DNA from: an uncultured Methanosarcinales archaeon | Lineage (GTDB): Archaea; Nanobdellota; Nanobdellia; Woesearchaeales; JACPBV01 | Direction of reading: 5' to 3' | Length of the DNA stretch: 32,000 bases | NCBI GenBank assembly: GCA_964609455.1 | Contig: CAZSRD010000009.1 | Span: 1-32,000 of the forward strand | Shown here: piece after piece, positions 1-32,000 of the stretch | How positions within the stretch are numbered: the stretch's first letter is position 1 | Layout of the letters: each line of letters begins with the position of its first letter | Program-made: the position numbers and the translations under genes | Notes under the pieces: model-generated | The model's input: the letters and a program-made list of their open reading frames with translations, nothing else | Databases searched by the model: none | Told to the model about the DNA's origin: nothing

Positions 1-2
1 TT

Positions 3-3000
3 TATGCTCAAAAAGAAGGTAAAACAGGAGCTATCCGAGACCATTTTGTCAATTATCTTGTTGATAGGATTGCTCCAACCATAGATGAAATAAAATTATT
101 TGAGAATGGAGTTACTGACAAAACAGATTCAAAAGAGATTGAGTACGGAAGAAATGCTGTAATAAAAGCAAGAGTTAATGATTTTGATGGCGGAACTGTT
201 ATTGATTTGATACCTGCGAGCGGCGTTAAAGAAGTTTGGTTATGTATTGATTCTAAACCTTGCTTAAAGGATTTCTATGATAATACTACAGATGCTAATG
301 GATATTATCAATTCAATCTTAGTGCTTTAGGTAGGGGGGCTCATACTGTTTATTTCTATGCACTTGATAATGAAACAAACCTTAATGATTCTGTTGAGTA
401 TACATTTAATGTGGTTGATACAAGGGGGCCAGATATTTATGTTGTTTACCCAGAGAATAATGCAACAGGAGAACAAACAACACTTTTGAATTTTTCAACT
501 TCAGAAGAGGCAAGATGTGATCTTTATCTTTTTGGAGCAACTGCACCTTCAATGCAAGAAACAGGATTTAAAAAAGGACATCCTTTCCAGGGTATAGGCC
601 TTAACCCACCTCAAGGACTTGCTCAAGAGCAAATAACCTCATTTAATGTTAGCTGTGTGGATACTTTAGGCAATTTCAATTCAATAAAAGTAGATATAAC
701 CTATTCACGAACATGGCCGCATATAGTTAATATATACCAATCGAGGCTTACAAGCCCCATAACTTCATTTTATAATATTGACAGGATTACTAGTTTAGAA
801 GTTGTTACGGATATTAATACGAGATGCGCATATTCTGGAGGCTTGTCTTCGGATCCAGATAATGTACCACCTACAGATTTCAATTTAATGACTTTGATGG
901 ACGATAGGATAATAACGACCCACTCTAGAGATTTGACACCAGACCTTATACAAATACCTAATTTTGCAGAAAATAAGGATTATACTTATTATGTATTGTG
1001 TAGGTATATATCACCACCGTATAGAGTTTCTGATCTTGGCCAGGTAGACTTTACTGTTAATGTTGGCTTTGGTTTTGTTGGTGTTGGGTCACCTCAAGGA
1101 AAAATAAATTATAGTGAAGTTACCTTAAATGTGAATACAACCTTATACTCAAGATGCCAGTATAAGTTACCAAGTGAAACTGCATGGATTTTCTTTAAAA
1201 ATGAGGCTACACAACTAAAGGTAGAGCACAAAAACACTTCTAGGATGAATGATGGGATATATGCATATAATATTAGGTGTACACCAGATACTAGCTTTAC
1301 CAGTAATGTGATATCAACGGATTTATTGTTTACTGTTAATACAAAGGGAAAACCAATTGCACCAATTATGTGGGGTCTTGACGAGAATGATAGATTTGCT
1401 GATGTTGGAGTTGACACAATTAACCTTGTTGGTTATGTTAATGATACTGGATTGGAAATCCGTTCTGCTGCAATAAAAGGGCAAGACTCCAAACCAGCTC
1501 AACCAGTAACATCTCAGCAAGCATCAAATTTTAAAAATTTAGTAGGTATACTTCCAAGTCTTGAGCCGGGAGGAGGATATGCCAAGGGCGTAACTGTAGT
1601 TAGAATTTCAGATTCCGACGCTTCGAAGATATCTTCTTCAGATTATATAGAATTTGCAAATCATAACTCCACTAATTTTATAAGATATGGTGTTCTTAGC
1701 GTAACAGACATCCAAGAGGAATGGGGGCCTACAAATGTTAACTTTAATCCGCCTTTATCTAAGGATGTACCTTCCGGAACGGTTATTCGTATTTATGATG
1801 GTGAAAAGCCAACTGGTTGGTTTGAAGTAAATGTTCCTTTATTTGAAGGCGAAAATAGAGTTGAGATATATGCGAAAAACTTTGCTGGAGAACCAGGAGA
1901 GCATAAAATAACATACACATATTACGATTCACAACCACCAGTAATCTCTAACTTTAAACTTGATAATGAAGTTTCTGATATTGCAATCTTTAGTGATGGT
2001 GTTATATCTGCTGATTTATCGGATCACTCTATTATTAAGAATGTAAGCATGTATATCAATTCTACCGGGCAGATGGTATTGAAACATAATGAAACCTTTG
2101 ATAAAACAAGTGGAACATTTTCATATACATATGGCCCTTTAAAAAACGGAACCTATATAGCCAATATAACTGCAGTTGATAAGTTTGGCCGTAAGAATCA
2201 TTCTACTTTCTTATTCAGAGTAGATACTTCTTTGCCTGATGCTCCTACATTCAATCTAGATGGGGGAAAGACCAATAGTGATTCTCCAACATTAGAGTTT
2301 ACTTATGAACAAGGAGTTAGTGTTGTTTGGTTACATGGCGTTCCCTATGTTTCTAATAGTACAACTGATAGCAAGACATATACTTTTGTAACATCTGGAC
2401 TAACTGATGGGGTGTATGATATCTCAATTGGAGCTAAATCAATAGCAGAAGGAGGAGTTAGGGCAACTAACTTCAGTTTTATAGTTGATTTAACAGATCC
2501 AACTATTGATATTACCAGTTCTTTCCCTGCTGTTGTAGGCACGCAGTATATTGATATTGATGGAACTTGCGGGGATAATTATGGCGGGGAGCTTGACATC
2601 ATAATAAGAAATGAAACTAGTACAATTTGGGATACAAATTGCTCTGATAGCGGCACATTTAGTTTTGCTGATATTCCTTTAGCAGATGGAATGAATACAT
2701 TAACTGTTGAAATAACTGATGATGCAGGAAATGTTGCAGAGGATAGCCTAGTAATTGAGTTAGATAGGGGATTCCCGCTTGTTCAGATAACAAATATTCT
2801 AAATAATAACCATATTAGTTATACTAACAACAACGAGTTATATAGAACTAATGATTCTAGTTTAACTATTGTTGGTACTTATGAGGACAATAATTTTGAC
2901 CATATAGAAGTTCAACGAAATGGTGTTACAATAACACCTTCAAGGCTTACAACGGGCAGCCCATTCCAAGCTGATATTACTTTAGTTGGGGTTAATGGGG

Positions 3001-5042
3001 TTGAAACTTTAAATAATATCAAGATTATAGGTATTGATCAGACTGGATTAACTGATAGTGATGAAGTTAATGTGACTTATGATTTAGGGGGACCACAGAT
3101 TGTGCATATTGTACCTGAAACTTATACTACTGCAAATTTATGGCCTATGATTGAACTAACTTTAAATGAAAAAACAAACTTATGTTATATTAATTATACT
3201 TCTTCAGTTGGGCCAAAAAGTGAACAATTTATTAAAGATACAGATACTCACTTTACATTACAATTGGGTTTTGTTTTAGATAACACTCCAAATGCTGTTA
3301 AGACCCAATACATTAAGATTTATTGCGAGGATCAATTCCTTAATCCTATTGTTCATACAATACCTTTTACAGTAGATTTAAGCCCAGTTACAATAACTGA
3401 CTTTTCACTAGGACATGGTTTAGGCTCAATAATGTTGTATAGCACTGCAGATGTGGAAACTTATGTTATCACCCAGTTTGCAGCTTTAGGCGGAACAGCA
3501 ACAGACATACAATTAAATGCCATAACAAACAAAGATACTAGGTGCACTTATTCTGGCAGTTTGTCTGGGCAATTTGTTAATTATGGTTCTTATACCACAA
3601 CCCATTCAGCTTACGGCATACCTATTTACAACAACAGCCAGTATGAATACCTTCTTGTATGCCAAGACAAGGCAGGAGCATTTACCCCAGTTAAAACAAT
3701 AAGAGTAATAGCTAATACTTCATTCGAGGCAGGGTTGCCAAACATTAACATAAATGAGGTTCTTATTAATGGCAATTTATTAACAACAACGCCTTATAGA
3801 ACAGACCAAAACAAAGTAACCATAAGGGGCGATTTTAGGGATGAGGCTGGGTTAGGCATTAATGTTCTGAGAAATAATGTTTTATTGACGAATATTGATA
3901 AAAGTATAATTACAACTGGCCCAGCTTCTGGCCAATTTGAAGTAAATATAACCTTATTAGGGAATTCTAACCAAGAGACTATCAATAATATAACTTTAAA
4001 AATAGGTGATGGCTCTTTTGCTAAGGCATGGGTTGTAGTAATTAAAGATCTTTTAGGGCCACAGATTGAGCATATTGTACCTGAGACAAACACTACTGCA
4101 GATAATACTCCTACGATAGAGATAACATTAAATGAACCTGCACAAGAGTGCAGGATTAATTATACTGCTTGGTTTACAGGAGAAAATACAGAGGAGAATT
4201 TTGTTGGTTTTGGTGACGCGCATTTTACAGTAACATTGAGCCAGCCAATGGATTATACTCCTAACGGCGTTAAGCTACAAAATATTAAGATCTATTGTAA
4301 AGATATGTTTTCTAATCCGGCTGTGCACACTGTATCGTTTACTATTGATGATACTATTGCAGCAGTAACTGACTTTTCTATTTACCATTCACCTGGTTTC
4401 TTATTGTTGTCTGATGGGGAAAGCACAAGAGAATATGCAATAACCAAATTTACAGGCCAAATCAATCCTTCAACATACATTAAGTTATTGGTGAATACAA
4501 ACAAAGATACTAGGTGCACTTATTCTGGCAGTTCATCTGGCCAATTTAAGAATTATAACACTTATATTAAACAACACGAAACAAACCCTATCCAAATTTT
4601 TAACAATACAGATTATACTTATAATATTGTCTGTGAGGATAAATCAGGACTGCAAACAGGAATAAAGACTATAAAGATACAAGCAGATTCTACTTATGAG
4701 GCCGGGAAACCAACAATAACACCACTTAAACCTACTTATGTTGAGATTCCTGCAAATGCACCAACTATAAACTCATTAGATATATGGTTTAATGGTACTA
4801 TAGAGGCCCCTTTAGGTTATTCTATACAATACGGCAGTTTATTGATAAATGGCGCAGTTTCACAAACACAGCCAATACCTCTTGCTAGTGGAGGTAATTA
4901 TGGTGTGTTGGTGCATTTTAATTCAGATGGCATGTATGAATATTATCTCTTTGCAAATGCAAGTAATAACAAAAAAGAAAACAAAACTGGTTATTTAAAA
5001 ATTGATACATCACAGTTAGATGTGGGCATTATAATAGAATGA
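3..5042 (+). CDS. Giant secreted surface protein, N-terminus off the 5' edge (1679 aa visible). It is a chain of Ig-like modules, each with a conserved Cys pair, and has no membrane anchor.
   Basis: I translated frame 3 from nt 3 and it stays open. The ORF track start at 207 is only a TTG inside the frame. Module boundaries recur as D-x-(T/S)-x-P (VDTRGPDI, DSQPPVIS, VDTSLPDAP, VDLTDPTID, DLGGPQIV). Cys pairs repeat as xRCxY(S) ... YxYxVxCxD. N-x-S/T sequons are dense (I counted 18 in about the first 700 aa of the tracked ORF). The C-terminus has no hydrophobic stretch. The stop overlaps the next ATG (ATGA at 5039-5042). Confidence 0.8.
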   Translation, partial: YAQKEGKTGAIRDHFVNYLVDRIAPTIDEIKLFENGVTDKTDSKEIEYGRNAVIKARVNDFDGGTVIDLIPASGVKEVWLCIDSKPCLKDFYDNTTDANGYYQFNLSALGRGAHTVYFYALDNETNLNDSVEYTFNVVDTRGPDIYVVYPENNATGEQTTLLNFSTSEEARCDLYLFGATAPSMQETGFKKGHPFQGIGLNPPQGLAQEQITSFNVSCVDTLGNFNSIKVDITYSRTWPHIVNIYQSRLTSPITSFYNIDRITSLEVVTDINTRCAYSGGLSSDPDNVPPTDFNLMTLMDDRIITTHSRDLTPDLIQIPNFAENKDYTYYVLCRYISPPYRVSDLGQVDFTVNVGFGFVGVGSPQGKINYSEVTLNVNTTLYSRCQYKLPSETAWIFFKNEATQLKVEHKNTSRMNDGIYAYNIRCTPDTSFTSNVISTDLLFTVNTKGKPIAPIMWGLDENDRFADVGVDTINLVGYVNDTGLEIRSAAIKGQDSKPAQPVTSQQASNFKNLVGILPSLEPGGGYAKGVTVVRISDSDASKISSSDYIEFANHNSTNFIRYGVLSVTDIQEEWGPTNVNFNPPLSKDVPSGTVIRIYDGEKPTGWFEVNVPLFEGENRVEIYAKNFAGEPGEHKITYTYYDSQPPVISNFKLDNEVSDIAIFSDGVISADLSDHSIIKNVSMYINSTGQMVLKHNETFDKTSGTFSYTYGPLKNGTYIANITAVDKFGRKNHSTFLFRVDTSLPDAPTFNLDGGKTNSDSPTLEFTYEQGVSVVWLHGVPYVSNSTTDSKTYTFVTSGLTDGVYDISIGAKSIAEGGVRATNFSFIVDLTDPTIDITSSFPAVVGTQYIDIDGTCGDNYGGELDIIIRNETSTIWDTNCSDSGTFSFADIPLADGMNTLTVEITDDAGNVAEDSLVIELDRGFPLVQITNILNNNHISYTNNNELYRTNDSSLTIVGTYEDNNFDHIEVQRNGVTITPSRLTTGSPFQADITLVGVNGVETLNNIKIIGIDQTGLTDSDEVNVTYDLGGPQIVHIVPETYTTANLWPMIELTLNEKTNLCYINYTSSVGPKSEQFIKDTDTHFTLQLGFVLDNTPNAVKTQYIKIYCEDQFLNPIVHTIPFTVDLSPVTITDFSLGHGLGSIMLYSTADVETYVITQFAALGGTATDIQLNAITNKDTRCTYSGSLSGQFVNYGSYTTTHSAYGIPIYNNSQYEYLLVCQDKAGAFTPVKTIRVIANTSFEAGLPNININEVLINGNLLTTTPYRTDQNKVTIRGDFRDEAGLGINVLRNNVLLTNIDKSIITTGPASGQFEVNITLLGNSNQETINNITLKIGDGSFAKAWVVVIKDLLGPQIEHIVPETNTTADNTPTIEITLNEPAQECRINYTAWFTGENTEENFVGFGDAHFTVTLSQPMDYTPNGVKLQNIKIYCKDMFSNPAVHTVSFTIDDTIAAVTDFSIYHSPGFLLLSDGESTREYAITKFTGQINPSTYIKLLVNTNKDTRCTYSGSSSGQFKNYNTYIKQHETNPIQIFNNTDYTYNIVCEDKSGLQTGIKTIKIQADSTYEAGKPTITPLKPTYVEIPANAPTINSLDIWFNGTIEAPLGYSIQYGSLLINGAVSQTQPIPLASGGNYGVLVHFNSDGMYEYYLFANASNNKKENKTGYLKIDTSQLDVGIIIE
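2841..4760 (+). repeat. In-frame tandem duplication of a roughly 320-aa (about 960-970 bp) multi-module unit inside the giant protein gene
   Basis: An identical 37-mer acaaacaaagatactaggtgcacttattctggcagtt occurs at 3525-3561 and 4497-4533 (offset 972). ccacagattgTgcatattgtacctgaAac at about 3093 matches ccacagattgAgcatattgtacctgaGac at about 4059 (offset 966). The protein units align from YRTNDSSLTIVG / YRTDQNKVTIRG through LGGPQIVHIVPET / LLGPQIEHIVPET to NKDTRCTYSGSLSGQF / NKDTRCTYSGSSSGQF. Unit boundaries are approximate. Confidence 0.85.
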
Positions 5043-7906
5043 AACTAAACAAAAATAATTTGAAAAGCTGGGTTGTTGTAGTGTTTATGTTATTTATTTT
5101 AGTACACTTTGTTGAGTCTATAGGCACTTATTACAATCCCACGCCTACTTTTAAATTGAATTTTTCAAAACCAGTTGTAGTAGAATCAATTGTTGTAACG
5201 CTTAAAAATTTATCTAATTCTGATTTTTCAAGTTATTTGAGCAGAAATTCTGTTTCTACTGACAGGAAGAATGTGACTTATATTACTACACAGGCTTTGC
5301 CAGAAGGAAATTCATATAATTTTACTATAAAAGCAACTGATGATAGTGGCGGGCAAGTGAATAAAACAATTTTGTTTAATATAGAGTACCCTCCTTTAGA
5401 TATTCAAATTGTTGAGCCCAGGTTTAGCGTTACTGCTAATGATTCAGTTGATTTAGCGGTTAGTACAGCTAGATACGCGAAATGTAATCTTAGCCTTATA
5501 GGTTTTGATTATCTTGATTTATTTGAAACTACACAGGGTACGGAACATAGAGAAGATGATGTGCCCATATATACACAATCGCCATACGAAACAGATTTAT
5601 ATATTAGGTGTGTAGGTAACTTTGGTAAGGTTTATGATGCAGAGCCGAAAATAATTTATGACCATGTTGCTCCAACCATAAGTTTAACTGCAGATGATGT
5701 AACCGAAACACCATTTGAGACGACACTTTATGTTACTTCAACTGGGCTAGGGAATGAGCCAGTTATATGTAGATATAGCAATGATACTGTACATTTCCCT
5801 GATATGATAGAATTTGAAGATTATGATGAGGATAACATAACTTCATATAAACCAAGCCATGAGCAGGTTGTTGGTGCCCCGTACATTAAAGATAATTCAA
5901 CAGTGAGTTTTTCTGTTGTTTGTGCCGACAAATCCGGAAGATTGTCTAATGCAGCAGATGTTGATGTTGATGTTGATACAACAAAACCAGCATCCTTAGA
6001 AATAAATTTCCCTACTGGACCCGTATCTTCTACAGGTATACATTTTGATATTAGTGCAAACAAAAGATTCCAACGATGTGATTATAAGGCTTCTGGAGGT
6101 AGTTATAGAAATTTTGTTGCTGGTTTAGATACAAATAATTATGTTAGTTCAACTTTAATTGTTCTTTCTCCAGGAAGTTATACTTATTATGTAAAATGTG
6201 GTTTTCGTAATGCAACTACCGGTTATCCTTATTATGTTGAAAAAAGTACAAGCTTTGTGATTGATAATACTGCTCCTAACATGACTCGTATTGAGATGAT
6301 ATCTCCTTTAGATAATAATACAGGTAAGACCTATAGGGATGATGAGTTGAATTTAGAATGGGAATCACAGGATAATGAAAGCTCTGTTGACTTGTATGCT
6401 TATTATGTCTATTGGGATAAAACAAGCGGTATTCACCCCCTTATAGAAACAGGAACGATTCCCCCTGCCAGCGATAATGAGTATGGGATAGATCATTTAT
6501 CTTTGAATAATTCTCAAAAATATTATGTTCTAGTACAAGCTAGAAATGCAGTTGGTTTGTGGGGTGGCAATATCTCCAGTTCATCTATTCAAGTCGATAC
6601 AAGCTTGGTTCCAGCTGGCTGCAACAACAATAAGAAAGAGGGCACGGAAACGGATATTGATTGCGGGGGCAGCTGCCCTGATTGCGGTTTGAGGAAGAAC
6701 TGCACTGAGAATTCTGATTGCGCAAGTAATTATTGCAATTCATCTAATAAATGTGATTCTGCAGAATGCGATGATAATATACTAAATGGCGCAGAGTCTG
6801 ATGTTGATTGCGGCGGAAATTGCAGAAAATGCGCAGTGGGTAAATATTGTGATAGAGACTCAGATTGCCTTACTGGAAATTGTGATTCGAGTACAGACAA
6901 ATGCGCTGCTGTTTTAGACACATGCTATAACAGCAGGCTGGATCCTGCTGAAACTGATGTTGATTGCGGGGGCAGCTGTCCTGGTTGCGGCGTTGGAAAG
7001 AATTGCGATGCAGATGATGATTGCATGTCAACAGCAGAATGCGCTGCTGGCCTTTGTAAATTGAAGCCTGTAGACACTGATGGAGACGGGGTTAATGATG
7101 ATGTGGATAATTGCCCAAGTGTTTCTAATACTAACCAGGCAGATGCTGACAATGATGATGTAGGAGATGCTTGCGATAATGATGCTGACAATGATGGCTT
7201 GCCAGATTCTTTTGAACAGCAATATTTCAATTGTATAAGCTGCGCAAATCCCAGTGATGATCCAGATAAGGACGGTTTAACAAATTTAGATGAGTATACT
7301 TATAATACAAACCCTACGAAAAAAGACACTGATGGGGATGGCGCAAGCGATAAGGAGGAAATTGATGCTGGCACGGATCCACTTGATAAAAGTTCAAAGC
7401 CAGGCGGAGGCGATTTCTGGAAATATTTATTCATTATATTTATATTGATTGCATTGGGAGTTGGCGGCTATTTTGGTTATGGGATGTTAAAGCAGAATAA
7501 AAAACCATTTGTGCCACCAAAAGCTCCTACAAAGGCCCCTATGAGGGGGCCAAGTATGCCTGTAAGAAGGCCAATGCCTATGATGAGAAGGCAGTTAAAT
7601 TCTGCTAGGCCACAATATGCACCATTAAAAACACAGATTCAAAAATTTGTAAAACCTATATCTAATATTATAAAACCAGCACCTGCCCAGGTGAAGAAAG
7701 TTGAGCTTGAGGAACCCAAAGTAACGCCAAAAAATAAATTAGAAGAGAAAAAAGAAGATATATTCAAAAAACTGCATGAAATAGCAGCAGCAGAAAGGGA
7801 AGAGCAGGTGGAAAAGAACATGAAATCTTTAAAGATGACAGATAAGGAACTTAAGGACAGAATTCAAAAGTTAAGGAGTGAGCTAAAAATACCTGTGAAA
7901 AAATAA
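5039..7906 (+). CDS. Type-I membrane-anchored surface protein. Order: signal peptide, Cys-pair Ig-like modules, 3x Cys-rich repeats, thrombospondin type-3-like Ca-binding repeats, TM helix, Pro/Arg/Lys-rich and coiled-coil cytoplasmic tail.
   Basis: The N-terminus is MKLNKNNLKSWVVVVFMLFILVHFVES (charged n-region plus hydrophobic core). It carries the same xxCxY...YxxxCxD modules as the upstream gene (AKCNLSL..YIRCVGN, ICRYSND..VVCADKSG, QRCDYKAS..YVKCGFRN). The TM helix is FWKYLFIIFILIALGVGGYFGYGML (7415-7489). The tail is KKPFVPPKAPTKAPMRGPSMPVRRPMPMMRR followed by a charged heptad-like EEKKEDIFKKLHEIAAAEREEQVEKNMKSLK. Confidence 0.85.
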   Translation: MKLNKNNLKSWVVVVFMLFILVHFVESIGTYYNPTPTFKLNFSKPVVVESIVVTLKNLSNSDFSSYLSRNSVSTDRKNVTYITTQALPEGNSYNFTIKATDDSGGQVNKTILFNIEYPPLDIQIVEPRFSVTANDSVDLAVSTARYAKCNLSLIGFDYLDLFETTQGTEHREDDVPIYTQSPYETDLYIRCVGNFGKVYDAEPKIIYDHVAPTISLTADDVTETPFETTLYVTSTGLGNEPVICRYSNDTVHFPDMIEFEDYDEDNITSYKPSHEQVVGAPYIKDNSTVSFSVVCADKSGRLSNAADVDVDVDTTKPASLEINFPTGPVSSTGIHFDISANKRFQRCDYKASGGSYRNFVAGLDTNNYVSSTLIVLSPGSYTYYVKCGFRNATTGYPYYVEKSTSFVIDNTAPNMTRIEMISPLDNNTGKTYRDDELNLEWESQDNESSVDLYAYYVYWDKTSGIHPLIETGTIPPASDNEYGIDHLSLNNSQKYYVLVQARNAVGLWGGNISSSSIQVDTSLVPAGCNNNKKEGTETDIDCGGSCPDCGLRKNCTENSDCASNYCNSSNKCDSAECDDNILNGAESDVDCGGNCRKCAVGKYCDRDSDCLTGNCDSSTDKCAAVLDTCYNSRLDPAETDVDCGGSCPGCGVGKNCDADDDCMSTAECAAGLCKLKPVDTDGDGVNDDVDNCPSVSNTNQADADNDDVGDACDNDADNDGLPDSFEQQYFNCISCANPSDDPDKDGLTNLDEYTYNTNPTKKDTDGDGASDKEEIDAGTDPLDKSSKPGGGDFWKYLFIIFILIALGVGGYFGYGMLKQNKKPFVPPKAPTKAPMRGPSMPVRRPMPMMRRQLNSARPQYAPLKTQIQKFVKPISNIIKPAPAQVKKVELEEPKVTPKNKLEEKKEDIFKKLHEIAAAEREEQVEKNMKSLKMTDKELKDRIQKLRSELKIPVKK
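6620..7056 (+). repeat. Three tandem Cys-rich repeats of about 45-50 aa (E-[TS]-D-[IV]-D-C-G-G-x-C-x-x-C-x-x-G-K-x-C-x-x-[DN]-[SD]-D-C ...)
   Basis: The peptides are TETDIDCGGSCPDCGLRKNCTENSDCASNYC, AESDVDCGGNCRKCAVGKYCDRDSDCLTGNC and AETDVDCGGSCPGCGVGKNCDADDDCMSTAEC. Units 1 and 3 are near-identical in DNA: gatattgattgcgggggcagctgccctgattgcggt (about 6654) versus gatgttgattgcgggggcagctgtcctggttgcggc (about 6957). Confidence 0.85.
7070..7390 (+). repeat. Thrombospondin type-3-like Asp-rich calcium-binding repeats
   Basis: DTDGDGVNDDVDNCPSVSNTNQADADNDDVGDACDNDADNDGLPD matches the TSP3 pattern DxDxDGxxDxxDNCPxxxNxxQxDxDxDxxGDxCDxD. It is followed by DDPDKDGLTNLDEYTYNTNPTKKDTDGDGASDKEEIDAGTDPLD (the bacterial/archaeal DxDxDG..D..E...GTDP variant). 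Confidence 0.8.
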
Positions 7907-7907
7907 A

Positions 7908-8405
7908 ATGACTTCTAAACAAAGCCAGATAACTGTACAGGTATTCGTTTATATCGTCGCTATTATTTTGTTTTCTTTTATTTTGATTTACGGGTATAAT
8001 TCAATAAGGGGGTTTAAGGAAAGGTCAGAGCAGATATCATATATCAAGTTTAAGACAGATTTAATCTCTGCTGTTGATAGGATATCTCCTGATTATGGAA
8101 CTTTGAAAAGAGAAGAGTTTTATATTGGCGGGGAATATAACAAGATTTGTTTTGTTCAGAGTTACAAAAAGGCAGTTAATTTTGTTGATGATGTTGATTG
8201 GAATGGCGACTTGATTGTTAAGGATAGTGTCGAAAGCGGGGTTGAGAAAAATACATTTTTGTTTACAAACACCCTACAAGAATCTTTTGATATTGGCCCA
8301 ATAAATGTGAGTGATGGGTATAACTGCGCTCTTGTTAGGAACGGCAAAGTAAAAATACAGTTTAAAGGCGAAGGAGATCATGCATATATATCTAATTGGG
8401 GGTGA
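7908..8405 (+). CDS. Small N-terminally signal-anchored extracytoplasmic protein of unknown function
   Basis: The 165-aa ORF starts 1 nt after the stop of the anchor protein. Its N-terminus MTSKQSQITVQVFVYIVAIILFSFILIYGY is a single hydrophobic helix. It does not fit the [KR][GA] class-III (pilin) cleavage pattern well, so I do not call it a pilin. Confidence 0.6.
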   Translation: MTSKQSQITVQVFVYIVAIILFSFILIYGYNSIRGFKERSEQISYIKFKTDLISAVDRISPDYGTLKREEFYIGGEYNKICFVQSYKKAVNFVDDVDWNGDLIVKDSVESGVEKNTFLFTNTLQESFDIGPINVSDGYNCALVRNGKVKIQFKGEGDHAYISNWG

Positions 8406-8869
8406 TTACCATTAATTGCGATATGTGCGGCAAGGAATCGAGCTTATTTAAAACGGACTTAGAAGGATCAATACTTAGCTTGTGCAGTGATTGTTCTAAG
8501 TATGGGAGTGTTATTTCTGCTATTAGGGAAGAGAAAGAAGAGCCTAAAAAACATGTTCGAGAGATTAAGCAAGAGCAAGAAGAAATAGTATTGGCCATAG
8601 TCCAAGGTTATGGGGATATTATAAAAAAGAAAAGAGAGGATTTCGGTATAAAACAAGAAGACGTTGCTAAGAAAATTAATGAAAAAGTTTCTTTAATCCA
8701 CAAGCTGGAAATAAACCAGTTTGAGCCTTCAATCGAACTTGCTAGGAAGATTGAGAAATTTTTACATGTTAAATTGGTAGAACAACAAAAACTTGGGTTA
8801 GAACCACTAAATACTCCAAAAGGGGAGCATTTCACTATTGGAGATTTTATTAAGATTAAAAAGAGATAG
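8396..8869 (+). CDS. mbf1: Archaeal multiprotein-bridging factor 1 (N-terminal zinc ribbon plus C-terminal XRE-type HTH)
   Basis: The zinc ribbon is C-D-M-C ... C-S-D-C (NCDMCGKE...LCSDCSKYG). An acidic/Lys linker follows, then the HTH IIKKKREDFGIKQEDVAKKINEKVSLIHKLEINQFEPSIELARKIEKFL. The start must lie upstream of the first Cys, so TTG 8396 or GTG 8402 rather than ATG 8423. It overlaps the upstream gene by up to 10 nt. Confidence 0.85.
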   Translation: MGVITINCDMCGKESSLFKTDLEGSILSLCSDCSKYGSVISAIREEKEEPKKHVREIKQEQEEIVLAIVQGYGDIIKKKREDFGIKQEDVAKKINEKVSLIHKLEINQFEPSIELARKIEKFLHVKLVEQQKLGLEPLNTPKGEHFTIGDFIKIKKR

Positions 8870-10264
8870 TCATCTGGCCAATATTATTTGTTCACAAACA
8901 CCCCCCTTTCTATTGTACACAACATCAAAATCTGATTTTATAGAATTAAGAAAGTTTATTGCCTTTTCTTCGCATTCTTTGTCATTTTGGGGGCAGGGTA
9001 ATATATCACAGGTATCTATTAGTATATGTTTTGCTTCTTTTAGATTTTTATTTAATTCACTTATTCTTTTTGAATCAAATAAGGGGTAATATATCAGCTC
9101 ATCTGTTTTTTTGTTGGAACTAACCATAAACACAGGATTCGTTATCCAAATTCCACTATTAACTTCGTTTTTATTTAGGTAATCAGTGAATTGAGGGTAT
9201 TCTTTGTAGTTTGGGGGGGTTATGCGGCCAAAGGTTTGTGTTAAAGGAATCAATATTATTAAAGCTATAAGGGAGTAAAATACCTTTTTTCTGTGTTTCT
9301 CTAAAATTAAGGACTGTGAAATCCCATAAGCAGTTATTAAGTGCATGTAAGGAAGAAAGACAATAACAAACCTCATTTCTTTATGCGCAATTAAATTGAA
9401 AAAAAGGAAAAATAATAAGAAGATGCCCAATATTGTTATATTTTTTTCTTTTGGTCTTTTTAAAATTAGGATAATGCCCGGGATAATAAAAAGAAGAAGA
9501 AAATTCTCTCTTAACAGATTTATGAAATAAAATTGCAGCGGTTGATGGAACACCCACCCAGTATTTTTTGTCATGAATGATTGCAGTATGAATGGGAATA
9601 TTGGATTTTTGTAAAGAAAAAGATTAATTATCAGGTAAGGTATTGAGATTATTAATACCCCCATCGTTATTGTTAATAAATTTTTAAATTTCTTTTTTTC
9701 GAAGTACAACAATATTAACATAAGCGGTATTAAGACTAACAATTGCAGAAATCTTGCCATAGAACTAAAACCAATAAATATGCCTGTTGCTAAATACTTG
9801 TGTTGAATGAAAAAATAAACCCCTAATAACGAAAAGAATGTTGAGGGTATACCTGTAAGGATGGTTGAGCTATAAAACAAAAAGGTTAAACTAAATGCCA
9901 AGAAAAAAGAAGACAATAACCCCACATACTCATCAAAAACTTTTTTTCCAATAAGATATGTTAGGTGTATGCAACCTACGGCTAAAATCAATTCAATTAT
10001 CCTACCACACATTATGGGGTTTAGATTAATTTTCCAAAAGAAACCTAATATAAATGGCCAAAATAATGGTCTTGAGGCCTCCCATAACCCAATATTGCCA
10101 CCTGAGAATATATACTTCCCCATTTCTATATAAACTGCAGAATCCCAAGCCACCCCTTTTTGAGTAAATAGTTGGGTGATTTTTATCGATAAAAAAAAGA
10201 ATATAATCAAAAAAAATATGATTCTTTTTGTTTTAGGTTTCCACTGAGGTTTCATTTTTATCAT
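8870..10264 (-). CDS. Polytopic GT-C-fold glycosyltransferase (PMT_2/ArnT-like, family 39-like) with a Cys-containing C-terminal soluble domain
   Basis: The 464-aa protein has about 10 or more hydrophobic helices. The first loop is WDSAVYIEMGKYIF (a D/E-x-x-Y-type loop, as in ArnT/PMT enzymes). The C-terminal roughly 110 aa are hydrophilic (CDILPCPQNDKECEEK). The family assignment comes from topology and motif only. Confidence 0.55.
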   Translation of the reverse strand: MIKMKPQWKPKTKRIIFFLIIFFFLSIKITQLFTQKGVAWDSAVYIEMGKYIFSGGNIGLWEASRPLFWPFILGFFWKINLNPIMCGRIIELILAVGCIHLTYLIGKKVFDEYVGLLSSFFLAFSLTFLFYSSTILTGIPSTFFSLLGVYFFIQHKYLATGIFIGFSSMARFLQLLVLIPLMLILLYFEKKKFKNLLTITMGVLIISIPYLIINLFLYKNPIFPFILQSFMTKNTGWVFHQPLQFYFINLLRENFLLLFIIPGIILILKRPKEKNITILGIFLLFFLFFNLIAHKEMRFVIVFLPYMHLITAYGISQSLILEKHRKKVFYSLIALIILIPLTQTFGRITPPNYKEYPQFTDYLNKNEVNSGIWITNPVFMVSSNKKTDELIYYPLFDSKRISELNKNLKEAKHILIDTCDILPCPQNDKECEEKAINFLNSIKSDFDVVYNRKGGVCEQIILAR

Positions 10265-11006
10265 AATACGGCTCGCAATTATTATCTTGTTTGTAATATA
10301 AACAAATTTCTTTTAATACCCCGTCTTTGTCCATAAGACCATCAAATTTTTTACCTTCTATTATGAGGGAAGGAAATTTTGTAATGTTATATGTATTTTT
10401 CAATGTAGGGATCATTGGCTCATCTTGTTGTTGTGAGTCAAAAGAGAAAATTAGAAGCTTATCTTTGAATAGCTTTTTTAGATATGTTAGGACAAACGCT
10501 TGTTTGCTGCAATCTGGGCATTCTGCATCGTTGGAATAAAAATAAAGTATTGTTGATATTTCCTTTTTGCAAAGATCTTTTGTTCTTCTAGCCAGCAGCC
10601 AGTATCTAACCTGAGCCAGGGCATACTCCCTTTTTAGTAAGTTGAAATCTTCCTTGCTTAATCTTGAATTTTGATCAAATTCCTCTAACCTTTTTCTTGT
10701 CGATTCTAAATTTTGGATGTTGTTCTCAAAAGTATTAGATATAGCTGCACAGTTTTCTTCCTTGCTTAATTGATCTACAAAAGAATATTGAAGCTGTAAG
10801 CTATTATATTCAAGATTTTGTTCTCTACTTACGGATTCTATATACATTGCTCTCTTACCCTCTATAACCAGGCCAAGCAATAATCCAAAAAGAAAAATGC
10901 CTATTGTAATAATCGCAGCTATTATGTATTTTTCAGTGCTTACGTTTCTTATTTTTACCACCTTTGTTTTTTCCCTATTATCATGTCTGTTATTATCCCA
11001 ATCCAC
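10233..11006 (-). CDS. Membrane-anchored thioredoxin-fold-like protein with a CPDC redox motif (candidate extracytoplasmic thiol:disulfide oxidoreductase)
   Basis: There is one N-terminal TM helix (YIIAAIITIGIFLFGLLLGLVI), then a coiled-coil-like spacer. Next comes YFYSNDAECPDCSKQ ... about 45 aa ... KFPSLIIEG, the CxxC-to-cis-Pro spacing typical of thioredoxin folds. The ATG at 11006 overlaps the GT2 gene by 52 nt. An in-frame GTG at 10961 is an alternative start. Confidence 0.45.
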   Translation of the reverse strand: MDWDNNRHDNREKTKVVKIRNVSTEKYIIAAIITIGIFLFGLLLGLVIEGKRAMYIESVSREQNLEYNSLQLQYSFVDQLSKEENCAAISNTFENNIQNLESTRKRLEEFDQNSRLSKEDFNLLKREYALAQVRYWLLARRTKDLCKKEISTILYFYSNDAECPDCSKQAFVLTYLKKLFKDKLLIFSFDSQQQDEPMIPTLKNTYNITKFPSLIIEGKKFDGLMDKDGVLKEICLYYKQDNNCEPYYDKNETSVET

Positions 11007-12208
11007 ATAACACCCAAAAGCATGAAATACCCTAATAGGTATATACTAATTGAAAATATCCCGTATTTATTTACTTTTTCTTTTGTTTTGGCAGCAGACT
11101 TTACGAGTATGTAAATAGAAATCAATAACATAACAATTGCTACAAATATGCTTGTGAAATTTAAATCTAATATATTGAAGTCTATCACAAAATTTTTGAT
11201 TAAAGTCATTATATCAAAATTAACGTACCTCAAATTATTGAGATGCTTTATAGGTATCCACATATTATAGTAAAATAAAGCTCCAATTATTATTACAGCC
11301 AACAAACCAGATACTATGATCAATGGCATCTGGATAATGCCAAAATCTCCATAGTTTTTGTTCAACATCATTCTCCTATATTTAAACGCATTATATATGG
11401 ATCCCTTGTACCAGCGGTTTCTTTGCTTGTATAATTCCTTTATTGTTTTTGGCGCTATTGTACTTACCTCCCCCTCCAGGAGCTGGATTATCTTATAGTG
11501 CTTGCTTTGCAGCCTTAGGGCCATCTCTAAGTCTTCTGTTAAATTAAAATTTTCATCAAAATACCCTACTTTTTTGATTATATCTGCCCTATACACACTG
11601 AATGGGCCAGGAGCAACATGAATGCAATCTAATCTGCTCATAAGCTCTTTATAAAACATATTTATGATATATTCAAACCATTGCATTCTTTGTATAAGGT
11701 TTTTTGGTTTTTCTACTTTTAATACAGGAAGCACACAAGCTATATCTTTTTTATTAAAGTAAGGCAGGATCTTTTTTAAGGCATTTGGTTTTACAAAAGA
11801 GTCTGCATCAAGGCATATAAAGAATTCTCCTTTAGCTTGCTTTAAAGCAGAGTTTAGTGCCCTACCTTTACCCATATTTTCTTGATTTATCAACTTAATA
11901 TTGAACTTTTTATTACTTCTGATTATCTTCTCTGTTTTTTCTTTTGTCTTGTCTTTGCTTCCGTCATTAACAACAATAAACTCCATCTTATCCGGGGGGT
12001 AATCAATTTTTAATGCTGATTCCAGGGTGTTCTCAATTTTGTTTTCTTCATTGTAAGCAGGGATAGTTATAGTAACAAATGGGAATTTCCTTAGTTTTTT
12101 TGGAGTCTCTTTTGTTTTACCTTCAAATAATACAATTAACCAGAATACTACAAAGTATAGGGCAACAAGATAAACGAACCATACCATTATCCTTACAAAA
12201 GTTTCCAT
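10955..12208 (-). CDS. Membrane-integrated processive family-2 glycosyltransferase (PgaC/NodC/cellulose-synthase-like)
   Basis: It has an N-terminal TM helix, then ITIPAYNEE...VVNDGSKDKT...DADS...QRNRWYKG (GT2 D, DxD and QxxRW motifs), and C-terminal TM helices. A TATA box sits about 27 nt upstream of the ATG. Confidence 0.8.
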   Translation of the reverse strand: METFVRIMVWFVYLVALYFVVFWLIVLFEGKTKETPKKLRKFPFVTITIPAYNEENKIENTLESALKIDYPPDKMEFIVVNDGSKDKTKEKTEKIIRSNKKFNIKLINQENMGKGRALNSALKQAKGEFFICLDADSFVKPNALKKILPYFNKKDIACVLPVLKVEKPKNLIQRMQWFEYIINMFYKELMSRLDCIHVAPGPFSVYRADIIKKVGYFDENFNLTEDLEMALRLQSKHYKIIQLLEGEVSTIAPKTIKELYKQRNRWYKGSIYNAFKYRRMMLNKNYGDFGIIQMPLIIVSGLLAVIIIGALFYYNMWIPIKHLNNLRYVNFDIMTLIKNFVIDFNILDLNFTSIFVAIVMLLISIYILVKSAAKTKEKVNKYGIFSISIYLLGYFMLLGVMWIGIITDMIIGKKQRW

Positions 12209-12231
12209 ATACTACCTAAAACAAGTTTGGG

Positions 12232-12266
12232 TTATAAATTTTACCATTTTGCGACAAATTTATAAT
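12232..12266. promoter_or_regulatory. Divergent promoter pair: two opposed TATA boxes, each about 26-27 nt from its start codon (leaderless-type)
   Basis: tttataat at 12259-12266 lies 26 nt upstream of radB ATG 12289. ttataaa at 12232-12238 (tttataa on the minus strand) lies 27 nt upstream of GT2 ATG 12208. Confidence 0.55.
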
Positions 12267-12288
12267 CTAATTTGCATTCTCTTTTTTT

Positions 12289-12996
12289 ATGGAGAATAAA
12301 ATACCTACAGGGAGTAAAATTCTAGATAGGATGTTACAAGGCGGCTACGAAAAGGATATAATCACCACAATATATGGGCCTGCTGGCTCTGGCAAGACCG
12401 TTCTTTGCATACTTTGCGCTGTTAACATGGCAAGAAACAATAAAAAAGTTATATATATAGATACAGAGAATAATTTCTCGGTTGAAAGATTAAAACAGAT
12501 TGCGAAATTTGATTATAATAAAATACTCTACAATATGGTCTTTTTGAATCCTACTTCTTTTGAAGAACAAAAAAACTCATTCAGTAAATTAAGGGGTGCA
12601 GTGGACAAAAATATTGGGTTAATAGTTGTAGACACCATAGCTATGCTTTATAGGTTAGAAATAGGAAAAAGCGAGAACATTTATGATGTTAATAGGGAGC
12701 TTGGAAGGCAAATATCCTATCTTAATGAGATTGCACGGAAAAAGCATATTCCTATTTTATTGACCAACCAAGTGTATGCTGATTTTGAGAACAAACAGAA
12801 GGTAAACATGGTTGGAGGGGATTTGTTAAGATACAGCTCTAAATGCCTTCTTGAGCTGCAGATAACCCCTGCTGGCAATAGAAAATGCATACTTAGAAAA
12901 CACAGGTCAATAGAGCAGGAGAAGGAGATAATTTTTAAGATTGTTGAAGGGGGGATAATAGGAACTAAGGAACTAAAAGGACTTAGATTATTCTGA
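12289..12996 (+). CDS. radB: RadB (archaeal RadA paralog, KaiC/RecA-fold ATPase)
   Basis: It is 235 aa with no N-terminal HhH domain. Walker A is IYGPAGSGKTVL and Walker B-like is GLIVVDTIA. Size and layout are typical of RadB. Confidence 0.8.
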   Translation: MENKIPTGSKILDRMLQGGYEKDIITTIYGPAGSGKTVLCILCAVNMARNNKKVIYIDTENNFSVERLKQIAKFDYNKILYNMVFLNPTSFEEQKNSFSKLRGAVDKNIGLIVVDTIAMLYRLEIGKSENIYDVNRELGRQISYLNEIARKKHIPILLTNQVYADFENKQKVNMVGGDLLRYSSKCLLELQITPAGNRKCILRKHRSIEQEKEIIFKIVEGGIIGTKELKGLRLF

Positions 12997-13046
12997 TTAC
13001 AAGCCTTCGGACAAACTACAAAACCTTTTTTTGGCATTTAACTAAC

Positions 13047-13271
13047 CATAAGCTTTTAGAAATATTCTATTTTTAATCCCTTATGATTTTCACTTCGTTC
13101 AACAGAAAAACAAAATTTTTCCTATCTCAAACATAGTTTGAGAAAATCATAAGGTTTTGTATAAAATCCAAAACCTTATGCTTCTCACCGTGTTCGAATC
13201 ATAAGGTTTTAGAAACTTCGTTTCTAATCCCTTATGTTTCTCATTACATTCGAACCATAAGGTTTTTAAAC
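13047..13271 (+). repeat. Tandem array of about 3.5 hairpin-plus-linker units (about 52-57 bp each) built on the inverted heptamer CATAAGG/CCTTATG
   Basis: Hairpin A is 13047-13085 (CATAAGc...cCTTATG). Hairpin B is 13148-13180 (11-bp stem CATAAGGTTTT/AAAACCTTATG). Hairpin C is 13200-13236 (7-bp outer stem plus 8-bp inner stem TTAGAAAC/GTTTCTAA). The partial unit D is 13256-13271. The conserved 18-19-nt linkers are attttcacttcgttcaac, cttctcaccgtgttcgaat and tttctcattacattcgaac. A 44-nt insert (13104-13147) carries its own 8-bp hairpin tctcaaac-ata-gtttgaga. Confidence 0.8.
13257..13270 (+). promoter_or_regulatory. Promoter of the carboxyltransferase operon: ATAAGG element fused to TATA box TTTTTAAA
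   Basis: ATAAGGTTTTTAAA has its TATA centre about 26-27 nt upstream of GTG 13293. It is identical in layout to the accC, fabZ and plsC promoters. Confidence 0.5.
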
Positions 13272-13292
13272 AGCGCTTTATTTACATGGGCT

Positions 13293-14843
13293 GTGAACAA
13301 TATGGGCGGTAATGGTAAAATTAAGGAGTTTAACAAGAGAAAAGAAGAGTTTGAGTTAGACAAAGATTTAATCAAAAAACAGCATGAAAAGGGCAAGTTA
13401 ACAGCTGAAGAAAGGATTAATCTATTGATGGATGAGGGTTCTTTTACTGAGATTGATGAATTTGTTGAATTGAAGAGCCATGACTTTGATTTGCAGGGTA
13501 AGAAAAGAGCAAGGGATGGTGTAATCGTGGGATATGGCACTATAAACAAAAAGAGAGTTTGTGTTTATGCACAGGATTTTACTTTTATAGGCGGGTCAAT
13601 GGGGGAGATGCATAATAAGAAAATCTCTAAAATCATGGATTTTGCATTAAAAACCGGCTGCCCTTTAATAGGCTTATTTGATTCTGGCGGGGCTAGAATC
13701 CAAGAGGGAATAAACGGGTTAGATGGCGGAGGTAATATTTTTAAGATGAATACCCATTGTTCTGGAGTTATTCCCCAAATCTCTGCTATTTTAGGCCCAT
13801 GCGCCGGAATCGCAGTATATAGCCCCGCTTTGACTGATTTTGTTTTTATGGTTGGCAAAACCAGCTATATGTTCATTACTGGGCCTGATGTTGTTAAGAG
13901 TGTAACTGGGGAAAAGGTTGATTTTATAGGATTAGGCGGAGCCAATATCCATAATAAGAAAAGCGGTGTTGCTCATTTCTTTGCGAATAATGAGAAGGAA
14001 TGTATATTAAAGATAAAACAATTGTTGAGTTATTTACCCCAAAATAATTTAGATAATCCTACTTTAATCGACATGGGCGACTCTCCAGATAGATTGAATA
14101 ATAGTTTAAAGGATATTGTACCCAATGATGCAAAGAAAAGTTATGATATAATAGATGTAATAAACGAAGTTGTAGATAAGAACTCTTTTTTTGAAGTACA
14201 CTCAGATTATGCTCAGAACTGTGTTGTTGGTTTTGCAAGGCTGAATAGAAACGTTATAGGCGTGGTTGCAAATCAACCAAAGGTTTTGGCTGGGTGTTTG
14301 GACATAAACAGCTCAGATAAAATCTCTAGATTTGTAAGGTTCTCTGATGCATTTAACATTCCTTTGGTAAATTTTGTTGATGTTACTGGGTACTTGCCGG
14401 GTACGGAACAGGAATATGGCGGCGTTATTAGGCATGGCGCCAAAATACTTTTCGCATATTCAGAAGCTACTGTTCCTAAAGTTAGTTTGGTTCTTAGAAA
14501 GGCTTATGGTGGCGCGTATATAGCTTTAGTTAGCAAGGAGATGGGTTATGATTATGTTTTGGCTTGGCCAATGGCAGAAATTGCTGTAATGGGCGCTGAG
14601 CAAGCGGTTAAAATACTAAACAAGAAAGACATGAAGTCAAAAAATTGGGAAAAGATAAACCAAGAAAAAGTTAGGGAATTTTCTGATAAGTTTCTTAACC
14701 CATATGTAGCTGCTAAGGAAGGAAGGGTAGACAAGGTTATTGACCCAAAAGAAACAAGAATACAGTTGATTAGCGCTTTAGAAATGTTAATGAATAAAAG
14801 AGAGAGAAGACCTTCTAAAAAACACGGAAATATTCCTTTGTGA
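13293..14843 (+). CDS. pccB: Acyl-CoA carboxylase carboxyltransferase subunit (PccB / methylmalonyl-CoA decarboxylase-alpha family)
   Basis: The 516-aa protein has family hallmarks: KQHEKGKLTAEERINLLMDEGSFTEIDEF, AQDFTFIGGSMGE, and a second CT half VANQPKVLAGCLD...RKAYGGAYIA. The track start is GTG 13293. ATG 13302 is also possible. Confidence 0.9.
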   Translation: MNNMGGNGKIKEFNKRKEEFELDKDLIKKQHEKGKLTAEERINLLMDEGSFTEIDEFVELKSHDFDLQGKKRARDGVIVGYGTINKKRVCVYAQDFTFIGGSMGEMHNKKISKIMDFALKTGCPLIGLFDSGGARIQEGINGLDGGGNIFKMNTHCSGVIPQISAILGPCAGIAVYSPALTDFVFMVGKTSYMFITGPDVVKSVTGEKVDFIGLGGANIHNKKSGVAHFFANNEKECILKIKQLLSYLPQNNLDNPTLIDMGDSPDRLNNSLKDIVPNDAKKSYDIIDVINEVVDKNSFFEVHSDYAQNCVVGFARLNRNVIGVVANQPKVLAGCLDINSSDKISRFVRFSDAFNIPLVNFVDVTGYLPGTEQEYGGVIRHGAKILFAYSEATVPKVSLVLRKAYGGAYIALVSKEMGYDYVLAWPMAEIAVMGAEQAVKILNKKDMKSKNWEKINQEKVREFSDKFLNPYVAAKEGRVDKVIDPKETRIQLISALEMLMNKRERRPSKKHGNIPL

Positions 14844-15232
14844 AAATGCAAGATTTAAAGGTAAAAATTGATGGAAAGGAGTATAGTGTTAAGGTTGAAG
14901 AATTAGATTCTGGAAAACTTAAAGTATATTTTAATGGAGAAACTTTTGAGGTAGAAACAAAATCAGATATTAGTGATAAATTATTTCAAGGAATTGATGG
15001 TGGAAGGTTGGACAAGGAGAAGGGCACAATTTTGGCGCCCTTGCCAGGAATTATTTTTTCTGTTGATGTTAAGGTTGGTGATATTGTTAAGAAAGGAAAG
15101 AAATTAATTAGTTTGGTTGCAATGAAAATGGAGAATGAGATTGGCGCTAATGTGGATGGCAAGGTTAAGGAGATTAAAGTCAAGAAAGGGGATATTGTTA
15201 ACAAAGGAGATTTGCTAGTTGTTATTGAGTAA
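14840..15232 (+). CDS. accB: Biotin carboxyl carrier protein (biotinyl/lipoyl domain)
   Basis: The C-terminus is LAPLPGIIFSVDVKVGDIVKKGKKLISLVAMKMENEI, carrying the AMKM biotinyl-lysine motif. The start overlaps the upstream stop (GTGA at 14840-14843), with an alternative ATG at 14846. Confidence 0.9.
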   Translation: MKMQDLKVKIDGKEYSVKVEELDSGKLKVYFNGETFEVETKSDISDKLFQGIDGGRLDKEKGTILAPLPGIIFSVDVKVGDIVKKGKKLISLVAMKMENEIGANVDGKVKEIKVKKGDIVNKGDLLVVIE

Positions 15233-15234
15233 TT

Positions 15235-15378
15235 CTAAGAGGCTTCTAGTTCGTTCCATCTAAACTCTCTTAACTTAACGCCCCTTTTTCTTAGGTGGGT
15301 TGTAATCTCTTTGGTAAGTTCCTGCATATTTTCTGATTCTAATAGGTAAGCTAATTCTTCCAGCTCTTCAATATTCAT
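15235..15378 (-). CDS. 47-aa acidic helical micro-protein, unknown function
   Basis: My preferred start is ATG 15378 (MNIEELEELAYLLESENMQELTKEITTHLRKRGVKLREFRWNELEAS). It forms an ATGA overlap with the stop of the upstream small membrane ORF. The longer track version would overlap that ORF in another frame. Confidence 0.4.
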   Translation of the reverse strand: MNIEELEELAYLLESENMQELTKEITTHLRKRGVKLREFRWNELEAS

Positions 15379-15614
15379 TTTTCTTTCTCCCCTGATGTTT
15401 TTCCAAACAAAATACCTGCCAAAACATTTAAAGCCCAAGCTTGAAAAACATTAATCCTTAATGCTGGAAAATTTTTGAATACAAAGTTCCATAACCACAT
15501 TACTGGGAAAGCCAAGATTAAGCCGACTAATGCAGATAACAAAATGATGAGAAACATAGTGTAGCCCACTTCAAAGATTCTCTTCAACAGTGGTGTATTG
15601 TCTAAAAACCCCAT
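15375..15614 (-). CDS. 79-aa two-TM micro-membrane protein, unknown function
   Basis: My preferred start is ATG 15614 (MGFLDN...), preceded by ttGAGG. The two hydrophobic helices are YTMFLIILLSALVGLILAFPVMWLW and VFQAWALNVLAGILFG. A TATA-like tttataaa on the minus strand lies about 32 nt upstream. Confidence 0.45.
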   Translation of the reverse strand: MGFLDNTPLLKRIFEVGYTMFLIILLSALVGLILAFPVMWLWNFVFKNFPALRINVFQAWALNVLAGILFGKTSGEKEK

Positions 15615-15714
15615 CCTCAATAATCTGGTAATGTTTTTTAATTTATAAAGTTTATTGAAAATAATTATTTTCAAAACCAATATTTTTTAAAGGAGAATAT
15701 ATTAACTTTTTATT

Positions 15715-16104
15715 ATGAAGCATATAACCCAGCATAGGGTAAGGTATTCAGATACAGATCATTTTGGGGTAGTTTACTATGCTAGATACTTAGATTGGTT
15801 TGAAGCTGGTAGAACAGAGATATTAAGGGTAAATGGGATAACCTATTCTGAGCTAGAGACAAAAGGCATGTTTGCCCCTGTTGTTGAAGTTAAGGTAACT
15901 TATAAGAAACCAGCGAGATATGACGATATTGTTGAATTGGAGACAACTATAAATAGTATAGGGAATTCGAGTGTAAAGTTTAGCTATAAAGCATATAATC
16001 AGAAGAAGGAATTGTTGTTGGAGGCATATACGGTTAATGTTTTTATTAACAAAGAGATGAAGCCTGTAAGGGTTCCTGATGAAATTAGAAAGGTTTTAGA
16101 GTGA
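15715..16104 (+). CDS. Acyl-CoA thioesterase, 4HBT/YbgC hotdog family
   Basis: The 129-aa protein begins HRVRYSDTDHFGVVYYARYLDWFEAGRTE, the YbgC-type catalytic Asp motif. TTTTTAAA lies about 27 nt upstream of the ATG. Confidence 0.8.
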   Translation: MKHITQHRVRYSDTDHFGVVYYARYLDWFEAGRTEILRVNGITYSELETKGMFAPVVEVKVTYKKPARYDDIVELETTINSIGNSSVKFSYKAYNQKKELLLEAYTVNVFINKEMKPVRVPDEIRKVLE

Positions 16105-16761
16105 ATTTATTATAATATCTCCTTCCCTAACTTGGATTTTGTTTCCGTTTTTATCTTTTAAAATCAAAAAACAATCTTTGTCAATATCATAGGCTATACC
16201 TTTATAGGCCCCGTTTAGTGTTTTGACTTTAACTTGAGAGCCTAAGAAAGAGTTCCTTTTCCAATCACGGATTATTTTAGATTGTTTGCTTTTTAGGTAA
16301 GATTCAAAATTTTTTAATAACACTTTAATTACTTTTTCATTGTTTATCCCTTTCTTTTTTATATATTTTAATGAAATAGCTTTGTTTTTTAATGAAAATG
16401 GTATTTCATTATTGGTGTTTATGCCAATACCAACTATTGCTTTTTTTTCTTTAAGTTCTGTTAATATCCCACATACTTTCTTTTTTCCATAGATTAAGTC
16501 GTTTGGCCATTTAATCCTTATTTTTTTTATATTCAGCGCTTTTTTAGCAGAGAGAGCTGCTATGAATGTATAAAATTGAGGTTTTGTTGTTTTGGGTAAA
16601 ACCAAGGATAAATAGATTCCTCCTTTTGAAGATTTCCAATTGCGTTTGAACCTGCCTTTACCTTTAATTTGTTCATCAGCTATAATCACAGAATTAATCC
16701 CAAAGAATTTAGCTTTAGTGTTAGTAGAGTTTAATCTCTTAAAATGATATATTTTAAACAT
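16096..16761 (-). CDS. birA: Biotin-[acyl-CoA carboxylase] ligase, group I (no HTH domain)
   Basis: QIKGKGRFKRNWKSSKGGIYLSLVL matches the GRGRxxRxWxSxxG biotin-binding loop, and KWPNDL is present. There is a small C-terminal SH3-like domain. The start overlaps the accC stop by 8 nt. The 3' end overlaps the convergent thioesterase gene by 9 nt. Confidence 0.85.
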   Translation of the reverse strand: MFKIYHFKRLNSTNTKAKFFGINSVIIADEQIKGKGRFKRNWKSSKGGIYLSLVLPKTTKPQFYTFIAALSAKKALNIKKIRIKWPNDLIYGKKKVCGILTELKEKKAIVGIGINTNNEIPFSLKNKAISLKYIKKKGINNEKVIKVLLKNFESYLKSKQSKIIRDWKRNSFLGSQVKVKTLNGAYKGIAYDIDKDCFLILKDKNGNKIQVREGDIIINSL

Positions 16762-18637
16762 TTTCTTCAGAATTCATTTGTTCCTGTCTAGCAGATGTTA
16801 CCCATGCAGATTGTTTTTTTTCTATCTTACCTTTGTCAAGGTATTGTGAAACTGCAGTTGTAACAATCAATATTTTTTCCTTTTTTGTCAATCCATTTTT
16901 CTTTACTTTTTTTGTTTTTAGTTGGCCTAATATATTGTTTTTTTCAATGAAGTTGGTTGTGGTATCCCCTTTTGCAAATGCTTTGTTGCTCAATACAACT
17001 TTGTGGAATGGTATTGTTGTTTCTACCCCTTCTATGATGAATTCTTCAAGGGCCCTTTTCATTCTTGAAATGGCCTCACTTCTGTTAGAGCCCCTACACA
17101 TTAGCTTGGCAATTAAGGAATCATAATGCGGGCTTACTACATGTCCTGCATGGCAAGAGCTACAAACTCTGATACCTGGGCCTCCCGGGGGCAGATAATT
17201 TATTATTGTTCCTGTAGTGGGGCAGAAGTCCTCTGCCGGGCATTCTGCATTTATTCTACATTCAATAGCTGCGCTATCAATCTTTATATCTTCCTGCTTA
17301 TATGCTAATTTTGCTCCTGCAGCTATTTTAATTTGCTCTTTTATTAAATCAACACCAGTAACCATTTCGGTTATTCCATGTTCAACCTGGATTCTTGTAT
17401 TCATCTCCATAAAATAGAAGTTTCTGTTTTTGTCTAATAAAAATTCTACAGTTCCAGCACCTATATATTTAACTGCATTAACAATCTTAATTGCTGCTTC
17501 ACCCATTCTCCGCCTTAACTCTTTATCTACTGCTGGAGAGGGGGCCTCTTCTATTAGTTTTTGATGTCTTCTTTGAATGCTACATTCTCTTTCCCCTAAG
17601 TGGATAGCATTACCAAACTTATCTGCCAATACTTGGAATTCTATGTGGCGCGGAGCTTCCATATATTTTTCCATATATAGCGAATCATCACCAAAAGAGG
17701 ATTGTGCCTCTGCTTGCGCGCTCTTAAAGGCTTTTGAAATCTCCTTTTCATTTTCTATAACTCTCATTCCTTTTCCACCACCACCAGAAACAGCTTTTAC
17801 AATCACAGGATACCCTATTTCTTTTGCGGACTTTATGGCGTCCTTTATGTTCTTTAGTGATTTTGTTCCAATAATCAAAGGTATTCGCAAGCGCTTGATG
17901 GTTTGCCTTGCTTTGTCTTTATTTCCCATTAGAGTAATAGATTTTGCTGAAGGACCAATAAACTTAATATTCTTTTTTTCACATAATCTTGCAAAATCAC
18001 TATTTTCAGCTAGAAAACCATAACCTGGGTGGATAGCATCAGCTTTTGCTTTTTTTGCTATTTTAATTATCTTTTTATAATCCAAATAACTAGTTGGCTT
18101 ATTCCCTACTGAATAAGATTTGTCTGAAAATTTTACAGCTAAGGTATTTTTATCTTGTTTTGTGTGTATAATGGCTGTTTGTATGTCAAGTTCTCTACAA
18201 GCCCTAACTATCCTTAAGGCAATCTCTCCTCGGTTTGCGATTAAAACTCTTTTAAATAACCTTTCTTTACTTACTTTTGTATACTCTTTTTCTTCTTCAA
18301 TGTTAGTTAGCCCTCTTGCGAGCATATCTAAAAAGGATTTTGACGAGCTATCTTTTATTACTTTATTAATCTGTTTTTCATTTAGGTTGGGAAGTTTTTT
18401 GGCAAGATTTTTTGTTATTAAATCACCAAAACTATTCAAATCTGGATTATGCAATAATTTTTCATCCTTTTCTAATACAACCAAATGAGATTTTATGAGC
18501 CTTTCTATCTCATCATATAAATATGGCATTTTTTCATGCGTTCTTTTGGCTAATTTTTTCATGAAGGCATAGCTTTTTTCTATAGGGCTTAATAGGTTAT
18601 TTAAGATTTTGGCTATCTTTTTCTGATTGCTTTCCAT
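16754..18637 (-). CDS. accC: Biotin carboxylase with an extra N-terminal region of about 125 aa and an extra C-terminal region of about 50 aa
   Basis: The core starts at residue 128 or so (FKRVLIANRGEIALRIVRACRELDI). It includes the ATP-grasp loop KAVSGGGGKGMRV and MEMNTRIQVEHGITE. The protein is 627 aa against about 450 aa for typical AccC. A TATA box lies 27 nt upstream of ATG 18637. Confidence 0.9.
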   Translation of the reverse strand: MESNQKKIAKILNNLLSPIEKSYAFMKKLAKRTHEKMPYLYDEIERLIKSHLVVLEKDEKLLHNPDLNSFGDLITKNLAKKLPNLNEKQINKVIKDSSSKSFLDMLARGLTNIEEEKEYTKVSKERLFKRVLIANRGEIALRIVRACRELDIQTAIIHTKQDKNTLAVKFSDKSYSVGNKPTSYLDYKKIIKIAKKAKADAIHPGYGFLAENSDFARLCEKKNIKFIGPSAKSITLMGNKDKARQTIKRLRIPLIIGTKSLKNIKDAIKSAKEIGYPVIVKAVSGGGGKGMRVIENEKEISKAFKSAQAEAQSSFGDDSLYMEKYMEAPRHIEFQVLADKFGNAIHLGERECSIQRRHQKLIEEAPSPAVDKELRRRMGEAAIKIVNAVKYIGAGTVEFLLDKNRNFYFMEMNTRIQVEHGITEMVTGVDLIKEQIKIAAGAKLAYKQEDIKIDSAAIECRINAECPAEDFCPTTGTIINYLPPGGPGIRVCSSCHAGHVVSPHYDSLIAKLMCRGSNRSEAISRMKRALEEFIIEGVETTIPFHKVVLSNKAFAKGDTTTNFIEKNNILGQLKTKKVKKNGLTKKEKILIVTTAVSQYLDKGKIEKKQSAWVTSARQEQMNSEENV

Positions 18638-18660
18638 ATTGCTTTGTAGTTGTTTTTAGC

Positions 18661-18673
18661 TTTAAAAACCTTA
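18661..18673 (-). promoter_or_regulatory. accC promoter: TAAGG element plus TATA TTTTTAAA (read on the minus strand)
   Basis: The reverse complement of 18661-18675 is cCTAAGGTTTTTAAA. The TATA centre lies 27 nt from ATG 18637. Confidence 0.5.
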
Positions 18674-18693
18674 GGTTTTTGATTGGATAAAAC

Positions 18694-18707
18694 ATAAGCT
18701 TTTTAAA
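18694..18707 (+). promoter_or_regulatory. fabZ-operon promoter: ATAAGC element plus TATA TTTTTAAA
   Basis: cATAAGCTTTTTAAAg lies about 47-56 nt upstream of the fabZ start. The predicted leader contains the SD-like GGGGTG. Confidence 0.45.
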
Positions 18708-18750
18708 GCGTTTTAGCCTTCTAAAGCCAGAACATAGTACAAATTATGGG

Positions 18751-19260
18751 GTGTTAATTATGAAAACAATAGATGAATTAAAGAATGATAAAGGTGAAAT
18801 TGATAGCAATGCTATTAAACAAATAATACCTTATGAAATACCTTTCTTAATGATAGACAGGGTTCTTAGCTTAGATAAAAATAAAGTGGTTGCTATTAAG
18901 AATACATCTGCCAATGAAGAATTCTTCAAAGGCCATTTTGCAGGATTTCCAATAATGCCTGGAGCTTTAATCATAGAGGGCATGGGGCAAGCTGCTACTT
19001 TATTATTGCGGTATAACCTTGAAAATCACTGGGAGAAGGAAGTTTTAGCTTATAAAATAAAAGAAGCAAAGTTTTTAGCACCAACATTTCCAGGTTACCA
19101 GCTTAAATATGAAATTACTATGCTTGGTAAGGACGAAAGGGGAGCTTTAATGAGCGGAAAGGCTATTGTGGATGATAATGTTGTAGCTGAAGCAACTATG
19201 ATGCTTGCTGTTGTGGATAGAAGGGATTTTAGGTCTAAAGCATCCCCTGTTTATAAGTGA
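18751..19260 (+). CDS. fabZ: 3-hydroxyacyl thioester dehydratase, FabZ family hotdog
   Basis: FFKGHFAGFPIMPGALIIEGMGQAA matches the FabZ active-site motif (HFxxxPxMPGxLxxExxxQ). The track start is GTG 18751. ATG 18760 behind GGGGTG is more likely. Confidence 0.85.
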   Translation: MLIMKTIDELKNDKGEIDSNAIKQIIPYEIPFLMIDRVLSLDKNKVVAIKNTSANEEFFKGHFAGFPIMPGALIIEGMGQAATLLLRYNLENHWEKEVLAYKIKEAKFLAPTFPGYQLKYEITMLGKDERGALMSGKAIVDDNVVAEATMMLAVVDRRDFRSKASPVYK

Positions 19261-19266
19261 TTTCTT

Positions 19267-20391
19267 ATGGAAAGATATGTGAAGGGGGTAGGGATGACTA
19301 AGTTTGGGGTAGAGGATAAAACTACACACAGCATGGCTTTTGAAGCTATAAATCTTGCTTTGGATGATTCTAATATGAATATGGGGGATATTGACGCTGT
19401 TGTTGTCAGCACTGTGGATACTAAAATAAATGAGGAGCGGCAGAGGATGTATGGCGTTGTTTTGAGCAGCATGCTGAAAAAACAGATGCCAATAATCAGG
19501 GTGCCTGCTGTTTGCGGTGGAGGAGGAGCTGCTTTTTGGACAGCTTTGAGATTAAAATATAACAATATTCTGGTTTTGGGTGTTGACAAAGTTTTAGCTG
19601 GCCCAACACCAATAATCACAAAGGAAATAATGAATGCAGGTGATAATTTTTGGGAGCAAGAAGAAGGTTTGGTGTTTCCTGCTCAGAATGCTTTGGTTGC
19701 TCAGCAACATATGCTTAAATATGGCACAACACATGATGATTTAGCATTGATTGCATATAAAAATCATCATAATGGCAGCCTAAACCCCAAAGCAAGATTC
19801 TATGGCAAAAAGGTTACTTTAGAGGACATTAAAAAATCACCTATTGTGGCAACACCCTTTAATCTGTATGATTGTAGCATAAGTGTAAATGGGGCTGCTG
19901 CCGTCATTATTTCAAATGAAAAATCAGATATTAAAGTTATAGGATCTGCTTTAGCAACAGATTATTTGGCTCCTTTTGAGAGGAAAGATATGACTGTATG
20001 GAATGGAACAGTGAAAGCAGGAAAAGAAGCATTTAAACAAGCTGGTGTTGAACCAAAAGATATTGATGTAGCTGAGCTTCATGATGCGTTTTCAATTATA
20101 GAGTTAATTGCTTACGAGGATTTGGGATTTTGCAAAAAAGGAGAAGGAAAAGAGCTTATAAGGCAAGGGCATACTACTCTAGATGGGAAAATGCCTGTTA
20201 ACACATCTGGCGGATTGAAGGCAAGGGGGCATCCAATCTCTCCAACAGGAGTTGCTATGATTGTTGAGATTGTAGATCAGTTAAGGAATAGATGCGGGGA
20301 AAGGCAGGTTAAGGATGCTAAATTAGGATTAACACATAATGTTGGTGGAGCAGGAGGAACAACTACTGTTCACATCCTCAGAAAAATATAA
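19267..20391 (+). CDS. Archaeal-type thiolase (SCP-x/acetyl-CoA C-acyltransferase-like), paralog 1
   Basis: The 374-aa protein has the VKGVGMTKFG N-terminus, the nucleophile region VPAVCGGGGAAF, and NTSGGLKARGHPISPTG and HNVGGAGGT near the C-terminus. Confidence 0.85.
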   Translation: MERYVKGVGMTKFGVEDKTTHSMAFEAINLALDDSNMNMGDIDAVVVSTVDTKINEERQRMYGVVLSSMLKKQMPIIRVPAVCGGGGAAFWTALRLKYNNILVLGVDKVLAGPTPIITKEIMNAGDNFWEQEEGLVFPAQNALVAQQHMLKYGTTHDDLALIAYKNHHNGSLNPKARFYGKKVTLEDIKKSPIVATPFNLYDCSISVNGAAAVIISNEKSDIKVIGSALATDYLAPFERKDMTVWNGTVKAGKEAFKQAGVEPKDIDVAELHDAFSIIELIAYEDLGFCKKGEGKELIRQGHTTLDGKMPVNTSGGLKARGHPISPTGVAMIVEIVDQLRNRCGERQVKDAKLGLTHNVGGAGGTTTVHILRKI

Positions 20392-20407
20392 TCTATATTT
20401 TTCTGGG

Positions 20408-20439
20408 ACACAAAAAATTGCAAAGCAATTTTTTCGTGT
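20408..20439 (+). terminator. Strong intra-cluster hairpin (14-bp stem with one bulge) containing a T6 run. It may be a terminator, attenuator or RNA-stability element.
   Basis: acacaaaaaattgc (20408-20421), loop aaa, gcaattttttcgtgt (25-39). It lies 17 nt after the thiolase-1 stop and 32 nt before the next ATG. The function is not established. Confidence 0.35.
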
Positions 20440-20470
20440 ATTTGATAAGATAGCTGCATAAGGTGATTTA

Positions 20471-21601
20471 ATGACAAAAACAATAAGATGGATTTGTGAG
20501 AAATGCGATAAGAAATGGATACATCCAATTGAGAAGTGCTTGTATTGCAGGGGAGAGATTAAAAAGCAGGTAGGAACCAGATTAAAGGTTGTAGGCTATA
20601 CTAAGGTTTATACTCCTTGTCCACCACACCCTATTATCCCTTATAATGTTTTAATCTTAGAGGACGAATATGGCAACAAGATGCCTAAAAAGACAATAAA
20701 GGATTATAATCTTGGTGATGCTTATGAGGATAAGCCAGACGCTTCAGAGAATTCAGTTGCTGTAGTGAAGATAAAGTATGATTTTTATGAAGCTGTTAAG
20801 GGGGCCTTAGAGCTTATAGGGGGTATAGAGGCAGATTCAAACACAAGGGTCTTGATTAAACCTAATATCAGTTTTCCGGGCTATTCTTATATGGGTATTT
20901 GTACTAACCCTAATGTTATTAGTGGGTTAATACAATATTTGTTGGGCAACCGGGTGAAGAAAGAGAATATAACTATAGCAGAGCAAAGCTTTTTTGTTCC
21001 TTTGGAAAAGACAATAGCGAAATCTGGCATAAATAAGGTTATTAAAAGTTTTGGGGTTAAATTTGTGGATATAAGCAAGGCAGAATTTGAAGAGAAGAAA
21101 GAAGGAGAATTTGCTTTTGAAGTGAGTAAGATAGTCAATGATTTTGATTTAATTTTTAATGTGCCTGTTATAAAAACAGATATGCTGCTTGGAATAGACG
21201 GGGCTTTTGAGAATTTAACAAGATTTCTATCTAAGAAAAGTTTTGATGAGTTAGCAAAAGATCCTAAGAAGGCTGTTGCTGCTTTGACACTTTTACCAAA
21301 GGTGTTGCCTAATTTTATTACATTGGGTGATGCTTCTATAGGCATGCAGGGGAATGGGCCTGCTGAATATGGTGAGCCAGGATTTTTTAATTTAATATTT
21401 GCTGCGAGGAACCCTGTTGTTCACGATAAAATCATTCAAGAGGTTTTTTGTTTGAGGAAATTGCCTTATGTTGAGTTAGCAGGCAAATTGGGCATTGGGG
21501 AGCATGATATATCCAAGATAAATGTTATTGGAAATGAACTGGATGCCTTAAGGAGAGATATAAAACAACCGATAGGCTCCAAATTAATAAAAAACCCATA
21601 G
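20471..21601 (+). CDS. Fusion protein: N-terminal DUF35-type zinc ribbon plus OB fold (thiolase scaffold family) joined to a C-terminal DUF362-like domain
   Basis: The N-terminal ribbon is WICEKCDKKW...KCLYCRG (CxxC...CxxC). It is followed by GTRLKVVGYTKVYTP...PYNVLILEDEYGNKM (DUF35 OB-fold pattern). From about residue 120, TRVLIKPNISFP...ICTNPNVISGLIQYL resembles DUF362. The DUF362 assignment is from memory of the family consensus. The SD-like AAGGTGA lies 4 nt before the ATG. Confidence 0.65.
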   Translation: MTKTIRWICEKCDKKWIHPIEKCLYCRGEIKKQVGTRLKVVGYTKVYTPCPPHPIIPYNVLILEDEYGNKMPKKTIKDYNLGDAYEDKPDASENSVAVVKIKYDFYEAVKGALELIGGIEADSNTRVLIKPNISFPGYSYMGICTNPNVISGLIQYLLGNRVKKENITIAEQSFFVPLEKTIAKSGINKVIKSFGVKFVDISKAEFEEKKEGEFAFEVSKIVNDFDLIFNVPVIKTDMLLGIDGAFENLTRFLSKKSFDELAKDPKKAVAALTLLPKVLPNFITLGDASIGMQGNGPAEYGEPGFFNLIFAARNPVVHDKIIQEVFCLRKLPYVELAGKLGIGEHDISKINVIGNELDALRRDIKQPIGSKLIKNP

Positions 21602-21655
21602 GTTTTTTAAGACCTCAAACTTTTTAAAAGTTTTAGCTGATTAAGAAGGATTAAA

Positions 21656-22777
21656 ATGTTTGTAAAAGGAGTTGGCATGACGAAGTTCGGGATTTCTGAT
21701 AAGTTTTCACACCAGTTAGCATATGATGCTTGCCTTGAAGCTTTGGATTGTGCTGATATGAGCTTTAATAAGATAGACGCAATTGTTTGTTCAACCTTAG
21801 AGTGGTTTTTTTCTATAGAAAAACAAAGGCATTTTGCTGGAATGTTGAGCTCTATGTTCAGGACAAACAAGCCTATAATAAGGGTTCCTGCTGGCTGTGC
21901 TGGCGGAGGCCATGCTTTGTGGGTAGCAAATCAATTGGGCTATGATAATGTCCTTGTTGTAGGAGTAGAAAAACTGATGACATGTAAGTCAGAGTCTATT
22001 ACAGACGAATTTATGATGGCGATGGAGTCTAAATGGGAACAGCCAGAAGGGGTAACTGCTCCATCTTCTGCTGCGATAGTGGCAAGAGAGTATCTCAACA
22101 GATTTCCAGATACAACCATGGATGATTTAGCATTGATTGCATATAAAAACCATTCAAATGGATTTTTCAATCCAAAGGCGCGTTTCTATAATAAAAAAGT
22201 TACTTTGGAAGATATTAAGAAATCAAAGATTGCTGCTTCGCCTTTGAGAGTTATGGATTGCAGCATTAGTGTTGACGGGGCTGCCGCTGCTGTGTTGACA
22301 AAGGATAAGTCAGATGTTAAGATAATTGGTTCTAGCCTTTGTACAGACAGATTAGCCCCTTTTGAAAGCAGAGATTTAACAACATGGGAAGCAACATCTG
22401 TTTCTGCAAAAGAGGCTTTTACACAAGCTAAATTAACGCCTAGTGATATTGATTTTGTAGAGATACATGATGCATTCACAATAGTCGAGCTGATGAGTTA
22501 CGAGGATATTGGCTTTGCCAAAAAAGGAGAAGGGGTTAAATTGATAAGGGATGGCGTTGTTAATATTGATGGGAGAATGCCAGTGAATACATCAGGCGGA
22601 TTAAAGTCAAAAGGGCACCCGCCTTCTGCTACTGGGCTTAGCCAGATTTGTGAGATTGTAGAACAAATGAGGGGGGAGGCAGGAGATAGACAAATTAGCA
22701 ATACTAATTTTGCTTTGGCTCATAATGTTGGCGGGGTTGGCGGCACTGTTACCTGCCATATATTGAAGAAAGTTTAA
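21656..22777 (+). CDS. Archaeal-type thiolase, paralog 2
   Basis: The 373-aa protein is collinear with paralog 1: MFVKGVGMTKFG, VPAGCAGGGHALW, NTSGGLKSKGHPPSATG, HNVGGVGGT. Shared stretches include DDLALIAYKNH and NPKARFY.KKVTLEDIKKS. Confidence 0.85.
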   Translation: MFVKGVGMTKFGISDKFSHQLAYDACLEALDCADMSFNKIDAIVCSTLEWFFSIEKQRHFAGMLSSMFRTNKPIIRVPAGCAGGGHALWVANQLGYDNVLVVGVEKLMTCKSESITDEFMMAMESKWEQPEGVTAPSSAAIVAREYLNRFPDTTMDDLALIAYKNHSNGFFNPKARFYNKKVTLEDIKKSKIAASPLRVMDCSISVDGAAAAVLTKDKSDVKIIGSSLCTDRLAPFESRDLTTWEATSVSAKEAFTQAKLTPSDIDFVEIHDAFTIVELMSYEDIGFAKKGEGVKLIRDGVVNIDGRMPVNTSGGLKSKGHPPSATGLSQICEIVEQMRGEAGDRQISNTNFALAHNVGGVGGTVTCHILKKV

Positions 22778-22830
22778 AATTCGTAACAATAATAAACAAA
22801 TATAAAATACCAATAACAAGGTGATTCAGA

Positions 22831-23571
22831 ATGAGCTTAAAAGGAAAAAATGCTTTAATAACCGGTTCAGCTCGTGGACTAGGAAAAGAAATGGCTTTAG
22901 CTCTTGCTAAAGAAGGCTGCAATATAATAATAAATGATATTGAAGTGATGAAGGAAGAAGCACTTAAAACTGTAGCTGAGATTAAGAATTTTGGGGTTAA
23001 ATCTGAGTTTGTTGCTGCTGATGTTTCTAATTTTGAAAGCTGCAAGAAAATGGCTGAAGATATTAAGAAGAAATTCGGCAAGGTGGATATTTTAGTAAAT
23101 AATGCTGGGATTACTAAAGACAGAACTCTTAAGAAGATGACGCCAGAGGAATGGTATCCTGTGATTAATGTTAACTTGAACAGTTTGTATAATGTTACAC
23201 ATAATGTTTTGGAGATGATTCCAGAGGGTGGCAGGATAATAAATATATCTTCTATTGCCGGAATATCAGGCAATTTCGGGCAGACTAATTATGCTTCGAC
23301 TAAAGCTGGAGTGATTGGATTTACAAAGTCATTAGCTAAGGAGGTTGGCAAGATGAAAATAACAGTAAATGCTGTTGCTCCTGGCTTTATAGAATCAGCT
23401 ATGACTGATAAGATACCGATGGAGATGTTATCGCAGATATTACAGTTGATTCCACTTAGAGAGATTGGCCAGCCATTAGATGTGGCTAATGCTGTTAAGT
23501 TCTTGGCGTCTGACGATGCGAAGTATATATCTGGAACGGTAATTAAGGTGGATGGTGGTATTAGCTTCTAA
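22831..23571 (+). CDS. fabG: 3-oxoacyl thioester reductase, classical SDR (FabG-like)
   Basis: Motifs are TGSARGLG (TGxxxGxG), NNAG, and the catalytic SSIAG...YASTKAG (S-Y-K). AAGGTGA lies 6 nt before the ATG. Confidence 0.85.
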   Translation: MSLKGKNALITGSARGLGKEMALALAKEGCNIIINDIEVMKEEALKTVAEIKNFGVKSEFVAADVSNFESCKKMAEDIKKKFGKVDILVNNAGITKDRTLKKMTPEEWYPVINVNLNSLYNVTHNVLEMIPEGGRIINISSIAGISGNFGQTNYASTKAGVIGFTKSLAKEVGKMKITVNAVAPGFIESAMTDKIPMEMLSQILQLIPLREIGQPLDVANAVKFLASDDAKYISGTVIKVDGGISF

Positions 23572-23697
23572 GAGTTCAGGTATTATAGGCCACGAAAAAC
23601 CATTAAATTTAAATACTCCCCTTATTTCTCTAGGCATTAGTATACCGGGAGTACTACTTCTAGTAGGAAATCAGAGTATAACTAACACAAAAGGTGA

Positions 23698-23910
23698 ATG
23701 AGTAAAATGGGATTTGGAGAAGGATTTGGAGATAGAGAGATGCATAAGGCAACTTGTGCAGATTGTGGTAATGAATGTGAGGTTCCTTTTAAACCAACAG
23801 AAGGAAGACCGGTTTATTGCAGGGACTGTTACCAAAAACATAAGAAACCAAGATTTGGCGGTGGCGGAGGAGGCGGTGGCGGAAGAGGCGGAGGAAGACC
23901 TAGATTCTAA
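23698..23910 (+). CDS. Small CxxC-x17-CxxC zinc-ribbon protein with a Gly/Arg (RGG-like) tail
   Basis: The ribbon is HKATCADCGNECEVPFKPTEGRPVYCRDCYQKH. The tail is PRFGGGGGGGGGRGGGRPRF. AAGGTGA directly abuts ATG 23698, so ATG 23707 (spacing 9 nt) is the likelier start. Confidence 0.7.
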   Translation: MSKMGFGEGFGDREMHKATCADCGNECEVPFKPTEGRPVYCRDCYQKHKKPRFGGGGGGGGGRGGGRPRF

Positions 23911-23991
23911 GTTTCCTATTTCTTTTTTATTTTTTTATTTTGAGCAAGATTTATAAAGTAATTCTATACTCTAATTATTGGGGGTTTTATC

Positions 23992-25146
23992 ATGAATTTT
24001 GACTTTACACCAGAACAATTGGCAATAAAGAAGATGATTACACAGTTTGTAGACTCTGAAATAAAGCCATATGCTGCAGATGCTGATCAAAAAGAGATTT
24101 TTCCAGCTGAGCAGATCAAGAAGTTAGCTAGATTGGGGGTTATGGGTATGTCTATACCTAAGAAATATGGTGGAGCAGAGTTAGATAATATTTCTCAGGC
24201 AATAATCATGGAGGAAGTAAGCAGAGGATGCAATGCAACTGCTGTCACAATGGGAGCTCATGCTTCTCTTACATGCCACCCCATTGTTAATTTTGGTACA
24301 GAAGACCAGAAGAAGAGATTCTTGCCAAAATTAGCTTCTGGAGAGTATTTGGGGGCATTTGCACTTACTGAGCCAAATGCAGGCAGCGATGCTGTTAATG
24401 TGCAAACAACTGCTATTAGGGATGGTGACAAGTATATAGTTAATGGCAATAAGATATTCATAACAAATGGTGGAAAGGCTGATTTGATATGCATTGTTAC
24501 AACAACTGATAAAAGCAAGAAGCATAATGGATTAAGCATTTTTGCTTTTGAGCCTAAGAAAACAGAGGGATTTAGTTTAGGAAAAAAAGAGGATAAATTA
24601 GGGTTAAGGGGCTCAAATACACAAGAATTAGTCTTCAGGGACATGAGGCTTCCTAAGGATAATTTAATTGGCGGAGTTGAAGGAGAAGGTTTTAAGATTG
24701 CAATGAGTGTTTTCAATTCTGGAAGAATTGGCATAGGGATGCAAGGTGTGGGAATTGCGCAGGCTGCTTTTGATGAATGTTTGAAATATGTACAAGAAAG
24801 AGAACAGTTTGGAAGAAAGCTGCATAAGTTTCAGGCTTTACAATTTATGCTTGCTGATATGGCAACTAAGATAGAGGCCGCTAGGCTGTTGTGTTACAAG
24901 GCTGCTGATATTAAGGATAAAGGAAAGAGATATGTAAAAGCAGCTGCTATGGCCAAGTTATATGGTTCGGATGTGGCTATGGAAGTTACTAGAGCCGCTA
25001 TACAGATCCATGGTGGTTATGGCTATATGAAAGATTATCCTTTAGAAAGATTTTACAGGGATGCTAAGATTACAGAGATTTATGAAGGAACTTCTGAAAT
25101 TCAAAGATTGGTTATTGCAGCTGAATTATTAGGGAGAGGTTTCTAA
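23992..25146 (+). CDS. Short/medium-chain acyl-CoA dehydrogenase (butyryl-CoA dehydrogenase-like)
   Basis: The 384-aa protein has [12 protein letters not shown], a C-terminal [13 protein letters not shown] (the catalytic Glu position of Bcd/SCAD/MCAD), and IHGGYGY. Confidence 0.9.
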
Positions 25147-25147
25147 G

Positions 25148-25942
25148 ATGAACATTATTGTATGCATAAAGCAAGTACCTGATACAAATGAAGTTAAGAT
25201 AGACCAAAAAACAGGAACGTTGATTAGGGAAGGGGTTCCAACTATTATGAATCCTGATGATAAGCATGCTTTAATAGAAGCTATTAAGATAAAGAATAAA
25301 CATAAAGGGAAAGTCACTGTTATATCAATGGGGCCACCACAGGCTGAAGAAGCTTTGCGTGAATCGCTTGCTTTTGGAGCTGATGAAGCAATTTTACTTT
25401 GTGATAGGGCTTTTGCTGGTTCGGATACATGGGCAACTGCAAATGCAATAGGTGCTGCGATAAAACATATTGGCAATTATGACTTATTGTTGTTTGGAAG
25501 GCAGGCAATAGACGGGGATACTGCCCAAGTTGGACCTCAAGTTGCAGAATTTTTAAGCCTTCCACAAATTACCTATGCTCAGAAAATTGAGTTAGGTGAA
25601 GGAAAGGTTAAGGTAGAGAGGCAGATGGAAGAAGGCTACGAAGTTATAGAGGCTGCTCTCCCTTGTTTAATCACATGTGTTTCTGAGATTAATGAAATAG
25701 GATATCCTAGCCTACATGGCATAAAAGAAGCTTATAGAGAGAAAGAAGTTAGGGTATTGAGCGCAGAAGAAATTGAGGTAGACAAATATAAGATAGGATT
25801 ATTGAGTTCTCCTACATCTGTCAAGAAGTCATTTACTCCTCCAGCAAAGGGGCAGGGGCAGATTTTAAAAGGTTCTACCAAAGAAGTTGTCGAGAAGCTT
25901 GTTTCAATATTAAAAGAAAAGGAGATAATAGGTGCTTTTTAA
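25148..25942 (+). CDS. etfB: Electron transfer flavoprotein beta subunit
   Basis: It begins MNIIVCIKQVPDT and is 264 aa. It starts 2 nt after the ACAD stop. Confidence 0.9.
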   Translation: MNIIVCIKQVPDTNEVKIDQKTGTLIREGVPTIMNPDDKHALIEAIKIKNKHKGKVTVISMGPPQAEEALRESLAFGADEAILLCDRAFAGSDTWATANAIGAAIKHIGNYDLLLFGRQAIDGDTAQVGPQVAEFLSLPQITYAQKIELGEGKVKVERQMEEGYEVIEAALPCLITCVSEINEIGYPSLHGIKEAYREKEVRVLSAEEIEVDKYKIGLLSSPTSVKKSFTPPAKGQGQILKGSTKEVVEKLVSILKEKEIIGAF

Positions 25943-27105
25943 TGGTGAAAGTAAAAGTAGCTATGCAATGCCCGGAAACACAGCTTAATCTAGGCGGGAT
26001 TGTATTAATCAGGGGAAATGATTTTGAAGATGTACCGAATATGCCTGAAGTTCAGCAGGCTATAGATAATGGTTATCTAGAAGTTTTGAAAGAAGAAAAG
26101 AATCTTGAAAAAAAGGAAAAGAAAGAGGGCGAGGAAGTTTTGGTTTTTGCAGAGCAAAGGCATAATAAAATATCAAGGGTAGTTTTTGAATTATTAGGCA
26201 AGGCAAGGGAGTTAGCAGATAAATTAAATGTCAAAACAGCAGCTATTTTATTGACGGATAAGGATTCTGGTTTATCCCAGGATCTGATAAACTATGGAGC
26301 TGATAAGGTTTATTTGGCAGAGTCACCCATATTAAAAAATTATCAAACTGATTTTTATACTAAGGTTGTATCTGAACATATCCGGAAAACAAAACCCCAG
26401 GTTGCCATATATGGGGCAACACATATTGGAAGAGATTTAGCACCAAGAATTGCCCAGAGGATTAATACTGGTTTAACTGCTGATTGTACTGGTTTAGATA
26501 TTACAGAAGACGGATTATTATTACAGACAAGGCCTGCTTTTGGAGGCAATTTAATGGCTCAGATAATATGCAAGAAGCATAGGCCGCAGATGTCAACTGC
26601 AAGACCTGGCGTCTTTAAGATGAGAGAGAAGGATGGAAGCAGGAAAGGAGAGATAGTTAAAATTGCTGCAAATGTCTCTGAGAAAGACAGCAAACTAAAG
26701 GTTTTGGAGATAATAAAAGAAGCTAAGAAAAAAGTTAATCTAGAGGAAGCAAAGATAATTGTTTCAGGCGGAAGAGGATTAGGAGAGAAAAAGAACTTTA
26801 GCTTAGTTGAAGATCTTGCACGATTGTTAAAAGCAGAGGTTGGTGCTTCAAGGGCGGCTGTCGATTCTGGATGGATAGCTAAAGACCACCAGGTTGGACA
26901 GACAGGAAAAACAGTGAGGCCTAAGCTTTATATTGCAATAGGAATTTCTGGAGCTATACAGCATAAGGCTGGAATGCAGAATTCTGATATGGTTATAGCA
27001 ATAAACAAGGATTCCAGCGCGCCTATATTTGAAGTAGCTGATTATGGGATTGTAGGTGATTTGTTTAAGGTTGTTCCTGAGCTTATTAACGAGCTGAAAA
27101 AATAA
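25942..27105 (+). CDS. etfA: Electron transfer flavoprotein alpha subunit with an extra N-terminal segment of about 65 aa
   Basis: The ETF-alpha core runs from VLVFAEQRHNKI to the FAD signature PKLYIAIGISGAIQHKAGM...VIAINKD. The start ATG overlaps the etfB stop (TAATG), which supports the long N-terminus. Confidence 0.9.
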   Translation: MVKVKVAMQCPETQLNLGGIVLIRGNDFEDVPNMPEVQQAIDNGYLEVLKEEKNLEKKEKKEGEEVLVFAEQRHNKISRVVFELLGKARELADKLNVKTAAILLTDKDSGLSQDLINYGADKVYLAESPILKNYQTDFYTKVVSEHIRKTKPQVAIYGATHIGRDLAPRIAQRINTGLTADCTGLDITEDGLLLQTRPAFGGNLMAQIICKKHRPQMSTARPGVFKMREKDGSRKGEIVKIAANVSEKDSKLKVLEIIKEAKKKVNLEEAKIIVSGGRGLGEKKNFSLVEDLARLLKAEVGASRAAVDSGWIAKDHQVGQTGKTVRPKLYIAIGISGAIQHKAGMQNSDMVIAINKDSSAPIFEVADYGIVGDLFKVVPELINELKK

Positions 27106-27118
27106 TAAGGTTTATAAT
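27105..27118 (+). promoter_or_regulatory. plsC promoter: ATAAGG element plus TATA TTTATAAT
   Basis: ATAAGGTTTATAAT has its TATA centre about 27 nt upstream of ATG 27142. Confidence 0.5.
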
Positions 27119-27141
27119 AAACTAGCTATTTTTCTAGTGTT

Positions 27142-27792
27142 ATGGTCTACCCAATAGGCAGGCTGGTTATACCTGCTATAATGAAAATATGGCTGAAGAA
27201 AGTAGAAGGAACAGATAATATCCCAAAAAATAAAGCATTTATTGTTTGCCCTAATCATTCTAGTTTTTATGATGATCTTTTGATCCCTTCAATCATTGTT
27301 CCTAGAGTAAACAGGGTATTACATATGTATGTTAACAGGAAGTTTTTCAGGCCTTTTTTATTGAGGCGGTTTTTATATTGGGGCGGCTCAATTCCTGTAG
27401 AGGTTTATGACCACCCTAAAAAGAAGGATGTAAACAAGAATGCTTTTAAGAAAGCTGTGTACTATTTAAAGAAAGGAGATTCTGTTGGTGTGTATCCTGA
27501 AGGACATAGAACTCTTGATGGCGAATTGCAAAGAGCAAAGGTTGGAGCAGCCAGATTAGCTTTAACAGCCAAAGTTCCAGTTTTACCTGTAGGAATAATT
27601 GGCTCAAGGGACGTATTGCCCAAAGGGCAATCATTACCCAGGATAAGGAAGATTGTTAGAGTTATTATTGGGAAGCCATTATATTTTGATAAGTATTATG
27701 GGAAACAGGGTGATAGGAAAGTATTAAATAATGTAACTAGAAAAATAATGAGGGAGATTGGAAAATTAATCGGAAAGAGGTACAAGTACTAA
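27142..27792 (+). CDS. plsC: Glycerolipid acyltransferase, PlsC/LPLAT family, paralog 1
   Basis: Motifs are NHSSFYD (HX4D), YPEGHRT, and an N-terminal hydrophobic segment. Confidence 0.8.
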   Translation: MVYPIGRLVIPAIMKIWLKKVEGTDNIPKNKAFIVCPNHSSFYDDLLIPSIIVPRVNRVLHMYVNRKFFRPFLLRRFLYWGGSIPVEVYDHPKKKDVNKNAFKKAVYYLKKGDSVGVYPEGHRTLDGELQRAKVGAARLALTAKVPVLPVGIIGSRDVLPKGQSLPRIRKIVRVIIGKPLYFDKYYGKQGDRKVLNNVTRKIMREIGKLIGKRYKY

Positions 27793-27793
27793 A

Positions 27794-28426
27794 ATGGTGC
27801 ATGCTATTGAGAAGTTGACAATTATACCCATTATAAAGTTGTGGGTAAAGAAAATAAACGGATTAGAGGATATACCTAAGGACAGAAACTTTATACTATC
27901 TGCAAACCACTCAAGTTATATGGACCACCTTATCCTTTCTTCGATAATAATAACCAAACTAAACAAAAGAGTTTATTACCTTGCGAAGAAAGAACATTTT
28001 GAAACTCCTTTTCAGAAGAGGTGGCACGAACATGTTGGTGCTATACCTATTGACAGGCAGGCAGGCGGAAAAGAAGCATTGAAAACAGCAATAAAATATC
28101 TAAAAAGTAATAAGATAATAGGGGTTTATCCAGAGGGGACAAGAACACTAACAGGAAATCTCCAAAGAGGAAAGACAGGCGCAGCGAGATTAGCTTTAGC
28201 AGCCAAGGTTCCTGTACTGCCTGTAGGCTTAATTGGAACTTTTGAGGTGCTGCCTAAAGGAAAGAATATTCCTAGATTTAAGAGGGTTGTTGTTAATATT
28301 GGGAAGCTGATGTATTTTGATAAGTATTATGGGATGGAAAATGATAAAAAGACATTGAGATTAGTTACCACTAAGGTAATGAAAGAGATTGCTAAATTAA
28401 CAGGCAAGGAGTATAATTTTGATTAA
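27794..28426 (+). CDS. plsC: Glycerolipid acyltransferase, PlsC/LPLAT family, paralog 2
   Basis: Motifs are NHSSYMD and YPEGTRT. It is collinear with paralog 1 (GAARLAL.AKVPVLPVG.IG, YFDKYYG). It starts 1 nt after the paralog 1 stop. Confidence 0.8.
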   Translation: MVHAIEKLTIIPIIKLWVKKINGLEDIPKDRNFILSANHSSYMDHLILSSIIITKLNKRVYYLAKKEHFETPFQKRWHEHVGAIPIDRQAGGKEALKTAIKYLKSNKIIGVYPEGTRTLTGNLQRGKTGAARLALAAKVPVLPVGLIGTFEVLPKGKNIPRFKRVVVNIGKLMYFDKYYGMENDKKTLRLVTTKVMKEIAKLTGKEYNFD

Positions 28427-29402
28427 GATGAAAATCGCTGTAATAGGTGCAGGCGGATGGGGAACAACTTTGGCTAATTTACTAGCTTGTAAGGGGTATA
28501 AGGTTAAGTTGTGGGCTTTTGAAAAAGAGGTAGTTGATGACATTAACAATAAAAAAGAAAATACAAGATTTCTAAGGGGCGTTAATTTGTCTGAAAATCT
28601 AGAATCAACTAATAATCTGAAAGGAGCTATTGTTGGGGCAGAAATTATAATCACTGCAATACCTTCTTCATTTCTAAGGGATATGGCAAAGAAGATTTCA
28701 GAATTTATAGATAAAGATACAATTGTTATTTCTGTGACAAAAGGATTAGAGGATATAACATTTAAAAGAATGTCTGAAATCTTAGAGGAAGAATTGAAAG
28801 TTAAGGTTGTTGCTTTGTCAGGACCAAATCATGCTGAAGAGGTTAGCAGAAAGATTCCTACAGCCACTGTGATAGCATCTAAACATTTAGATGTACTGCC
28901 AAAGGTTAAAGATGTTTTGGAAACAGAGTATTTTAAGGTTTATCCTCATGATGATATTATAGGGGTAGAAGTTTGCGGAGCAATAAAGAACATAACTGCT
29001 ATTGCAGTAGGTGTTTGTGATGGTTTGAAGCTAGGGGATAATGCAAAGGCTTCTATTATAACATTTGGGTTGATGGAGATGAGCAGAGTAGGCAGATTTT
29101 TTGGTGCAAAAAGATCCACTTTTTATGGTTTAGCAGGGGTTGGCGATTTAGTAGCTACATGCACATCTAAACATTCCAGAAACAGGTTTGTTGGAGAGAG
29201 AATTGCAGAAGGAAAGAGTTTTGATGATATAAAAAAAGAGATGCATGGCATGGTAGCTGAGGGCATAAAAACGACAAAAGCAGTTTATGATTTGGCCAAG
29301 GAAAAGAACATAGATTTACCTCTTACAAAACAAGTGTATAAGGTCTTGTATGAAAAGAAAGAATTAAAAAAAGCAATAAAAGATTTGATAACCTTAATAT
29401 GA
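28419..29402 (+). CDS. gpsA: NAD(P)H-dependent sn-glycerol-3-phosphate dehydrogenase
   Basis: MKIAVIGAGGWGTTLA is a Rossmann motif. The GpsA family core includes SGPNHAEEV and GAIKN. The likely start is ATG 28428, just after the plsC stop. The track start, TTG 28419, overlaps the plsC stop. Confidence 0.85.
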   Translation: MIKMKIAVIGAGGWGTTLANLLACKGYKVKLWAFEKEVVDDINNKKENTRFLRGVNLSENLESTNNLKGAIVGAEIIITAIPSSFLRDMAKKISEFIDKDTIVISVTKGLEDITFKRMSEILEEELKVKVVALSGPNHAEEVSRKIPTATVIASKHLDVLPKVKDVLETEYFKVYPHDDIIGVEVCGAIKNITAIAVGVCDGLKLGDNAKASIITFGLMEMSRVGRFFGAKRSTFYGLAGVGDLVATCTSKHSRNRFVGERIAEGKSFDDIKKEMHGMVAEGIKTTKAVYDLAKEKNIDLPLTKQVYKVLYEKKELKKAIKDLITLI

Positions 29403-30008
29403 TTATTCCTCTGTGAAGTCATCTACTGTTTCTTTAAAGTCACTGTCGTTTTTGATTATTCCTCTTAACTTTAAGTATTCTCTTGCAAGAATATAAAAGA
29501 ACAATCCTAGACTTTTCTTTCCTTTATTATTACAAGGGACGACCAGATCTAGGTTATTTGATTGATTGTTTGTATCACATAATGCAATTACAGGTATACC
29601 AATCTTGTTAGCATCTAAGATAGCGTTTCTATCTGGCCAAGAGTCTGTTGATAGGATAACTTTTGATTCATAATATATTTCCAAAGCAGGGTTAGTTAAC
29701 ATGCCTGGAGGGTATCTTCCAGCTACAAATTTGATACCAGTTACTCTTCCAAATGTCTTTACTGCTTTCCATCCATTCTCCCTTCTACTTACGATTAAAA
29801 TGTCTTCTGGATCATATTGAGCTATAAAATTAGCTGCTGTTTTTATTCTCTCATCTATTTTTTGTAGATTCAATATACTTAATCCATCTGTCCTTGTTTT
29901 GTAGATAAATTGTTCCATATACTTTGTTTTGAATTTCGTTCCTATATGGATGCCTGATTTTAGGTATTGATCTTGCGAAACTAAAAATTTCGGATTTTCT
30001 TCTGCCAT
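29403..30008 (-). CDS. rps2: Ribosomal protein uS2 (archaeal/eukaryotic SA type)
   Basis: LKSGIHIGTKFKTKYMEQFIYKTRTDGLSILNLQKIDERI and IPVIALCDTN are present. GGAG lies 9 nt before the ATG. Its stop codon directly abuts the convergent gpsA stop (29402/29403). Confidence 0.9.
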   Translation of the reverse strand: MAEENPKFLVSQDQYLKSGIHIGTKFKTKYMEQFIYKTRTDGLSILNLQKIDERIKTAANFIAQYDPEDILIVSRRENGWKAVKTFGRVTGIKFVAGRYPPGMLTNPALEIYYESKVILSTDSWPDRNAILDANKIGIPVIALCDTNNQSNNLDLVVPCNNKGKKSLGLFFYILAREYLKLRGIIKNDSDFKETVDDFTEE

Positions 30009-30025
30009 TTTATTTTCTCCATTAC

Positions 30026-30046
30026 GAAAAATTCTTCGAATTTTTC
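30026..30046 (-). promoter_or_regulatory. Perfect 9-bp inverted repeat in the predicted rps2 5' leader
   Basis: gaaaaattc-ttc-gaatttttc lies between the TATA-like tttataaa (30070-30077) and the SD/ATG (30008). Confidence 0.35.
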
Positions 30047-30182
30047 TAATTTAGTAAATTATTTCATAATTTATAAATTAACCAAACCGTGCTTTTTTAT
30101 AACCTCAACACATATTCGTTTTAACCATAGTTAGTTAAAACCTTTGGTAATAGACTATAGGGGTAGGGTTTTATTTAAAAAG

Positions 30183-30710
30183 TTAACTAAAAACTTCTAC
30201 ATCTTCATAAACTGGCCCTTTCGGTGTTAATGTACTTTTGATAAGCTTGAATTGTTTGATTTCTATTGTTTTTGGTTCAACCTTGATTTCTTTTAAGTTT
30301 TTAATGAATTTCTCTTTATCTTTGATGAACTTTACCCTTGCTAATGTTATATGTGGGTGGAATTGAAAGTCTTTTTTGAAATTGAACTCTTTTAGGGCAT
30401 TTTCAACATTATCCTGTAGAGCTTTGACTTCTTTGTCTGGTTTTACGCCTATCCATATAACCCTTACATAGTTTTCATTTGGAAAAACGCCTATTTTATC
30501 TACTGATAGGTTAAATGCGTTGAATTTTACTTTTTTAAGGATATCTTTTATTTGGCTGGCGTTATCCTCAGAAACTTCCCCTAGAAACTTTAATGTTAAG
30601 TGGAATTTGGTAACTTCCTTTAAGTTACCTGTTGATTTGCCTATTTTGCTTTGAATTGCAACCAAGTTATCTTTTAGTTCGTTAAAATCTATAGCTAGGA
30701 ATAATCTCAT
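30183..30710 (-). CDS. thpR: 2H-phosphoesterase: RNA 2',3'-cyclic phosphodiesterase / 2'-5' RNA ligase (ThpR/LigT)
   Basis: There are two HxTx motifs, FHLTLKFLG and HPHITLARV, in a 175-aa protein. Confidence 0.85.
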   Translation of the reverse strand: MRLFLAIDFNELKDNLVAIQSKIGKSTGNLKEVTKFHLTLKFLGEVSEDNASQIKDILKKVKFNAFNLSVDKIGVFPNENYVRVIWIGVKPDKEVKALQDNVENALKEFNFKKDFQFHPHITLARVKFIKDKEKFIKNLKEIKVEPKTIEIKQFKLIKSTLTPKGPVYEDVEVFS

Positions 30711-30733
30711 ATTTTTTGGGTATAGGAAAACCT

Positions 30734-30741
30734 ATATAAAA
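30734..30741 (-). promoter_or_regulatory. TATA box (TTTATATA on the minus strand) for thpR, leaderless spacing
   Basis: tatataaa at 30734-30741 lies about 24-31 nt upstream of ATG 30710. Confidence 0.5.
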
Positions 30742-30831
30742 TCTCTGATTTTATAATACTCGAGTAGAGCTCGAGATATATAAATATTATGAAAAAATAA
30801 ATAAAAAAATATTAATTAAGAATAATCTTTT

Positions 30832-31152
30832 TTATTCTTTGTCTTCTTCACCAAAATCTTCTGAATCCTCTACTGGAGCTTCAGCTTCTTCTGGAGCAGC
30901 TTCATCTTTAGGAGTTTCTTCTGCTGGAGCACTACCTTCTCCAACTATTTCAGCAAAGCCAACTCTTCTTAAGACTTTTGTTACTTTTATCTTAACTACG
31001 TCGCCTTCTTTTGCGTTTGGTATGAAGAGGACAAAGCCGTCTTTCTTTGCTATACCGTCTCCTTTTTCTCCTACTGCCTCTATTTTTACTTCTATTTCAT
31101 CCCCAACCTTAACTGGGGCCATAAACCCTCTATTTCCAAAATCTCTTTCCAT
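30832..31152 (-). CDS. TRAM-domain RNA-binding protein with a C-terminal acidic tail of about 40 aa
   Basis: APVKVGDEIEVKIEAVGEKGDGIAKKDGFVLFIPNAKEGDVVKIKVTKVLRRVGFAEIV is a TRAM consensus. The tail is APAEETPKDEAAPEEAEAPVEDSEDFGEEDKE. T-runs downstream on the minus strand (30780-30831) fit archaeal termination. Confidence 0.8.
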   Translation of the reverse strand: MERDFGNRGFMAPVKVGDEIEVKIEAVGEKGDGIAKKDGFVLFIPNAKEGDVVKIKVTKVLRRVGFAEIVGEGSAPAEETPKDEAAPEEAEAPVEDSEDFGEEDKE

Positions 31153-31272
31153 ATTTTACTTCACCTATCTATCTAATTACGTGTTCTCACACAATCTTAC
31201 ACCCATGTGTAATAAGCTTTACGAATGAGCAAGGGTATTTAAAGCTAATGTTTTTAAGAAAAAAAGAAAAAA

Positions 31273-32000
31273 TTATATGTCTTTTATAGCTTCTTTTGTT
31301 ACTATAAATCCACATTCCCCGTCTGCAAGATTCGGCGCGTCAACTAGTTTTGCAACTCTTGTTCCCTTTTTGCCTTTTCTTAGGTATATTCTGAAAGCTG
31401 AGTTGTGGGCAACTATATGGCCGCCTATTGCTTCTGTAGGGTCACCAAAGAATGTGTCTGGTTTTGCCATAACCTGATTAGTAACATAAACGCATAGATT
31501 ATGCTTATTTGCTAATCTTGACAATACATGCATATGTTTGTTTAATTTCTGCTGCCTGTCTGCTAGTGTACCTCTTCCAACAAATTCTGCCCTAAAGTGC
31601 GCTGTTAATGAGTCTACAATTACTAATCTCACTTTTAATCCTTGTTTTGTAATCAGGTCGTCTACCTTTTCTGCTAACAACATTTGATGGTCTGAGTTGT
31701 AGGCTCTAGCTACTTTTATGCTGTTTAAAACCTGCTCTGAATCCAAGCCTGCCCCTTCTGAGAACTCGATAATCCTTTCCGGCCTGAATGTGCTTTCTGT
31801 ATCGATAAAAACAGTGCATGCAGTTGGATCCATTTTCTGAACATTGACAGCTAATTGGTGGGCAATCTGCGTTTTGCTTGAGCCATATTGGCCAAAACAT
31901 TCTGTTATAGCTCCTGTTTCGAAACCGCCGCCCACTAATGCGTCAAATGCTTTGCTGCCTGTAGAAAGCCTAATAACCTTGCTTCTTTGCTCTAATAGTT
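31273..32000 (-). CDS. radA: RadA recombinase, N-terminus off the 3' edge of the window
   Basis: I translated the frame and it stays open upstream of the track's GTG 31935: ...LLEQRSKVIRLSTGSKAFDALVGGGFETGAITE. This is the RadA/Rad51 core. Walker A reads GQYGSSKT and Walker B LVIVDS. Confidence 0.9.
   Translation of the reverse strand, partial: LLEQRSKVIRLSTGSKAFDALVGGGFETGAITECFGQYGSSKTQIAHQLAVNVQKMDPTACTVFIDTESTFRPERIIEFSEGAGLDSEQVLNSIKVARAYNSDHQMLLAEKVDDLITKQGLKVRLVIVDSLTAHFRAEFVGRGTLADRQQKLNKHMHVLSRLANKHNLCVYVTNQVMAKPDTFFGDPTEAIGGHIVAHNSAFRIYLRKGKKGTRVAKLVDAPNLADGECGFIVTKEAIKDI

Follow-up and report, generated by a model that had tools for sequence, protein, structure and literature searches.

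In a DPANN archaeon (Woesearchaeota/Nanoarchaeota), one conserved 16-kb block appears to join bacterial-type phosphatidate-building enzymes to a carrier-protein-free fatty-acyl-CoA elongation cycle. Our best reading, which we hold at a probability of roughly 55%, is that the block, vertically inherited in one clade of these archaea, encodes an ACP-free anabolic pathway that leads from acyl-CoA to phosphatidate and combines archaeal with bacterial components. The individual activities of this proposed route were assigned by family, and the route itself was inferred. Within the window (the whole 32,000-nt stretch analysed), ORF calls and Pfam/NCBIfam profile searches verified all 16 genes named in an earlier note on this DNA, together with its flanking RadB, archaeal uS2, TRAM, and RadA genes. 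The reported order holds, except that three conserved small ORFs lie among the genes of the block; a LigT gene is also additional. The features are:

12289 to 12996, plus strand: RadB, archaeal marker of the left flank (TIGR02237, 216 bits, cut-off 172)
13293 to 14843, plus strand: acyl-CoA carboxyltransferase (CT), PccB/12S type, 516 aa (PF01039, 2e-180)
14840 to 15232, plus strand: biotin carboxyl carrier protein (BCCP), 130 aa (PF00364, AMKM motif)
15235 to 15438, minus strand: small ORF, 67 aa or shorter (position conserved in relatives)
15375 to 15680, minus strand: small membrane protein, about 79 aa if started at an internal Met (conservation, hydrophobic stretch)
15715 to 16104, plus strand: YbgC/FadM-family 4HBT acyl-CoA thioesterase (TE), 129 aa (TIGR00051, 102.6 bits, cut-off 68.7)
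16096 to 16761, minus strand: biotin-protein ligase BirA (TIGR00121, 149.5 bits, cut-off 83.1)
16754 to 18637, minus strand: biotin carboxylase (BC), 627 aa (TIGR00514, 643 bits, cut-off 626.5)
18751 to 19260, plus strand: FabZ-type hotdog 3-hydroxyacyl dehydratase, 169 aa (NF000582, 129 bits, cut-off 113)
19267 to 20391, plus strand: thiolase 1, archaeal ACAT type, 374 aa (PDB matches, motifs)
20471 to 21601, plus strand: DUF35::DUF362 fusion, 376 aa (PF04015 at residues 127-321; N-terminal domain by predicted fold)
21656 to 22777, plus strand: thiolase 2, paralogue, 373 aa (PF22691, NF004720)
22831 to 23571, plus strand: FabG/PhaB-like SDR 3-ketoacyl reductase, 246 aa (TIGR01830, 296.9 bits, cut-off 297.75)
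23698 to 23910, plus strand: treble-clef zinc-ribbon protein (zf_Tbcl_2) with Gly/Arg tail, 70 aa (PF23477, 2e-21)
23992 to 25146, plus strand: Bcd-type acyl-CoA dehydrogenase/enoyl-CoA reductase, 384 aa (top PDB match 5OL2_C)
25148 to 25942, plus strand: EtfB, bifurcating type, 264 aa (PDB scores, Gly123)
25942 to 27105, plus strand: EtfA with degenerate N-terminal ferredoxin-like extension, 387 aa (PDB scores)
27142 to 27792, plus strand: PlsC-family acyltransferase 1, 216 aa (PF01553)
27794 to 28426, plus strand: PlsC-family acyltransferase 2, 210 aa (PF01553)
28419 to 29402, plus strand: GpsA, NAD(P)H-dependent sn-glycerol-3-phosphate dehydrogenase, 327 aa (NF000942, 405 bits, cut-off 257)
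29403 to 30008, minus strand: ribosomal protein uS2, archaeal/eukaryotic type, right flank (TIGR01012, 251 bits, cut-off 211.5)
30183 to 30710, minus strand: LigT 2'-5' RNA ligase, between uS2 and TRAM

The host is archaeal, as the earlier note held, judged by its uS2 (eukaryote/archaeal type), RadA, and RadB, and the nearest relatives carry the names Nanoarchaeota or Woesearchaeota. We found the same gene order, both junctions included, in at least nine independent assemblies from marine and groundwater sources. It is shared with L001, L002, L003, L007, L009, L012, L013, and a 400-kb JGI contig (protein identity 45–90%) and reads RadB / CT-BCCP / small ORFs / TE / BirA-BC / FabZ-Thl-DUF35::DUF362-Thl-FabG / (Bcd-EtfB-EtfA) / PlsC-PlsC-GpsA / uS2. 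The RadB–CT adjacency is kept in L001, L003, L009, L012, L013, and the JGI contig, and three more ENA assemblies have the identical arrangement at the GpsA–uS2 junction. Because the junctions are identical across independent assemblies, a chimeric assembly, for which the earlier note had proposed a junction check, is excluded, and the block is native. GC content (0.34–0.39 within the block, 0.29–0.39 outside) and BRE/TATA-like boxes (TTTATAA or TTTTTAAA, about 25–35 nt 5′ of starts) are alike in block and flanks, again as claimed.

The picture of the block as a single unit did not survive. Most junctions are indeed tight (11 of the 15 between named genes measure no more than 60 nt, with a 4-nt CT/BCCP overlap, an 8-nt PlsC2/GpsA overlap, and GpsA abutting uS2); the exceptions are BCCP–TE (482 nt, occupied by small ORFs), the divergent BC/FabZ gap (113 nt), Thl1–DUF35 (79 nt), and FabG–ACAD (420 nt, occupied by the zinc-ribbon ORF, whose position is shared with L004, L013, and the JGI contig). 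BirA and BC lie on the minus strand, unlike the other named genes of the block, and boxes precede CT (TAAGGTTTTTAAA, 13258–13270) and the first PlsC gene (27106–27118). The block is several transcription units (about 8–10, preceded by promoters) and comprises two separable modules, the carboxylase and the elongation genes with PlsC-PlsC-GpsA. Co-expression is therefore an assumption, which we count against our best reading. L002 lacks the carboxylase module upstream of FabZ, and L008 retains the FabG-to-GpsA part alone.

The elongation cycle would begin with the two archaeal ACAT-type thiolases, held by the DUF35-domain scaffold, condensing acyl-CoA with a C2 unit. Thiolase 1 best matches 7YVY, 4YZO, and 6ESQ_A (the thiolase of a DUF35/HMGCS complex); thiolase 2 is 55% identical to it and forms its own orthologue group across L001–L003. 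Both retain the Cys, HDxF, and GHx motifs given as criteria for active DUF35-partnered ACATs (PMC12960953), as Cys83 and Cys81, respectively, with HDAF and GHP in each, so that the catalytic set is intact. For the fusion, the DUF362 half of the earlier assignment was found by profile, while Pfam DUF35 models gave no match even at E = 10. In an AF2 model (pLDDT 87), residues 1 to about 100 form a zinc ribbon and an OB fold, and a LarA-like DUF362 domain follows; Foldseek matched the N-terminal part to DUF35 subunits (7PXP, 6OK1, 6ESQ_E, 5M3K, 3IRB) and the C-terminal domain to LarA and malate racemase. The DUF35 identity is thus confirmed by predicted fold only. The fusion family has 176 hits, of which the named ones are nearly all Woesearchaeota or Nanoarchaeota. 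An S. acidocaldarius KT/DUF35/SDR/dehydratase complex has been shown experimentally to make fatty acids (bioRxiv 10.1101/2024.07.05.601840), which supports the predicted thiolase–DUF35 pairing here.

The FabG/PhaB-like SDR (263.9 bits to TIGR01829, acetoacetyl-CoA reductase) would then form (R)-3-hydroxyacyl-CoA, and FabZ, whose HF..PG...E motif is intact, would yield trans-2-enoyl-CoA. Bacterial FabZ and FabG are ACP-dependent, which counts against our reading. Profile searches found no ACP, FabD, KAS, FabI/K/L, PlsB, PlsX, or PlsY in the block, in line with the absences first reported; tblastn searches using ACP from E. coli and B. subtilis found none in the window or in eight related loci (L001–L008), and none of the three small ORFs is ACP-like.

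Enoyl reduction bears on the direction of the cycle. The earlier note had pictured ACAD/ETF running in reverse; we instead found these proteins closest to the electron-bifurcating complexes Bcd/EtfAB (clostridial type) and CarCDE. Bcd scored 443 bits against its counterpart in the C. difficile bifurcating complex (5OL2_C), with 4L1F next, and 516 bits against NF042972 (AcrC). EtfB scored 302 bits against CarD (6FAH_B), 273 against 5OL2_B, and 227 against 4KPU_B, versus less than 100 against canonical human and Paracoccus ETFs, and EtfA scored 381 against CarE (6FAH_A) and 365 against 5OL2_A. Across the three proteins, bifurcating complexes (6FAH, 5OL2, 4KPU, 7QH2) outscore canonical ETFs two- to three-fold. 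EtfB carries Gly123 within GRQAIDGDTAQVGP, a residue type diagnostic of bifurcation (PMC12630350). The L008 EtfA orthologue retains two Cys-rich Fe-S motifs, the cysteines of which are gone from the copies in the window, L002, and L007. By these sequence comparisons, the ACAD/ETF is of the electron-bifurcating type. It would reduce enoyl-CoA with NADH, reducing ferredoxin alongside, and this exergonic step would help pull the unfavorable thiolase condensation.

Beta-oxidation, the rival function for the block, is a poor fit, as the earlier note judged. Bifurcating Bcd/EtfAB in fermenters usually runs toward crotonyl-CoA (enoyl-CoA) reduction, the direction that the scores and Gly123 favor; the (R)-stereochemistry of the FabG/FabZ pair is biosynthetic, as in FASII and PhaB; an ATP-dependent carboxylase with BirA is an anabolic signature; and a 2-oxoacid:ferredoxin oxidoreductase, a supplier of acyl-CoA, is inserted inside the cluster in L007 and L012. 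Counting against the anabolic reading, characterized Bcd-type enzymes act on C4–C8 substrates, and long-chain capacity here is putative. Bcd/Etf is dispensable in some relatives: the L003 and L009 clusters lack it, and another reductase would have to serve there. Even in those two, PlsC-PlsC-GpsA stays linked with FabG and the thiolases, so that the invariant part of the cluster comprises condensation, reduction, and dehydration together with acylation and the glycerol backbone. Cluster variants also carry lipid-related accessory genes, namely FA_hydroxylase, methyltransferases, Dxr, an NMO/FabK-like gene, and a DUF212 protein (a divergent PAP2 family).

BC, BCCP, the PccB-type CT, and BirA together plausibly form an ATP-dependent acyl-CoA carboxylase. 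CT scored 755 bits against TIGR01117, under that model's cut-off, with top PDB matches 1VRG, S. coelicolor PccB 1XNW, and S. tokodaii 1X0U; the BCCP motif lies in ...LVAMKMENE..., and BirA has ligase domains only (PF03099, PF02237). BC has a 127-aa N-terminal extension without a Pfam match, kept full-length in L001 and L003, and a tail of about 60 aa; PDB matches span residues 126–570 only. The product (malonyl- or methylmalonyl-CoA) probably feeds the block's pathway. The earlier note found the carboxylase puzzling, and rightly so: a thiolase scheme offers it no obvious consumer, which counts against our reading, and malonyl-CoA use has been experimentally disproved for one Sulfolobus ketothiolase. 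The thioesterase (also PF13279 and PF03061) may release or edit acyl-CoA. Neither adjoining small ORF has a Pfam match. ORF 15235–15438 is 63% identical in L001 and 42% in L003, with 47–48-aa ORFs called at the equivalent position in the JGI contig, L012, and L013; ORF 15375–15680 (hydrophobic stretch, residues 34–69) is 72–79% identical in L001/L003, in L003 exceeding most neighboring genes.

GpsA (also PF01210, PF07479, and PF20618) would convert DHAP to sn-glycerol-3-phosphate, and the two PlsC paralogues would acylate it twice with acyl-CoA to phosphatidic acid, one of them acting as the G3P acyltransferase. Both have HX4D and (Y)PEG(T/H)R motifs (HSSFYD and YPEGHRT in PlsC1). Against our reading, both fall marginally under the TIGR00530 cut-off (PlsC2, 100.1 bits versus 102.95). 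The sole PDB match of PlsC2 is T. maritima PlsC 5KYM, which has an N-terminal two-helix membrane motif that both paralogues lack; no TM helix or evident membrane anchor is predicted in either. The block also has no recognizable PlsB- or PlsY-type G3P acyltransferase and no recognized CDP-activation (CdsA/CarS) or head-group enzyme, and the description "self-contained" does not hold. The proposed enzyme set does cover the elongation cycle (condensation, ketoreduction of the (R) type, dehydration, and enoyl reduction) and includes a thioesterase, a G3P-forming enzyme, and a pair of PlsC-family acyltransferases, and every step has a family assignment with intact catalytic motifs.

DPANN archaea are generally viewed as lipid scavengers, which we also count against our reading. 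According to Castelle et al. 2021 (PMC8204110), bacterial fatty-acid genes, including that for G3P dehydrogenase, sit together in one Woesearchaeota clade, which independently supports our reading in the same clade. Zhang et al. 2024 (PMC10936187) described FabG/FabI/FabZ from DPANN, and Coleman et al. 2019 (PMC6431249) described PlsC from DPANN in general and GpsA from Woesearchaeota. The genes are thus already in the literature, coarsely, and the observation is less new than first implied. Through the predicted route of this block, archaeal ester-lipid synthesis becomes directly testable.

Profile searches gave family calls for all 16 named genes of the block, and each gene was found where the earlier note had placed it (ORF listing and profile searches). 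These genes and three small ORFs are listed here.

Genes and ORFs of the block, with coordinates, strand, assignment and basis.
13293-14843 (+): carboxyltransferase (CT), PccB/12S type; PF01039 at 2e-180, PccB structures as best PDB matches
14840-15232 (+): BCCP with AMKM, an (A/V)MKM biotinylation motif; motif and profile
15235-15438 (-): small ORF between BCCP and thioesterase, within the carboxylase module
15375-15680 (-): ORF for a small hydrophobic membrane protein, between BCCP and thioesterase, within the carboxylase module
15715-16104 (+): YbgC-family 4HBT thioesterase; profile search
16096-16761 (-): BirA; TIGR00121, above cut-off
16754-18637 (-): biotin carboxylase (BC); TIGR00514, above cut-off
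18751-19260 (+): FabZ; NF000582, 129 bits against a cut-off of 113; PF07977
19267-20391 (+): thiolase 1 (Thl1); archaeal ACAT type
20471-21601 (+): DUF35::DUF362 protein; DUF362 by Pfam, DUF35 by predicted fold
21656-22777 (+): thiolase 2 (Thl2); archaeal ACAT type
22831-23571 (+): FabG; TIGR01830, 296.9 bits against a cut-off of 297.75 (borderline)
23698-23910 (+): zf_Tbcl_2 treble-clef zinc ribbon, 70 aa with a C-terminal Gly/Arg-rich tail, between FabG and ACAD
23992-25146 (+): ACAD (Bcd-type acyl-CoA dehydrogenase/enoyl-CoA reductase); 5OL2_C, 443 bits
25148-25942 (+): EtfB; bifurcating-type matches
25942-27105 (+): EtfA; bifurcating-type matches
27142-27792 (+): PlsC1, PF01553 acyltransferase; 3e-22
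27794-28426 (+): PlsC2, PF01553 acyltransferase; 1e-29
28419-29402 (+): GpsA, NAD(P)H-dependent sn-glycerol-3-phosphate (G3P) dehydrogenase; NF000942, 405 bits against a cut-off of 257; PF01210, PF07479, PF20618

The gene order was as first described, but the genes are not strictly adjacent, because the two large gaps between them hold the three small ORFs. Eleven of the 15 junctions between named genes are overlaps or gaps of 60 nt or less, in line with the tight packing claimed for most of them. As had been noted, the block lies between RadB and a run of archaeal/eukaryotic-type uS2, TRAM and RadA; missing from that account was a LigT 2'-5' RNA ligase/phosphoesterase gene (30183-30710, minus strand) between uS2 and TRAM, and the order uS2-LigT-TRAM-RadA is kept in most relatives. 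Composition and promoter style are indeed uniform across the block edges: GC runs at ~0.29-0.39 over the 32-kb window with no compositional break, and BRE/TATA-like boxes lie ~25-35 nt upstream of many starts both within and beyond the block, PlsC1 having a promoter-like box of its own. No tRNA or Rfam elements were found in the window.

We considered the ORFs of the two large gaps as ACPs and ruled this out, one being the zinc ribbon and the rest lacking PP-binding similarity. A Na+-pumping decarboxylase composed of CT/BCCP and the small membrane ORF was also rejected, there being no OAD_beta subunit and a biotin carboxylase being present. The hydrophobic protein (15375-15680) is 72-79% identical in L001 and L003, two of the related loci in other assemblies (L001-L013), and in L003 it exceeds most neighbouring enzymes in identity; it has no family match in Pfam and might act as an anchor or regulator of the carboxylase. 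The zinc ribbon keeps its position between FabG and Bcd in several relatives and looks like a nucleic-acid binder inside a metabolic cluster. The 13-mer TAAGGTTTTTAAA is present at 13258-13270 (+), 18661-18673 (-) and 18695-18707 (+), exact and ~35 nt ahead of where CT and BC start, and with one mismatch upstream of FabZ. We rejected it as a cluster-specific regulator site or operator: 10 matches against 6.8 ± 2.5 in shuffles is no enrichment, and it is found not only upstream of CT in L001 and L013 but also in the intergenic DNA next to uS2 in L009 and L013. This makes the box a strong BRE/TATA promoter of the generic kind.

In one DPANN clade, with members in marine and groundwater habitats, the block is of long standing and has been passed on vertically. 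A reference-genome scan returned three syntenic loci with the same gene order and 52-90% identity (tblastn), exact-protein look-ups added three further assemblies with an identical GpsA-uS2-LigT junction, and homologue look-ups yielded contigs of 137-400 kb carrying the full order: RadB, CT-BCCP, small ORFs, thioesterase, BirA-BC, FabZ-thiolase-DUF362-thiolase-FabG, zinc ribbon, ACAD-EtfB-EtfA, PlsC-PlsC-GpsA and uS2-LigT-TRAM-RadA. Close relatives of GpsA and of the DUF362 protein run into the hundreds, the named ones being Nanoarchaeota archaeon or Candidatus Woesearchaeota archaeon. The earlier note had named a chimeric assembly as a way in which its proposal could fail. FabZ, FabG, GpsA, PlsC and Bcd/Etf are bacterial in type, as would be expected of a chimera or of bacterial contamination joined to archaeal DNA, but the RadB-CT and GpsA-uS2-LigT-TRAM junctions are shared by independent assemblies whose samples and habitats differ and whose contigs reach 400 kb. 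This recurrence of gene order and junctions excludes a chimera; the even GC, the archaeal BRE/TATA boxes all along and the archaeal type of the thiolases and DUF35 also count against it, and the probability left to it is negligible.

The related loci differ in content. In L003 and L009, both from groundwater, ACAD/Etf is absent from the cluster while everything else is kept; L009 additionally shows an inversion and carries an extra fatty-acid-hydroxylase-family gene, methyltransferases and a CoA transferase (CoA_transf_3). Three subunits of 2-oxoacid:ferredoxin oxidoreductase (POR) are inserted directly after the DUF362 gene in L007 and L012, and L008 has four CoA-transferase genes, an NMO (FabK-like) gene, a DUF212 gene (which we take to be a divergent PAP2 family) and Dxr beside GpsA. 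No carboxylase was found within 8 kb upstream of FabZ in L002. Thus, FabZ, the two thiolases, the DUF362 fusion and FabG together with PlsC-PlsC-GpsA form a constant core, which the carboxylase module usually accompanies and to which Bcd/Etf is accessory.

Some features of these loci and of the window lie outside this pattern. L001 has a radical-SAM/SPASM protein (4293-5297, minus strand) inserted between the thioesterase and BirA, and in L012 a sugar epimerase/dehydratase and an aminotransferase (12215-14319) lie between POR subunits. L002 (CAZNZT010000005.1) is titled 'uncultured Methanosarcinales archaeon'; because it is syntenic with Nanoarchaeota/Woesearchaeota loci and its proteins are 55-83% identical to those of the window, this bin is probably mislabelled. 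At 207-5042 and 5039-7906 (both plus strand) two overlapping genes encode products of 1611 and 955 aa with Big_13, fn3 and thrombospondin type-3 repeats; these are probably surface or adhesion proteins, which are common in DPANN genomes. A glycosylation block beside RadB (8870-12208, minus strand) encodes a GT22/PMT-like membrane glycosyltransferase, a thioredoxin-like protein and a GT2, and the GT2-RadB adjacency is kept in L012, L013 and a related 400-kb JGI contig.

Thl1 and Thl2 share 55% identity and fall into separate orthologue groups in relatives. Both are of the archaeal ACAT type, their best PDB matches including the thiolase of the M. thermolithotrophicus thiolase/HMGCS/DUF35 complex, and both retain the archaeal ketothiolase motifs (C83, HDAF and GHP in Thl1; C81, HDAF and GHP in Thl2). 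The motifs Cys, HDxF and GHx mark active members of the thiolase family (PMC12960953). For the protein encoded between them, the Pfam DUF35 models PF01796 and PF12172 gave no match to the N-terminus even at E = 10, and PDB sequence and profile searches with this region found nothing. We built an AF2 model on 30 homologues (pLDDT 87) and searched it with Foldseek. Residues 1 to ~100 matched the DUF35 subunits 7PXP_A, 6OK1_D, 6ESQ_E (26% identity), 5M3K_B and 3IRB with E values of 2e-4 to 2e-3 and a probability of 1.00, the matched subunits belonging to BbsAB, Ltp2-ChsH2, the archaeal thiolase/HMGCS complex, PhlABC, MucABC and SSO2064. The rest of the protein matched the LarA-type lactate/malate racemases 2YJG, 7S91, 6D6Z and 5HUQ (E 1e-6 to 1e-5, TM ~0.4), which agrees with the placement of DUF362 and DUF2088 in one Pfam clan, CL0471 (PMC11770544). 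Given this clean split, the earlier assignment of a DUF35::DUF362 fusion was right, with the N-terminal DUF35 fold recognized by AF2 and Foldseek and the C-terminal DUF362 by Pfam.

The fusion family has 176 detectable members, and nearly all of the named ones come from this clade. Across 30 members the invariant residues of the DUF362 domain are K130, T145, E171, N230, K235, T236, E247, N248, D287, Q293 and D319. We did not adopt a LarA-type racemase/epimerase function, and do not class the fusion as a LarA enzyme, because no histidine within the domain is invariant in these members. The arrangement resembles the M. thermolithotrophicus complex (6ESQ), in which a zinc-ribbon/OB DUF35 subunit is likewise encoded between two thiolase-superfamily genes, and the thiolase family (Cys, HDxF, GHx) is shared with that complex and with PhlABC, MucABC, BbsAB and Ltp2-ChsH2. 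Unlike the 6ESQ complex, the window has no HMG-CoA synthase, the second partner being another true thiolase; its DUF35 bears an extra DUF362 domain, in contrast to that complex and its relatives; and it lies among genes for fatty acids and glycerolipids, in a clade for which use of the MEP pathway has been reported.

No PP-binding domain was found in any block ORF (Pfam), tblastn with E. coli and B. subtilis ACP queries against the window and L001-L008 gave nothing better than E = 2.9, Pfam and NCBIfam detected no FabH/FabB/FabF ketoacyl synthase or FabD in the window, and the PlsB, PlsX and PlsY families had no match in the window or the annotated related loci. The absences listed in the earlier note (ACP, FabD, KAS, PlsB and PlsX/PlsY) thus stand for the window. 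The condensing enzymes are thiolases, with only faint similarity to the FabH model (4.7e-10). The most economical reading is an ACP-free, CoA-based cycle of acyl elongation coupled to phosphatidate synthesis, to which we give a probability of roughly 55%. In such a cycle, condensation would be carried out by thiolase/DUF35, followed by FabG-type (R)-ketoreduction, dehydration by FabZ, and reduction of the enoyl-CoA by bifurcating Bcd/EtfAB, or by another reductase where Bcd/Etf is absent; GpsA would provide sn-glycerol-3-phosphate, and the PlsC paralogues would perform the two acylations. From the family assignments, which are observed, we infer that the reactions follow this order, that FabZ and FabG work on CoA esters, and that a complex forms.

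We regard the module as anabolic, and not fermentative or degradative, for the following reasons: The linkage of plsC-plsC-gpsA to the genes for condensation, reduction and dehydration is invariant, even without Bcd/Etf. The block includes BirA and a carboxylase that consumes ATP, FabG and FabZ form a pair of (R)-specific type, and the accessory genes of the cluster variants are lipid-related. Finally, a profile search of the window did not find crotonase, (S)-3-hydroxyacyl-CoA dehydrogenase, acyl-CoA synthetase or ETF-QO. A precedent exists in S. acidocaldarius, where a KT/DUF35/SDR/dehydratase complex needs no ACP to make fatty acids (Schmerling et al. 2024, bioRxiv 10.1101/2024.07.05.601840); its parts are KT/DUF35 Saci_1121/1120, SDR Saci_1104, MaoC Saci_1085 and the enoyl-CoA reductase Saci_1115. 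The window, judged by gene content, shares with it CoA-bound intermediates without ACP and an archaeal-type ketothiolase with a DUF35 partner, next to which come an SDR for the ketoreduction, a hotdog-fold enzyme for the dehydration and an enoyl-CoA reductase as a separate protein. The window differs in that two thiolase paralogues flank a DUF35 fused to a LarA-like DUF362, FabZ (FabZ/FabA-like) takes the place of MaoC, an ACAD with EtfAB replaces the NADPH-dependent enoyl-CoA reductase, an acyl-CoA carboxylase is linked, and the set is joined directly to two PlsC genes and GpsA. The Sulfolobus paper never mentions PlsC or glycerol-3-phosphate and names no glycerolipid acyltransferase or G3P step (bioRxiv 10.1101/2024.07.05.601840).

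Among solved structures, the nearest matches of all three reductase proteins are flavin-based electron-bifurcating enzymes. The best solved homologue of the ACAD is Bcd of the C. difficile complex (5OL2_C, 443 bits). EtfB matches 6FAH (CarD), 5OL2, 4KPU and 7QH2 (LctB) at 302, 273, 227 and 193 bits compared to <100 for the canonical human and Paracoccus ETFs, and EtfA scores 381, 365 and 332 bits against bifurcating forms compared to 178 against canonical ones. EtfB aligns over 1-261 with residues 1-261 of 4KPU_B and reads GRQAIDGDTAQVGP at residues 117-130, with Gly at 123; a small residue at this position (Gly123 in A. fermentans numbering), and not a bulky one, allows a second (beta) FAD in EtfB (PMC12630350). 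EtfA carries a 64-residue N-terminal extension (25942-26135) that is the counterpart of the CarE ferredoxin domain: the L008 EtfA (7479-7700; groundwater) keeps two CxxCxxC...CP motifs, as in CarE, and the cysteines are lost in the marine copies (window and L002) and in L007. On these alignments, the extension in the window is a decayed ferredoxin domain and ACAD/EtfAB a predicted enoyl-CoA reductase of the Bcd/EtfAB kind, which by analogy would couple NADH-dependent ferredoxin reduction to enoyl-CoA reduction. In fermenters, the usual direction of Bcd/EtfAB is reductive and exergonic.

The closest solved homologues of the block's Bcd, EtfB and EtfA are therefore 5OL2, 4KPU/4L1F (A. fermentans) and 6FAH (A. 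woodii). Shared with these bifurcating complexes are the order bcd-etfB-etfA, which we take to be that of the clostridial butyrate operon, EtfB Gly123 and, in L008, the CarE-like ferredoxin domain; a thiolase-driven cycle pulled by exergonic enoyl-CoA reduction may in turn be shared with chain elongation by reverse beta-oxidation. In contrast to Bcd/EtfAB of anaerobic bacteria, the host is archaeal, the EtfA ferredoxin domain is degenerate in the window, the partners are FabG and FabZ instead of Hbd and Crt, and the setting is a lipid cluster and not a fermentation operon.

The same resemblances could indicate fermentative reverse beta-oxidation. The thiolases, FabG, FabZ and Bcd/EtfAB would then balance redox and conserve energy through ferredoxin by producing butyryl- or medium-chain acyl-CoA, with the acid freed by the thioesterase or by CoA transferases, and PlsC-PlsC-GpsA would be a separate unit esterifying scavenged fatty acids. 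The affinity of Bcd, EtfB and EtfA to clostridial butyryl-CoA dehydrogenase and caffeyl-CoA reductase complexes and their gene order speak for this, as does the promoter-like box of PlsC1; the thioesterase in the block, the CoA-transferase genes of L008 and L009 and the POR genes of the L007 and L012 clusters would, with Bcd/EtfAB, meet the needs of a butyrate or caproate fermenter, known Bcd enzymes are short-chain, and Woesearchaeota are predicted fermenters (PMC8204110, PMC10936187). We consider this a serious rival, although an unlikely one, because the energy-conserving Bcd/Etf is precisely the dispensable part, absent from the L003 and L009 clusters while the rest and PlsC-PlsC-GpsA stay linked. 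Furthermore, an ATP-consuming carboxylase and BirA make no sense in such a pathway, the block lacks an acyl-CoA synthetase that could activate scavenged acids, and it has FabG/FabZ, whereas the butyrate pathways known to us use Hbd and crotonase.

Beta-oxidation, in which ACAD/ETF, thiolase, hydratase and dehydrogenase would degrade fatty acids and the carboxylase would handle propionyl-CoA from odd-chain acids, is very improbable. ACAD, ETF and thiolase are its classic trio, a PccB-type CT is typical of propionyl-CoA carboxylase, and Dibrova-type analyses reportedly assign such archaeal genes to it. However, the Etf is of the bifurcating type, with no ETF:quinone oxidoreductase or FixCX nearby, and the window holds no crotonase-fold hydratase, no (S)-3-hydroxyacyl-CoA dehydrogenase as main match and no acyl-CoA synthetase. 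FabG and FabZ belong to the biosynthetic, (R)-specific type, methylmalonyl-CoA epimerase/mutase is absent, a respiratory chain is not expected in these DPANN, and PlsC x2, GpsA and POR would be left unaccounted for. The earlier dismissal of beta-oxidation thus holds, hydratase, dehydrogenase, AMP-binding and ETF_QO domains not being in the window and the Etf being bifurcating.

Downstream of the proposed anabolic cycle, PlsC1 and PlsC2 are 48% identical to each other and carry the HX4D and PEG(T/H)R motifs (HSSFYD and YPEGHRT in PlsC1; HSSYMD and YPEGTRT in PlsC2). Their sole PDB match is T. maritima PlsC, 5KYM, and both score below the TIGR00530 cut-off of 102.95 bits (58.7 for PlsC1 and 100.1 for PlsC2). 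The alignment to 5KYM begins at query residue 21 and chain residue 66, and the N-terminal two-helix membrane motif is absent; no TM helix was predicted in either paralogue, which show a single marginal hydrophobic stretch (PlsC2 135-153). The module is not "self-contained" for diacyl-G3P, as had been claimed: GpsA and two PlsC-family enzymes are present, but a dedicated G3P acyltransferase (PlsB or PlsX/PlsY) was not found. Like the bacterial phosphatidate pathway and FASII, the block has GpsA, FabZ, FabG, biotin carboxylase and BirA that pass or nearly pass bacterial cut-offs, and PlsC paralogues with HX4D and PEGTR motifs that match T. maritima PlsC. Unlike the bacterial pathway, it has no ACP, FabD, KAS, FabI, PlsB, PlsX or PlsY, and both acylations must fall to a pair of short PlsC paralogues that lack the N-terminal membrane motif. 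Acyl-CoA presumably serves as the acyl donor; the chain length and the identity of the G3P acyltransferase we likewise infer. A search of 1.84 billion representative proteins with cluster look-up identified no bacterial donor of PlsC, the closest sequences being metagenomic proteins.

The cycle might instead serve acyl-chain remodelling, elongating or editing short and medium chains from the host or environment and re-esterifying them with no de novo synthesis. DPANN genomes are reduced and their lipids are thought to depend on hosts (PMC11868695), CoA transferases occur in some cluster variants, and the presence of two thiolase paralogues might reflect specialisation for longer primers. Yet primers in the form of acetyl- or branched acyl-CoA come from the POR genes within the L007 and L012 clusters, carboxylase and BirA have been kept, and no free-fatty-acid activation is encoded in the block; we therefore think remodelling decidedly unlikely.

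The carboxylase is the puzzle that the block offers by pairing it with thiolases. BC, BCCP and CT form a standard three-subunit acyl-CoA carboxylase (archaeal/actinobacterial type) with its ligase, BirA. Residues 1-127 and ~570-627 of BC are a conserved extension and tail with no detectable homologue; the extension is helical-looking by eye, and the L009 orthologue is shorter (562 aa). The CT residue after GGAY is Ile, at what we take to be the PccB D422/AccB I420 position, where Ile presumably goes with broad acetyl/propionyl specificity. A thiolase scheme offers no obvious consumer of malonyl-CoA, and one Sulfolobus ketothiolase does not use it (bioRxiv 10.1101/2024.07.05.601840). The carboxylase and BirA are nonetheless kept beside the cycle in most relatives of this small-genome organism, including lineages without Bcd/Etf. 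One possibility is that the thiolase/DUF35::DUF362 assembly condenses malonyl-CoA decarboxylatively, and another is a ketosynthase encoded elsewhere in the genome. Taking the parts together, we tentatively postulate, as something of a long shot, a free-standing DPANN lineage that makes its own bacterial-type diacyl-sn-G3P membrane lipids by a hybrid pathway unlike any seen so far, in which the carboxylase would provide malonyl-CoA, the thiolase pair with DUF35::DUF362 would be an ACP-free decarboxylative ketosynthase acting on CoA esters, and Bcd/EtfAB would couple acyl reduction to ferredoxin reduction. If true, an archaeon would have crossed the lipid divide naturally and completely, the condensing chemistry would be new and DUF362 would have a catalytic role.

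Parts of this gene set have been reported. Coleman et al. 2019 described GpsA in Woesearchaeota and PlsC in DPANN generally (PMC6431249), Zhang et al. 2024 found FabG, FabI and FabZ in DPANN MAGs (PMC10936187), and bacterial-type lipid genes of MG-II/Poseidoniales and Lokiarchaeota are attributed to Villanueva et al. 2017 as cited in PMC7852524. Castelle et al. 2021 described bacterial-type lipid genes co-located in a clade of Woesearchaeota with the MEP pathway as well, and their supplementary text has no gene-level account of the cluster (PMC8204110); Dxr beside GpsA in L008 is exactly as they describe. Other authors still assume these archaea to be unable to make lipid building blocks (PMC11868695). 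The window resembles the archaeal bacterial-type lipid genes of these papers in having gpsA, plsC and fab homologues in an archaeal genome; it differs in that the papers list genes, whereas here the full architecture is seen, fixed between RadB and uS2. In the literature searched we found no account of the thiolase/DUF35::DUF362 core, the bifurcating Bcd/Etf, the linked carboxylase, the tandem PlsC architecture or the RadB-uS2 position. Overall, the earlier observation was confirmed with minor corrections, and its interpretation is partly supported and sharpened: an archaeal ACP-free route of fatty-acid synthesis joined to bacterial-type lipid genes is a partly supported finding.

The question of whether archaea make fatty-acid ester lipids on G3P is central to the "lipid divide" and to models of eukaryotic membrane origin. 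Earlier work recorded gpsA, plsC and fab homologues dispersed among archaeal bins; in the present case the whole proposed route, from acyl-CoA supply through elongation to phosphatidate, lies in one conserved native ~16-kb block fixed between archaeal housekeeping genes, which turns an old question into a tractable single-locus experiment. The block would also be a natural case of a reverse-beta-oxidation-like cycle pulled by bifurcating Bcd/Etf in an anabolic context, and the new DUF35 fusion may reveal the function of DUF362. The finding would revise the view of DPANN archaea as unable to make their own lipid building blocks.

What the first reader, a model, noticed from the sequence alone, without database searches (positions are those of the whole stretch)
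19267..22777. Two thiolase paralogs flank a DUF35::DUF362 fusion, a variant of the archaeal thiolase/DUF35 condensing complex that lacks HMG-CoA synthase
Seen: the order is thiolase, then a protein whose N-terminus is a CxxC...CxxC ribbon plus OB fold (DUF35 pattern) and whose C-terminal 250 aa or so look like DUF362, then a second thiolase. The two thiolases are clearly paralogous and collinear but diverged.

Established: in archaea, DUF35 proteins scaffold thiolase and HMG-CoA synthase, so the unfavourable Claisen condensation is pulled forward. DUF362 has no assigned function.

Inference: no HMGCS is present here and the neighbours are FabZ and FabG. The fusion may therefore scaffold a hetero-thiolase complex dedicated to acyl-chain elongation, for example with one paralog priming and the other elongating. 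DUF362 could then provide a new partner-binding or catalytic function.
Basis: partly seen in the sequence, partly recalled or inferred. Interest (0 to 1): 0.68.

Follow-up and report, generated by a model that had tools for sequence, protein, structure and literature searches.

The report
Thiolase pair with DUF35–DUF362 adaptor
A tiny (DPANN, Woesearchaeota) archaeon carries a conserved three-gene core, two thiolases around a thiolase-docking domain fused to a remodelled enzyme-like domain, inside a full carrier-protein-free gene set for making bacterial-type fatty-acid phospholipids, which such archaea were assumed unable to build.

Summary
Window 19267-22777 encodes thiolase (374 aa), a 376-aa fusion and a second thiolase (373 aa; 55% identical). 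Pfam finds DUF362 in the fusion (aa 127-321) but no DUF35. The N-terminal 88 aa is nonetheless a divergent DUF35: a Zn-ribbon plus OB fold matching solved DUF35 structures, and hhalign 93% against Pfam-verified DUF35s.

The trio is not chance. In 80 species-level Woesearchaeota genomes a thiolase lies directly upstream in 67/71 and on both sides in 44/49. FabZ, FabG, acetyl-CoA carboxylase genes, two PlsC-like acyltransferases and GpsA usually lie nearby. No HMG-CoA synthase, ACP or KAS is in the window.

Both thiolases keep the Cys/HDxF/GHx catalytic motifs.

The DUF362 part is remodelled. The family-invariant Lys, Glu and Gly are replaced by fixed Glu247, Gln293 and Arg251, and the Cys-rich second domain is deleted.

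The same adaptor is elsewhere fused to 3-hydroxyacyl-CoA dehydrogenase or to canonical DUF362, always directly downstream of a thiolase.

Best reading: a new variant of the archaeal thiolase/DUF35 condensing complex, driving CoA-based fatty-acid synthesis. Physical assembly, division of labour between the paralogs and the DUF362 role remain untested.

The parts
19267..20391 (+). Upstream thiolase (KT-up, 374 aa), archaeal/SCP-x-type acetyl-CoA acetyltransferase family. It carries the nucleophile Cys83, HDAF (H272) and GHP (H322).
   Evidence: Pfam Thiolase_C_1 6.7e-52. Best PDB relatives are archaeal ACATs 7yvy (3.5e-67) and 6esq_A (5.4e-57). Motifs are invariant in 61/61 orthologues.
20471..20734 (+). 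Fusion protein aa 1-88: divergent DUF35-like module (4-Cys zinc ribbon plus OB fold). It lacks the N-terminal helical segment of stand-alone DUF35.
   Evidence: Foldseek hits to DUF35 chains. hhalign Prob 93% against Pfam-verified DUF35. Pfam itself is negative. It is the most conserved part of the protein: mean top-residue frequency 0.73 against 0.60 for DUF362 over 79 species.
20747..21601 (+). Fusion protein aa 93-376: remodelled DUF362 (LarA N-domain-like alpha/beta fold). Glu247, Arg251 and Gln293 replace the family-invariant Lys, Gly and Glu. It has no C-terminal Cys-rich domain.
   Evidence: Pfam DUF362 3.7e-25. Foldseek to LarA-family racemases, E 1.9e-6 and weaker. Motif comparison with 44 generic DUF362 proteins and 9 canonical fusions. 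Alignment A3.
21656..22777 (+). Downstream thiolase (KT-down, 373 aa), a paralog of KT-up (55% identity) with the same catalytic motifs.
   Evidence: It forms a separate orthologous group from KT-up within each major clade. Six positions are differentially fixed.
18751..19260 (+). FabZ-type hot-dog 3-hydroxyacyl thioester dehydratase.
   Evidence: Pfam FabA 3.3e-25. NCBIfam FabZ NF000582 scores 129 bits against a cut-off of 113. It lies upstream of KT-up in 64/65 loci.
22831..23571 (+). FabG-type SDR 3-ketoacyl reductase.
   Evidence: Pfam adh_short_C2 1.8e-65. NCBIfam 3-oxoacyl-ACP reductase TIGR01830 scores 296.9 bits, just under the cut-off of 297.75.
23992..27105 (+). Acyl-CoA dehydrogenase-fold enoyl-CoA reductase (23992-25146) plus EtfB (25148-25942) and EtfA (25942-27105), of the bifurcating Bcd/EtfAB type.
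   Evidence: Pfam. ACAD best NCBIfam match is acryloyl-CoA reductase AcrC, 5.8e-155. EtfB best PDB hits are all bifurcating Etfs (6fah_B 2.5e-89, 5ol2_B, 4kpu_B), against about 1e-27 for non-bifurcating ETF. This block is present in only 10/38 loci.
27142..28426 (+). Two PlsC/AGPAT-family acyltransferases (27142-27792, 27794-28426), each with the NHxxxxD and PEG(H/T)R motifs.
   Evidence: Pfam Acyltransferase 3.4e-22 and 1.4e-29. Motifs read from the sequence.
28419..29402 (+). Bacterial-type NAD(P)-dependent sn-glycerol-3-phosphate dehydrogenase (GpsA).
   Evidence: Pfam NAD_Gly3P_dh_N/C and GPD_NAD_C_bact.
13293..15232 (+). Acyl-CoA carboxylase carboxyltransferase (13293-14843) and biotin carboxyl carrier protein (14840-15232).
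   Evidence: Pfam Carboxyl_trans 2.4e-180 and Biotin_lipoyl. Syntenic in related loci.
15715..16104 (+). 4HBT/acyl-ACP-thioesterase-like hot-dog thioesterase (candidate chain-terminating acyl-CoA thioesterase).
   Evidence: Pfam 4HBT_2 1.2e-17 and Acyl-ACP_TE 1.3e-8.
16096..18637 (-). Biotin protein ligase BirA (16096-16761) and biotin carboxylase (16754-18637; 627 aa, with an extra N-terminal stretch of about 125 aa).
   Evidence: Pfam. NCBIfam accC TIGR00514 scores 643 bits against a cut-off of 626. Biotin carboxylase lies upstream in 43/54 loci.

Best explanation
The three genes encode the condensing core of an ACP-independent, CoA-thioester fatty-acid synthase in a Woesearchaeota (DPANN) archaeon.

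Shown:
- There are two catalytically intact archaeal-type ketothiolases.
- Between them lies a protein whose N-terminus is a divergent DUF35 zinc-ribbon/OB module.
- Its C-terminus is a LarA-N-domain-like DUF362 that has lost family-invariant residues and the second, Cys-rich domain.
- The trio sits in a conserved cluster with FabZ, FabG, (in this clade) a Bcd/EtfAB-type enoyl-CoA reductase, acetyl-CoA carboxylase plus BirA, a thioesterase, two PlsC-like acyltransferases and GpsA.

Inferred mechanism:
1. As in every solved DUF35 system, the DUF35-like module docks on the thiolase(s) at or near the CoA entrance. It holds a partner there, so that 3-ketoacyl-CoA is removed at once and the unfavourable Claisen condensation is pulled forward.
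2. Here the tethered partner is the covalently fused DUF362-derived domain. I take it to be a ligand- or partner-binding platform that recruits FabG and FabZ and/or clamps the CoA nucleotide, rather than an enzyme with the ancestral DUF362 chemistry.
3. The second thiolase paralog occupies the place that the thiolase-fold HMG-CoA synthase (or PhlA/MucA) has in the known tripartite complexes. That gives two condensing sites, probably with different chain-length or extender preference.
4. FabG, FabZ and Bcd/EtfAB complete each elongation cycle.
5. The acyl-CoA products are esterified to glycerol-3-phosphate by the two PlsC-like enzymes.
For: - Domain identities.
- Catalytic motifs (Cys, HDxF, GHx; the motif set named for ACATs in PMC12960953) are invariant in 61 upstream and nearly so in 61 downstream thiolases: Cys and HDAF 61/61, the GHP His 60/61.
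- Synteny over 80 species-level genomes: thiolase directly upstream 67/71, thiolase on both sides 44/49, FabZ 64/65, biotin carboxylase 43/54, PlsC 27/38, GpsA 25/38.
- Independent architectures with the same adaptor: 23 of 117 representative hits are fusions to 3-hydroxyacyl-CoA dehydrogenase and 48 are fusions to DUF362. In the five further adaptor-fusion loci from outside this family where the upstream gene was readable, the fusion sits directly downstream of a Thiolase_C_1 thiolase: Micrarchaeota L085, Brocadia L086, L087, Diapherotrites L089, L090. In L088 a thiolase lies about 1 kb upstream across one opposite-strand gene.
- Precedent: KT/DUF35 nucleates the KT+ACR+HCD fatty-acid synthase complex in S. 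acidocaldarius (10.1101/2024.07.05.601840). DUF35 fused to its partner enzyme is known from the HMGS-DUF35 fusion of P. fluorescens (PMC12960953) and is reflected in the PDB entry names 'Ltp2-ChsH2(DUF35)' and 'Sal-Shy(DUF35)'.
- Direction of the pathway: FabZ/FabG-type enzymes, a bifurcating-type EtfB and an AcrC-like reductase, acetyl-CoA carboxylase with BirA, and acyltransferases with intact HX4D motifs.
- No HMGCS, ACP or KAS is in the window. Published surveys report the MEP rather than the mevalonate pathway in Woesearchaeota (PMC8204110; PMC10936187).
- DUF362 remodelling: K->E247, G->R251 and E->Q293 in 12/12 Woesearchaeal sequences, against K, G in 53/53 and E in 51/53 generic plus canonical-fusion sequences. 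E247 and R251 are themselves at least 97% fixed over 79 species, and Q293 is invariant in two smaller alignments (26 sequences; 12/12). The Cys-rich domain is deleted.
Against: - No physical interaction was tested.
- Pfam does not recognise the DUF35 part, so the docking inference rests on remote homology.
- The role of the co-clustered acetyl-CoA carboxylase is unexplained if both thiolases condense acetyl-CoA non-decarboxylatively. In S. acidocaldarius, malonyl-CoA use was disproved for the one ketothiolase tested, Saci_1114, and no decarboxylating KT was identified.
- An enoyl reductase is in the cluster in only 10/38 loci.
- About 20 polar residues of the DUF362 part stay invariant and lie at strand ends, as in an active-site crevice. 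A catalytic role is therefore not excluded.
- Whether these genomes also make archaeal ether lipids, or take lipids from hosts, is unknown.
Confidence: 0.58

Rival explanations
1. The DUF362 domain is still an enzyme and supplies a real catalytic step. Examples would be a cofactor-dependent reduction or another transformation of 3-ketoacyl-CoA, or handling of malonyl-CoA made by the adjacent carboxylase. The fusion is then a two-activity protein and not mainly a scaffold.
For: In other DPANN lineages a canonical DUF362 and 3-hydroxyacyl-CoA dehydrogenase occupy the same slot. The arrangement is thiolase -> DUF35-like::X, with an N-acyltransferase directly after it in L087, L089 and L090 (further along the locus in L085) and a polysaccharide deacetylase nearby in L085, L087 and L090. 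The fold is that of LarA hydride-transfer enzymes. About 20 residues of the domain are at least 97% conserved over 79 species, including K130, K235, T236, E247, N248, R251, D287 and D319, and they lie at strand ends.
Against: The residues that are universal in DUF362 are replaced: Lys of KN, Glu of EGxGP, and often His of KTH. The second domain, which in the canonical-fusion model extends the match to near-full-length LarA chains (by recalled knowledge the LarA cofactor sits between its two domains; not checked here), is degenerate or deleted. A dedicated FabG and FabZ are encoded next door, leaving no obvious missing step except, in most loci, the enoyl reductase. More eroded versions (335-347 aa, Pfam 38 bits or none) are still kept next to or near a thiolase, with FabG and FabZ in the same locus.
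Confidence: 0.2
2. The cluster works mainly as a fermentative reverse-beta-oxidation or butyrate-type route. Acetyl-CoA goes to short acyl-CoA with ferredoxin reduction by Bcd/EtfAB, serving redox balance and energy conservation. The thioesterase releases the acid, and membrane lipid synthesis is not the purpose.
For: Bifurcating-type EtfB and an AcrC/Bcd-like dehydrogenase. A thioesterase is in the cluster. A pyruvate/2-oxoacid:ferredoxin oxidoreductase is inserted inside the trio in L001. Woesearchaeota are described as fermenters (PMC5994134; PMC8204110).
Against: Bcd/EtfAB is present in only 10/38 loci, while the trio, FabZ and FabG are near-universal. The enzymes are FabG/FabZ-type, not Hbd/crotonase-type. 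Acetyl-CoA carboxylase, BirA, two PlsC-like acyltransferases and GpsA are co-clustered.
Confidence: 0.12
3. The genes act in degradation (beta-oxidation). The two thiolases cleave 3-ketoacyl-CoAs of different chain length, and ACAD/ETF oxidises acyl-CoA.
For: Thiolases are reversible. ACAD plus ETF is the classical first step of beta-oxidation.
Against: No S-specific 3-hydroxyacyl-CoA dehydrogenase or crotonase-type hydratase is present; FabG and FabZ take those places. EtfB is of the type found in NADH-consuming reductive complexes. Carboxylase, acyltransferases and GpsA are co-clustered. No acyl-CoA synthetase is in the window.
Confidence: 0.06

Closest known systems
Archaeal fatty-acid synthase complex of Sulfolobus acidocaldarius (KT Saci_1121 / DUF35 Saci_1120 + ketoacyl-CoA reductase Saci_1104 + MaoC dehydratase Saci_1085; separate enoyl-CoA reductase Saci_1115), bioRxiv 10.1101/2024.07.05.601840
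   Same: It is ACP-independent and CoA-based. An archaeal-type ketothiolase is paired with a DUF35-type protein as the nucleus. An SDR-type ketoreductase and a hot-dog-fold dehydratase act next. DUF35 is thought to pull the condensation by channelling.
   Different: Here DUF35 is very divergent and covalently fused to a DUF362-derived domain. Two thiolase paralogs flank it. The dehydratase is FabZ-type, not MaoC. The enoyl reductase is Bcd/EtfAB-type (or is absent from the cluster), not an NADPH-dependent stand-alone enzyme. The genes are clustered with acetyl-CoA carboxylase and with G3P-ester lipid assembly genes.
Thiolase/HMG-CoA synthase/DUF35 complex of Methanothermococcus thermolithotrophicus (PDB 6ESQ/6ET9; Voegeli et al. 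2018, cited in PMC12960953)
   Same: The thiolases are close relatives of 6esq_A (E 5.4e-57 and 1.3e-52). The N-terminal module matches chains 6esq_E/F/G by fold at 25-26% identity. The layout is two thiolase-fold proteins plus one DUF35.
   Different: There is no HMG-CoA synthase; the second thiolase-fold protein is a true thiolase paralog with an intact Cys/HDxF/GHx set. The DUF35 carries a C-terminal cargo domain. The pathway context is fatty acid, not mevalonate.
DUF35 domains fused to or paired with a partner enzyme: ChsH2(DUF35)-Ltp2 and Shy(DUF35)-Sal steroid aldolases, BbsAB benzoylsuccinyl-CoA thiolase, the HMGS-DUF35 fusion of Pseudomonas fluorescens (PMC12960953), PhlABC and MucABC acyltransferases
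   Same: DUF35 acts as an adaptor on a thiolase-fold enzyme. Fusion of DUF35 to the neighbouring pathway enzyme has precedent. The fold matches 6ok1, 7pxp, 5m3k, 9vbt and 9myr.
   Different: The fusion partner (DUF362) and the domain order (DUF35 at the N-terminus) were not found in the searched literature. Unlike PhlC/MucB, the thiolases here keep the HDxF motif. Unlike Ltp2/Sal, they keep the nucleophilic Cys.
DUF362 (PF04015) / LarA lactate-racemase superfamily (Pfam clan CL0471; PMC11770544)
   Same: The Pfam match is above threshold. The alpha/beta fold resembles LarA-family structures (2yjg, 7s91, 9eia). The conserved KPN, T-x-P, K-T, N248, D287 and G-P motifs are kept.
   Different: The Lys, Glu and Gly that are invariant in 44 generic DUF362 proteins are replaced by fixed Glu247, Gln293 and Arg251. 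His237 is variable (Asp in the window). The Cys-rich C-terminal domain is missing. No larB/C/E-like genes are in the window.
DUF35-like::3-hydroxyacyl-CoA dehydrogenase fusions found here (P0159 family; Micrarchaeota, Scalindua/Brocadia, Coriobacteriia, Actinobacteria)
   Same: The same divergent DUF35-like N-terminal module (E 1e-18 to 1e-7 with the window-family profile), located directly downstream of a Thiolase_C_1 thiolase.
   Different: The cargo is a recognisable enzyme, the step that follows the thiolase. There is a single thiolase and no FabZ/FabG/ACC/PlsC context.

Membership tests
DUF35 (Pfam zf-ChsH2 PF12172 + OB_ChsH2_C PF01796) | Match to the Pfam models above the gathering score | tested here: not met
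   hmmscan of aa 1-127 and aa 1-86 at E<=10 returns no DUF35 model. The whole protein shows only PF04015.
DUF35 (Pfam zf-ChsH2 PF12172 + OB_ChsH2_C PF01796) | Rubredoxin-like four-Cys zinc ribbon followed by an OB fold | tested here: met
   C9, C12, C23 and C26 are present, and C9, C23 and C26 are at least 90% conserved. The AF2 model has strands 29-35, 38-46, 58-64 and 70-75. Foldseek matches solved DUF35 chains with prob 1.00 and target TM 0.41-0.50.
DUF35 (Pfam zf-ChsH2 PF12172 + OB_ChsH2_C PF01796) | Detectable sequence homology to verified members | tested here: met
   hhalign A2 against A5 (members verified by Pfam): Prob 93.0%, E 3.4e-7, 75 columns. phmmer of canonical P0236 against the locus ORFs hits fusions at 2.5e-9 and weaker.
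DUF35 (Pfam zf-ChsH2 PF12172 + OB_ChsH2_C PF01796) | Gene adjacency to an SCP-x/archaeal-type thiolase-fold gene | tested here: met
   A thiolase lies directly upstream in 67/71 loci. The same holds in L085, L086, L087, L089 and L090.
DUF35 (Pfam zf-ChsH2 PF12172 + OB_ChsH2_C PF01796) | Physical binding to the thiolase-fold partner | not testable with these tools
No multimer tool is available.
DUF362 (PF04015) | Pfam match above the gathering score | tested here: met
   89.6 bits against a cut-off of 24, aa 127-321, model positions 1-197 of 200.
DUF362 (PF04015) | Family-invariant signature residues (K-T-H, K-N-x-x-G, E-G-x-G-P) and the Cys-rich C-terminal domain | tested here: not met
   The window has K-T-D, E-N-L-T-R and Q-G-N-G-P, and only 22 residues after the core with no Cys. 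Generic DUF362 has H 44/44, K 44/44, G 44/44 and E 42/44, with tails of 110-133 aa carrying 4-6 Cys.
Archaeal thiolase/HMG-CoA synthase/DUF35 complex (mevalonate pathway) | Archaeal-type thiolase with Cys, HDxF and GHx motifs | tested here: met
   C83, H272-D-A-F and G-H322-P are in both paralogs. The upstream paralog is invariant in 61/61; the downstream paralog has Cys and HDAF in 61/61 and the GHP His in 60/61. The closest solved relatives are 7yvy and 6esq_A.
Archaeal thiolase/HMG-CoA synthase/DUF35 complex (mevalonate pathway) | HMG-CoA synthase subunit encoded with the pair | tested here: not met
   No HMG_CoA_synt hit in any window ORF or in the called genes of L001 and L003.
Archaeal ACP-independent fatty-acid synthase (S. 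acidocaldarius type) | KT/DUF35 pair plus SDR ketoacyl-CoA reductase encoded for the pathway | tested here: met
   KT, the DUF35-like module and a FabG-type SDR are adjacent. By blastp, FabG lies within 3.5 kb in 34/52 loci.
Archaeal ACP-independent fatty-acid synthase (S. acidocaldarius type) | MaoC-type (R)-hydroxyacyl-CoA dehydratase and a stand-alone NADPH-dependent enoyl-CoA reductase | tested here: not met
   The dehydratase is FabZ-type. The reductase is ACAD + EtfAB and is absent from the cluster in 28/38 loci.
Archaeal ACP-independent fatty-acid synthase (S. acidocaldarius type) | Stable KT/DUF35/reductase/dehydratase assembly and net acyl-CoA elongation | not testable with these tools
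   This needs reconstitution. The published assays are SEC, co-elution and HPLC.
Bacterial type II FAS | ACP, malonyl-CoA:ACP transacylase and KAS condensing enzymes | tested here: not met
   None is among the window ORFs of at least 100 aa or among the four scanned small ORFs. Only the window and flanking loci were examined, not whole genomes.
LarA nickel-pincer racemases | Two-domain LarA architecture with NPN-binding residues and accessory LarB/C/E | tested here: not met
   Only the N-domain-like fold is present in the window protein. PDB sequence and profile searches give no LarA hit. No LarB/C/E-like Pfam hits are in the window. Residue-level correspondence to LarA Lys184/His200 was not verified.

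The most novel reading that the evidence does not exclude
The trio is a carrier-protein-free fatty-acid synthase core in which CoA itself plays the part of ACP.
- The DUF35-like module bridges the two thiolase paralogs, as DUF35 bridges thiolase and HMG-CoA synthase.
- The remodelled DUF362 domain clamps the nucleotide end of CoA or docks FabG and FabZ.
- One paralog has become a decarboxylative condensing enzyme that uses malonyl-CoA from the co-clustered carboxylase.

Together with the two PlsC-like enzymes and GpsA, this would let a DPANN archaeon make bacterial-type glycerol-3-phosphate ester phospholipids de novo.

A corollary is that canonical DUF362, seen here in the same slot as 3-hydroxyacyl-CoA dehydrogenase, is an uncharacterised 3-ketoacyl-CoA-processing enzyme family.
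Probability: 0.15. Interest if true: 0.88.

Novelty: new variant of a known kind. Interest (0 to 1): 0.66.

Why it matters
1. The cluster would supply the condensing step that has been missing from reports of 'bacterial fatty-acid synthesis genes' in Woesearchaeota. Those reports list FabG, FabZ, FabI and G3P dehydrogenase but no KAS or ACP (PMC8204110, PMC10936187). It would also challenge the working assumption that these DPANN archaea cannot make lipid building blocks themselves (PMC11868695). That bears on the 'lipid divide' and on how an archaeon can run a bacterial-type membrane pathway.

2. It extends the DUF35 principle from a free scaffold to a modular adaptor with exchangeable fused cargo: DUF362, 3-hydroxyacyl-CoA dehydrogenase, and the already known HMGS and MaoC.

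3. It gives the first pathway context, and a testable functional lead, for DUF362, a widespread family with no assigned function.

Tried and rejected
- Pfam on the isolated N-terminus (aa 1-127 and aa 1-86) at E<=10 gave no DUF35, only sub-threshold zinc-finger noise.
- PDB sequence searches gave zero hits with the single protein, the full-length profile A1 and the N-terminal profile A2.
- I built a paired, linker-joined alignment of KT-up + fusion + KT-down (A4, 12 species), intending to use pTM as a proxy for a confident assembly.
- The promoter/terminator scan of 18500-29600 gave counts at or below the shuffle expectation. It is a bacterial-type consensus and not informative for an archaeon.
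- No tRNA genes are in the window.
- I searched for specificity-determining positions between upstream and downstream thiolases. Across all 122 sequences none was found at the 80% threshold. Only within the window-like clade are six positions differentially fixed.
- The NJ tree groups paralogs by position inside each of two major clades, not in one global up/down split. A single ancient duplication, two duplications and gene conversion cannot be told apart with this distance tree.
- Literature searches for DUF362/PF04015 function gave nothing functional. Searches for Woesearchaeota plus thiolase, FabG or ACC gave no description of this trio.
- I considered and rejected membership in the PhlABC/MucABC C-acyltransferases, because HDxF and Cys are retained, and in the Ltp2/Sal aldolases, because the Cys nucleophile is retained.
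- I also rejected LarA-type racemase function, because there is no second domain and no sequence-level match.

Full report
**What is there.** On the + strand the window carries three tightly spaced ORFs at exactly the reported coordinates: 19267-20391 (374 aa), 20471-21601 (376 aa) and 21656-22777 (373 aa). The two outer proteins are thiolases of the archaeal/SCP-x type (Pfam Thiolase_C_1, E 6.7e-52 and 1.4e-48). They are collinear over 372 residues at 55% identity. Their closest solved relatives are archaeal acetoacetyl-CoA thiolases, including the thiolase of the Methanothermococcus thiolase/HMG-CoA synthase/DUF35 complex (7yvy, 6esq_A). The middle protein matches Pfam DUF362 at residues 127-321 (E 3.7e-25).

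**The DUF35 question.** Pfam does not see DUF35 in the N-terminus, even when it is scanned alone at E<=10. Sequence and profile searches of the PDB are also empty. Three independent results nevertheless place it in the DUF35 superfamily.
- An AlphaFold2 model built on 26 homologues is confident (pLDDT 87.5, pTM 0.88). Its first 90 or so residues hit solved DUF35 chains in Foldseek: ChsH2 6ok1, BbsA 7pxp, the Methanothermococcus DUF35 6esq (25-26% identity), PhlB 5m3k, SSO2064 3irb and MucABC 9vbt. Probability is 1.00 throughout.
- A profile of the N-terminal 92 residues aligns to a profile of stand-alone DUF35 proteins, which Pfam does recognise. hhalign gives probability 93% and E 3.4e-7 over zinc ribbon plus OB fold.
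- A canonical DUF35 (P0236, PF01796) finds the fusions directly by phmmer among the fetched loci.

The module is a stripped-down DUF35, without the N-terminal helical segment. It is so divergent that a profile search of 1.84 billion representative proteins returns only 117 relatives and barely reaches canonical DUF35.

**Organism and conservation.** All named homologues of the fusion come from Woesearchaeota/Nanoarchaeota (DPANN) metagenome-assembled genomes. The window also carries archaeal RadA/RadB-type genes. A scan of one genome per species found the fusion in 80 genomes. I annotated the flanks by BLASTP with the window's proteins. Counts are over loci with enough flanking sequence.

| Feature relative to the fusion | Loci |
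|---|---|
| Thiolase directly upstream | 67/71 |
| Thiolase within 3 kb downstream | 50/52 |
| Thiolase on both sides | 44/49 |
| FabZ upstream | 64/65 |
| Biotin carboxylase upstream | 43/54 |
| PlsC-like genes downstream | 27/38 |
| GpsA downstream | 25/38 |
| ACAD/EtfBA block downstream | 10/38 |

The arrangement is therefore a conserved genetic unit and not a chance juxtaposition. The third gene can be separated from the fusion by an inserted FabG or, in L001, by a 2-oxoacid:ferredoxin oxidoreductase.

**The two thiolases.** The nucleophilic Cys (C83 in KT-up), the HDxF motif (HDAF) and the GHx motif (GHP) are the marks used for functional ACATs in PMC12960953. They are invariant in 61 upstream thiolases and nearly so in 61 downstream ones, where the GHP His is 60/61. 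Neither paralog is a pseudo-enzyme. In a distance tree, upstream and downstream copies form separate groups inside each of two major clades. Within the window-like clade:
- Identity is about 64% within each group and 53% between groups.
- Six positions are fixed differently, three of them flanking the GHP loop or following the conserved DCS segment (N208/D207, R320/K319, P326/A325).

This fits long-standing sub-functionalisation. It does not say what the difference is.

**The DUF362 part.** DUF362 belongs to the same Pfam clan as the LarA N-terminal domain (PMC11770544), and the model matches LarA-family racemases. I compared the window family with 44 generic DUF362 proteins and 9 'canonical' fusions from other DPANN lineages.

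| Feature | Generic DUF362 and canonical fusions | Woesearchaeal proteins (12 sequences) |
|---|---|---|
| K-T-H motif | His invariant | His variable (Asp in the window) |
| K-N-x-x-G motif | Lys and Gly invariant | Glu247 and Arg251 in 12/12 |
| E-G-x-G-P motif | Glu nearly invariant | Gln293 in 12/12 |
| C-terminal tail | about 110-133 aa with 4-6 Cys | degenerate (about 482-aa forms) or deleted (about 375-aa forms, as in the window) |

- A model of a canonical fusion (pLDDT 91.4) matches LarA chains over up to about 370-490 alignment columns, that is, over both LarA domains. The window protein keeps only the N-domain-like half.
- E247 and R251 are themselves at least 97% conserved over 79 species. 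Q293 is invariant in two smaller alignments: 26 sequences and 12/12. About 20 other polar or glycine residues at strand ends are also conserved.
- I read this as neo-functionalisation of a former enzyme domain into a binding or docking module. Retained but altered catalysis is not excluded.
- Still more eroded versions (335-347 aa, Pfam 38 bits or undetectable) persist in a locus with a thiolase nearby, FabG and FabZ.

**An adaptor with exchangeable cargo.** Of the 117 relatives of the N-terminal module, 48 carry DUF362 and 23 carry a complete 3-hydroxyacyl-CoA dehydrogenase (3HCDH_N + 3HCDH) in the same position.
- The dehydrogenase fusions are widespread: Micrarchaeota, anammox Planctomycetes (Scalindua, Brocadia), Coriobacteriia and Actinobacteria.
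- In both loci examined they sit immediately downstream of a Thiolase_C_1 thiolase.
- Canonical DUF35::DUF362 fusions from Diapherotrites-type DPANN have the same position. They share with a Micrarchaeota dehydrogenase fusion a glycan-cluster context that includes a polysaccharide deacetylase nearby in three of the four loci (L085, L087, L090). An N-acyltransferase lies directly after the fusion in L087, L089 and L090, and further along the locus in L085.

Two inferences follow. First, the module is a thiolase-docking adaptor that brings a partner to the thiolase, the same logic as DUF35 in the HMG-CoA synthase complex and in the S. acidocaldarius fatty-acid synthase. Second, canonical DUF362 may act on the thiolase product. 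The second point rests on analogous displacement in a handful of loci and is only a lead.

**Pathway context and direction.** Around the trio the window encodes the following.
- FabZ, which passes the NCBIfam FabZ cut-off, and FabG.
- An acyl-CoA dehydrogenase-fold protein most similar to clostridial acryloyl-CoA reductase AcrC. It comes with EtfB/EtfA whose closest solved relatives are exclusively electron-bifurcating complexes: CarD 2.5e-89, C. difficile Bcd-Etf and A. fermentans Etf, against about 1e-27 for non-bifurcating ETFs.
- A carboxyltransferase, BCCP, biotin carboxylase and BirA.
- A hot-dog thioesterase.
- Two PlsC/AGPAT-type acyltransferases with intact NHxxxxD and PEG(H/T)R motifs.
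- A bacterial-type GpsA.

No ACP, KAS, FabD or HMG-CoA synthase is present among the ORFs of at least 100 aa or among the four unannotated small ORFs that were scanned. The simplest reading is a CoA-based, ACP-independent fatty-acid synthesis route that feeds acyl-CoA into glycerol-3-phosphate ester lipids. Degradation and fermentative chain elongation are less likely for three reasons: the enzyme types, the carboxylase and acyltransferase linkage, and the patchy presence of the ACAD/Etf block.

**What is known and what is new.** Thiolase/DUF35 pairs as condensing cores are established for the mevalonate pathway and, in a 2024 preprint, for archaeal fatty-acid synthesis. Surveys have noted 'bacterial fatty acid synthesis genes', G3P dehydrogenase and the MEP pathway in Woesearchaeota (PMC8204110; PMC10936187; PMC6431249). 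None of these papers, nor any of the papers that mention DUF362 or PF04015 (14 and 9 papers, overlapping), describes any of the following:
- the thiolase-DUF35::DUF362-thiolase unit;
- the remodelling of DUF362;
- the 3-hydroxyacyl-CoA dehydrogenase fusions.

I therefore class it as a new variant of a known kind of system.

**Open problems.**
- The carboxylase has no obvious client if both thiolases are non-decarboxylative. In S. acidocaldarius, malonyl-CoA use was disproved for the one ketothiolase tested, Saci_1114. A decarboxylative paralog is therefore an attractive but unsupported idea.
- Most loci lack an enoyl reductase in the cluster. In the clade with 482-aa fusions the extra genes are a CoA-transferase and a methyltransferase, free or fused to an SDR, so the product there may differ.
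- Whole-genome content (ACP, ether-lipid genes) was not examined.

Noticed in passing
L085:7001-8092 (Micrarchaeota), L086:7001-8110 (Brocadia); proteins P0159, P0239, P0273 and about 20 further representatives: The same divergent DUF35-like N-terminal module is fused to a complete 3-hydroxyacyl-CoA dehydrogenase (about 363-375 aa), directly downstream of a Thiolase_C_1 thiolase. It occurs in DPANN, anammox Planctomycetes, Coriobacteriia and Actinobacteria. In Brocadia the next gene has a weak HMG-CoA-reductase-like Pfam hit. I did not find it described in the searched literature.
   Followed up: partly
L087:2613-4013, L089:858-2255, L090:8001-9392 (proteins P0147, P0362, P0360): Canonical DUF35::DUF362 fusions (about 465 aa, with intact KTH/KN/EGMGP motifs and a CSGC-containing Cys-rich domain) sit after a thiolase and before an N-acyltransferase in glycan-biosynthesis clusters. 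A Micrarchaeota locus (L085) has the 3HCDH fusion in the same slot. This suggests that canonical DUF362 may act on acetoacetyl-CoA.
   Followed up: partly
L082:15515-15910, L039:15589-15984, L080:16989-17390, L054:10894-11334, L011:5730-6059, L065:14756-15061, L058:18670-18984: Some Woesearchaeota loci additionally carry a stand-alone canonical DUF35 (Pfam-positive) in the same loci as a third class of thiolase-like protein. In that protein the nucleophilic Cys is replaced by Asp, Glu or Gly, which is reminiscent of Ltp2/Sal-type non-thiolytic enzymes.
   Followed up: partly
window 23698-23910 (+): A 70-aa gene lies in the 420-nt gap between FabG and the acyl-CoA dehydrogenase. It encodes a treble-clef zinc finger (Pfam zf_Tbcl_2, E 1.9e-21) with a Gly/Arg-rich tail. 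Its function and any link to the cluster are unknown.
   Followed up: partly
L040:6253-7971, L051:14452-16161, L066:14423-16135, L083:13335-15026: In the clade with about 482-aa fusions, which lacks ACAD/Etf, a protein of about 570 aa joins an N-terminal extension of about 320 aa to a FabG-like SDR. The extension is probably methyltransferase-like, judged from the separate MT and SDR genes of L003; it was not scanned itself. A family III CoA-transferase also appears in L003. The product in that clade may be modified, for example methyl-branched.
   Followed up: no
L001:11139-13490: A three-subunit 2-oxoacid:ferredoxin oxidoreductase (POR alpha, beta, gamma) is inserted between the fusion and the downstream thiolase. 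It could supply acetyl-CoA or branched primers directly to the condensing enzymes.
   Followed up: no
window 16754-18637 (-): The biotin carboxylase is 627 aa. Its Pfam domains start only at residue 128, leaving an N-terminal extension of about 125 aa with no family match. The homologues in L001 (616 aa) and L003 (562 aa) are also long.
   Followed up: no
window 207-7906 (+): Two very large ORFs (1611 and 955 aa) have only Big_13, fn3 and TSP3-repeat hits. They are probably surface or adhesion proteins, as is common in DPANN.
   Followed up: no
loci L006, L009, L012, L013, L020 and many others (record titles): Many third-party-assembled MAG records that carry this Woesearchaeota-type cluster are titled 'uncultured Methanosarcinales archaeon', and one short contig (L084) is titled 'Nitrospinota bacterium'. 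These look like placeholder or mis-binned labels and not real taxonomic spread.
   Followed up: no

Follow-up and report, generated by a model that had tools for sequence, protein, structure and literature searches.

A conserved operon of Woesearchaeales encoding two PlsC-family acyltransferase paralogs and a bacterial-type GpsA, a candidate phosphatidic acid module

In Woesearchaeales, bacterial-type lipid genes were found to be united in one deeply conserved, promoter-bearing operon rather than being scattered. The operon encodes two tandem acyltransferase paralogs, PlsC1 and PlsC2, followed by the glycerol-3-phosphate dehydrogenase GpsA, and very probably constitutes a phosphatidic acid module. 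It was analysed in a window of 32,000 nucleotides (the whole stretch of DNA under study), the host of which is most likely a DPANN archaeon of the Woesearchaeales, and in 80 related species-level loci with a flank of at most 10 kb per side. The features of the window are compiled in Table 1.

Table 1. Features of the PlsC1-PlsC2-GpsA locus and its surroundings.
Feature	Position	Strand	Description
ACP-free fatty-acid-type gene set	13293..27105		Context, outside the operon; Pfam matches
Archaeal promoter	27105..27118	+	BRE-like ATAAGG (purine-rich), then TATA box TTTATAAT
PlsC1	27142..27792	+	216 aa, pI 10.3; divergent LPLAT/PlsC-family acyltransferase; PF01553
PlsC2	27794..28426	+	210 aa, pI 10.0; canonical, N-terminally minimal LPAAT-type acyltransferase; PF01553
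GpsA	28428..29402	+	324 aa from ATG; bacterial-type NAD(P)H-dependent sn-glycerol-3-phosphate dehydrogenase; NF000942
uS2 gene	29403-30008	minus	Convergent; stop abuts GpsA stop

The two collinear LPLAT-family genes reported in a preliminary description of this DNA were recovered with their signature motifs (NHSSFYD and YPEGHRT in PlsC1, NHSSYMD and YPEGTRT in PlsC2). The sequence also confirmed the reported 1-nt spacings, with a single nucleotide lying between the PlsC1 stop and the PlsC2 ATG and another between the PlsC2 stop (TAA, 28424-28426) and the GpsA ATG. For GpsA, an alternative TTG start is present at 28419, and both starts are used in public gene calls; the proteins of the window carry no public names. 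Across the 80 species-level loci, conservation extended to the tandem PlsC pair in 76, to GpsA in 73 and to the convergent uS2 gene in 68. The gap between PlsC1 and PlsC2 was exactly 1 nt in 49/74 loci and did not exceed 5 nt, or was an overlap, in 68/74, while that between PlsC2 and GpsA was at most 20 nt in 51/71 loci. Gene identities and locus conservation thus agree with the original proposal of an archaeal operon in which a bacterial-type GpsA is coupled with two LPLAT paralogs.

The promoter region reads ATAAGGTTTATAAT, where a TTTATAA heptamer begins 31 nt upstream of the PlsC1 ATG. A TATA-like heptamer starting at −32 to −29 was present in 63/75 orthologous loci (at −30 in 43 of the 63) versus 6.4% of shuffled upstream regions, placing the previously noted ATAAGG-TATA promoter far above chance. 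The 12 loci lacking the heptamer were mostly those where PlsC1 abuts an upstream ETF-alpha or SDR gene. The position of the TATA box at about −30 from the PlsC1 ATG implies a leaderless mRNA. As judged from the BRE/TATA element about 26-30 nt before the start codon and from the short or overlapping gaps, both characteristic of archaeal leaderless operons, PlsC1-PlsC2-GpsA is predicted to be a leaderless, translationally coupled operon that is kept throughout Woesearchaeales.

GpsA scored 403.9 bits against NCBIfam NF000942 (cut-off 257), matched both the N- and the C-terminal Pfam domain and aligned over its full length with PDB 1Z82 (E 3e-74). The motifs GxGxWGT, GPNHAEEV, K187-N188, G-D240-L and S-R-N-R250-253 were invariant or nearly so in 74 GpsA orthologues, comprising the GxGxxG fold signature and the catalytic Lys-Asn, Asp and Arg motifs that define the family beyond the curated cut-off. 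The earlier claim that the backbone would be G3P and not G1P depends on this one enzyme, given that PlsC of E. coli and B. subtilis takes both the G3P and the G1P stereoform (PMC13400652).

Both acyltransferases clearly exceeded the Pfam PF01553 cut-off of 23 bits, PlsC2 with 103 and PlsC1 with 79.1 bits. Against the LPAAT model TIGR00530 (cut-off 102.95), PlsC2 reached 100.1 bits, which is just below the cut-off, and PlsC1 58.7 bits; the two paralogs are 48% identical. In PlsC2, the motifs NHxSYMDH, IPIDR and PEGTRS, the motif IV Pro and K65, corresponding to K105 of TmPlsC, were near-invariant among 77 orthologues (K65, 76/77; D87-R88, 76/77; E-G-T-R, 76-77 of 77; P143, 77/77; catalytic His and Asp/Glu, 77/77 each). 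PlsC2 thereby carries every residue expected of an LPAAT sensu stricto, that is, the motif II Arg, EGTR, the motif IV Pro and the K105-equivalent Lys. In TmPlsC, roles have been assigned to these residues, including binding of the LPA phosphate by K105 and the motif III Arg (PMC6688108). The alignment of PlsC2 with the TmPlsC structure 5KYM (E 2e-18) begins at Tm residue 66, and the AF2 model has a pLDDT of 79.8. On the strength of its residues, PlsC2 is probably an LPAAT.

In PlsC1, the motif IV Pro, HX4D and EGxR are in place, but two marks of LPAATs sensu stricto are missing, namely the motif II Arg and a Lys equivalent to K105. The K105 position is Asn65, with N in 65/77 orthologues and K in only 7, and a conserved motif II Arg was absent under either alignment (V in 52/77, or R in 14/77). 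In motif III, the residue before the Arg (the Thr of EGTR) varies, with the Arg itself present in 74/77 sequences. After motif II, a Lys/Asn-rich insertion was found at residues ~87-98, contributing 6-10 residues across orthologues and including newly gained, conserved Lys residues. In 68/75 lineages, PlsC1 combined the gain of the insertion with the loss of both residues, the K105 equivalent and the Arg of motif II; the other seven keep a fully canonical upstream copy, which indicates that the derived site is not required for the role of the upstream gene. The near-universal catalytic His (76/77) and Asp/Glu (76/77) of PlsC1 argue for an active enzyme. Overall, these residue changes point to an altered acceptor site and not to GPAT identity. 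Loss of motif II was considered as a mark of GPATs and rejected, since known GPATs, including PlsB, plant ATS1 and GPAT1, also rely on the motif II Arg; an acceptor other than a phosphomonoester could explain the loss equally well.

For both AF2 models (pLDDT of PlsC1, 88.9), TmPlsC 5KYM was the top fold match, followed by plant and human GPATs (squash GPAT and human GPAT1; searched with Foldseek for PlsC2). Telling the paralogs apart by fold was dropped, as the slightly better GPAT scores of PlsC1 track its higher pLDDT. A Kyte-Doolittle scan with a 19-residue window revealed no transmembrane segment in either of these very basic proteins, the maximum score being 1.4-1.6 at an internal position versus an N-terminal 2.4 in E. 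coli PlsC. The models contain a single N-terminal helix at residues 4-15, and Tm residue 66 pairs with query residue 21 in the 5KYM alignment; neither paralog possesses the two-helix motif or the N-terminal TM helix of TmPlsC-type membrane association. With regard to known GPAT families, E. coli PlsB matched PlsC-like ORFs only marginally (E 2e-3), a query with E. coli PlsY had no match, and neither paralog belongs by sequence to the PlsB, PlsY or plant/chlamydial soluble GPAT families.

PlsC1 evolves faster than PlsC2 (mean distance of 0.53 vs 0.40), and bacterial outgroups are nearer to PlsC2. The full NJ tree resolved one clade for each paralog. In a bootstrapped subset tree, monophyly of PlsC2 was recovered in 70/100 replicates, exclusion of the bacterial outgroups in 69/100 and monophyly of PlsC1 in only 11/100, the latter because the seven canonical-type upstream copies branch basally. 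A clean history of one duplication and two clades was rejected on account of this value, and the data suggest an old duplication with later remodelling of PlsC1 in most lineages, to which extent only the history is claimed here. The preliminary description had proposed that the duplication split the roles of the paralogs. The ancient origin, the retention of both copies in about 76 loci and the asymmetric divergence of the acceptor site fit such a division of labour; the part that made one of the paralogs a GPAT did not find support. A homologue labelled 'Oligoflexia' (L072) was considered as bacterial donor and rejected, its nearest relatives being Woesearchaeal proteins. In that locus, the PlsC2-type gene adjoins a CDP-alcohol phosphatidyltransferase gene, and CdsA is encoded nearby.

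The context gene set upstream of the operon comprises a carboxyltransferase, BCCP, BirA, a biotin carboxylase, a 4HBT thioesterase, a FabZ-like dehydratase, two SCP-x-type thiolases, a DUF362 protein, a FabG-like SDR, an acyl-CoA dehydrogenase and ETF beta/alpha. Fatty-acid-type families were located within 10 kb of the operon in 46 of the 51 loci that are informative in this respect (flank of at least 8 kb), and in six loci ETF-alpha runs straight into PlsC1, making one operon with the fatty-acid-type genes. Homologues of PlsB, PlsX, PlsY, ACP and FabD were found neither in the window nor in 1.18 Mb of related loci. At this scale of the gene neighbourhood, the reported lack of PlsB, PlsX and PlsY and the ACP-free, CoA-based character of the adjoining gene set were thus both borne out. 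Beyond the neighbourhood, supplementary table 5 of Coleman 2019 (PMC6431249) includes a single partial PlsY-like protein from a Woesearchaeota MAG. Since ACP, FabD and PlsX are missing nearby, acyl-CoA supplied by the neighbouring thiolase, SDR, FabZ and ACAD-ETF genes is the reasonably likely acyl donor. CdsA or head-group enzymes were not detected in the Woesearchaeal loci.

Taken as a bacterial-type phosphatidic acid module, the operon would work as follows. GpsA, judging by its family and its invariant catalytic motifs, would reduce DHAP to sn-G3P; PlsC1 would acylate G3P to lyso-PA, standing in for PlsB or PlsX/PlsY; and PlsC2, as a peripheral minimal LPAAT, would acylate the lysophosphatidate, with both acylations fed by acyl-CoA from the neighbouring genes. 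As a whole, we consider this scheme the best explanation and give it an even chance of being correct. Its most tentative element is PlsC1 as a GPAT, which we hold to be somewhat less probable than even, the assignment as first acyltransferase having been drawn entirely from operon logic and paralog asymmetry. A little more doubtful still is the wider proposal of de novo synthesis of diacyl-sn-G3P phospholipids in Woesearchaeales without ACP, PlsB or PlsX/PlsY, in which PlsC1, with its new Lys/Asn loop replacing K105 and the motif II Arg, may represent an unrecognised type of acyl-CoA:G3P acyltransferase acting together with PlsC2 and GpsA. Against the phosphatidic acid scheme stands the published view that most DPANN archaea scavenge lipids (PMC11868695).

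Alternatively, both paralogs might be second-step or remodelling acyltransferases, acting on LPA or lysophospholipid and differing in chain or acceptor preference, with the first acylation being carried out by PlsY or another enzyme encoded elsewhere. This would agree with the best scores of both proteins being obtained against the LPAAT model TIGR00530 and TmPlsC, with the two fully canonical copies in seven lineages, with the partial PlsY-like protein of one Woesearchaeota MAG and with the common occurrence of several PlsC paralogs in bacteria, seven homologues being reported for M. tuberculosis (PMC10593935). We regard it as unlikely, however, because PlsY, PlsX and PlsB are absent across 1.18 Mb of conserved neighbourhoods, because the close linkage with GpsA speaks for an operon that draws on free G3P and because PlsC1 is devoid of two of the three LPA-phosphate residues of TmPlsC (PMC6688108), which makes a conventional LPAAT role improbable.

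Less probable again is a model in which both acylations of G3P fall to PlsC2 alone and PlsC1 has shifted to an acceptor lacking a free phosphomonoester, such as a host-scavenged lyso-phospholipid or lyso-glycolipid, diacylglycerol or an ether-linked glycerolipid. There is a precedent in PlsM, a single PlsC-type enzyme using both G3P and LPA, and DPANN archaea are presumed to import host lipids and modify them; the variable Thr of EGTR in PlsC1 would also be accounted for, as would its loss of the K105 equivalent and of the motif II Arg. Yet, the motif III Arg, which binds phosphate in TmPlsC, is kept in 74/77 PlsC1 sequences, the conserved Lys gained in the insertion could rebuild a phosphate site, and the 1-nt coupling of PlsC1 and PlsC2 suggests equal protein amounts and one pathway. 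An obligate heterodimer, with PlsC1 as a mainly scaffolding or regulatory subunit, would be in line with this translational coupling across 1 nt and with the faster evolution of PlsC1, but the catalytic His and Asp/Glu of PlsC1 are each retained in 76/77 orthologues; assignment of the module to glycerol-phosphate catabolism or storage lipids instead of membranes conflicts with the biosynthetic direction of the GpsA family and with the absence of GlpK, GlpD, wax-synthase and DGAT homologues from the loci. Either of these last two possibilities is highly improbable.

Archaea are partly defined by their ether-linked isoprenoid lipids on G1P, and bacterial lipid genes found scattered among uncultured archaea feed the debate on the 'lipid divide'. 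The phosphatidic acid reading favoured here bears on the strictness of this divide and on DPANN membranes, whose lipids are usually assumed to be scavenged; if the route free of ACP, PlsB and PlsX/PlsY holds true, it would place a whole archaeal order on the bacterial side. Being small, soluble-to-peripheral proteins (210-324 aa), the three gene products are directly expressible and assayable and could show whether an archaeal lineage is able to produce bacterial phosphatidic acid unaided and whether PlsB or PlsY can be replaced by an enzyme of the PlsC type.

GpsA, PlsC and PlsY have been reported in MG-II/III, Asgard and DPANN archaea (Coleman 2019, PMC6431249), where PlsC KHO52716.1 and GpsA KHO52717.1 of archaeon GW2011_AR11 are listed under consecutive accessions. 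For Woesearchaeota, the MEP pathway, G3PDH and fatty-acid genes of bacterial type are on record (Castelle 2021, PMC8204110; Zhang 2024, PMC10936187). These studies cover gene presence and phylogeny only. While it is hence already known that Woesearchaeota possess GpsA, PlsC and genes of fatty-acid metabolism, no description was found in the literature searched of the tandem paralogs, their testable acceptor-site asymmetry, the conserved leaderless operon or the ACP-free fatty-acid linkage.

The archaeal GpsA, for which 1Z82 and 3K96 are the best PDB matches, has all NAD(P)H- and substrate-binding motifs in common with its bacterial counterparts and differs in being encoded by an archaeon, in an operon with acyltransferases. 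It matches these bacterial entries better than 1TXG (1.6e-41), which we take to be the Archaeoglobus enzyme. With TmPlsC (PDB 5KYM, the best match in sequence and structure) and E. coli PlsC, both paralogs share the fold and PF01553, at an identity of only ~24-27% to bacterial PlsC. PlsC2 further shares HX4D, K105, the motif II DR, EGTR and the motif IV Pro with TmPlsC, whereas PlsC1 is without K105 and the motif II Arg. Both are ~35-45 residues shorter at the N-terminus, where a single short helix replaces the membrane motif that is formed by two helices in TmPlsC and the TM helix that is present in E. coli PlsC. A functional parallel is mycobacterial PlsM, a PlsC-type enzyme without a TM domain that acylates G3P and LPA from acyl-CoA (PMC10593935). 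Its partner is the PlsB-type enzyme PlsB2, in contrast to a second PlsC paralog in the archaeal operon, and plsM and plsB2 do not form a tandem operon with gpsA. The activities of PlsM and PlsB2 have been measured, whereas those of PlsC1 and PlsC2 are predictions; as proposed for the archaeal pair, the mycobacterial system employs two LPLAT-superfamily acyltransferases and acyl-CoA and dispenses with PlsX/PlsY.

The preliminary description had reported two collinear acyltransferase genes followed by gpsA behind a promoter, and both the arrangement and the quoted motifs were borne out by re-analysis of the window. Exactly 1 nt lies between the stop codon of PlsC1 (the upstream paralog) and the ATG of PlsC2 (the downstream one), as well as between the PlsC2 stop and the ATG of GpsA. 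The paralogs share 48% identity and match Pfam PF01553 with 79 (PlsC1) and 103 bits (PlsC2; cut-off 23). GpsA contains both Pfam GPDH domains, scored 404 bits against NCBIfam NF000942 (cut-off 257) and gave bacterial enzymes as best structure matches (1Z82 at 3e-74, 3K96 at 4e-70); 74 orthologues show at most slight variation in its dinucleotide-binding motif, K187-N188, GDL or SRNR. Public copies of the three proteins are unnamed entries, and the contig was also found in ENA assembly ERZ27248937 (44 kb) and in a Logan assembly.

Coordinates of features in the window and in related loci (L handles)
Feature	Position	Strand	Description
Putative surface proteins	207-7906	+	Pair of very large proteins of 1611 and 955 aa; C-terminal TM segment; repeats of Ig-like, fibronectin-III, Cys-rich and thrombospondin-type-3 type
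Acetyl-CoA carboxylase set	13293-18637		Complete (carboxyltransferase, BCCP, biotin carboxylase), with BirA and 4HBT thioesterase
Biotin carboxylase	16754-18637	-	~127 aa unannotated N-terminal extension before first Pfam domain
Zinc-ribbon/DUF362 protein	20471-21601	+	376 aa; N-terminal CxxC...CxxC zinc ribbon
Zinc-finger ORF	~23698-23910	+	70 aa; between SDR and acyl-CoA dehydrogenase genes; Pfam zf_Tbcl_2 in public gene call
ETF-alpha	25942-27105	+	~65 aa unannotated N-terminal extension
Promoter element	27105-27118		ATAAGGTTTATAAT
Element shared by window-type loci	27126-27136		CTATTTTTCTA
PlsC1	27142-27792	+	216 aa; NHSSFYD, YPEGHRT
PlsC2	27794-28426	+	210 aa; NHSSYMD, YPEGTRT
GpsA	ATG 28428, end 29402	+	324 aa
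Element in RadA-upstream loci	L006:1185-1211		About ATTTAATAGTTCT; further examples L013, L020
dxr	L004:2152-3288		MEP isoprenoid pathway
Third acyltransferase	L011:12391-13032	-	PF01553; 'FPEGVPN' replaces EGTR, motif II Arg absent
Atypical locus	L072:2179-3033, 9926-10600, 10759-11364		Contig titled 'Oligoflexia bacterium'

A PlsC2 profile run against the GTDB species representatives yielded 128 relatives, the best 80 of which were used as loci. Their titles are Woesearchaeota or Nanoarchaeota almost throughout; some are implausible, yet these loci have the same archaeal neighbours. Among these 80, a same-strand tandem of PlsC-like genes was present in 76, GpsA in 73 and a convergent uS2 gene in 68. 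The PlsC1-to-PlsC2 gap is exactly 1 nt in 49/74 loci and at most 5 nt, or an overlap, in 68/74; the PlsC2-to-GpsA gap is at most 20 nt in 51/71. The window encodes uS2, RadA and RadB of archaeal/eukaryal type, and the closest named homologues of both paralogs come from Candidatus Woesearchaeota/Nanoarchaeia MAGs. Titles of many GTDB records (e.g. L004, L005, L054: 'uncultured Methanosarcinales', 'Nomurabacteria bacterium', 'Thermoplasmata') are at odds with the locus content, where uS2 and RadA are archaeal and the synteny is of Woesearchaeal type. In L004 and two other loci, dxr lies between GpsA and uS2, consistent with published MEP genes near G3PDH in some Woesearchaeota.

The proposed promoter was likewise corroborated. 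Its TATA heptamer starts 31 nt 5' of the PlsC1 ATG, and a TATA-like heptamer starts at -32 to -29 in 63/75 loci (at -30 in 43), compared with 6.4% of shuffled upstream regions. This position implies a predicted leaderless operon mRNA starting at the PlsC1 ATG. PlsC1 is directly preceded by RadA (37 loci), ETF-alpha (16) or SDR (9); where the TATA box is missing, ETF-alpha or SDR mostly abuts PlsC1, so that the acyltransferases there would belong to the upstream operon. RadA-upstream loci carry a second conserved element between TATA box and ATG, which window-type loci replace by one of their own; it could be an operator or initiator region.

Thermotoga maritima PlsC (TmPlsC, 5KYM) was the sole PDB sequence match of either paralog, the alignment beginning at query residue 21 (Tm residue 66). 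AF2 models (pLDDT 88.9 for PlsC1, 79.8 for PlsC2) showed a single short N-terminal helix followed by an alpha/beta core. Unlike E. coli PlsC, neither paralog has a TM-grade hydrophobic segment; each has a pI of ~10 and gives the impression of a minimal, peripheral enzyme. Foldseek ranked 5KYM top for both models, then squash GPAT, human GPAT1 and PatA; fold does not tell the paralogs apart.

A residue census did distinguish them. In TmPlsC, H84/D89 serve catalysis, while K105 and R159 bind the LPA phosphate; mutation of the conserved motif II Arg strongly inhibits LPAAT-alpha (PMC6688108).

Residues in 77 PlsC1 and 77 PlsC2 orthologues (TmPlsC numbering)
Residue	PlsC2	PlsC1
H84	77/77	76/77
D89 (D or E)	77/77	76/77
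K105	K in 76/77	N in 65/77, K in 7/77
Motif II Arg	R in 76/77	No conserved Arg
Thr of EGTR	T in 76/77	Variable (T, H, G, R, K)
R159 (motif III)	R in 76/77	R in 74/77
Motif IV Pro	77/77	76/77

Two bacterial relatives show the PlsC2 state, as does E. coli PlsC, and bacterial outgroups lie nearer PlsC2. PlsC1 contains an insertion of 6-10 residues with conserved Lys and a nearly invariant Asn, and is evolving faster (mean pairwise distance 0.53 vs 0.40). Of 75 full-length upstream copies, 68 bear the derived residue signature, that of the window among them. Seven lineages (L011, L017, L026, L029, L063, L064, L065) have two canonical PlsC-type genes plus GpsA, their upstream copy retaining the K105-equivalent Lys and 'IPIDR' without insertion; sharing no more than 40-53% identity with the downstream partner in the same locus, it is old, not a recent duplicate. 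In a bootstrapped NJ subset, PlsC2 monophyly reached 70/100 and exclusion of bacterial sequences 69/100; PlsC1 monophyly was unsupported (11/100) because of these canonical copies. L011 has a third acyltransferase directly downstream of GpsA.

Every stop-to-stop segment from 40 aa upwards, taken from the window and from related loci (1.18 Mb of neighbourhoods, not genomes), was searched by phmmer with E. coli PlsB, PlsX, PlsY, AcpP, FabD and CdsA. Within this scope, PlsX, PlsY, ACP and FabD were not detected, and PlsB matched only PlsC-like genes, marginally; the suggested lack of PlsB/PlsX/PlsY beside the operon thus holds. The list of Coleman et al. 2019 (PMC6431249) includes a single PlsY-like protein of a Woesearchaeota MAG, a partial one. 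CdsA occurred only in the atypical locus L072, 7 kb from a PlsC2-type gene directly followed by a CDP-alcohol phosphatidyltransferase. The nearest relatives of that PlsC2-type gene are Woesearchaeal proteins, which points to transfer out of archaea or a binning error.

Fatty-acid-type genes (thiolases, DUF362, SDR, FabZ, ACAD, ETF, ACC) accompany the operon in 46/51 loci whose flank spans 8 kb or more. The acetyl-CoA carboxylase set adjoining the thiolase/SDR/FabZ/ACAD-ETF genes in the window suggests a synthetic direction with malonyl-CoA supply, rather than beta-oxidation. Between two SCP-x-type thiolase genes lies the zinc-ribbon/DUF362 gene, its family kept in 26 related loci; its product may be a scaffold, as DUF35 proteins are for archaeal thiolases.

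Taken at sequence level, the operon supports a bacterial-type phosphatidic acid module, in which GpsA would supply sn-G3P, PlsC2 is predicted to perform the LPAAT step and PlsC1 may acylate the G3P. GpsA, rather than either acyltransferase, would fix the stereochemistry of the backbone; PlsC of E. coli and B. subtilis takes lyso-PA in both stereoforms (PMC13400652). The interpretation in the preliminary description, with split GPAT/LPAAT roles, is partly supported; motif loss in PlsC1 is no GPAT signature. Judged by its residues, PlsC1 is catalytically intact with a putatively altered acceptor site, and a non-phosphomonoester acceptor is possible, as is a GPAT encoded elsewhere in the genome. 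G3P acylation by PlsC1 would be most economical, given the operon logic and the lack of another GPAT nearby; CoA-type neighbour genes and the lack of ACP nearby lead us to infer acyl-CoA as donor. The proposal is of interest, being directly testable with three small proteins.

Gene presence was already known: GpsA in Woesearchaeota and PlsC in DPANN, including archaeon GW2011_AR11 with consecutive accession numbers for both (Coleman et al. 2019; PMC6431249), G3PDH and other bacterial fatty-acid genes close to those of the MEP pathway in Woesearchaeota (Castelle et al. 2021; PMC8204110), and FabG/FabI/FabZ and cyclopropane-fatty-acid synthase genes (Zhang et al. 2024; PMC10936187). New here are the tandem paralogs, their residue asymmetry and the conserved operon, of which a full-text literature search found no description. 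A precedent for PlsC-type G3P acylation is mycobacterial PlsM, which lacks a TM domain and acylates G3P and LPA from acyl-CoA, there the product of fatty-acid synthesis (PMC10593935); these activities of PlsM were measured.
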